From Candidatus Iainarchaeum sp. (GTDB lineage: Archaea > Iainarchaeota > Iainarchaeia > Iainarchaeales > GCA-2688035): 32,000 bases of DNA. Position 1 is the first letter of the stretch; the number at the start of each line of letters is the position of its first letter. This document shows, in pieces, positions 1-32,000 of this stretch. Below the pieces are notes generated by a model. It saw only the letters and a program-made list of their open reading frames with translations, searched no databases and was not told where the DNA came from. Location of the stretch: contig JAQTNI010000009.1 of the NCBI GenBank assembly GCA_028713935.1, forward strand, positions 1-32,000. The letters run 5' to 3'. The translations under genes and the position numbers were made by a program.

Positions 1-72
1 CAAGTTATTCAAACACTATCAACCAGAATACAACAACACGCCGCACTCAAGCTTAAAATATCTTACACCCAA

Positions 73-351
73 TCAAGCATATAGAAACAAACAAAAAAAT
101 GGAGCCATAAGCGCTGTCACGTAACAAATAAGCTCTCCTTTTCCAGCAAGGGGAGTTTCATGAAGAATACTGTTTATTGTTGCAATTGACAGCCTTGCAT
201 TGCCATTGTCCCTTCTTAAATCAAATTCCGCTCTTTTCCTGCGTGGAATATTTGTTGCTATGTGCAAGGCAGTTCCTGTTGCAATTGTTCCAATGCCAAG
301 CCCCAGCCCCTTGAGAAACCATCGCCTTGTTCTTCTTCTGTTTCTTGCCAT
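73..351 (-). CDS. Hypothetical small protein (93 aa) with twin-arginine-like N-terminus
   Basis: ORF 73..405 (-). An internal ATG at 349-351 gives MARNRRRTRRWFLKGLGLGIGTIATGTALH, an RR motif followed by a G/L/I/T-rich hydrophobic region. No family recognised. The competing + strand ORF 200..445 has junk-like composition. Confidence 0.3.
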   Translation of the reverse strand: MARNRRRTRRWFLKGLGLGIGTIATGTALHIATNIPRRKRAEFDLRRDNGNARLSIATINSILHETPLAGKGELICYVTALMAPFFCLFLYA

Positions 352-460
352 GTTGCCACGCTTTTTTAATCCAAGAATCTTAACAATTAGAAGCACAGGT
401 AACAATCAGGGAAAAAAGCACGAGCACCAAAAGTGCGCAATATGAGAAATTAAAGTTTAA

Positions 461-1309
461 TTAGCAGGTAGTGCAGCTGCAGCTTCCTGCTCCATTGCAC
501 TTGCAGCCGCCTCCACTGCAGCCTGTATTGGCATAACACGCTTCATCTGTTCCTCCGTTTGGAACAAATGTTTCTCCGCATACATTGCCAGTGCAAGTTG
601 GTTCGTAACATTTGTTGTCTGCGCATTCCCCTTCACTAAAACATAGTGCTTGGCAGGCTCCTGTTCCGTTGCAGTAACAGTTCAACATTCCGCCGCTGTT
701 GCAGCCTGTGTTGTTATAGCAACCATTAATGTAGTCATATTCGAATTGGCCAATGGGGGATTGCCCGCATGTGCTGCCAATGCATGTTGGCGTGTTGCAC
801 AGGCTTGCTGTGCATTCTTCTGGTCCGTTGCATCCGCTGCTTGTTGTTCCTGGTATTGTTCCTTTTGCGCTTACATTGAGTTTTTTTGTGTAATTGTCAA
901 TTTTGTAGTCTATTGCTATTGCCCCTGAATCCGTGTAAGAGCTTGTAGTGCCTGTGAGTGTTATTGTTTGCCCGCTTGCCACAGGAATTGGCGTGGCGCA
1001 TGGATTGCAATTGTCGTATGGCGCATTAAAAGTAAAGTTGCTTGACTGGATTGTGGTAATTGTTACTAGTTTTCCGGAAGCATTTTGCAATTGCACTGTA
1101 AAGGGCGCGGGTGTTCCTGTGCTAACGTTGCTGCTGCGTACAATGAAGTCTCTTGTGTCGCTGGAAAAACTGACCCCTTGTGCAGGGGAACTCATGACGA
1201 AGAATAGTATGCCTGCCACTGTTACTATGATTATGAGTGCCCATCCGTAGGTCATCAGGTATTCCAGGCCTGCCTGTGCCTTTGATTTTTTTTGCTGCAT
1301 ATCCGCCAT
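461..1309 (-). CDS. Archaeal class III signal-peptide (prepilin-like) protein with cysteine-rich C-terminal tail
   Basis: ORF 461..1429. The internal ATG at 1307-1309 gives MADMQQKKSKA|QAGLEYLMTYGWALIIIVTVAGILFFVM (basic N-terminus, Q at +1, E at +5, ~22 hydrophobic aa) and avoids overlap with the upstream gene ending at 1381. The N-terminus is near-identical to the ORFs at 9916 and 31032. Many N-x-S/T sequons; 22 Cys in the last ~123 aa. Confidence 0.8.
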   Translation of the reverse strand: MADMQQKKSKAQAGLEYLMTYGWALIIIVTVAGILFFVMSSPAQGVSFSSDTRDFIVRSSNVSTGTPAPFTVQLQNASGKLVTITTIQSSNFTFNAPYDNCNPCATPIPVASGQTITLTGTTSSYTDSGAIAIDYKIDNYTKKLNVSAKGTIPGTTSSGCNGPEECTASLCNTPTCIGSTCGQSPIGQFEYDYINGCYNNTGCNSGGMLNCYCNGTGACQALCFSEGECADNKCYEPTCTGNVCGETFVPNGGTDEACYANTGCSGGGCKCNGAGSCSCTTC

Positions 1310-1380
1310 TATATAGGGCTTTTGGGTTTTTATTTTTTTGCTTTGCGTGCAGATTTTTTGGGGATGAAAAGCAGAAATAA

Positions 1381-2040
1381 TCATTGTTCGTTTTTTCCGC
1401 ATTTTTCCGCGTATTCGCAGAATTTGCACATCCAGTTTTTTTCGGGATTTTTTTTTGCTTCCGGCAATGGCAATAATTCGTTTGCAAGGCAGCTGTGAAG
1501 GTTTTTGAATCTCTGGATTATTTCTTCGGATTCTTTTTCAGAAAAAGCCACTTCAAAGATTTTGCTTTGAAGGTTGTTTTTGTCAACATATAATACCATG
1601 CCGTTGTGGACTCCCGTGGCATGCATGTAATACTGCAATTGCATTCTGTGGCTTTCCTGCGCTTTTTTTACAAATTCAAGGCTTTTTGTTGATTTGACTT
1701 CAATCAGGACACCTTTTCCGTTTTCCTTGATTAGAACCAAATCGTCAACCCTGCCTGAAACAACAAATTCTCCAAAATCCTGCTTGAAGGGCATTTCTGT
1801 TTTTAGCAATTCAATTTCCTTGTTTTTTTCGCTTTTCAGGACTTCAACTACAAAGCCGTGCACAATGTTTCCCACTTCAAAAATTTTTGCAAGCTCAATG
1901 TCAATCTGCTGCGGGTGCTTGTAGGAGTACCAGGTTTTTCTCATGCAGCCCCCGATTTCGCTGGGATAATACCTGCCAATCTGCTTTGGCTTGTTTTCCC
2001 GTTCAAGGTGCCTGCTGATCATTTTGTTGAAATCAATCAT
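1381..2040 (-). CDS. Cas4-family PD-(D/E)xK nuclease with 4-Cys Fe-S motif (solo, no CRISPR-Cas context)
   Basis: 219 aa. N-terminal Cys (EIGGCMRK), GRVDDLVL ... LIEVKSTK (D...E-x-K core), QLQYYM (QxxxY) and C-terminal C-x2-C-x5-C (WMCKFCEYAEKC). This is the motif order of Cas4/DUF83 RecB-like nucleases. Confidence 0.8.
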   Translation of the reverse strand: MIDFNKMISRHLERENKPKQIGRYYPSEIGGCMRKTWYSYKHPQQIDIELAKIFEVGNIVHGFVVEVLKSEKNKEIELLKTEMPFKQDFGEFVVSGRVDDLVLIKENGKGVLIEVKSTKSLEFVKKAQESHRMQLQYYMHATGVHNGMVLYVDKNNLQSKIFEVAFSEKESEEIIQRFKNLHSCLANELLPLPEAKKNPEKNWMCKFCEYAEKCGKNEQ

Positions 2041-2147
2041 GCTAATGCCCGCCTCTAATTATTGCCCAAAACCATTTTTTAAATTCTCTTGGTGCGGATT
2101 TCCCCTGTTTAAGAACCTTTTAAATTGTTTTTAGGCATTAATATGTT

Positions 2148-3470
2148 ATGGTTTCTTTTTTTTCAGCACTGAAAAATTTTTTTAAAAAATTTTTTTCAAA
2201 GCAGGCTTCCAAAAGCAGCGAAAAAGAACTTGCGCTTTCGGAAATACTGCCTTTCCTGAAAAGCGCTTCCCAATCGGAAAAGGATTTTTTGGATTCGCTT
2301 GTGGCAAAAAAATTTTCAGAAATAAAGCACATTTTAAGGCAGCTTGAATCCCTGCTGCAAAAGCTTGAATCCGCAGAAGTTGAAACTGAAAACGCAAAGC
2401 TCGAAAAAATAGTTGAAACAAGCAGGCGGCATTCTTCACAGCAGCTTTCAATGCTTGTGCAGAAACTTTCCCCGCCAAACCTGCAGGACCTCAGGGCAGT
2501 GAGGAAATACTGCCTTGAATCGGAATCTTTTTTGAACAAGGAAATCCCTTCTTTTGGAAAAAGCCTTGTTTACACTTCAATTGTCCTTAAAGAGGACATG
2601 AAAAACATTGGCTCTCTTGTCGGGGAACTGCAGAAAAATTTTGCGGAATTAAACAGGGAATTCGGAAAAAACAAAAAGGTTTTTTTGGAGCAGTTTGCAA
2701 ATGAAAAAATAAGGCAAATTTCCCTGAACAACAATAAAATTTTGTCAATAAAAGAAACAATTGCCTCTCTTGGCACAGAAATTTTCGGGCTTGAAAAAAT
2801 TGTTTCAGAATCCGAATCGGAAATAGGCGGAATGCGCAGCTCTGCAGAGGCAAAAGCAATTGTTTCCCTTGGTGAAAAAAAGTCTTCTCTCTGGGAAAGC
2901 AAGAAAGCGCTTGAAGAGGAAATTTTTGGAAAAATTTCCACAGTGGAAAAACCCCTGAAAAAGCTCGCGAACATTGCCGAGAAACAGAAAACCTCTCTTT
3001 CAAGGGAGCAATCCGCGTTTTTGCAGGATTTTTTGCACAACCCTGTCCTTGCCCTGAAAAGAGACCCGAAGGGCGAATTGTTCAAGGCAGTTCTCCGCGA
3101 GCTTGATTCGCAGTTTTCTTCCGGCAACCTTGAGCTGAAAGAAAAGGACTTTGAAAAAAAACAAGCTGCCTTAAAGGAATTGCTTGAATACGATTTTTTT
3201 GAAAACTTTTTCTGGAAAGCAAATTCAATTGAAATTGGCCTGCAAAAAATTGAAAAAGAGCTCAGGCAATCGGATTTTTCAAAAAAGCTTTTTGAAGCGC
3301 AAAAAGAACTCAAGGAAAAACAGCTGCTGCTTGCAGAAAAAAAGGCCAGGCTTTCCGCGGAAAAAAAAGACCTGGATTCCCTTGATGCGGAAAATTCTGC
3401 CTTAAAGCTGGAAATAACAAGTGCCTTTTCAGGCTCTTTCGAGGGGCAGGCAATGGTTATTTCGGGTTAA
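2148..3470 (+). CDS. Coiled-coil protein of unknown function (440 aa) with N-terminal FF-rich amphipathic segment
   Basis: Long uninterrupted ORF with K/E/L/S-rich heptad-like sequence throughout. N-terminus MVSFFSALKNFFKKFFSK. TATA-like ccttttaaattg lies ~20 nt upstream of the ATG. The antisense ORFs are F/S/C-rich mirror artefacts. No enzymatic motif seen. Confidence 0.7.
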   Translation: MVSFFSALKNFFKKFFSKQASKSSEKELALSEILPFLKSASQSEKDFLDSLVAKKFSEIKHILRQLESLLQKLESAEVETENAKLEKIVETSRRHSSQQLSMLVQKLSPPNLQDLRAVRKYCLESESFLNKEIPSFGKSLVYTSIVLKEDMKNIGSLVGELQKNFAELNREFGKNKKVFLEQFANEKIRQISLNNNKILSIKETIASLGTEIFGLEKIVSESESEIGGMRSSAEAKAIVSLGEKKSSLWESKKALEEEIFGKISTVEKPLKKLANIAEKQKTSLSREQSAFLQDFLHNPVLALKRDPKGELFKAVLRELDSQFSSGNLELKEKDFEKKQAALKELLEYDFFENFFWKANSIEIGLQKIEKELRQSDFSKKLFEAQKELKEKQLLLAEKKARLSAEKKDLDSLDAENSALKLEITSAFSGSFEGQAMVISG

Positions 3471-4118
3471 TCATATTTTTCTTGCCAATTCAATTGTTTC
3501 ATCGCAGAACTGGGCAATTATTTTTGTTATTTCGTCTTCTTTTCCCTGGATCATCAGAAAAATCGCCTTTGCTTTCCAGGAACGCGCCTTGCTTGTAAGC
3601 GAATGCACAAACCTTGCAATAACAGCGGGCTTGTTGTAAACAAGAAGAGTGCTCAGCGAATCAAATACAAGAAACCTGTTTTTCCCCTTTATTTTCTGCA
3701 TTGCGTTTTCAATTGCAATGCTGAGTTCAATCAGGTTTTTTGGCGAATCAACATAAATAAAATTTTCCCCGTCAATAATTTCCGAGTTGCTTGCCTTTGT
3801 TATTGCATCGACAAAATAAAAATTTTTAAAATCAATTTTTTCCTTTTTAAAATTCTCAATAAGGGCTGTCAGGGGCTTGTTTGTGCTTGCATAAACCCCG
3901 GGAATCGCGTTTTTTGCAAAATACTTTGCAAGCCTCATGTTAGCTGTTGAATATTGCCTCATTTTTTCCAGGACCAAAACCACAAAAGAATCCTGCATTT
4001 CTTCAAAAGTTTTCTGGATCAGCATGTCAATTTCCCTTGTTGGGCTTACAAGGTCAAACAGCTCTTCGTCATCCAAAATGCCGCCTTTTTGCGTTTCGTT
4101 TTCCTGGTTTTTTGGCAT
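3471..4118 (-). CDS. KaiC/RecA-superfamily paralog lacking a Walker A motif (215 aa)
   Basis: The start ATG overlaps the stop of the upstream KaiC-like gene (TGATG at 4116-4120). It retains a Walker-B-like strand (RFLVFDSLSTLL) and a KaiC-like layout, but the P-loop position reads NAIPGVYASTNKP, with no GxxGxGK[ST]. Confidence 0.7.
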   Translation of the reverse strand: MPKNQENETQKGGILDDEELFDLVSPTREIDMLIQKTFEEMQDSFVVLVLEKMRQYSTANMRLAKYFAKNAIPGVYASTNKPLTALIENFKKEKIDFKNFYFVDAITKASNSEIIDGENFIYVDSPKNLIELSIAIENAMQKIKGKNRFLVFDSLSTLLVYNKPAVIARFVHSLTSKARSWKAKAIFLMIQGKEDEITKIIAQFCDETIELARKI

Positions 4119-4813
4119 CAGCTCACCTCTTCAAAAAGCTCGTGCTTTGCCAAGATTTTTATGCCGTCTTTTTCTATGTCTATTGGATGCAATTTTTCAG
4201 AAATTTTTGTTTCCCGCATTTTCAATATGCCAATGCTCCTGACAAACCTGTCTTCAAGCTTTGTATGGTAAAGCAGTATGACTCCATCCGCAACATATTC
4301 TTCAAGGCCGAACAGCGAGCTCACCTTGTCCAGGGAAATTTCATTGGTAATGATTGCAGTGCACCCAAGCCTTTTCAGCATTTTTGCAAGGCTCAAAATC
4401 CTTTTTCTCGCATCAAGCTCCCTTTCAAAATAAAGCCTGAAAATAACTCCCGGGTCAATCACAAGCCTTTTTGCGCCAAGCCTTGCAACTGCATCCTCAA
4501 TAGTGTTTTTTAATTTGTCAAAATCATACAATTCAACATAAATAATTGCCAGTTTTCTCGCTGCAATGAGCTTTCTGAAATCCCAGCCAAAATTTTCAGC
4601 TGTCTTGATTATTTCCTCTTCAGGCTCTTCCAGAGAAATAAAAACTCCCGGTTCATTGTATTTCAAGGCCCCGGCATACAAATATTCCATGCACAAACAG
4701 GTTTTTCCGCTTCCAGGGTCACCGGAAATAACAACAAGGCTGTTAGCAGGAATCCCGCCAAAAAGAATTTCGTCAAGGCCAGGCACTCCGGTCAGTGTTC
4801 TTGCAACAGGCAT
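4118..4813 (-). CDS. KaiC-like / RadA-like single-domain ATPase
   Basis: GVPGLDEILFGGIPANSLVVISGDPGSGKTCLCMEYL (Walker A) and AKRLVIDPG (Walker B-like). The ORF extends to a TTG at 4828, but the ATG at 4811-4813 is preceded by SD-like GGAAGGT with a 6-nt spacer. Confidence 0.85.
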   Translation of the reverse strand: MPVARTLTGVPGLDEILFGGIPANSLVVISGDPGSGKTCLCMEYLYAGALKYNEPGVFISLEEPEEEIIKTAENFGWDFRKLIAARKLAIIYVELYDFDKLKNTIEDAVARLGAKRLVIDPGVIFRLYFERELDARKRILSLAKMLKRLGCTAIITNEISLDKVSSLFGLEEYVADGVILLYHTKLEDRFVRSIGILKMRETKISEKLHPIDIEKDGIKILAKHELFEEVS

Positions 4814-4905
4814 TCTCAAACCTTCCAATAAACAATAGGCATAAAAAGAATAAATAACCCTATTAAAATCCTTTTCCTAAAAGAAGCCATTGAAGACAAT
4901 GCGAA

Positions 4906-6147
4906 TTATTTTTCAATATTTTCAAAAAGGCTGACATAACTGTCAGCTATTTTCGGCCAGGTCCATGCCCTGCTGTAATCATAAGCATTGGCCTCTATTT
5001 TTTCCCTGAATTTTTTGTCCGACAAAATCCTGTTCACTCCATTCGCTATTGCCTTTGAATCCTTAAAAGGCACAAGAACTCCGCGTTCATGCCGCAAAGC
5101 GTCCTTTGCATAAAGGTAAGGAGTGCTGACACAGGCCTTTCCCGCTCCAATCGCATAAGCCAGTGTGCCTGAACTTATCTGCTGGGGATCAAAATAAGGC
5201 GTAATATAAACATCGGTTGCCTGCAAATACCTGCAGATTTCTTCAACTGGCAGGTATTTATTGTAAAACTTTACATTGCCTTTAAGGCCAAGGTCTTTCA
5301 CCATTTTTTTTAATTTGTTCCTGTATTTTTCCCCTTCCCGTTTTCTTACAAGAGGATGGGTTTCTCCAATAATAAGGTAAAGCAAATCAGGGTTTTTTTC
5401 AACAACCTGGGGCAATGCCTTAAGGGCAAACTGAATTCCTTTTTTGTTGCTCAGCAATCCAAAGGTTGTCATTAGTTTTTTTCCTTCAAGGCCAAGCTCT
5501 TTTTTTGCTTCAAGTGTTTTTCCAAATTGTATTGGCGGAACTCCATGGGGAATAACAGCTATTTTTTCTTCGGGAATGCAGTATTTTTGCATAAGAATGT
5601 CTTTTCCATAACCGCTTATCACAACAATTTTTGAACTGTTCTGGGCAATTTTTTTGACAACATATTTAATGTGCCTCTGGGTTTTTGTCGCATCCTGCGG
5701 ATTCAAAATGGAATGAAAAGTCGTTACAACAGGCTTTTTCAGCTCTTCCAGAAAAGGAATGAGATAATCCCCATAAGTGCCGCCGAACAAGCCGAACTCA
5801 TGCTGAATGCAAACCGCCTTTGTTTTTTTGCATTTGTTAAGTTTTTCCGCGGCAAGCAGGTAACTGTCCCTGTCATCCTCGTCAATCTGCAATTGCACTC
5901 TTTCAGGGTAAGTATAAGTTGAAAAAAGATTCTCGTTCATTGCAGTGACCCTGCACCTTATTTTCGGGCTGAACCTTTTTTCAATCGAAGTCAGGACATC
6001 CTGCGTAAAAGTAGCAATCCCGCATTCCCTCGGGGGAAAACTGCTTAAAAAATTTATCCAGTACTGTGATATGCCCAACACCCCAATCGGCCTTACGCCC
6101 GCAAAAATCGCTCGGCTAAATTTCCTTTTTTCTCTCTGTGCACTCAA
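4906..6147 (-). CDS. Glycosyltransferase, GT-B fold, family 4-like
   Basis: 413 aa; paralog of the next gene. Shared motifs: SSFPPRECGIATFT vs SSWPPRHCGIATYS, IQHEFGLFGG vs IQHEYGLYLH, and C-terminal PYFDPQQISSGTLAYAIGAGKACVSTP vs PYSRASQSGNLAHAFALGVPCIATA. The ORF starts at TTG 6147 and overlaps the upstream gene by 32 nt. GTG 6081 or TTG 6078 would align better with the paralog N-terminus. Confidence 0.85.
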   Translation of the reverse strand: MSAQREKRKFSRAIFAGVRPIGVLGISQYWINFLSSFPPRECGIATFTQDVLTSIEKRFSPKIRCRVTAMNENLFSTYTYPERVQLQIDEDDRDSYLLAAEKLNKCKKTKAVCIQHEFGLFGGTYGDYLIPFLEELKKPVVTTFHSILNPQDATKTQRHIKYVVKKIAQNSSKIVVISGYGKDILMQKYCIPEEKIAVIPHGVPPIQFGKTLEAKKELGLEGKKLMTTFGLLSNKKGIQFALKALPQVVEKNPDLLYLIIGETHPLVRKREGEKYRNKLKKMVKDLGLKGNVKFYNKYLPVEEICRYLQATDVYITPYFDPQQISSGTLAYAIGAGKACVSTPYLYAKDALRHERGVLVPFKDSKAIANGVNRILSDKKFREKIEANAYDYSRAWTWPKIADSYVSLFENIEK

Positions 6148-7303
6148 TTTTCAATTGGCTCAAAAGCTTTTCATAAAGCGCAAAATGTTTTTTTGCAACT
6201 ACACTCCACTTTATTGTGCTAGTAACATAAGCAAAAGCATTTTTTGCATATTTATTGCGAAGCTCGTCATTTTTCACCAATTCAACAATTGCACGCTCCA
6301 ATTCCGCATCATCGCCTTCAGGAACAGCAATTCCAGCCTTGCTCTCCTCAATTTCCGCTTTCAAGCCTTCCATTGCAGTTGCAATGCACGGAACCCCCAA
6401 TGCAAAAGCATGGGCAAGATTTCCCGATTGTGAAGCCCTGCTGTAAGGCAAAACCATTATGTCAAAAGCAGACAAAACCCGGTCATAATCCTCAGGAGTA
6501 AAAGCTCCCTGAATAACCTTGATGCTTGCCCTGTCCCTGCTTTTTTCAATTGCATTCAAAAGCTTTGGCTTGTAAATCTGCCCCGAAGTCGAACCAGGCC
6601 TCGCATCCCCAGCCACAACCAAAACAGTGTTTTTTCCTGTTTTTTTCTTTATGCTGTCCCAGAGCTTTACAACCCTTTCAAAGCCCTTGTTCGGCTCCCA
6701 CCATCCAATCAGGCCGACAACTTTCTGCCCTTCAAGGCCAAGCTCATGCTTTGCGTCCTTGTCCTGCTTCATGCCTTTTGCGCCATGGGGAATAACATAA
6801 ACATTGTCAGGAACCCTTCCAATATTGATTGGCAAATAAATTTTTTGGTATTCCTCATGAAAAATTGCTGCACTGCTCAGCTTCAGCGCCACATCCATGT
6901 AAATGCTTTGCATCCTGTCCAGGGCAGTGTAAATGCTGTGATAAGTCAGCACAACTGGAAACTCAGCATCAACCTTCCACTTGAAAAGGCAATTAAAAAG
7001 TTTTGAACTGTAATCATCATCATGAAGATACAAGCCGTACTCATGCTGGATATGCACAACATCCGGCTTGAGTTTTCTCACTGCCTGGTAAAGCTTTTCA
7101 CTCCAGTCAGCATGCCTCAGCTTCCTGTCTTTTGCAACAGGAAGAATAGGATAAACATTCTTCTCCCCTTTCTTACCGCCATCGGAAAAAGTAATTATTT
7201 TTACATCATGGCCAAGGCTTCGCATCGCATTTACAAGGTCAACAGAATAAGTGGCAATCCCGCAATGCCTCGGGGGCCAGCTTGAAACAATCACAATTCG
7301 CAA
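6116..7303 (-). CDS. Glycosyltransferase, GT-B fold, family 4-like
   Basis: 395 aa with a TTG start at 7301-7303. N-terminal (M)RIVIVSSWPPRHCGIATYS and the typical GT4 layout (see paralog 4906..6147). Confidence 0.85.
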   Translation of the reverse strand: MRIVIVSSWPPRHCGIATYSVDLVNAMRSLGHDVKIITFSDGGKKGEKNVYPILPVAKDRKLRHADWSEKLYQAVRKLKPDVVHIQHEYGLYLHDDDYSSKLFNCLFKWKVDAEFPVVLTYHSIYTALDRMQSIYMDVALKLSSAAIFHEEYQKIYLPINIGRVPDNVYVIPHGAKGMKQDKDAKHELGLEGQKVVGLIGWWEPNKGFERVVKLWDSIKKKTGKNTVLVVAGDARPGSTSGQIYKPKLLNAIEKSRDRASIKVIQGAFTPEDYDRVLSAFDIMVLPYSRASQSGNLAHAFALGVPCIATAMEGLKAEIEESKAGIAVPEGDDAELERAIVELVKNDELRNKYAKNAFAYVTSTIKWSVVAKKHFALYEKLLSQLKIECTERKKEI

Positions 7304-7372
7304 ACCAGTGTCAACTCCAGTTAATCTATTTGAACAAACTTTATTTTATACCTTTCTCCCCCAGATTTTAAA

Positions 7373-7942
7373 ATGCTTCGCGTTGCCCTGACAGGAAACA
7401 TTGCAACAGGAAAAACAACTGCCCTGAATTTTTTTTCAAAAGCCGGAGCCCCGACAATTAATTGCGATGAAATAGTTTCCGAGCTTTACAAAAAACCAGA
7501 AGCAAAGGCTTTCCTGGAAAAAAATTTTGGCGCAACGGAAAAAAAAGAAATTGCAAAACAAATTTTTCCAGACACAAAAAAACGCGTTCTCCTTGAATCC
7601 TTTTTTCACCCGCTTGTTTTTTCAGAAATAGACTCAAGAATAAAAAAGCTTGAAAAAAAAGGCAAAAAAATTGTTATTGTAGAAGTCCCGCTATTGTTTG
7701 AAACAGGCCACGAAAAAAATTTTTCCAGGGCAATTGTTGTAAAAGCAACCCAGGTACAACAGGCCTTCAGGCTGCAAAAACAGGGCTTTTCAAGCACAGA
7801 AGCCCTTGCAAGAATGAAATCACAAAAAGGGCTTGAACACAAACTAAAAAAAGCTGATTTTATAATTGACAACACAGGCTCTTTTGAGGAAACAAAAAAA
7901 CAGGCCCTGAAAATCCTCAAAATCCTGAATTTAAAAACTTAA
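7373..7942 (+). CDS. coaE: Dephospho-CoA kinase, bacterial CoaE type
   Basis: 189 aa. P-loop VALTGNIATGKTT at the N-terminus, VIVEVPLLFETG, then AIVVKATQVQQAFRL and a C-terminal DFIIDNTG. This is collinear with E. coli CoaE (ALTGGIGSGKST ... VVPLLVE ... VIDNNG). Confidence 0.85.
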   Translation: MLRVALTGNIATGKTTALNFFSKAGAPTINCDEIVSELYKKPEAKAFLEKNFGATEKKEIAKQIFPDTKKRVLLESFFHPLVFSEIDSRIKKLEKKGKKIVIVEVPLLFETGHEKNFSRAIVVKATQVQQAFRLQKQGFSSTEALARMKSQKGLEHKLKKADFIIDNTGSFEETKKQALKILKILNLKT

Positions 7943-7960
7943 CCAGCAACAATTATTCTG

Positions 7961-8446
7961 ATGCTTATGAAAATCGCTGTTTATGCAGGAACATTCGACC
8001 CTGTTACTTTTGGGCATCTTGATGTAATTGAAAGGGCTTGCCAGTTGTTTGACAAAATAATTGTTGGAGTTTCAACCAACCCCGAAAAAAAGCCTTTGTT
8101 TTCAGTTGAAGAACGGATAAGCCTGATAAAAGACTGCACAAAACAATTCAAAAACCTTGAAATTGCTTCTTTTGAAGGGTTGCTGGTTGATTTTGCAAAG
8201 AAAAAAAAAGCAGGAATTATTCTCCGAGGATTAAGGGAATTGTCTGATTTTCAAGGGGAATTCCAGCGCGCAATAATAAACAGGAAGCTTGCCCCTGAAA
8301 TTGAAACAGTTTTTATTGCAACAAATGCAAAATTCTTTTACCTGAACAGCAGCATAGTGAAAGAAATAGCCTGTTTGAACGGCAATATTTCCTGTTTTGT
8401 CCCAAAACAAGTTGAAAAAGCATTAAAACAAAAACTGGGAAAATAA
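7961..8446 (+). CDS. coaD: Phosphopantetheine adenylyltransferase, bacterial CoaD type
   Basis: 161 aa. IAVYAGTFDPVTFGHLDVIERA (T/HxGH nucleotidyltransferase motif), KKPLFSVEERISL, ILRGLRELSDFQGEFQ and NSSIVKEIA. It aligns end to end with E. coli CoaD by eye. Confidence 0.9.
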   Translation: MLMKIAVYAGTFDPVTFGHLDVIERACQLFDKIIVGVSTNPEKKPLFSVEERISLIKDCTKQFKNLEIASFEGLLVDFAKKKKAGIILRGLRELSDFQGEFQRAIINRKLAPEIETVFIATNAKFFYLNSSIVKEIACLNGNISCFVPKQVEKALKQKLGK

Positions 8447-8453
8447 TTATTTT

Positions 8454-8693
8454 TTATTGGTATTTTCCAAATTCTTCTTCTTTTATTTTAGCCAATTCAA
8501 GTATGCCTTTTAAAGTCCCGATTTTGAGCTCTTTGTGGTTTGGCACAACTGTGCCAATTTCCCCAGAATCAGTTTGTTTTTTCAGCACAACATGGCTGCC
8601 TGTTTGCCTTGCTATTCTGAAGCCAAATTTGTTGCAAAGAATTTTTATGCATTCTTTGCCAGAAATTTTTTTAAGCACGGGCAACAGAAGCAA
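8454..8693 (-). CDS. hicA: HicA-family mRNA interferase toxin
   Basis: 79 aa: KKISGKECIKILCNKFGFRIARQTGSHVVLKK ... VVPNHKELKIGTLKGIL (YcfA/HicA signature GSH...vP.H). TTG start at 8693; an in-frame GTG at 8678 is an alternative. It overlaps the upstream hicB-like gene. Confidence 0.8.
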   Translation of the reverse strand: MLLLPVLKKISGKECIKILCNKFGFRIARQTGSHVVLKKQTDSGEIGTVVPNHKELKIGTLKGILELAKIKEEEFGKYQ

Positions 8694-8892
8694 CCTCGAA
8701 AGTAGTCAAAATTGCCTTGTTTTTTTGTTTTATTGGAAATTCTTCCAAATATAATCCAGTGGCTTCCTTTAAGTTTTCCACGGCTTCTTCAATTGTTTTG
8801 CCCTGACTTACAGTGCCAATTTCTGCGCACTTTGCGACATACATATCTTCTTCTTTTACAACAATAGCAGTGAAAGAATTCATAACGCTCAT
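8671..8892 (-). CDS. hicB: HicB-like antitoxin (UPF0150 fold)
   Basis: The internal ATG at 8890-8892 of ORF 8671..9030 gives MSVMNSFTAIVVKEEDMYVAKCAEIGTVSQGKTIEEAVENLKEATGLYLEE, the typical HicB N-terminal domain pattern. It lies immediately upstream of hicA and overlaps it. Confidence 0.75.
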   Translation of the reverse strand: MSVMNSFTAIVVKEEDMYVAKCAEIGTVSQGKTIEEAVENLKEATGLYLEEFPIKQKNKAILTTFEVASVARA

Positions 8893-9028
8893 ACAAAACA
8901 ACTGCTTCAAATAAAATAAAAGCTTAATTGTAATGCTTTCCAACCCAAACAAAAAACAAATAATTTTTTTTCGGCAATTGCCGTTAGCCCTTCTTCTTTT
9001 AAAACCAGAAACAAGGCAAATTTTTTCC

Positions 9029-9451
9029 ATGCAAAAAAAATTTTACCTTGACACTTCCATTTGGAGGGATTATTTTGAAGACAGAAGCGATGGCGTAAGG
9101 CCATTGGGAGAGTTTGCTTTTCAGTTTTTAAAAAACTGTGCAAAGAAAGGCTTTACAATTCTTGTTTCCGACACAGTAATTTTGGAGTTGAAAAAAGATT
9201 TTTCAGAAGAACAAATTTCTGATTTTTTCAACCCTTTCGAAAGCATTATTGTGCATATTGCCGCGGTTTCTGAACAATACGCCGAAGCCAAAAAAGAATG
9301 GCTGCAAAACAAAGCAATTCCACTAAACGATTTTCTTCATGCAATTATTGCGCGTGATAACAATGCAATTTTAATAAGCAGGGACAGGCATTTTGCAGAA
9401 TTGCTAAGCCTGGTTGAATCCAAATTGCCTGAAGAAGTTATTTTAGATTAA
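9029..9451 (+). CDS. PIN-domain nuclease (VapC-like), no cognate upstream antitoxin
   Basis: The internal ATG at 9029 gives MQKKFYLDTSIWRDYF (first acidic residue), VSDTVILEL, then LHAIIARDNNAILISRDRHF (distal acidic residues). 140 aa, a typical PIN size. Confidence 0.75.
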   Translation: MQKKFYLDTSIWRDYFEDRSDGVRPLGEFAFQFLKNCAKKGFTILVSDTVILELKKDFSEEQISDFFNPFESIIVHIAAVSEQYAEAKKEWLQNKAIPLNDFLHAIIARDNNAILISRDRHFAELLSLVESKLPEEVILD

Positions 9452-9740
9452 TCCCAAATTTTTTTTCATAATGGTCCATTATTTCCTTGCTTCCTTCGTT
9501 TTCTCTCCACTTGTAAAAATCTTCATCAGTTTTGAAACGGCTTTTTCCCTTCAAAGCGCCCCTTGCGGCAAAAAGCGCTTTCCAAGCCTTGTTTTTTTTT
9601 CTTTGTTCCTCATTATTTTTCAGCTTGTCCCGGATAGACTCCCGAATAAACTCTGTTTTTGTGCTATACTTGAACTCCTGCATATCATGTTCAATCTGCC
9701 TTGCAAGCGCAGAATCCAGCCTCAAACAAACACTTTCCAT
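9438..9740 (-). CDS. Ribbon-helix-helix (CopG/MetJ-like) protein
   Basis: The internal ATG at 9740 gives MESVCLRLDSALARQIEHDMQEFKYSTKTEFIRESIRDKL, which reads as beta-strand, helix, helix of RHH antitoxins/regulators. It is convergent with the PIN gene and overlaps its 3' end by 14 nt. Confidence 0.65.
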   Translation of the reverse strand: MESVCLRLDSALARQIEHDMQEFKYSTKTEFIRESIRDKLKNNEEQRKKNKAWKALFAARGALKGKSRFKTDEDFYKWRENEGSKEIMDHYEKKFGINLK

Positions 9741-9902
9741 GCAATACAATGTAATACAAACCATTATTAAAAATATTCTTTTTTTTCAGAAACGGTTTTT
9801 GCAAAAAGCAATTTTGCCTCGTTTTTTATTGAAATTCGTTTTTCTTAACGCAAAGCTTTTTAAATGCCAAAGGTGTTATATCTAACAATCAATAACCTAA
9901 AA

Positions 9903-9907
9903 GGAGG
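9903..9907 (+). promoter_or_regulatory. Shine-Dalgarno GGAGG for the pilin gene at 9916
   Basis: aaGGAGGttgaaaaaATG with an 8-nt spacer. A TATA-like ctttttaaat at ~9855-9864 lies further upstream. Confidence 0.6.
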
Positions 9908-9915
9908 TTGAAAAA

Positions 9916-10443
9916 ATGAATTCTAGAGGACAAGCAGCGTTAGAATACCTAATGACCTACGGATGGGCACTCGTAATCATAGTGGTGGTAGCAGGAATCC
10001 TGTTCTTCATCATGAGTTCTCCAAGTTCAGGAGTAGTTTGTAGTTCCAGCGACCCAACAAAAATGGTTGTTAAAAGTTCTAACATTACTGCTGGTACTGC
10101 AGCTGGCACGCCTGTATCGACAAGTGTCATTAATTTGCAGAATGGTACTGGCGGTGCAATAGGCTCAGCTACTGTGACTGCTGCATCAGGCCTTTTTTCA
10201 GCAACTGGCGAAGCAATTTCTTCACAAACATGCACTACATTCCTTGCAGCCCCCTGCCTTGCGGATACAGCCATAACCCAAGTAATTGGTGGTGGTAATT
10301 TGTATATATACCCAAAGTATGCAAGCACAGTAGTCTCGGGTAGTGCAGTAGTTTCAAGCACATACACAATAACTTACAATGACCAGTTCGGTTATGCCAA
10401 AGCAGTAGTATTAACTTGCCAAGGAACAATACCAACACCATAA
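9916..10443 (+). CDS. Archaeal class III signal-peptide pilin (candidate major pilin)
   Basis: 175 aa: MNSRG|QAALEYLMTYGWALVIIVVVAGILFFIMSSPSSGVVCSSSDPTK. Q at +1, E at +5, strong SD. Small T/S/A/G-rich secreted domain with sequons (NIT, NGT). Paralog of the 461 and 31032 genes. Confidence 0.85.
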   Translation: MNSRGQAALEYLMTYGWALVIIVVVAGILFFIMSSPSSGVVCSSSDPTKMVVKSSNITAGTAAGTPVSTSVINLQNGTGGAIGSATVTAASGLFSATGEAISSQTCTTFLAAPCLADTAITQVIGGGNLYIYPKYASTVVSGSAVVSSTYTITYNDQFGYAKAVVLTCQGTIPTP

Positions 10444-10532
10444 TTCAATTTCCTTTTTTTGGGGTTTAACCCCTTTTCTTTTTTTTTTAATTTTGTTTTA
10501 GCTGTCAGGCTGCTGGTTTTTGAGAATTAGTT
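10443..10532. repeat. Intergenic repeat copy A (full: left + right parts)
   Basis: 10473-10522 is identical over 50 nt to 12088-12137. The flank 10443-10460 matches 12070-12087 with one indel. The right part ttttgagaattagtt (10518-10532) recurs at 12691-12705. Confidence 0.7.
10461..10490 (+). terminator. GC hairpin plus oligo-T tract downstream of pilin gene
   Basis: GGGGtttaaCCCC (10461-10473) followed by ttttcttttttttttaa. Oligo-T tracts are archaeal termination signals. It lies 18 nt after the pilin stop codon. Confidence 0.4.
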
Positions 10533-11285
10533 GTTTGGCTTTTGCATTGTTTTGTCGAGTTTTTGTTTGACTTCTTTTTTTATTTGTTCGTATGCTGGCA
10601 GGTGTTCCAAGAGGTTTTTGAGGCTTGTTTCGTATTCTTCCTTTGTTGGGAATTTTGTTTTTGGATAATTGCTTTTTTCTTCTGACAATTTTTGTTTTAA
10701 CAGTTTTTTGTTTATTGCAATTTTGTTTTGCAATAGCATCCATACATCGTACAAGTCCCGTGCTTCGCCCCTGTTTATCAAGGCGCGAATTTTTTCTGTT
10801 AACATTTCTTCAAGGCTTAATGCCTGAATGGTAAAAACAGGAATGTCTGAAAAAAGCTTTGGAATTGCTTTTGCAGTTTTTCCTTTTGCTTTGCTTTTGT
10901 TAAAATCAATTTTGAGGGTGTTTGTTGAAGAATTCTGGCCATTGTACAAGGGGCCTTTGAATCTTGCTTCAAAGCGGATGTTGCCTTCAAATTCTTTTTC
11001 AGCAAAAACAGTGTGTTCAATGTTCAGCAATTCAAAATTTTTTAAGCAGGTTTTTACTGTTTTTTTTGTTTCCTGCAAGCCCAAATTTGTATTAAAATCA
11101 AGGTCTTCAGAGGCTCTTTCAAAATCGTAACAAATTCTTAAGCAGGTTCCGCCTTTAAAAACAAAGTTTTCTGAAAAACGCGAAATTGCATGGAGAAAAA
11201 CATATTGCAGGTATTCTTTTTCTGCATAATAAAGAGTTGTTCTTCTTTTTTCTTTTATTTGGCGCAGTTCTTCCATTGAAATCAT
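10527..11285 (-). CDS. abiEii: AbiEii/AbiGii-family nucleotidyltransferase toxin (DUF1814)
   Basis: 252 aa. FKGGTCLRICYDFERASEDLDF is the G-G-T-x-L ... R-x-S-x-D-L-D nucleotidyltransferase signature of the family. It sits directly downstream (6-nt gap) of an AbiEi-like gene. Confidence 0.8.
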   Translation of the reverse strand: MISMEELRQIKEKRRTTLYYAEKEYLQYVFLHAISRFSENFVFKGGTCLRICYDFERASEDLDFNTNLGLQETKKTVKTCLKNFELLNIEHTVFAEKEFEGNIRFEARFKGPLYNGQNSSTNTLKIDFNKSKAKGKTAKAIPKLFSDIPVFTIQALSLEEMLTEKIRALINRGEARDLYDVWMLLQNKIAINKKLLKQKLSEEKSNYPKTKFPTKEEYETSLKNLLEHLPAYEQIKKEVKQKLDKTMQKPNN

Positions 11286-11291
11286 TTTTTT

Positions 11292-12002
11292 TCACCAATT
11301 GATGTCCAAAAGCCATTTTTTGTTAAAATTGTTTTTTCTTTTTATGGAAGGGTCGAACAATTCAAATCCTTTGCCTTTGTGTTTCAAGAGCATTCCAATG
11401 GCTCCTTTTCCTGCTTTGTTTTCTTCTAAAACAAAGCCGAGCCTGCGTATTGCTGCTTTGCTTTTTGTTTTCATGGCATAATTTGCAAGCTTCTTGGCGC
11501 TGATTTCTTTTAAACCAGTTTTTAGAGCGCGCATTATCTCTTTTGTTCCGCCTGCATATTTTGGGAACAAAAAAGAATCAATAAATGCTTTTTCTTTGTC
11601 TGCAATTGCAAAGTCGCCCATTGGGCAATAACCAAAAAACTTTTTTTTTGAAAGTGTTACATACTTAAAGTTTTTTACCGCTTTTTTGTATTTTGTGCTT
11701 GCCAAAAAAATTTTTTTTGGCGTTTGGTCGCTGAATCCGTAATAGTTCAAAGCAGACCAAAAACTTATGTAAGAGGGCCAGTTTAATTGGCAGCCCATGG
11801 CAAAGTCAGATGTTCCTTTCAATGCGAAAGCTCCCGCCTGCACAGTTTCTATGGCCTGTTTTTTTTTCAGTGATTTTATTGCATTGTATGCCTTTGTTTT
11901 GTTTATGTGCAAAAGCAGGGAAACGTCTTTAGCTTTGAATATCAAAAGATTGCTTTTTTTAAGCGCATCAATAGCTTCGTGCTCAAGCTTGCTCAATTGC
12001 AT
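11292..12002 (-). CDS. abiEi: AbiEi-like antitoxin / transcriptional regulator (wHTH N-terminal domain)
   Basis: 236 aa. N-terminus LSKLEHEAIDALKKSNLLIFKAKDVSLLLHINKTKAYNAIKSLKKKQAIETVQAGAFAL resembles the AbiEi_4/COG5340 wHTH. The C-terminal domain and the pairing with the DUF1814 gene fit a type IV TA module. Confidence 0.7.
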   Translation of the reverse strand: MQLSKLEHEAIDALKKSNLLIFKAKDVSLLLHINKTKAYNAIKSLKKKQAIETVQAGAFALKGTSDFAMGCQLNWPSYISFWSALNYYGFSDQTPKKIFLASTKYKKAVKNFKYVTLSKKKFFGYCPMGDFAIADKEKAFIDSFLFPKYAGGTKEIMRALKTGLKEISAKKLANYAMKTKSKAAIRRLGFVLEENKAGKGAIGMLLKHKGKGFELFDPSIKRKNNFNKKWLLDINW

Positions 12003-12012
12003 TTTTCTTCAC

Positions 12013-12035
12013 TTTTAGTATTTTTATTACTAAAA
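12013..12035. promoter_or_regulatory. Perfect 8-bp inverted repeat just upstream of abiEi start (candidate operator)
   Basis: TTTTAGTA-n7-TACTAAAA at 12013-12035, 11 nt upstream of the abiEi ATG (12002). The AT-only composition weakens the call. Confidence 0.3.
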
Positions 12036-12069
12036 TTTAACAAAATTACAATTAAAAATAGTGCGGTTT

Positions 12070-12137
12070 ATTCCAATTTCCTTTTTTCTTTTCTTTTTTT
12101 TTTAATTTTGTTTTAGCTGTCAGGCTGCTGGTTTTTG
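12070..12137. repeat. Intergenic repeat copy B (left part only)
   Basis: This duplicates the 3' flank of the 9916 pilin gene (attccaatttcctttttt + 50 identical nt), but lacks the ggggtttaacc hairpin segment and the right part. Confidence 0.7.
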
Positions 12138-12188
12138 TAGTGCATATGTTTAAATCGGTTTCATGGCATGTTTTGTTTAGTGGTTTGT

Positions 12189-12416
12189 ATGCAGAAAACG
12201 CGTGTGTATAATTTTGTGGTTTTGATTGAGCAGGATTCTGACGGCTGGTTTGTAGCCAAGGTTCCTGATATCCAGGGTTGCCATACTCAGGGAAAAACAA
12301 TTCCGCAGGTTTTGGACAGGGTAAAAGAGGCAATACAGGTTTGTTTGGAAGCAGAGGATATTGAATTGCCTCAAATGAAATTTATTGGCTTGCAGACTGT
12401 TGAAGTTGAAGCGTGA
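12189..12416 (+). CDS. hicB: HicB-like antitoxin (UPF0150 fold)
   Basis: The internal ATG at 12189 of ORF 12168..12416 gives MQKTRVYNFVVLIEQDSDGWFVAKVPDIQGCHTQGKTIPQVLDRVKEAIQVCLE, the canonical HicB N-domain pattern (vPdl.GC.tqG.T..e). Confidence 0.78.
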   Translation: MQKTRVYNFVVLIEQDSDGWFVAKVPDIQGCHTQGKTIPQVLDRVKEAIQVCLEAEDIELPQMKFIGLQTVEVEA

Positions 12417-12422
12417 TTCTTT

Positions 12423-12656
12423 TTGGCGCGTCTAATCCCTATTTCTGGAAAAAAATTATGCAAGCTTTTGGAAAAACTTGGTTTTCAAAAGGTTCATCAA
12501 GTAGGCAGCCATGTTCGTTATATTCATGCAGATGGGCGAAAAACAGTTGTGCCAGTCCATGGCGATGAAGAGCTTGGCATTGGAATTTTTAAGGAAATTT
12601 TAAAACAAGTGAAAATTTCAAGGCACGAATACGAAAAATTAAGGCAAAAAATATGA
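12423..12656 (+). CDS. hicA: HicA-family mRNA interferase toxin
   Basis: 77 aa with a TTG start at 12423. ISGKKLCKLLEKLGFQKVHQVGSHVRYIHADGRKTVVPVHGDEELGIGIFKEILKQ is the HicA signature. It starts 6 nt after the hicB stop. Confidence 0.8.
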   Translation: MARLIPISGKKLCKLLEKLGFQKVHQVGSHVRYIHADGRKTVVPVHGDEELGIGIFKEILKQVKISRHEYEKLRQKI

Positions 12657-12662
12657 TTGTTT

Positions 12663-12720
12663 TTTTCTTTTTTTTCCCAGCCGTTAGGCATTTTGAGAAT
12701 TAGTTTTTTTTTGCCTTTTC
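12663..12720. repeat. Intergenic repeat copy C (degenerate left part + right part)
   Basis: ttttcttttttttcccagccgttaggc resembles copy A (ttttctttttttttt..tagctgtcaggc). It is followed by an exact ttttgagaattagtt, and tttttttttgccttttc matches gtttggcttttgc of copy A. Confidence 0.5.
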
Positions 12721-12765
12721 AAGCCTTGGGTTGTTGCTTTTTTTTCTTGGCTTGGCTGGAAGCAT

Positions 12766-13782
12766 TTACATTCCAAGCATTTTGAGGCTGCCAAGTACCT
12801 GCACTAAAATGATTCTTATTATGAAAAACAAGGCTACTGCTATTATTCCGACTATTGGGATGTATCTTATTCCGTCTTTTTCTTTGCCAGAGTTTATTGT
12901 GCCCATTATTAAGGAGGAGAACAGGCATGTTACTCCGAGTGCAATCAGTGCGTACATTGTTGCGAATTCTTCTGTTATTGATATTTCGGGAATTCCGATT
13001 ATTCTTGTTATTGAGCTTTTTTGTGTTATTTCTTTTAATTGTTCTGGGTTCATGCTTAGCTGGCTTGTTTGCACGTTTAGCACTCCGACTATGTAAGAGG
13101 AAATGCTGAACAGTACTGGTGCTCCTATTGCTGCCCCAAAAAAAATGAGCATTATGTACATGCTTACTTCTGCTTTTGTTTCTTCTTTTAACGCGTTTTC
13201 TTCTCTTAAATCATCTGCCAGTTGTGATAATAGGTCCGCCACTTCTCCGCCGCTTCTTATGCCCTGGACTACCAGCCACATTGTTCTTTCAAGCAATGGG
13301 CTTTTGATTCTTGTTGTTATGTCTGTCAGGGCTCCTTCTATTCTTTCTCCTGCAAGGACTTTTCCGCTTGCAAGTTTTAGTTCGTCTGAAAAAACCCCGA
13401 ATTCCGGCCTTGCCGATGCAAGCAGTGCCCTTTCTGTTGTCAGGCCTGATTTCATGTTTGATGAAATCAATTGCAGCACATCCGGCAGGAGTTTGTCTAC
13501 AAATTTGCCCCTGCTTTCTGCAATTGTGTTTAGCCAGTAATATATGCTTCCTGCAAATCCAAGAAAAATTAGTGGAAATGTTGCAATTATTGGCAGTGAA
13601 AAGAATATTTGGAGGTTTGCTGATATTGCTATGCTTAGCACTGCCCCGAACAAAAAAATGAATCCAACTACGCTTAGTTCCTGTATTTCCCATCCAATGT
13701 AATCCATTTCTTTTTTGAATGCCCTTACTATGAAGGAGGGGACTATTGCGCCTACTCTTTGGTAAAAACCCATTTTTTTCAC
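12766..13782 (-). CDS. Type IV pilus platform protein, single T2SSF domain (TadC/EpdK-like)
   Basis: 338 aa polytopic membrane protein. The cytoplasmic T2SSF-type helical domain reads LLPDVLQLISSNMKSGLTTERALLASARPEFGVFSDELKLASGKVLAGERIEGAL ... VVQGIRSGGEVADLL. GTG start at 13782, or ATG at 13773. Confidence 0.85.
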   Translation of the reverse strand: MKKMGFYQRVGAIVPSFIVRAFKKEMDYIGWEIQELSVVGFIFLFGAVLSIAISANLQIFFSLPIIATFPLIFLGFAGSIYYWLNTIAESRGKFVDKLLPDVLQLISSNMKSGLTTERALLASARPEFGVFSDELKLASGKVLAGERIEGALTDITTRIKSPLLERTMWLVVQGIRSGGEVADLLSQLADDLREENALKEETKAEVSMYIMLIFFGAAIGAPVLFSISSYIVGVLNVQTSQLSMNPEQLKEITQKSSITRIIGIPEISITEEFATMYALIALGVTCLFSSLIMGTINSGKEKDGIRYIPIVGIIAVALFFIIRIILVQVLGSLKMLGM

Positions 13783-13786
13783 TTTG

Positions 13787-14662
13787 TCAGTTCATTATTG
13801 TTGGCCGTCTTGATTTTATTATGCCAATGTACATGAATTGCATTATTGTTATTCCTATTAATAATGCCCAGAACATCATTTCGTCTATTTTTATTGCGGG
13901 AAAGCTTCCCAGTATGATAAGAAATGTCAGTCCAAGCGCAGGCGCTATCACTCCAATCATCATGTATGCCAGGGAAAGAATCCTTAGTTGAGAGGAATAC
14001 ATGTTTATTGCTATTCTCTGGTCTCTTGCAGCGGATTTCACTGTTTCTTTTATTATGCTTGAAATGTCTCCGCCTGCTTTCATTCCGTTTACAAGCTGCC
14101 ATAATGCTTTTCTGAAATATTCGCTTGGGTTGTTTGTGGCAAGCTTTTGGAATACTTCATCGTAAGGCGTTCCAGTGTTTATTTCGTCAACTGCTTTTGC
14201 AAATTCTTTGCTTAATTCGCCATAATTGCTTTTTGCAATCATCTGCATTGCGTCAAAAAGGCTGACTCCGCTTTTTATTTCAATCAGCAAGGTTCTTAGT
14301 GCAAACAAGAGGTTTTTTTCCAGTTCCCTCTGCCTTTTCCTTATCTGCATTGTGGGGTACATTGAAAATTGGATAAACACTGCCAGTGCCATTATTGCTG
14401 CTATTGTGAATCCCAATAACAAAAAATTTGGAGTGACTTTTGTCAGGACTATTGTGAACAATGCGCCAAGCCATATGAAATAAAAACCTGCCAAAAAAAG
14501 CATCATTGCAAGGTATTCCCTTATTTGGAATTCCATTCTTGCCTGCTGCAATTGCAATTCCAGGTTGGGAAAAATTCCCTTGATTTTCATTGCCAGCGGG
14601 ACTAATGGCTGTGAAAACCTTCTCAGCATCGGGACAGGGAACAGGTTGAATGGCAGAGTCAT
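13787..14662 (-). CDS. Type IV pilus platform protein, single T2SSF domain (TadB/EpdJ-like)
   Basis: 291 aa. LLFALRTLLIEIKSGVSLFDAMQMIAKSNYGELSKEFAKAVDEINTGTPYDEVFQKL ... LVNGMKAGGDISSII, flanked by TM helices. It starts 3 nt after the ATPase stop. Confidence 0.85.
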   Translation of the reverse strand: MTLPFNLFPVPMLRRFSQPLVPLAMKIKGIFPNLELQLQQARMEFQIREYLAMMLFLAGFYFIWLGALFTIVLTKVTPNFLLLGFTIAAIMALAVFIQFSMYPTMQIRKRQRELEKNLLFALRTLLIEIKSGVSLFDAMQMIAKSNYGELSKEFAKAVDEINTGTPYDEVFQKLATNNPSEYFRKALWQLVNGMKAGGDISSIIKETVKSAARDQRIAINMYSSQLRILSLAYMMIGVIAPALGLTFLIILGSFPAIKIDEMMFWALLIGITIMQFMYIGIIKSRRPTIMN

Positions 14663-14665
14663 TTT

Positions 14666-16183
14666 TTACAGCTCCGGCTTTTTGTTTTTTTCCACAAGAT
14701 TTTTTATTTCATCAATGTCCTGGTAGCATTGCGCCATTATTTTGCCGACTTCGTTCACATTGTGAATGTCAAATTTTATCATCCAGTTCAATATTTTTGT
14801 TTTTGTTTTTAATTCCTGCTGTATTTCTCCCTGGCTCATTCCTGTGTGCAGTGACAATTCATCATAGAATCTTATGCTTTCATTGTGCGCGACAATCTGG
14901 TCATCGCTGCTTCTCCATCTGTAAATTATGTTTGGCTTTATTTCAAGTTCTTTTCCCCTTTTTTCAGGGATAAATTCCGCTGCTTCAAGCACTCTTCTTG
15001 ATCCCAGTCTCCTGTTTCTGAACATTACAATGTTTAAGTGCACTGAATCAAGCATTGAAACTGGGATTGAAACAGGCGGGTTTACAAGCCTTGTGATTGT
15101 TTCATCGGCTGTGTTTGCATGGATTGTGGTGTAAACACTGTGCCCTGTGTGCATTGCTTCAAACATTACTTCTGCTTCTCTCTGCCTTCTGACTTCTCCA
15201 ACAATCACCCTGTCAGGCCTCATTCTCAATGAATTCACAAGCAAATCAAGCATTGTTATTCCGCCTTTTCCTTCAGGATTCGGCTCTCTTGTTGTCAATG
15301 GAACCCAGTGCAAATAATCGGGAAGCATGAGTTCCCTAGTATCTTCAATTGAAAGCACTCTGTGGTTTGGCTGTATGAAGGGCATGCAGACATTCAAAAA
15401 GCTTGTTTTTCCCGATGCTGTTCCCCCGCTGATAATGATGTTTAATTCGTATTCCATTGCTTCCCATATCAGTGCCATTAGTTCTGCGCTGACTGTTTTT
15501 GTTTTTATAAAATCAGTTACTGTCCATGGGTCTCTTCTGAAGCGCCTTATTGTGACAGTGTTTCCCTTGCTTGAAATTGGAAAAAGAGTTGCGTTTGCCC
15601 TGTCGCCTGTTATGAGATGGGCATCAAGCAATGGCGATAAGATTGTTATTTGTTTTCCAACGCGCCTTGCGATTATGTTTGCATAGTTTTCTATGTCTGC
15701 CTCTGTTTCTATGCGGACATTTGTTTTGAGCCAGCCGTATTTTTTGTGGTAAACCCATACTGGTTCCTGGCTCCTGTTTATGACTATTTCCTCAAGGTTT
15801 CCGTCTGACAAAAGAAATTCTATTCTTCCAAGGCCCAGCATTTCATGCATTAATATTCCAACAAGCGCTTTTTTTGTTTCTTCTGTTGCGGTTGGCAGTT
15901 CGGAATCAAGCATTTTTTGGGCTTTTTCAACGAATTTGCCGCGGATTTTTTCCACTGCATCCATGTCAAGCTGGCCTGTTCTTGCAGCTGTTTCCGCTAC
16001 AAGGCTTTTTTTCAGGTTTGTGAGCAGTGCGCTTGTTCCGGCGCCATAGCTTGGAAAATTCAGGTAATACATGTTTACAAATTCTTTCGGGTCATGGATA
16101 ATGTTGGTTTCCACTTTCAGGTTGTCTGTTTCCACTGTGTAAGACTCAATTACCTGGTATTTTCCGTCCATTTCTGCCTGCAT
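14666..16183 (-). CDS. Archaeal type IV filament assembly ATPase (FlaI/PilB/GspE superfamily)
   Basis: 505 aa. Walker A IISGGTASGKTSFLN, Asp box SIEDTRELML, Walker B RPDRVIVGEVRRQRE, His box GHSVYTTIHANTA. N-terminal domain is typical of FlaI-like proteins. Confidence 0.92.
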   Translation of the reverse strand: MQAEMDGKYQVIESYTVETDNLKVETNIIHDPKEFVNMYYLNFPSYGAGTSALLTNLKKSLVAETAARTGQLDMDAVEKIRGKFVEKAQKMLDSELPTATEETKKALVGILMHEMLGLGRIEFLLSDGNLEEIVINRSQEPVWVYHKKYGWLKTNVRIETEADIENYANIIARRVGKQITILSPLLDAHLITGDRANATLFPISSKGNTVTIRRFRRDPWTVTDFIKTKTVSAELMALIWEAMEYELNIIISGGTASGKTSFLNVCMPFIQPNHRVLSIEDTRELMLPDYLHWVPLTTREPNPEGKGGITMLDLLVNSLRMRPDRVIVGEVRRQREAEVMFEAMHTGHSVYTTIHANTADETITRLVNPPVSIPVSMLDSVHLNIVMFRNRRLGSRRVLEAAEFIPEKRGKELEIKPNIIYRWRSSDDQIVAHNESIRFYDELSLHTGMSQGEIQQELKTKTKILNWMIKFDIHNVNEVGKIMAQCYQDIDEIKNLVEKNKKPEL

Positions 16184-16270
16184 AAAAATCTTTTTTTTTC
16201 CATTGATTTTTTTTAATTTGCCATATTATTAACGGGTTTTGTGGTTATTAAGTTTGCGGATTTTTGGTTT

Positions 16271-18733
16271 TCATTTTCCCAAACTTTTTTCTTTTTTGAT
16301 TTTTTTTTCTTTCTTGGGTTTTGAAGGCTTTACATAATCCGCGCTTTCAATTATTGTGTCCCCGAATGCGGGGTACTCTACTTTTATGAGGTGCTGGTCT
16401 TCAAGAATGTTTAAGAGTTCTTCAAGCCGTTTTTTTTCAATTTTGGTTTCTTTCCAGAGTTCCCCTGTCCTTATTTTTCCTTTTTCCCGGATTATCTGCA
16501 AAGTAAGGTCCATGTCTGTTTCAATCCTGAATTTCATTATTTCCTTTTCATTTGTCTTTAATTTTTCTTTTTCCTTGTTTTCAAGAGTGGTGGGAAAAGT
16601 CGGGATTTCAGCTTCTGACCAGCCGACTTCGCCGGGCTCAATAATCACTCTGCGGGGCTCTTCAGAAGTTTTTTTGAAAAACCTTGTAATGGGCAAAGCC
16701 CTTATGTGCAATTCTTTTTTTGGCCTTTGCATTCCTTCCACTTTTGCGCTTATTCTCCCCATTTCTTCAAGTTCTTCGCTGCGCGAAGCCCAGCCCTCTT
16801 CCCGGCTTGTCTTTTCTGTTTCTTCATTTCCTGCATCAGCATCAAGAGGTTTTTCGGCTTCAATGTCACCCGGCTTTTCAATTTCAATGGGCTCCTCAAT
16901 TTTTGCCTCGTAATTTTTCTGCACCTGCTCTTCTTTTTGAATTATTGTTTCATGCAGTGCCTCATTGACCTGGACATTTGTTGTTTGCTGGCTTTCTTTT
17001 TTCTGTGCTCTCCTGAAAATTCCCCCGAAAAAGCCTTTTTTTGCCTGTTGTGCAGGAACAGTTGTTTTTGCTGTTTGCACTTCAATTTCTTCCTGAGGCA
17101 ATGCTGTTTGCTCTTCTGTTATCCCTGAAATTTTGCTGTAATTTGGCGCAGGCGCCTGCACCGCAATTATTTTTTCTTTCGGGGTTTCCGCGCTTTTTTG
17201 CATTGCAGGCAACTGGCCTGTTGCAGTTGTTCCTGTTTGTGTTGCCGTGCTTGTTGTTTGTGGCTGTGTTTCAGGGCTTGTTTCCTGCATTGCTGTTGCC
17301 TGCCCAGGCAAGGCTTTTTCTTCTTCTTTTTGTTTTGTTAGCCAGGGAAACTGGAATCCTTTTTTTTCTATTTCCTGTTCTGCCTGCCTCTGCAATTCGT
17401 TCATTTTTGCGAGTTTTTCAAGGCTTGCAAGCAATTGGCTGCTGTCCAATGGCTTTATTTCCTGCACAATTTTTTTTTCCGGCATTTTGTAATTGTTTAA
17501 TAATTCCACAATGTAATTTTCTATTTCCATTATTTTTTCGTCGCTAACCCTGCCTGAAAGCTTTTGCTCTATTGTTTTTTCAAGTTCTTTGCTAAGCCGT
17601 TTTTCCCTGCCTTTGGGGGCTGCTTTTGTTTTTTCAAGGATTTTCTTTTTTTCTTCAAGCTCATAAAGCTTTGCCTGGTAATCCATTACTTTTTCCTGAA
17701 AATCTTGTAGAGGGATTCTGCGCTTGTAAAAATCTATTTCCAGGCGTTTCTGCATTCTTTTCATCTGGTCTATCTGCTGGTCAGTGCTGAGCATTTCCTC
17801 GTGGCTTTCTATGACAATTTTTGGCTTTGGCGATGCCCTTGCAAGGCTTGCTGCCGCAAGAGTAATTGCCTTTGCGGCTTCAGCCAGATCAGTCATTGTT
17901 TTCAGTTCCAATGGCGATTTTGTCTCTTCCCTGAAAATAATCTGGCCTTTTGCCTGTTCAGTTGCAATTTGCTCCATTTCAAGGTTTTCTTTTGCGGAAG
18001 AAACCTTGCTGAGAAGCGCTATCTGCATTTTGTAGTCCCGAATTTTTTTTGTTAGCTGGCTTTTTTTCCTGGTTTGTTCCTCTGAAAGTTTTTTTTCTTC
18101 CTGCGCATGCTTTAACTGGTTCAGTTCCCTCTGGTATCTTGCCTGCCATGATTCAAGCCTGGTTATTTTTGACCTTATTTTTTTCAGGTTTTCTTTTAAT
18201 GCTCCGGGCTCTTCCCTTATTTTTTCTGAAACCCCTTCAAGCCTTTCCATTTCAGGCGAAATTGCTTCAGGCTCTCCGCTTATTGCCTGTTCAGCAAACT
18301 CTTCAAATCCTTTTTTTGTTTCAGATGCAGGAATTTCCGGCATTGTTATTTTTTCCAGTTTTTCTTCCCTTGCCTTTCCGCCAAAAAGCCTCCTGAAAAT
18401 CCTTGAAAAAAAGCCCTGTTTTTTTCCTGATGTTTTTGTTTCTTCCGCAAACATCCGTTTCCTCGCTGCTTCTTCTATCTGGGATTTTATTATTTCCCTT
18501 AAAATCGGCTTGTCACCCGAAATCTGGGTTTCAATAATTCTGCCTATTTCGCTTTTCAACTGGTCAAAAGTATGTGCCTGTGCAACAAGAAGCATTCTTT
18601 TTGCCTCATCATCCTTTGCGCCAAGGCCCTGCAAGGTTTTAATTATTTTGTCTTCTGTTTCTCCTTCTCTCAGCATTTCGCCTATTATTTTGATTATTCC
18701 TTTTTCACTTTTTTCTTCAGGCATAAAAATCAT
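16271..18733 (-). CDS. 820-aa K/E-rich coiled-coil protein with C-terminal winged-helix-like domain; pilus-locus protein of unknown function
   Basis: Uninterrupted ORF between the prepilin genes and the ATPase. Long heptad-like K/E/Q/L regions, a T/Q/P low-complexity linker (aa ~477-520), two copies of a KKGFF..IFRR motif, and C-terminal DLTLQIIREKGKIRTGELWKETKIEKKRLEELLNILEDQHLIKVE (wHTH-like). Confidence 0.75.
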   Translation of the reverse strand: MIFMPEEKSEKGIIKIIGEMLREGETEDKIIKTLQGLGAKDDEAKRMLLVAQAHTFDQLKSEIGRIIETQISGDKPILREIIKSQIEEAARKRMFAEETKTSGKKQGFFSRIFRRLFGGKAREEKLEKITMPEIPASETKKGFEEFAEQAISGEPEAISPEMERLEGVSEKIREEPGALKENLKKIRSKITRLESWQARYQRELNQLKHAQEEKKLSEEQTRKKSQLTKKIRDYKMQIALLSKVSSAKENLEMEQIATEQAKGQIIFREETKSPLELKTMTDLAEAAKAITLAAASLARASPKPKIVIESHEEMLSTDQQIDQMKRMQKRLEIDFYKRRIPLQDFQEKVMDYQAKLYELEEKKKILEKTKAAPKGREKRLSKELEKTIEQKLSGRVSDEKIMEIENYIVELLNNYKMPEKKIVQEIKPLDSSQLLASLEKLAKMNELQRQAEQEIEKKGFQFPWLTKQKEEEKALPGQATAMQETSPETQPQTTSTATQTGTTATGQLPAMQKSAETPKEKIIAVQAPAPNYSKISGITEEQTALPQEEIEVQTAKTTVPAQQAKKGFFGGIFRRAQKKESQQTTNVQVNEALHETIIQKEEQVQKNYEAKIEEPIEIEKPGDIEAEKPLDADAGNEETEKTSREEGWASRSEELEEMGRISAKVEGMQRPKKELHIRALPITRFFKKTSEEPRRVIIEPGEVGWSEAEIPTFPTTLENKEKEKLKTNEKEIMKFRIETDMDLTLQIIREKGKIRTGELWKETKIEKKRLEELLNILEDQHLIKVEYPAFGDTIIESADYVKPSKPKKEKKIKKEKSLGK

Positions 18734-18751
18734 CTTCAGCTTGTATACTTA

Positions 18752-19903
18752 TCAGCTTGTTCCAATTTTAAGGTTTGTAAAGCCGGATTTTCCGACATTA
18801 AAATCAAAAGCATTGAATTTAACAAGAGCAATCGGCTCTTTGAAAATAATTTTTGTTGATGCAATTACTGGTGCGTGCTGGTCTGCTTTGTTGTCCATTC
18901 CAATAATTACTTTCGGGTCGAAATCTTCTAATTTTGACTCATTTAGGATAAAAATATCTGTATAGCCTTCGCCCGCAAGTTTTAGGCTGAAATAATTGTC
19001 TGCTGTGCCAACATGATTTGAGCCTTCTGTAGAACAGCAGGAAAGGTCGCAGGGAGGCTGTGGGTCGCAATCCGCAATGGGGATCTGGCTATTGATATTA
19101 ACATAAGGATTGGCATTTGATTGGAGAAATTCGTTTAACAGTGGGTTTTTTGAGCCATCCCCGAGGTCGCCATAATATTCCCATTTTTGTATCTGAATTG
19201 GCATGCCTGCATTTGGGCCTGTTGTTGGCTTTGGAATTGTCACATTAAAATCAATCATTCTTATTTTGCTTATGTCAAAGCTGCATCCATCATCTTCTCC
19301 ATCAGTAAAAATTTGCAGCAAGGTTCCGTCAGGCTGCGGATTATAGGATATGCATTCGTCCAAAATCAGGTATGTGAACTTGTCGTTTCCTCCCCAATCG
19401 GAATTTTTAGCAGCCCTTGCAGTTATGTTTAAGTCTCCGTTTATGTTTTTGTCTGAAACAAAAATCGAGTAAAGGTTCAGCGCATCATACATCGCTTTGA
19501 GCTGTTCATCATCGCTGCTTATCGGGGTTTCCTGTGAAATTTCTATCCATCCGCATCCGCTTGGCGAAGCATTTGGGCCTGTGCAGGGGCAAATGTCATG
19601 GTCTTCACTTTCGGGGCAGCCATTTTCTTGGACACAGTCATCTTTGCAGGCCATGTTTCCCGCATCATATTCAAACGGAGTTAGAATCCTGCTCTGCAGC
19701 CTTCCTGCATAGCCTGTTTTTACTGCCAATGTTTCGTTGTAAATGTTTGCAAAGCCAGTGTTTACTGCGTCAAAAGCGGTTTCTTCAACAGTGCCTTGTT
19801 TTTGCCCGATTGTTGTTTGTTTTACCCCGCTTCCTGCAAGAATTATTGCCAGTCCCATTAGGAATATTACAAATGCAAGGAAAAAGCCTTTTTTGCTGTT
19901 CAT
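18752..19903 (-). CDS. Prepilin-like protein (383 aa), KKG|F-type N-terminus
   Basis: MNSKKG|FFLAFVIFLMGLAIILAG followed by a Cys-containing, D/N/G-rich extracellular-looking domain. The ATG directly abuts the stop of the upstream giant gene (TAA-ATG), with GGTGA 5 nt upstream. Confidence 0.72.
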   Translation of the reverse strand: MNSKKGFFLAFVIFLMGLAIILAGSGVKQTTIGQKQGTVEETAFDAVNTGFANIYNETLAVKTGYAGRLQSRILTPFEYDAGNMACKDDCVQENGCPESEDHDICPCTGPNASPSGCGWIEISQETPISSDDEQLKAMYDALNLYSIFVSDKNINGDLNITARAAKNSDWGGNDKFTYLILDECISYNPQPDGTLLQIFTDGEDDGCSFDISKIRMIDFNVTIPKPTTGPNAGMPIQIQKWEYYGDLGDGSKNPLLNEFLQSNANPYVNINSQIPIADCDPQPPCDLSCCSTEGSNHVGTADNYFSLKLAGEGYTDIFILNESKLEDFDPKVIIGMDNKADQHAPVIASTKIIFKEPIALVKFNAFDFNVGKSGFTNLKIGTS

Positions 19904-22900
19904 TTATTTCACCCAGGCAGCGTATTGCACTTTGAAGTAATAAACTTTTGATTCGCCCAGGCAGTATATTTGTGCTGTGTTGTGCAAGCTGCAGTCTTTT
20001 GCACCGCTTATCACTCCCCAGATATAACCTTCGCCTAACAATTTTGTGTTGCTAGTTGAAACAGTGTAATTTGGCGCTGCAGGCTGGTATTGTAAATTTT
20101 TATCTGCAGTTATGGAAAAAGTGCCGCAGTTTCCTGTGCAACCTGACGGTGGCAGGTCTGTGTCAATGTGGGTTGTCATTGTGTTATTTTTATAAAATCC
20201 AATGTAAAGGTCTTTTGGCGCTGTGAATCCAACACAGTTTAATTCAAAATTTAGTCTTGTGTCTTGAGGCCCATATATTGTTCCGCAGTCTGTTCCTATG
20301 CATGTGAATTTTATCTGGCAGTCCCTGTAGCCAAATGGCACTGTTTGCCTGCATGTTGCCAGGTCGTATGGGCAGTTTGGCATGCAACTACTGTCGCATT
20401 CAGTCTCTGTTCCCCAAATGTAATTATTCTGGTCTTTTATTATTGTTGTCTGCGGAGGCGGAAATTTTATTGTATCGCTTTGGCAGTATTCTCCTGTGCA
20501 GGGAATTCTTTCCTTGAATGTCTGGCTTTTGTATTCTCCTGCAATGTCAACATCAAAAGTTATGCTTTGGTTTGTCCACTCGGGGTTTGTTGTGCAGGCA
20601 GGAGTGTCATCTGCTTTTAGGCATTTGTAAGCGTCTGTTCCAATGGTTTCGTATTTTTCGCATTTGCATATTTCTGTTCCCGGCTCGGCTTCTATGGTTA
20701 TTTTTGTATTTGGAATTGCTGTTCCAATTTCTTCTGCAATCAATGCGTATATTTCCGTTAAAGTGCTTTGGTCTGCCGCAAAATAATATCTTCCGCACTG
20801 CTGGACTTTGTTAATTTCCAGGCTTGGCCAGTTTGAAAAACATTCGGGATATTTTGGGTTTGAACCGTTCATTCTGGCTTCTTCGCAGGCTCCTGTTGCA
20901 TCATAGCTTGTGCAGGGGTCTTTTGCAATGTCCCTTAAATCCTCTGCGGCAGCATCTCCGCCAAAACCAATTGCATAAACAGTAATTCCTGTGCTTCTTG
21001 CATTATCCGCTTGCAGTATTGCATATTGCACTGCCTCCGCGGGTGTGCAAGCTGTTCCTCCTTCACATTTGTTTGCCTGTCCGTCTGTAAGCAGCACAAT
21101 GAATTTTTTGTTTTGTGTATTAAATGCCGCGCTTGCAATTCCTATTGCGTCTCCAATGTTTGTTTCTCCGCTCGGATTCATTGTTTTGGCAGGGTCTGGG
21201 CCAAAACTGTCAGTGCCGTTTAAAGTTCCTATCAAATTTGTTTTTCCAGCTGCATTAAGAAGAATCGGGCCTTGGTTAAGCACTGCCGTAGTTGAATAGC
21301 TCGCTATTCCCATTTTGTCTTCTGATTTCCATTGTGCGTTGTTTATGAATGTTATTGCTGCCGAAAGCGCAGCGTCAATTCTTTTTATAGACCAATCAAT
21401 GTTGTAACTTGTAAGATATTCAGCCCAGCCTATTACACTGTAATCTCCTGCTGGGATTGGCTGGCCTGTTGCAGTGTTGTCATAAATTATGCTCTGGCTT
21501 GTGCATGTGTCCATTGAATCCGCGTTTGTGCAATTTACTCCGTAACCGTTATTGTCTAACCAGCCTTTTCTTGGGCGGGGATAATACCATTTCAAATTTG
21601 AGCTTCCAGATATTGGATTTTCAAATCCAATTGCTCCGCCTGCACAGACAGCGCCAGAGTCGCCTATAAGTGATGTGGAAATTTTGAGCCCGCGGAATTT
21701 ATAATTGTCTGTGATTGTTGTTGTGTCCAGGTATGTTGCTGAACTTTCTATGCTTGGCAGGCTTGCAACAGCATTGCTTGGGTTTGTCGGGCAGTTTGTT
21801 TCTCCGGGAATCATTGGTGTTGTTGTGCTTGTGCAGGTTGCACCGCTGCAGGTCCCCCCGCTTATTGAATCTGTCCTGCCAAAATTTCCAAAAACAAGGC
21901 CAAAAGAATTGCTTACAGTAGTTTGAACATTGAATGTTACTGCAGAATCAGACCAGGCCCATAATTCATAATCCCCTGTTGTTTCAAATGGTCCCGATAA
22001 GCTGCTTCCCCAATTTATTGAGCAGGGAGTTCCCTGTGCGCAAGTGCTGCTGGTCCAATCAACTGCCCCGCTGCTATTTTTGTGCGTAACATAAAATCTT
22101 GGCCATCTGCAGTCTCCGCTGTAATTCTGGTAATTGCTGATTTGCCAGCCAATTCCGTAAATTTGATTATATTTTACAAGATCATAAGGAAAAGTGTATG
22201 AACTAATTTTTTGCCAGTTCCCGTAATTGCTGCAGTCAGTTGGATTTTCTCCTTCCTGATATGTTCCTTCGTGTGTTCCTGTTCCGCTTGCACTTAAACC
22301 TGAAGCAGTAATTGAAGCCGGATTTTGCCGTAAATAAACATAATATCCTACTGGTGAATCGCTCCAGGCGTTTACTCCGTAGTTGTAGCCATAGCTTGGC
22401 CCCAGGCTTAATACTGTGTTTCCGCTTATGGCCTCGTAATAGAGGTAGCCGACGTTGTTTACTATTGCGCCGTTTGGTTGTGTTACCCAGATTCCTTGTG
22501 TTCCATCTCCTGCATAATTATTTTTGCATGCCCCGTTGTATGTTGTTCCTGATGAAATGAAATAAAGAGTGTCATTGCTTAAAATTTTGTTCAAGGTGCC
22601 TTGGCTTGAAAAATCATATGAGCCTGAGCTTTGCTTGTTTGTATACGCGGTTGATGCTTTGCTTAAAGGGCAATTCGTGGTTGTTTGTGCCGGCGTGTCT
22701 GGATTTAAAACACAGCTAGGCCCGCCTCCGTTTAGCCAATTGTACAATGCTCCTGTGTTATTGTTGCCTGAGGAATCCGAAGCAATATTTCCGCTTGATT
22801 CGTTAAATGCCCAGTATCCAACCAAATTTGCATTGTTATTGAAAACCCCGTTATAATGCTGGTTAATTTCTACTGCAGTAAGCACCCTGTGGTAAACTCT

Positions 22901-24346
22901 TACTTCGTCTATTATGCCGTTAAATTCGTTTGTGATTGGCGGGACTCCTGGCCAGCCTGTTAAAGAATCACTGCCTGTTTTCCAAAATCCTGCATAATTT
23001 TTGGCTGTTCTTGTGATTGTGTCTCTTGCCACTGGGTTTGGGTTTCCGTCAACATAAAGTTTCATTCCTACTGTGCTGCTTAGTGTTGCTACAACATGGT
23101 GCCATTGCTGATTATTGTATCCTACCATGCTGCTTAGATTTGCAACAATATTTTGCTGTTGTTGGCTATTGTCTCCTGCCAATTGAGGAACTACCATTGA
23201 GGGGCTTGTTATTACTTTTTTTGTTGTGCCGGAAATAATTCCAAAGGAAAGAGTGCCATTGTCGCGCATATAAATTAGCCTGTCTGTATTTGTGCTTGTT
23301 CCTACCTGGCTGTTTCCAAAGCCTATCAGCCTTCCGCCATTTATGTTATCCGAAGTTGTTTTGAACCATAATTCTATGGAAAAATTTGTGGGATTTGTAA
23401 AGCCATTATATGTTGTTACAAAAGTGTTTGCTGAACCAAACCTTAGTGCGTGGCTTCCTCTTTTTCCCGGTGCAACCCATTTTTCCGTTGTGTTTGTGCA
23501 GTATCCATAATTGATTTGCCCGATTGGGCTTGCAGTTGCTATTGGCGAGTCCATGTCAAATTTTGACATTGTAAGGCTTCTGTCTATTATTGTCATTATT
23601 GCTATTGGGTCTCTTATTCCGCTTTTTTCGCTTATTGTGACTGTTGCCACTTCATTGGCATCTACTCCGTCTTCAGAATCATAACAGTACATTTTTGATG
23701 TTGGCACAAAAAGTTCCGGCGTCTCAGTGCCTGGAGTGTTTGTTGTACTTACTTTTGTTGTTATTGTTGTTGCTGTTTCGTCCAATTGCAGCGTTGTGTT
23801 TTTTTTGTTTTCAGAGGCTGTTTCTATTATGCAGTTGTTTGCAATGTTTCCTTTCATATAGGGCTGCCTTTTCATGAATGCCTGGCTTCCAGTGTAAATT
23901 TCCTGGTTTGAGGGTATTTGCTGGCCTCCTGTTGCTTCTGAAACTTTGTTGAAGCATTCGTTGAATTGTGTTGTGCCAGGAGGGGGATTTCTGCAGCTTG
24001 CCAGGTCTGTGTTTTTTTGTTCAAATTGTTCTATTTGTATGTTTAAATCCATGTTTTCCGGCAATATTTTTTTCATTTCAAAGTAAAGCAAATCTGCGTC
24101 AAAATTTGTAAGCGGGTTTCCTGTGTTGTCTACAAATATTTGCCCTATTATGCCGTTGTTGTCCATTGCAGTCACTGCATCGTCAAGCATTTGTTTTGCG
24201 TTTGCCTGCCGGGTTATGCTTGCAGTTGGCGCTTCCGTCATTATTCCCAATCCAAGATAGGATATCAGGGCAATGAGAATTGCTATTGCAAACAATGTGT
24301 CCAATGAAATTACAAATCCTTTTTCACGGGTTTTTTCAGCAATCAT
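19904..24346 (-). CDS. Giant prepilin-like adhesin candidate (~1480 aa) with LamG and vWA domains and Cys-rich C-terminus
   Basis: N-terminus MIAEKTREKG|FVISLDTLFAIAILIALISYLGLGI; the ORF extends to a TTG at 24355. LamG_3-like region aa ~296-505 (FSIELWFK ... WHHVVATL ... LYVDGNP ... FNGIIDEVRVYHRVLTAVEI). vWA-like region aa ~975-1215 (GETNIGDAIGIA, KKFIVLLTDGQAN, ITVYAIGFGGDA). A MIDAS-like IIDRSLTMS lies at aa 257-264. Confidence 0.85.
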   Translation of the reverse strand: MIAEKTREKGFVISLDTLFAIAILIALISYLGLGIMTEAPTASITRQANAKQMLDDAVTAMDNNGIIGQIFVDNTGNPLTNFDADLLYFEMKKILPENMDLNIQIEQFEQKNTDLASCRNPPPGTTQFNECFNKVSEATGGQQIPSNQEIYTGSQAFMKRQPYMKGNIANNCIIETASENKKNTTLQLDETATTITTKVSTTNTPGTETPELFVPTSKMYCYDSEDGVDANEVATVTISEKSGIRDPIAIMTIIDRSLTMSKFDMDSPIATASPIGQINYGYCTNTTEKWVAPGKRGSHALRFGSANTFVTTYNGFTNPTNFSIELWFKTTSDNINGGRLIGFGNSQVGTSTNTDRLIYMRDNGTLSFGIISGTTKKVITSPSMVVPQLAGDNSQQQQNIVANLSSMVGYNNQQWHHVVATLSSTVGMKLYVDGNPNPVARDTITRTAKNYAGFWKTGSDSLTGWPGVPPITNEFNGIIDEVRVYHRVLTAVEINQHYNGVFNNNANLVGYWAFNESSGNIASDSSGNNNTGALYNWLNGGGPSCVLNPDTPAQTTTNCPLSKASTAYTNKQSSGSYDFSSQGTLNKILSNDTLYFISSGTTYNGACKNNYAGDGTQGIWVTQPNGAIVNNVGYLYYEAISGNTVLSLGPSYGYNYGVNAWSDSPVGYYVYLRQNPASITASGLSASGTGTHEGTYQEGENPTDCSNYGNWQKISSYTFPYDLVKYNQIYGIGWQISNYQNYSGDCRWPRFYVTHKNSSGAVDWTSSTCAQGTPCSINWGSSLSGPFETTGDYELWAWSDSAVTFNVQTTVSNSFGLVFGNFGRTDSISGGTCSGATCTSTTTPMIPGETNCPTNPSNAVASLPSIESSATYLDTTTITDNYKFRGLKISTSLIGDSGAVCAGGAIGFENPISGSSNLKWYYPRPRKGWLDNNGYGVNCTNADSMDTCTSQSIIYDNTATGQPIPAGDYSVIGWAEYLTSYNIDWSIKRIDAALSAAITFINNAQWKSEDKMGIASYSTTAVLNQGPILLNAAGKTNLIGTLNGTDSFGPDPAKTMNPSGETNIGDAIGIASAAFNTQNKKFIVLLTDGQANKCEGGTACTPAEAVQYAILQADNARSTGITVYAIGFGGDAAAEDLRDIAKDPCTSYDATGACEEARMNGSNPKYPECFSNWPSLEINKVQQCGRYYFAADQSTLTEIYALIAEEIGTAIPNTKITIEAEPGTEICKCEKYETIGTDAYKCLKADDTPACTTNPEWTNQSITFDVDIAGEYKSQTFKERIPCTGEYCQSDTIKFPPPQTTIIKDQNNYIWGTETECDSSCMPNCPYDLATCRQTVPFGYRDCQIKFTCIGTDCGTIYGPQDTRLNFELNCVGFTAPKDLYIGFYKNNTMTTHIDTDLPPSGCTGNCGTFSITADKNLQYQPAAPNYTVSTSNTKLLGEGYIWGVISGAKDCSLHNTAQIYCLGESKVYYFKVQYAAWVK

Positions 24347-24360
24347 TTTTTCCAATCCGG

Positions 24361-24410
24361 CTTTAATTTATTTTATTATAATTAATATTTTTTTAATATA
24401 AAATTGTATT
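24361..24410 (-). promoter_or_regulatory. Near-100% AT promoter region upstream of the giant adhesin gene
   Basis: ctttaatttattttattataattaatatttttttaatataaaattgtatt. Several TATA-like boxes lie 20-60 nt upstream of ATG 24346. This is the only sizeable gap (90 nt) among the six prepilin-like genes. Confidence 0.4.
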
Positions 24411-24445
24411 GCCAATGTTTTTTTGGGCAGTTTTAGAAACCAAAG

Positions 24446-25066
24446 TCAATTGTATGCCCAGAGTTCAATTGTTGCTGTTCCGCTGTAGCCAGCCCCTTCA
24501 TAATAAACTATTCTTTTTTGCGCAATTACTTTTTTTGCGTATGCGCTCGGGGTTACGCCTGTTTCCATTTCTGTTTCCGAACCGCGTATTTTTTCCTTAA
24601 TCAATTTTTTTTCCGATGCATTATTAGGGCTAAAATAATAAATCTGGAAATAATAATTCATGTCTCCCAGGAGCAATAATTTTGCCTTTGTTTTTTCATA
24701 ATCGCCAAAGCAGTTTGCCTCGCAATCAGGCCAGATTTTTCCATATTCCACAAATTTTGCAAGCTTGTTTGAGTCTATTGCCCTGTCTCTTTTTGCAAGG
24801 CCAATGAACAGCACATTGTCAATGCTTGGGGCAAATTGCCAGTCTGTTCCGCCGTTTATTTTTTCGCCTGGGCTTTTTACAATAAAATTCAGTGTTCTTG
24901 CGCTCGTTGCAGCCATTTCATAGTCTTTCAGCTGGTTTTCTGCAAAAGAATTCTGGTTTTCCCAGATTGTAACCGCAATTGCAAGCACTGCGAGAAAAAT
25001 TGTTGTTCCAATGACTATGTCAAGGGAAACAGCCTGTGCTTTTTTGTCACTGCCCAGTGAATACAA
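24446..25066 (-). CDS. Prepilin-like protein (~206 aa)
   Basis: ...GSDKKA|QAVSLDIVIGTTIFLAVLAIAVTIW. The ORF runs to a GTG at 25075, but AGGTGG (25072-25077) followed by in-frame TTGs at 25069 and 25066 mimics the SD+TTG arrangement of the preceding gene. It overlaps the upstream gene's end. Confidence 0.7.
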   Translation of the reverse strand: MYSLGSDKKAQAVSLDIVIGTTIFLAVLAIAVTIWENQNSFAENQLKDYEMAATSARTLNFIVKSPGEKINGGTDWQFAPSIDNVLFIGLAKRDRAIDSNKLAKFVEYGKIWPDCEANCFGDYEKTKAKLLLLGDMNYYFQIYYFSPNNASEKKLIKEKIRGSETEMETGVTPSAYAKKVIAQKRIVYYEGAGYSGTATIELWAYN

Positions 25067-25457
25067 CAAAACCACCTTTTTTTGACAATTTATAGTTTCT
25101 AACTGTTAAAGAAATTCCACTTGCGTTTGTGTCCCCATGATCCTGATCAATCTGTGCGTTTCCAAAATAATGGCACGAATAAAGCCCCACTGTTATCTGC
25201 CCAGGATTTCCTATGATTTTTTGGATTGCGACATTTTCTCTTGCAACAAAAATATTTTTTTCCGCTATTCCCTGGCTTGAATAAATTTCTGAAATCGCAT
25301 CTGCTATTTTGTTGCATTCAATGCCGTCTGAATTTATGCCTGTTATAAAATTGGTTTGAACTGTTTGCTGCGCATAAGCAGTTACTCCAATCAAGAGCAA
25401 TGTCATTGCAACAAGCGCAGCAATGAGGAATTCAAAAGAAACCTGGGCTTTTTTCAA
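25047..25457 (-). CDS. Prepilin-like protein (136 aa)
   Basis: (M)KKA|QVSFEFLIAALVAMTLLLIGVTAYA. TTG start at 25455-25457, preceded by TAAGGTGGAACC (SD AGGTGG at 25462-25467, spacer 4 nt). Confidence 0.75.
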   Translation of the reverse strand: MKKAQVSFEFLIAALVAMTLLLIGVTAYAQQTVQTNFITGINSDGIECNKIADAISEIYSSQGIAEKNIFVARENVAIQKIIGNPGQITVGLYSCHYFGNAQIDQDHGDTNASGISLTVRNYKLSKKGGFVVFTGQ

Positions 25458-25466
25458 GGTTCCACC

Positions 25467-25994
25467 TTACTTTTCCAGCCGGATTAATTTCCTGTCAGTC
25501 CAGCTTACTTTAATTTTGTACCTGAAATTGTTTATCAAAATCGCAGTGTCAGTCCCGTCAGGTATTATAAGCCTTGCTTTTGTGGGATAAAGCAATTCGT
25601 TTCCAGAAATTTCAATTACTTTTACTGCGCTTGATTTTATGCAGTCATCCCCATTAGAGCACTGCTTGCCTGCGCCGCTGCAATTGCAGTTTGCTCCCTG
25701 TGCTCCATCACAGCCAATCATTTCCGCGTTTGTTTTGCAGAGGCTGTAGATGCTTATGCCTGTCACTTCGCCTGGCCAGCTTACTTCTGCAAATTGGACA
25801 TTGCCCGGGCCCATTGCATAAACAAGGTTTATTGTTTGTACAAGATTGTCAAGGCTTTCGCCTGCCTGTTGTGTGCTAATGTTCTGGCTTGTTGTTGCAA
25901 GTGAAGCGCTGAACAGGACAATGACTATTACCATTGCAAAAACGCTTACCATCAGGTATTCCATTGAAGCCTGCGCGGTTTTTTCTACTTTCAT
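25467..25994 (-). CDS. Prepilin-like protein (175 aa)
   Basis: MKVEKTA|QASMEYLMVSVFAMVIVIVLFSASLA, with Q at +1 and E at +5. ATG at 25992-25994 with GGTG just upstream. Internal Cys cluster CDGAQGANCNCSGAGKQCSNGDDC. Confidence 0.75.
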   Translation of the reverse strand: MKVEKTAQASMEYLMVSVFAMVIVIVLFSASLATTSQNISTQQAGESLDNLVQTINLVYAMGPGNVQFAEVSWPGEVTGISIYSLCKTNAEMIGCDGAQGANCNCSGAGKQCSNGDDCIKSSAVKVIEISGNELLYPTKARLIIPDGTDTAILINNFRYKIKVSWTDRKLIRLEK

Positions 25995-26059
25995 AGCACC
26001 AAAAATAATAAGGGAATTCTAATATTTAATTTAATCCATTGCTGTTACAGCCAAGAGTT

Positions 26060-29000
26060 TTAGCTGCAATTGCCGCTGTTCCAGGTTTTGCCTGCAAGAA
26101 CACAAATTTTGTCTGCTGTCAAGGCTTTTTTCCAGATTGAAACATCGTCAATCAAACCAGCAAAATGACCCGGTTCATCCTGCCAGCCAAAACCAATATA
26201 CGCCGCATGCAAATCGCTTGCATCAGAATAATCATGTAAAATCAGGGCAGGATTACTGGATTCGCCAGCCAGGCTTCCATCAATATAATACTTCCAGCCA
26301 ACGCCGCTTTCAAAAACAAAAGCAACCTGATGCCACTCATTTTCGGCAATTGTTCCAGTGGAAGTAGGCCAAGAATTAGACTGGTTGCTTCCGTTCCGAA
26401 CCATTGAAACCAAATGGCCAAAAGAATAAGAAGAAGAACTGCCGGCACTGAAATAATCAAATCCGCCTAAATGTTGGGTTACAATATTTATCTGATTCAC
26501 GTAATCCGGTTTAACCCAGGCAACAACAGTAGTAGAACTGTTCTCGCCGCCATACGTTGAAAGAGCACTCAAAGAACTGTCAAAACGAATATGGTCAGGG
26601 CCAGAAACACCACCGCGGAAAGAAAAAGCACCACTACCGTTGTGGCCTCCAGTTGCCTGACAAGTCGCTCCCACAACTGTTCCGTTACGATGATTTCCGG
26701 ACTGGTCCCAGGCATTGCAATGGTCAAAACTCCAATAAGCAACCAAGTCAGGGTCGCAATCGTTTGGGCAACTGGTAAAACTTTCCCCGCCAGCATTTTC
26801 ACAAATGCCATTATTGTTGCAAGAAGGGAGTCCATAAGAATGGCTACTCCAATCTAAAGGGCCAGTATTATCAGCAACCTCTACTCCATCAGAAAAACCG
26901 TCAAAATCAGAATCCGGATTAGTCGGGTCAGTACCGCGGGCAAACTCCTGCGAATTGATAAGGCTATCATTATCAGGGTCGCCAAGGCCATTCTGCGAAG
27001 TAATATTCCCAAAATACTGCACTTCCCAATCATCCCGCAAACCATCCCCATCTGCATCCAAACCCTCAGTAGTAAAGGAATCGACAGAACCCCAAAGAAT
27101 CTCATTCAAAATATCGGCAGCCCGATTTGAAGAACGGATGCGGAAATTATAATCAGTATTCGGATTCAAACCAGAAAGCGTTATGCTATGAAAAGTCGTA
27201 AAAGAAGGGTCACCTATGATCCCATCTGGGCCACTAAAATAGGTAGTAGGATGTGTCTCATGATAGGGATTGTACCACCAAGAACCATTGCTTGTGTAAG
27301 CAACCTCGCTATCAGAAGGCAAATTAGTCTCCCACTGAATCGTAAAAGAAGTGCCAGTAACTGGTATTATCTGAATATTTGTCGGAGCCCTAAACCAGCC
27401 ATTCTGTGCATCAACTGGCCAAGCAGTGTCAAGATTTGATGAATACGAAGCTTTCCTCTGATCATAAAGAGGCTTAAAATAACTCAGCCAAGCACCAGAA
27501 CGGCTAAATTGTGCACTATTAAGATTCTGCGCCAAAACACGGAACATTTCTTTTGTGGAAATAGCAGCACGCGCACTACTAACGCGAATATTTGAGCCAA
27601 TTGCCTGGGACATTCCATATCCTGAAACAAAAAATCTAAAATAAGGGTTATTAGGGCTCTCTACTTCAGCCATGGGCCCGGTTTCTCCTGTAAGCGTGTA
27701 ATCAACATACGCATCAATCATGACTGCCCTTCGGCCAGTATAAGCCAAATAAGCATCCCAGGCATCAACAGAATCATGATGATAAATAATTCCGTTATCA
27801 CCAATATCTGTGCGGACTTGGCGAATAAAATTATAATCCTGTTGCAAATCCCCTGCATCCGCATTGTCAAAATACCAGCCATCAAAATTATTTTCTTCCT
27901 GGAATTCTTTCATCCAAGACAAGGTTACCTGGATATCCTGCTGGTTCCACCAGTATATGGATGGCGCAGACATATAAGTAATGACTTTGAAATTGTGTGC
28001 ATGGGCAAAAGAAACAAAATCCTGCAATAACTGTTTGTCAATGTCCCGGATTTTATACCCCATAATGCCAGAAGGCAAAAGCACCGGGACTTCCCCTATT
28101 TTACCGGGAGTGTTTTCATATGCAACGCTTGCCCAAAGCAAAAAAACTCCAAAACCGTCGTTAACATAATTGTCCACATTTGTCCCGGACATCAGATTAG
28201 TCAAGTCATCAGGGGTGTATAAGAAATGAACAAAAGGCTTTGAGCTTGCCCCATATAATTTTTCAAAATCAAATTTTTTTGGGGGAAAAACCATGTTTCC
28301 CATTGAACTGCCGGCTCCCAAAGAAATGCTTGTAGAATCTGTTGTTTCATTTGAAACAACTGGGTTTCCCTGCATTTTTGCATGCAAAGAACCGCCATAC
28401 CCGTCTGTCCAAATTCTGTCTGTTCCTGTTCCTTTGTTCCAGGGCGCAGCAGCAACCAAATTGTTGTAGGTGTAGGCGAATGGCTCTTTGGCTTCAATAA
28501 TGAAAAAAGAATCCGAATTGAAAACAAAGCGTGCTTTGTCGCTTTGCACAATTGCCTGTATTGTTGTTGCGGATTCAACAGTTAAATTTGAAATTGTGTT
28601 TTCAAAAGAGATTTCTGCAACTTTTCTGGGGGTTTCTGTGTCATTATTGGTTGCGGGGTCAATGCGGCGCCATAATTCAATTCCGTCTTGTTTTATAATG
28701 TACAAGGCGCCTGTGGTTGTAATTTCAATTTGATCTTCGTCTTGAAAAGCAGAAAAGATGCTCATGCCAAAAAACCCGTTGCCAGTGCAGTCCAGTGGGC
28801 AGTTGCTTGCTGTTTCGCCTGCCTCGCATGTTCCGTTGTTGTTGCAAACGGCTTGTCCTGTGCATTGGCAGTTTGTGCAGGTAAATCCTGCTTGGCATTG
28901 CGCTTGCCCTGTCCCGTCGCATTGTTCTGTTTGGCCTTCGCTGTTTGGGTCGGTTATAATATTGTCTCCGCAATAGGTTGTGCAGTCTGTTGGGCAAGTG

Positions 29001-29512
29001 GCATTGGTTTCTCCTGTTTCGCATGTTCCGTTTCCACAGTTGCTTGTTGTTTGGCAGTCAGTGTCGTTTAAAGGAGTGCAGGTTGCTGGGCAGCAGTTGT
29101 CTCCGTTTGTGCAGGTTGTTATGTCTGTGTAGGTGCAGGTTTGGCTTGTGCAGGTTGCTGTTTTGCAGTTTTGTGATGTGCAGTCTGCTTCTGTTGTACA
29201 ACTTGTTCCTGTGTTTGTTTTGTTGAGGCAGTCTGGTGTTATTAGTATTGCTGTTGTTCCTGTGCATTTGTTTGCTGCGAATGACCATTCGCAGTCTGAG
29301 TATTGGCAGTTTCCTGTTCCATCCGGGTCGTTTCCTGCTTGGCCACATTGTGTGGATGAGAATTTTGCGCAGATTGTGTTCAGGACTTCTATTTGTGTGC
29401 TGTTGATATTTGTGCCGCTGGCATTGAAGAGTATTACAATTGCCAGTGCTGCCACTATTACTGCCCCGCCAATTATCAGCAGGTATTCCAAACTGCTTTG
29501 CGCGTTGTTCAA
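26060..29512 (-). CDS. Giant prepilin-like multidomain surface protein (1150 aa): Cys-rich modules, TIM-barrel-like region, FN3, TSP3-like Ca-binding repeats, LamG
   Basis: (M)NNA|QSSLEYLLIIGGAVIVAALAIVILF. TTG start at 29510-29512 with CGGTG 5 nt upstream. Three C-[GN]-N-[GN]-x-C-E-x-G-E-x4-C-P-x-D-C modules. FN3-like aa ~708-815 (TSFTIQWETN...LSGLNPNTDYNFRIRS). DADGDGLRDDWEVQYFGN...DPDNDSLINSQEFARGTDPTNPDSDFDG. LamG_3-like aa ~922-1135 (LVAYWSFD...WHQVAFVF...YIDGSLAG...FAGLIDDVSIWKKALTADKI). Confidence 0.85.
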   Translation of the reverse strand: MNNAQSSLEYLLIIGGAVIVAALAIVILFNASGTNINSTQIEVLNTICAKFSSTQCGQAGNDPDGTGNCQYSDCEWSFAANKCTGTTAILITPDCLNKTNTGTSCTTEADCTSQNCKTATCTSQTCTYTDITTCTNGDNCCPATCTPLNDTDCQTTSNCGNGTCETGETNATCPTDCTTYCGDNIITDPNSEGQTEQCDGTGQAQCQAGFTCTNCQCTGQAVCNNNGTCEAGETASNCPLDCTGNGFFGMSIFSAFQDEDQIEITTTGALYIIKQDGIELWRRIDPATNNDTETPRKVAEISFENTISNLTVESATTIQAIVQSDKARFVFNSDSFFIIEAKEPFAYTYNNLVAAAPWNKGTGTDRIWTDGYGGSLHAKMQGNPVVSNETTDSTSISLGAGSSMGNMVFPPKKFDFEKLYGASSKPFVHFLYTPDDLTNLMSGTNVDNYVNDGFGVFLLWASVAYENTPGKIGEVPVLLPSGIMGYKIRDIDKQLLQDFVSFAHAHNFKVITYMSAPSIYWWNQQDIQVTLSWMKEFQEENNFDGWYFDNADAGDLQQDYNFIRQVRTDIGDNGIIYHHDSVDAWDAYLAYTGRRAVMIDAYVDYTLTGETGPMAEVESPNNPYFRFFVSGYGMSQAIGSNIRVSSARAAISTKEMFRVLAQNLNSAQFSRSGAWLSYFKPLYDQRKASYSSNLDTAWPVDAQNGWFRAPTNIQIIPVTGTSFTIQWETNLPSDSEVAYTSNGSWWYNPYHETHPTTYFSGPDGIIGDPSFTTFHSITLSGLNPNTDYNFRIRSSNRAADILNEILWGSVDSFTTEGLDADGDGLRDDWEVQYFGNITSQNGLGDPDNDSLINSQEFARGTDPTNPDSDFDGFSDGVEVADNTGPLDWSSHSYGLPSCNNNGICENAGGESFTSCPNDCDPDLVAYWSFDHCNAWDQSGNHRNGTVVGATCQATGGHNGSGAFSFRGGVSGPDHIRFDSSLSALSTYGGENSSTTVVAWVKPDYVNQINIVTQHLGGFDYFSAGSSSSYSFGHLVSMVRNGSNQSNSWPTSTGTIAENEWHQVAFVFESGVGWKYYIDGSLAGESSNPALILHDYSDASDLHAAYIGFGWQDEPGHFAGLIDDVSIWKKALTADKICVLAGKTWNSGNCS

Positions 29513-29601
29513 AAAAACACCGTTTTTATTGTGCTAGAAGCATACCAAATATGTTTTTTGTATTTTTAAGGCTGCCGAACAATTTTTTTGGCTTGCACAG
29601 T

Positions 29602-30933
29602 TCAGAGTTCAATTGCCTGGGTTTCTTTTGGAATCAGAATTTCTTTTTTCAGTTTTTTTTCAAGTGTTTTTTTGAATTCGGGGAGCTTTTCTTTTTCGCC
29701 GTGAATCAAAAAGGTTTTCTGTGCCTTTATTGCAAATGCAAAATTCAGCAGTCCATTGTAATCCGCATGCCCTGAAAACCTTATCCTGCAGGTTTCGCAC
29801 TGTACAAAAATTTTTTTTCCGCTTAATTCAATTGTTTTTTTTCCTTCCAAAAGCTCTCTTCCAAGGGAGCCTTCTGCCTGGTAGCCAACAAGAATAACAC
29901 AATTTTTTTTGTCCCCAGCAAGCTTTTTGAGGTATTGCCTGCTTGGCCCGCCAGTAAGCATTCCAGAGGTTGCAATTATAACTGCTTTTTTTGAATTAAA
30001 AACCTCTTTTTTTGTTTTGCTCACAGGCTGCCTGAAAAAAGGGCTTTTGAAAGCATCATCATCAGCCAGCAAAATCCTGTTTGAAATTTCAGGCCGCATA
30101 AAAATCACGTTGTGCCTGCAAATCCTGTTTGCCTTGTTAATCATTCCGTCAAGCCAGATATCCATTTCAGGCAGGTAGCCGCTCCTTATGTAATTGTCAA
30201 TTGTGAACATTACTTCCTGCCCTCTTCCAACAGCAAAGCTCGGAATCAGTATTTTTCCGTTTCTCTTCAAAACCTGCCTTATTTTGTCGGCGAGATCCTT
30301 GCTTGCTTTCTGCATTGAAGGCAGAATATCCTGTTTTCCTGCATAAGTGCATTCCATAACCAAAAAATCAATTTTTTCTTTCGGCAATTCAGCAGGCAAA
30401 AGCAAATTGCTTTCCCTGGTGTTTATATCCCCGGAATACAATAATTTTTTTCCGTCAAACTCGATTATTATTTCTGCACTGCCGATTATATGCCCTGCAT
30501 TCAAAAATTTTATTTTAATCTGTGAATCGTGGAACAATTGTTTTTCCTCGTTGTAATTGATTGCAACAGTCTGCTTCATTGTCTTGTCAATTTCCTTTGT
30601 GCCATAAAAATCCGCCTTGTTTTCCTTTGCAATTTTTGCGGAATCACTCAAAAGCAAATGCATTATGTCCCTTGTAGGGGGGGTTGCAAAAATTTTTCCC
30701 TCAAAGCCCTGTTTAACCAAAAAAGGCAGGTATCCGCAGTGGTCAATGTGCGCATGGGAAATTATTATTGCATCAATTTTTTTTGCAAGTTCCTTTGGAA
30801 TATTCGGAAGTTCGGGATTTCCCTTTCCAACTTTTATGCCTGCATCAACCAAAATTTTTTTGTTTTTTGCCTCAAGCAGCATTGCATTCCTGCCGACTTC
30901 ATTGCAGGCGCCAAAAAAAGTTATTTTTGCCAT
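29602..30933 (-). CDS. Metallo-beta-lactamase / beta-CASP family RNA-metabolising nuclease (aCPSF2/RNase J-like)
   Basis: 443 aa. ITFFGACNEVGRNAMLLE, ILVDAG, IIISHAHIDHCGYLP (HxHxDH), NAGHIIGSA, YSGD, and C-terminal FSGHADYNGLL. Motif order is that of beta-CASP nucleases, without KH domains. Confidence 0.88.
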   Translation of the reverse strand: MAKITFFGACNEVGRNAMLLEAKNKKILVDAGIKVGKGNPELPNIPKELAKKIDAIIISHAHIDHCGYLPFLVKQGFEGKIFATPPTRDIMHLLLSDSAKIAKENKADFYGTKEIDKTMKQTVAINYNEEKQLFHDSQIKIKFLNAGHIIGSAEIIIEFDGKKLLYSGDINTRESNLLLPAELPKEKIDFLVMECTYAGKQDILPSMQKASKDLADKIRQVLKRNGKILIPSFAVGRGQEVMFTIDNYIRSGYLPEMDIWLDGMINKANRICRHNVIFMRPEISNRILLADDDAFKSPFFRQPVSKTKKEVFNSKKAVIIATSGMLTGGPSRQYLKKLAGDKKNCVILVGYQAEGSLGRELLEGKKTIELSGKKIFVQCETCRIRFSGHADYNGLLNFAFAIKAQKTFLIHGEKEKLPEFKKTLEKKLKKEILIPKETQAIEL

Positions 30934-31031
30934 TGCACAAAAATAAAGAACAATTTTCCTTAAAAAACGCTTGTTTTAAAAAAATCCCAAAAAGTTAAAA
31001 ATAAAAACTTCAAATTCCAGATTATACCTAT

Positions 31032-31733
31032 ATGTTTTGTGGAAAACCAAGTGCGCAGGCTGGTCTTGAGTATTTAATGACTTATGGCTGGGCATTGGTT
31101 TTGATTGTGACTGTTGCGAGTGCTTTGTTTTTTGTTATGGGCACTCCGCAGAATCAGTTTGTTTGTTCTAGCAGTGACCCTACAAAGATTTTGCTGGAAA
31201 GTTATAACCTGCCCTATTCGCCGAATTTTTCTGCAGGGGGCTCTGTGCCTCCAGAGTCAAGCTGTTATCCTGCTTCCGCTAGCAAGTGTGAAGTCTGGGG
31301 GAACCCATGGGCATCAACCCCGGATATTCCGGGAAAAATGGTTTTAAGGAATGCAACCGGAGGGGAAATAAAAATAATAAGCCTTGTTCCTTGGTCTGGC
31401 TCAGACGCTATAACAATGCCTGGTTGCACTTATTTCTGGTGTTTTTTAGGCGGTGCAAATCCTTGCGCTGTGGAAGCTTCGGCTTTGTATGCTACTTTTA
31501 ATGGCATAAAAATAAATTTGATAATCCCAACTGCCCCTTTGAGTGTTTCAGGAGGCCGGAGCATTGTTATTGATAATCTTGTCTTAAGCAAAAGAGCCCG
31601 CCCAGGCACAACTTGTGACCCGCAAAATTTTTCTTTTCCACAAAACCCTTCTTTTGTTATAACTTATCTTGACAGGTCTGGTTACCAAAAAGATGTCACC
31701 ATTACTTGCAAGGGCTATCCTTCAAAAACCTGA
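31032..31733 (+). CDS. Archaeal class III signal-peptide pilin paralog (233 aa)
   Basis: MFCGKPSA|QAGLEYLMTYGWALVLIVTVASALFFVMGTPQNQFVCSSSDPTK is near-identical in its N-terminal ~45 aa to the 9916 gene. TATA-like ttaaaaataaaaac lies ~25-35 nt upstream of the ATG, so the mRNA looks leaderless. Confidence 0.85.
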   Translation: MFCGKPSAQAGLEYLMTYGWALVLIVTVASALFFVMGTPQNQFVCSSSDPTKILLESYNLPYSPNFSAGGSVPPESSCYPASASKCEVWGNPWASTPDIPGKMVLRNATGGEIKIISLVPWSGSDAITMPGCTYFWCFLGGANPCAVEASALYATFNGIKINLIIPTAPLSVSGGRSIVIDNLVLSKRARPGTTCDPQNFSFPQNPSFVITYLDRSGYQKDVTITCKGYPSKT

Positions 31734-31799
31734 TTTGCTGAATCTGATTTTCCTGCGAAAAAGCATAATTTTAAAGCCAGTTTTTTGCCAATTATTCTA

Positions 31800-32000
31800 A
31801 TGAAAAAGCACTCTGCAGAGCAAACTAAGGTAAATGAACCAGTGAATAAAGCCGATGTTGTTTCTTTTTCTTCCGAAGATGCACAGAAAGAATTGCAGTG
31901 CATGCTATGCAGGCTTTTGCTTTCAAAGTATTCCGAGCTTATTAACGAGTCAGAGCGCAGGACAATAGGCGAAATAAAAGGCCTTGTCAATTCCGATGAC
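31800..32000 (+). CDS. Hypothetical protein, 5' part only (runs off window end)
   Basis: ATG at 31800, then 67 open codons to the window edge: MKKHSAEQTKVNEPVNKADVVSFSSEDAQKELQCMLCRLLLSKYSELINESERRTIGEIKGLVNSDD. Its composition is more protein-like than the antisense ORF 31715..31990. TATA-like ttttaaa lies ~30 nt upstream. Confidence 0.4.
   Translation, partial: MKKHSAEQTKVNEPVNKADVVSFSSEDAQKELQCMLCRLLLSKYSELINESERRTIGEIKGLVNSDD

Follow-up and report, generated by a model that had tools for sequence, protein, structure and literature searches.

A conserved, probably Epd/Tad-like type IV pilus locus of Candidatus Iainarchaeum with a split-vWA giant and a pilin-like protein bearing a predicted glycoside-hydrolase-like module

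Six consecutive minus-strand genes (18752-29512) on a contig from an NCBI MAG of Candidatus Iainarchaeum sp. (DPANN; locus tags PHD95_023xx) each open with a class III (prepilin) signal, and two of them encode proteins of 1150 and about 1480 aa. What kind of surface structure does such a locus build, and what would its giants do there? We analyzed it within a window of 32,000 nt, the whole stretch of DNA under study. Downstream of the six genes lie those for a Lys/Glu-rich protein, an ATPase of the FlaI/TadA family and two single-domain T2SSF platform proteins. The coordinates given for these ten ORFs in an earlier note on the sequence were all found to be correct, and the NCBI products of the two giants agree with the ORF calls. 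The genes are listed below in transcription order, a slash marking the putative cleavage site.

26060..29512, minus strand: 1150-aa modular class III-signal protein (MDD5163032.1, 'hypothetical' at NCBI; ORF, Pfam, AF2, Foldseek), MNNA/QSSLEYLL
25467..25994, minus strand: 175-aa minor-pilin-like protein, MKVEKTA/QASMEYLM
25047..25457, minus strand: 136-aa minor-pilin-like protein, MKKA/QVSFEFLI, poorly conserved, with two orthologues only
24446..25066, minus strand: ~206-aa minor-pilin-like protein, ..SDKKA/QAVSLDIVIG
19904..24346, minus strand: 1480-aa vWA modular pilin-like protein (MDD5163028.1; ORF, Pfam, family alignment), ..TREKG/FVISLDTLF
18752..19903, minus strand: 383-aa class III-like protein with 12 Cys, MNSKKG/FFLAFVIF
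16271..18733, minus strand: 820-aa Lys/Glu-rich protein (0 Cys, 18.5% K+R)
16376-16543, minus strand: winged-helix-like (wHTH) C-terminal domain of the 820-aa protein
14666..16183, minus strand: assembly ATPase of the VirB11/FlaI/TadA family (MDD5163025.1; Pfam T2SSE, 9.1e-35)
13787..14662, minus strand: platform protein 1, TadB/TadC-like, one T2SSF domain (Pfam 2.2e-16)
12766..13782, minus strand: platform protein 2, TadC-like, one T2SSF domain (Pfam 4.1e-17)

The nine junctions, counted from the 1150-aa gene, were re-measured as 65, 9, overlap, 90-99, 0, 18, 87, 3 and 4 nt, so six of the nine, not five as counted previously, are overlapping or no longer than 18 nt. The GGTG/AGGTGG elements noted before were confirmed ahead of the starts of the 1150-, 175-, 136- and 209-aa genes; the 136-aa gene starts with a TTG that has AGGTGG 5 nt ahead, and the ~206-aa gene, whose longest ORF runs from 25075, likely starts at the TTG after GGTGG. 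AT-rich TATA-like boxes ahead of the 1150-aa, 175-aa, 1483-aa (vWA) and ATPase genes point to several separate units of transcription. The pilin-like proteins are rich in Cys and sequons and poor in K+R, a composition of the extracellular type.

The N-termini were evaluated by a FlaFind-like rule that looks in the first 40 aa for [KR][GA], or for an A preceding Q, and directly thereafter for a hydrophobic stretch of 20 residues. Among the 101 ORFs of at least 80 aa in six frames of the window, seven passed, namely the six locus genes and a further pilin gene at 9916. The motif [GA]QxxxE[YF] occurs six times in the six-frame translation of the window, each time at a gene N-terminus. The N-terminus of the 1150-aa protein also exceeded the cutoff of the Pfam Class_IIIsignal model. 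The earlier description of six prepilin-like genes held: class III-type N-termini are present, and their motifs are conserved in orthologues.

The best solved relative of the ATPase is A. fulgidus GspE (2oap, 4e-68), which is no Epd or Tad reference, followed by FlaI (2e-51) and CpaF (6e-49); the Walker A, Walker B and His-box strings quoted in the earlier note were located at residues 253, 322 and 347. The 820-aa protein upstream is probably cytoplasmic. It contains two basic 'GFFxxIFRR' motifs, weakly matches Pfam TFIIE_alpha and is likely a scaffold or regulator. Its wHTH domain is kept directly upstream of the ATPase in 36/51 loci. Elsewhere in the window we detected the following pair.

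3471..4828, minus strand: two KaiC-like ATPases of 236 and 215 aa (Pfam KaiC, 2.1e-63)

A KaiC homologue was found no more than 10 kb from the ATPase in 24 of 32 loci, an association already described for archaeal pilus systems (PMC4858521, PMC9563170), and the pair probably regulates the pilus system. Assignment of the KaiC protein as ArlH/FlaH was ruled out (47 bits, cutoff 215).

A synteny comparison with related DPANN genomes, as the earlier note had proposed, found the locus conserved in dozens of Iainarchaeum genomes. The ATPase, TadC1 and TadC2 recur in 64/64 related loci and the vWA giant in 36 of the 51 related Iainarchaeum loci; the giant, the 383-aa protein, the wHTH protein, a 'QAGLEYLMTYGWAL' pilin and the KaiC pair all recur in many genomes. 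Orthologues of the 175-aa protein with [KR][GA]Q..(L/V)EY(L/M), some with long C-terminal extensions, and of the ~206-aa protein with [KR]GQ...D were each found in 22 of the 51 loci. Orthologues of the 383-aa protein with [KR]G(I/V)(F/L)FT(F/L) were found in 23, every one directly after the vWA giant. The locus is no orphan system but a pilus gene cluster conserved across one group of tiny DPANN archaea. With its platform split and archaellum components lacking, the data support its assignment to the type IV filament loci of archaea.

The vWA giant is numbered here by its longest ORF (start 24355, 1483 aa), in which Pfam finds Laminin_G_3 and VWA. It consists of a signal (1-38), a conserved 4-Cys N-module (39-249), vWA beta1 with a MIDAS-like DRSLT (250-266), an insertion (267-984) with a LamG domain (313-498), the remaining vWA (985-1215) and a Cys-rich C-domain (1216-1483).

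21404..23557, minus strand: variable insertion that interrupts the vWA domain immediately past its MIDAS motif, with LamG and beta-rich 'C.NY.NW' modules
22862-23419, minus strand: LamG domain inside the insertion

When residues 244-270 were spliced onto 985-1215, VWA_2 was aligned over its entire length (1-107/107) and the score rose from 33.8 to 43.0 bits. The motif 'R.P.DhhhhD.SGSM' is conserved ~240 aa past the signal in the family, where the window protein reads DRSLT in place of DxSGS, and the best PDB match of the MIDAS segment was the pilus tip adhesin SpaC (E 0.002), with Mfa5 and PilB weaker. The insertion ranges from 118 to 941 aa in 38 orthologues and is about 718-727 aa in the window protein; relatives reach 1728 residues. 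Structure prediction of the family gave a pLDDT of 38.5. The 1483-aa protein is thus a member of a conserved family with a class III signal, a 4-Cys module and a vWA domain split after the MIDAS, and the likeness to TadG/PilY1 drawn earlier is reasonable.

The 1150-aa protein, in which Pfam finds Laminin_G_3, fn3 and TSP3_bac, comprises a signal and helix (1-30), a Cys-rich stalk (45-246), a glycoside-hydrolase (GH)-like module (247-709), FN3 (710-815), TSP3 Ca-binding repeats (816-892) and LamG (991-1137).

29423..29512, minus strand: class III signal and hydrophobic helix, MNNA/QSSLEYLLIIGGAVIVAALAIVILF, with the Flp/DUF361-type motif A/QxxxEY
27068..28774, minus strand: ~570-aa conserved module (beta-sandwich, (beta/alpha)8-like barrel, FN3)
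26102..26542, minus strand: C-terminal LamG (Laminin_G_3) lectin-like domain (Pfam 8.6e-20; PDB 4qvs match)

Homologues of the ~570-aa module, in which the beta-sandwich is N-terminal to the barrel, share 34-64% identity. W368-T369-D370, D549, H579, S581, D583 and E610 are invariant, and the carboxylates D549, D583 and E610 each come after consecutive predicted strands. While the barrel had no sequence match in Pfam or PDB, the AF2 model of the central module (pLDDT 82.9, pTM 0.81), when searched by Foldseek as the earlier note had suggested, gave top matches that were all glycoside hydrolases (best E 1.5e-10), including GH36-like, GH31, GH97, GH27 and GH13. Residues 247-815 are thereby predicted to adopt a glycoside-hydrolase-like fold of an undescribed family and to be an enzyme. 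The protein had been described as a giant adhesin-like protein, possibly enzymatic; it is better seen as mainly a predicted enzyme than as an adhesin alone. Neither a class III signal among ~165 inspected homologues nor the 1150-aa gene in 80 related loci was found. The protein is a recent lineage-specific add-on to the pilus system, and a pilin-like subunit with a domain resembling sugar-cutting enzymes is so far unique to it.

Three ordinary-sized pilin genes lie outside the coordinates of the earlier note and are likely to encode major pilins.

9916..10443, plus strand: 175-aa pilin, MNSRG/QAALEYLMTYGWAL (FlaFind-like rule; [GA]QxxxE[YF] motif)
31032..31733, plus strand: 233-aa paralogous pilin, ..KPSA/QAGLEYLMTYGWAL (ORF, motif scan)
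461..1309, minus strand: paralogous pilin with a Cys-rich C-terminus, MADMQQKKSKA/QAGLEYLMTYGWAL (longest ORF to 1429)

The 9916-10443 pilin is the leading major-pilin candidate, the choice of shaft pilin being a guess. In relatives the orthologous gene adjoins TadC2, mostly in the opposite orientation, and it was found downstream of it at 37 of 41 loci; in the window an AbiE pair (10527-12002) separates the two.

We consider it fairly likely that the locus is an Epd/Tad-like type IV pilus operon in its Iainarchaeum form, with enzyme- and adhesin-bearing subunits. By analogy with known families, a prepilin peptidase encoded elsewhere would first cut the pilins after [KR/x][G/A], and the ATPase and two TadC-like platform proteins would draw them from the membrane and polymerize them. 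The shaft would probably consist of the separately encoded 'QAGLEYLMTYGWAL' pilins (9916-10443 and its two paralogues), and the six locus genes would supply minor or tip subunits, as GspK, PilB and TadG suggest. Assembly would be primed by the 175-, 136-, ~206- and 383-aa proteins, which would also bear the large subunits. The 1483-aa protein would be a tip adhesin whose variable insertion sets ligand specificity, and in the 1150-aa protein a helix-only Flp-like pilin module and Cys-rich stalk would bear the GH-like enzyme, FN3, Ca-binding and LamG domains, its enzyme activity and location both being inferred. The wHTH protein and the KaiC pair would act in the cytoplasm as accessory or regulatory factors. 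One tip may not hold two subunits as bulky as 1150 and 1480 aa. If the reading of the 1150-aa protein is true, the system would display an enzyme besides an adhesin. The role in host attachment by an episymbiont that the earlier note put forward is speculative.

A less likely but still credible reading is bindosome- or T2SS-like surface display, in which a short pseudopilus or stub forms instead of a long adhesive pilus and the class III helices anchor the enzyme and adhesin. Archaea widely place class III signals on cargo other than pilins, for example substrate-binding proteins, a use termed 'functionalised TFF' (10.64898/2026.04.22.720090), and the 1150-aa protein lacks a globular pilin domain, having the helix and stalk alone. 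Its closest homologue (P0001, archaeal, 64% identity) is held by a plain TM anchor outside any pilus locus, so the class III helix may be a mere membrane or pseudopilus anchor, and anchoring rather than polymerization may be the conserved need. On the other hand, the three pilin paralogues with near-identical N-termini, one of them syntenic with TadC2, fit a real filament. Moreover, the ATPase scored 138 bits on the BasE bindosome model (cutoff 1000), and the profile search detected neither substrate-binding proteins nor ABC transporters in the window.

It is improbable that the giants are Sec-inserted, N-terminally anchored proteins of surface or S-layer type that merely adjoin a pilus operon. 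Among the six N-termini only that of the 1150-aa protein reached the curated model (Pfam PF04021 Class_IIIsignal on its first 40 aa, 26.1 bits, cutoff 23.7, E 8e-6), those of the 1483- and 383-aa proteins (KG/F...) matching no Pfam or NCBIfam family. Separate promoters are possible; no prepilin peptidase was found in the window, and multi-TM filters, one requiring G.[GA]D, turned up none when 80 related loci were screened up to 10 kb to either side of the ATPase. Against this, the vWA giant and the 383-aa protein each retain their own [KR]G and hydrophobic motif across orthologues and, in dozens of species, are encoded between the small pilins and the ATPase, the vWA stop abuts the 383-aa start (0 nt) with 18 nt to the next gene, and no unrelated ORF in the window passed the FlaFind-like rule.

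An archaellum-related motility or DNA-uptake apparatus is very improbable: although FlaI was the best NCBIfam match of the ATPase, KaiC/FlaH-family ATPases lie nearby and DNA import has been proposed for DPANN pili (PMC9563170), the FlaI score of 275 bits is well under the cutoff of 550, the KaiC protein falls short of ArlH, archaellin and the ArlF/G/X/CDE families had no match in the window by profile search, the platform is split where ArlJ is a single two-domain protein, and DNA-binding or competence proteins are absent, in agreement with the earlier exclusion of an archaellum.

Returning to the pilus reading, the earlier statement that the locus matches no characterized system was too strong. 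Its layout is that of clade 1 (M. maripaludis Epd; Makarova, Koonin & Albers 2016, PMC4858521) and of System 1, reported in DPANN (Sivabalasarma & Albers 2026, 10.64898/2026.04.22.720090): one ATPase, a platform of two TadC genes, at least five class III-signal minor pilins in the locus with Q at +1 and a QxSxE-type (DUF361/PF04021) signal, major pilin genes apart, and large lectin-fold proteins predicted as tip adhesins. Unlike Epd, the Iainarchaeum locus has no EppA-type peptidase in or near it and no ORF in the window for a ~70-aa Epd/Flp-type major pilin lacking a globular domain; its giants carry Laminin_G_3, vWA or GH-like modules with no DUF2341 annotation, and the wHTH protein and KaiC pair are extra. 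Bacterial Tad (Flp; TadE/TadF, TadG) shares the TadB/TadC-like split platform, the Flp-like motif G/A followed by xxxxE[YF] and a large operon-encoded vWA protein with an N-terminal hydrophobic segment, but the archaeal locus lacks TadZ and outer-membrane parts (RcpA, TadD), its ATPase scored 188 bits on the TadA model (cutoff 373), and its pilins are far larger than Flp.

The Tad-like clusters of Undinarchaeota and Nanohaloarchaeota (PMC9563170) likewise combine TadA-, TadB- and TadC-type genes with paired KaiC genes in DPANN, and LamG-domain surface proteins have been proposed for host contact there. No pilins could be annotated in those clusters, some of which include a TadV peptidase, whereas the Iainarchaeum window has no peptidase nearby and nine identifiable pilin-like genes. 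The Sulfolobus bindosome also has functional non-pilin proteins with class III signals, believed to be carried by a TFF machine, but apart from the low BasE score noted above, its cargo is ABC-transporter binding proteins encoded beside transporters rather than a hydrolase-like enzyme and an adhesin inside a pilus operon. SpaC and RrgA of sortase pili and the fimbrial tip protein Mfa5 carry tip vWA/MIDAS domains with insertions beside the MIDAS face and include the best, though weak, PDB matches; their similarity is confined to the vWA beta1/MIDAS segment, their insertions are much shorter and their assembly pathways (sortase, type V fimbriae) are unrelated.

Finally, modular pilins that carry a vWA or lectin module are described in S. 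sanguinis (PilB and PilC; Raynaud et al. 2021, PMC8179133). There a functional module is grafted on a pilin module with its class III signal; PilB has a MIDAS-bearing vWA and flanking 'arms', PilC has ConA-like lectin modules, and both are predicted to lie at the tip. Their signal is of the bacterial IPR012902 type and that of Iainarchaeum of the archaeal DUF361 type, and the vWA domain of the Iainarchaeum family is split by a 118-941-aa insertion. Further modules recorded on bacterial pilins in the same survey include FN3, PF13385 and peptidases, and no glycoside-hydrolase module is reported. PilB measures ~50 kDa, and the longest of the modular pilins surveyed has 860 residues, against 1150 and 1480 residues for the Iainarchaeum giants.

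ORF calling bore out the coordinates of the ten minus-strand ORFs that the earlier note had assigned to the pilus locus, namely six pilin-like genes (1150, 175, 136, 209, 1483 and 383 aa as longest ORFs) followed by genes for an 820-aa Lys/Glu-rich protein, an ATPase and two platform proteins, TadC1 and TadC2. The 1150-aa ORF corresponds to MDD5163032.1 ('hypothetical protein PHD95_02375'), the 1483-aa ORF matches MDD5163028.1 ('VWA domain-containing protein', 1480 aa) at 100% identity and the ATPase is MDD5163025.1; these are entries of an NCBI MAG of Candidatus Iainarchaeum sp., to which the contig belongs. The Pfam assignments were as follows.

Domain content of the large proteins and the core machine (Pfam)
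26060-29512, minus strand: 1150-aa protein; Laminin_G_3, fn3/Pur_ac_phosph_N, TSP3_bac and a weak Class_IIIsignal match
19904-24346, minus strand (longest ORF from 24355): 1483-aa protein (vWA giant); Laminin_G_3 and VWA
16271-18733, minus strand: 820-aa protein (wHTH protein); C-terminal winged helix with a weak TFIIE_alpha-like match
505-aa ATPase: T2SSE, 9.1e-35
291-aa and 338-aa platform proteins: one T2SSF domain each, 2.2e-16 and 4.1e-17

The Walker A, Walker B and His box motifs of the ATPase lie at residues 253, 322 and 347, and its best solved relative in a PDB sequence search was A. fulgidus GspE (2oap, 4e-68), ahead of FlaI and CpaF. The nine gene junctions measure, in order, 65 nt, 9 nt, an overlap, 90-99, 0, 18, 87, 3 and 4 nt, and GGTG/AGGTGG elements precede four of the starts. 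AT-rich, TATA-like boxes were found upstream of the 1150-aa, 175-aa, 1483-aa and ATPase genes, and the genes, all on one strand, may therefore be transcribed as three or four units. Scans for tRNA and Rfam RNA genes found none in the window. To judge from the ATPase family, the T2SSF platform and the subunits with class III signals, the locus encodes a machine of the TFF superfamily.

The bacterial N-methylation motif (IPR012902) is inapplicable to archaeal pilins. A FlaFind-like rule was applied to the 101 ORFs of at least 80 aa in the six frames of the window. Seven ORFs passed, comprising the six locus genes, whose N-termini had previously been read as class III signals, and a pilin gene at 9916-10443. 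The 1150-aa protein also passed PF04021 with its first 40 residues alone (26.1 bits, gathering threshold 23.7, E 8e-6). The 136-aa protein scored weakly with PF04021 and the remaining pilin-like N-termini of the six-gene set gave no score with it in Pfam; the signals other than that of the 1150-aa protein match by motif only, together with conservation of the motif in orthologues. A six-frame search for the Flp/DUF361-like motif [GA]QxxxE[YF] gave exactly six occurrences, all at the starts of real genes: three lie inside the six-gene set and three in pilin genes outside it, which have near-identical N-termini ('Q A G/A L E Y L M T Y G W A L').

Pilin genes outside the six-gene set
9916-10443, plus strand
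31032-31733, plus strand
461-1309, minus strand

After processing, these outside pilins would be 171, 226 and 272 aa long, one of them with a Cys-rich tail (7.8% Cys), and they are the likely shaft pilins; together with the six locus genes they therefore bring the class III proteins in the window to nine. Gln is at position +1 in all three and in four of the six locus proteins, three of which carry QxSxE[YF]. No NCBIfam family matched any of the nine, and a PDB sequence search with the 175-aa pilin returned nothing usable. The pilin-like proteins are Cys-rich (1-8%) and low in K+R, with many N-x-S/T sequons, whereas the 820-aa protein lacks Cys altogether and is 18.5% K+R, as would be expected for proteins outside and inside the cell, respectively. 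Two overlapping GT4-family glycosyltransferase genes at 4906-7303 (minus strand), between a KaiC pair and CoA genes, could serve to glycosylate surface proteins including the sequon-rich pilins. In the 820-aa protein, a basic motif ('GFFSRIFRRLFGGK', then 'GFFGGIFRRAQKK') is present twice and could be a membrane-targeting peptide; 'GFFxRLF'-type strings stand near the N-termini of several orthologues (L003-L081), which are otherwise conserved only at the C-terminal winged helix. A PDB sequence search with this winged-helix end gave nothing usable.

Scanning the GTDB species representatives with the ATPase yielded 80 loci at 53-76% identity, nearly all in Iainarchaeum MAGs and some in Aenigmatarchaeota, including the complete genomes CP010424.1 (AR10), CP064981.1 and CP066684.1. 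By tblastn and blastp, the gene order recurred across the Iainarchaeum loci as 175-like pilin, (136), 209-like, vWA giant, 383-like, Lys-rich wHTH protein, ATPase, TadC1 and TadC2. A 'QA(G/A)LEYLMTYGWAL' pilin lay near TadC2, usually on the opposite strand, and a KaiC pair lay a few kb from the pilus genes. The counts below are lower bounds because detection was at BLAST level (E 1e-4).

Recurrence of locus components in related loci
TadC1 and TadC2: 64/64
vWA giant: 36/51
wHTH protein: 36/51
383-like: 23/51
209-like: 22/51
175-like: 22/51
Pilin downstream of TadC2: 37/41
KaiC within 10 kb of the pilus ATPase: 24/32

Within each pilin family, the cleavage-type motif was kept across orthologues.

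Cleavage-type motifs of the pilin families
175 family: [KR][GA]Q..(L/V)EY(L/M)
209 family: [KR]GQ...D
vWA giants: [KR]GF(A/V)(F/I)S(L/V)(D/E)
383 family: [KR]G(I/V)(F/L)FT(F/L)

No prepilin peptidase was found in the 32-kb window, and multi-TM ORF filters, one of which also required a G.[GA]D motif, gave no candidate in the 10 kb on either side of the ATPase in 80 related loci; among 82 loci the screen returned only antisense artefacts and one flippase-like protein. The EppA peptidase may be encoded elsewhere in the genome. Five of the related loci (L013, L015, L016, L059 and L073) carry the Iainarchaeum-type operon under deposits named Falkowbacteria, Chloroflexota, Thaumarchaeota or Methanosarcinales, and are probably mis-binned contigs.

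Several other genes of the window were observed around the locus. Between TadC2 and the pilin that flanks it in relatives, an AbiEi-like antitoxin is encoded together with an AbiEii toxin (Pfam 7e-32) at 10527-12002 (minus strand); no homologue of this pair was found in any of the 80 related loci, and it therefore appears to have been inserted recently. The minus strand at 3471-4828 encodes a canonical KaiC-like ATPase (KaiC 2e-63) next to a degenerate one (DUF7504/KaiC). At 7373-8446 (plus strand), a CoaE-family dephospho-CoA kinase (Pfam 2.5e-33) adjoins a CoaD-like cytidylyltransferase; CoaE and CoaD are bacterial-type enzymes of the last steps of CoA synthesis and would be unusual in an archaeon. 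A stand-alone Cas4-like PD-(D/E)XK nuclease (Cas_Cas4 1e-9) lies at 1381-2040 (minus strand), other cas genes or repeats not having been noticed in the window. What look like toxin-antitoxin genes occupy 8671-9764, where a PIN-domain protein (8933-9451, plus strand) stands between two short minus-strand ORFs without a Pfam match.

The vWA giants were compared over 24 aligned N-terminal regions, in which the signal is followed by an amphipathic helix with a near-invariant Gly at its end, by four invariant Cys and, ~240 residues past the signal, by 'R.P.DhhhhD.SGSM', read as a vWA beta1 strand with the MIDAS motif. The window protein reads DRSLT where its orthologues have DxSGS. Pfam saw the remainder of its vWA domain from residue 989 only. 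When residues 244-270 and 985-1215 were joined in silico, VWA_2 aligned over its full length (1-107 of 107) and its score rose from 33.8 to 43.0 bits, which argues that the vWA domain is split by an insertion directly past the MIDAS loop. The insertion spacing was 118-941 aa in 38 orthologues (median 350) and 727 in the window protein, and explains most of the variation in length among the vWA giants (649-1728 aa). In the window protein it contains a LamG domain and beta-rich 'C.NY.NW' modules. Many orthologues (e.g. L030, L041 and L060) carry 'YAYIADGSAGLRVVDVS'-type segments instead of LamG at this point, which look like LVIVD/beta-propeller repeats, and different modules seem to be swapped into one post-MIDAS site. 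Since the size variation maps to a single insertion beside the predicted metal-binding site, the insertion is a natural candidate for the specificity determinant. The best solved matches of the MIDAS segment were pilus tip adhesins (SpaC, E 0.002; then, with weaker scores, Mfa5 and S. sanguinis PilB). A PDB sequence search with the C-terminal half of the domain gave nothing usable, the spliced query returned a single protein in a homology search, and a model of the family from a 3-sequence alignment was unusable at a pLDDT of 38.5.

In the 1150-aa protein, the signal helix is followed by a Cys/Thr-rich stalk of ~200 residues, with no globular pilin domain, and then by a ~570-aa module at residues 247-815 that includes FN3 (710-815). 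This module is 34-64% identical to ~30 proteins, the few named ones being from Patescibacteria and Planctomycetota MAGs and one archaeal contig; these homologues carry Sec signals or TM anchors and domains such as beta-helix, LamG and dockerin. Residues 247-709 have no Pfam model, and the barrel matched nothing in Pfam or PDB sequence searches, whether queried as a single sequence or as a 21-sequence profile, with DUF4434, Spherulin4 and GH85 appearing as weak matches from single family members only. The module therefore falls in no described glycoside hydrolase sequence family by Pfam and PDB sequence comparison. AlphaFold2 on the 21-sequence alignment predicted a beta-sandwich, a (beta/alpha)8-like barrel and FN3 (pLDDT 82.9, pTM 0.81). 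When this model was compared with the PDB by Foldseek, the best 50 matches listed were all glycoside hydrolases or related alpha-glucan enzymes, including the GH36-like alpha-galactosaminidase 9awt (E 1.5e-10), GH31 sucrase-isomaltase, GH97, GH27 alpha-galactosidase, GH13 pullulanase and GlgE, with a probability of 1.00, yet with ~9% identity and a whole-chain TM of ~0.3. The predicted fold is thus glycoside-hydrolase-like, with a (beta/alpha)8 barrel and flanking beta-sandwich like those of the (beta/alpha)8 clans such as GH-D and GH-H. The alignment contains the invariant motifs WTDGYGGSL, DGWYFD, HHDSVD and GETG, and D549, D583 and E610 stand directly after consecutive predicted strands; because these three residues are invariant in the 21 sequences, we infer that they are catalytic. 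An exhaustive HMMER search over 1.84 billion cluster representatives returned 309 clusters at E<=1e-30, ~100 of them with the ~570-aa module. From these sequences, the module appears to be a sizeable, unannotated enzyme-like family without a Pfam model (members P0001-P0029 and P0105-P0237), which merits biochemical study regardless of the pilus.

Of the 31 homologues returned by the first search and 134 further HMMER cluster representatives, none starts with a class III motif. The nearest homologue (P0001, 64% identity) begins with an ordinary TM segment, and its gene sits between DUF655/Rpb4/L21e genes and the end of an archaeal contig. The 1150-aa gene itself was found in none of the 80 related pilus loci; a beta-CASP gene that lies 5' of it here is directly upstream of the first pilin gene in one of them (L044). 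Long pilins at the operon head are nevertheless recurrent, since the 175-type first pilin is extended to 470-951 aa in several relatives.

Extended 175-type first pilins in related loci
L012, 4523-5944
L044, 5121-6548
L014, 5442-6872
L019, 3579-5624
L022, 4368-7223

Their extensions consist of beta-rich domains, which gave an MG2-like match in L019 and a weaker match of this kind in L022, and none has the hydrolase-like module. In the related loci, 127 of 135 DUF361-type ORFs were 100-200 aa long and 8 were at least 250 aa, the longest reaching 941 aa; scans of the four largest gave two MG2-like matches, one above the Pfam cutoff, and two without a match. The 1150-aa protein is the only case found so far in which this widespread, uncharacterised hydrolase-like module is joined to an archaeal class III signal.

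To our knowledge, how DPANN archaea contact and exploit other cells is largely obscure, and these organisms are hard to grow. One tentative and, on balance, improbable reading is that the locus encodes an enzyme-armed type IV pilus, a DPANN grapple-and-cut contact organelle with the 1150-aa hydrolase at its tip alongside the vWA pilin. Polymerisation would place the 1150-aa protein at the tip, and the filament would carry a glycoside hydrolase from a family not yet described to envelope glycans of a partner cell or to exopolysaccharide, with the LamG and FN3 modules as guides, while the co-encoded vWA pilin would choose the bound surface through its hypervariable MIDAS-side insertion. The choice of shaft pilins, entry of the giants into the filament, activity of the barrel and the existence of a host are all matters of inference. 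The chief alternative to a pilus reading of the locus is that the 1150-aa protein uses its class III helix only to anchor the enzyme at the cell surface, in the manner of a bindosome (Bas); from that system the locus differs in the score of its ATPase with the BasE model NF053672 (138 bits, cutoff 1000) and in the absence of SBP domains from the window. For the question of how DPANN archaea contact other cells, the locus offers three testable parts: an Iainarchaeum-conserved pilus operon with a defined minor-pilin set, very large vWA pilins that vary in size at one insertion by the predicted metal-binding adhesion site, and the fusion of the hydrolase-like module to a class III signal.

The locus itself belongs to an already known type of system. 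An archaellum, which the earlier note had also excluded, was considered and rejected: no archaellin, ArlF/G/H/X or CDE family was matched in the window by Pfam, and the FlaI model stayed below its cutoff (NF058587, 275 bits versus 550), with KaiC236 at 47 bits versus 215 for ArlH. The likeness to the bacterial Tad pilus is one of motif and layout only, as the ATPase scored 188 bits with TIGR03819 (cutoff 373) and Pfam found no Flp_Fap match and no TadZ or secretin families in the window. Clade 1 archaeal type IV pili combine an ATPase, two TadC proteins, at least five minor pilins and stand-alone major pilins with large lectin-fold, PilY-like tip adhesins and EppA (Makarova et al. 2016, PMC4858521), and two platform genes characterize System 1, which has DPANN among its hosts, as well as subsystem 4A of some DPANN (Sivabalasarma & Albers 2026, 10.64898/2026.04.22.720090). 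The window locus resembles these (clade 1/System 1, Epd-like) in its two platform genes, an arrangement shared with subsystem 4A, and in a DUF361-type signal with Gln at +1 (QxSxE...), but differs in that EppA is in neither the window nor the flanks of the 80 related loci and in that a six-frame motif scan found no ~70-aa major pilin without a globular domain. The Epd-like label comes from layout and motif, the ATPase having been compared by PDB and NCBIfam scores alone. Type IV pilus islands of DPANN rich in unrecognisable pilins have already been flagged (Makarova et al. 2019), and Tad-like clusters with paired kaiC genes are known from Nanohaloarchaeota and Undinarchaeota (PMC9563170).

For two variants seen here, the family of split vWA pilins and the hydrolase-like pilin, we found no description in the literature compared. 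Bacterial modular pilins carry vWA, lectin, FN3 and peptidase modules, with PilB modelled at the pilus tip and the largest in the survey having 860 residues (PMC8179133), and archaeal TFF machines have been proposed to be 'functionalised' with class III binding proteins (10.64898/2026.04.22.720090). The 1150-aa and 1483-aa proteins resemble modular pilins of the PilB/PilC type in that a functional domain is grafted behind a class III signal and N-terminal helix. Should the filament bear the hydrolase-like fusion, the concept of the 'modular pilin' would widen to take in archaeal enzymes as well as bacterial adhesins.
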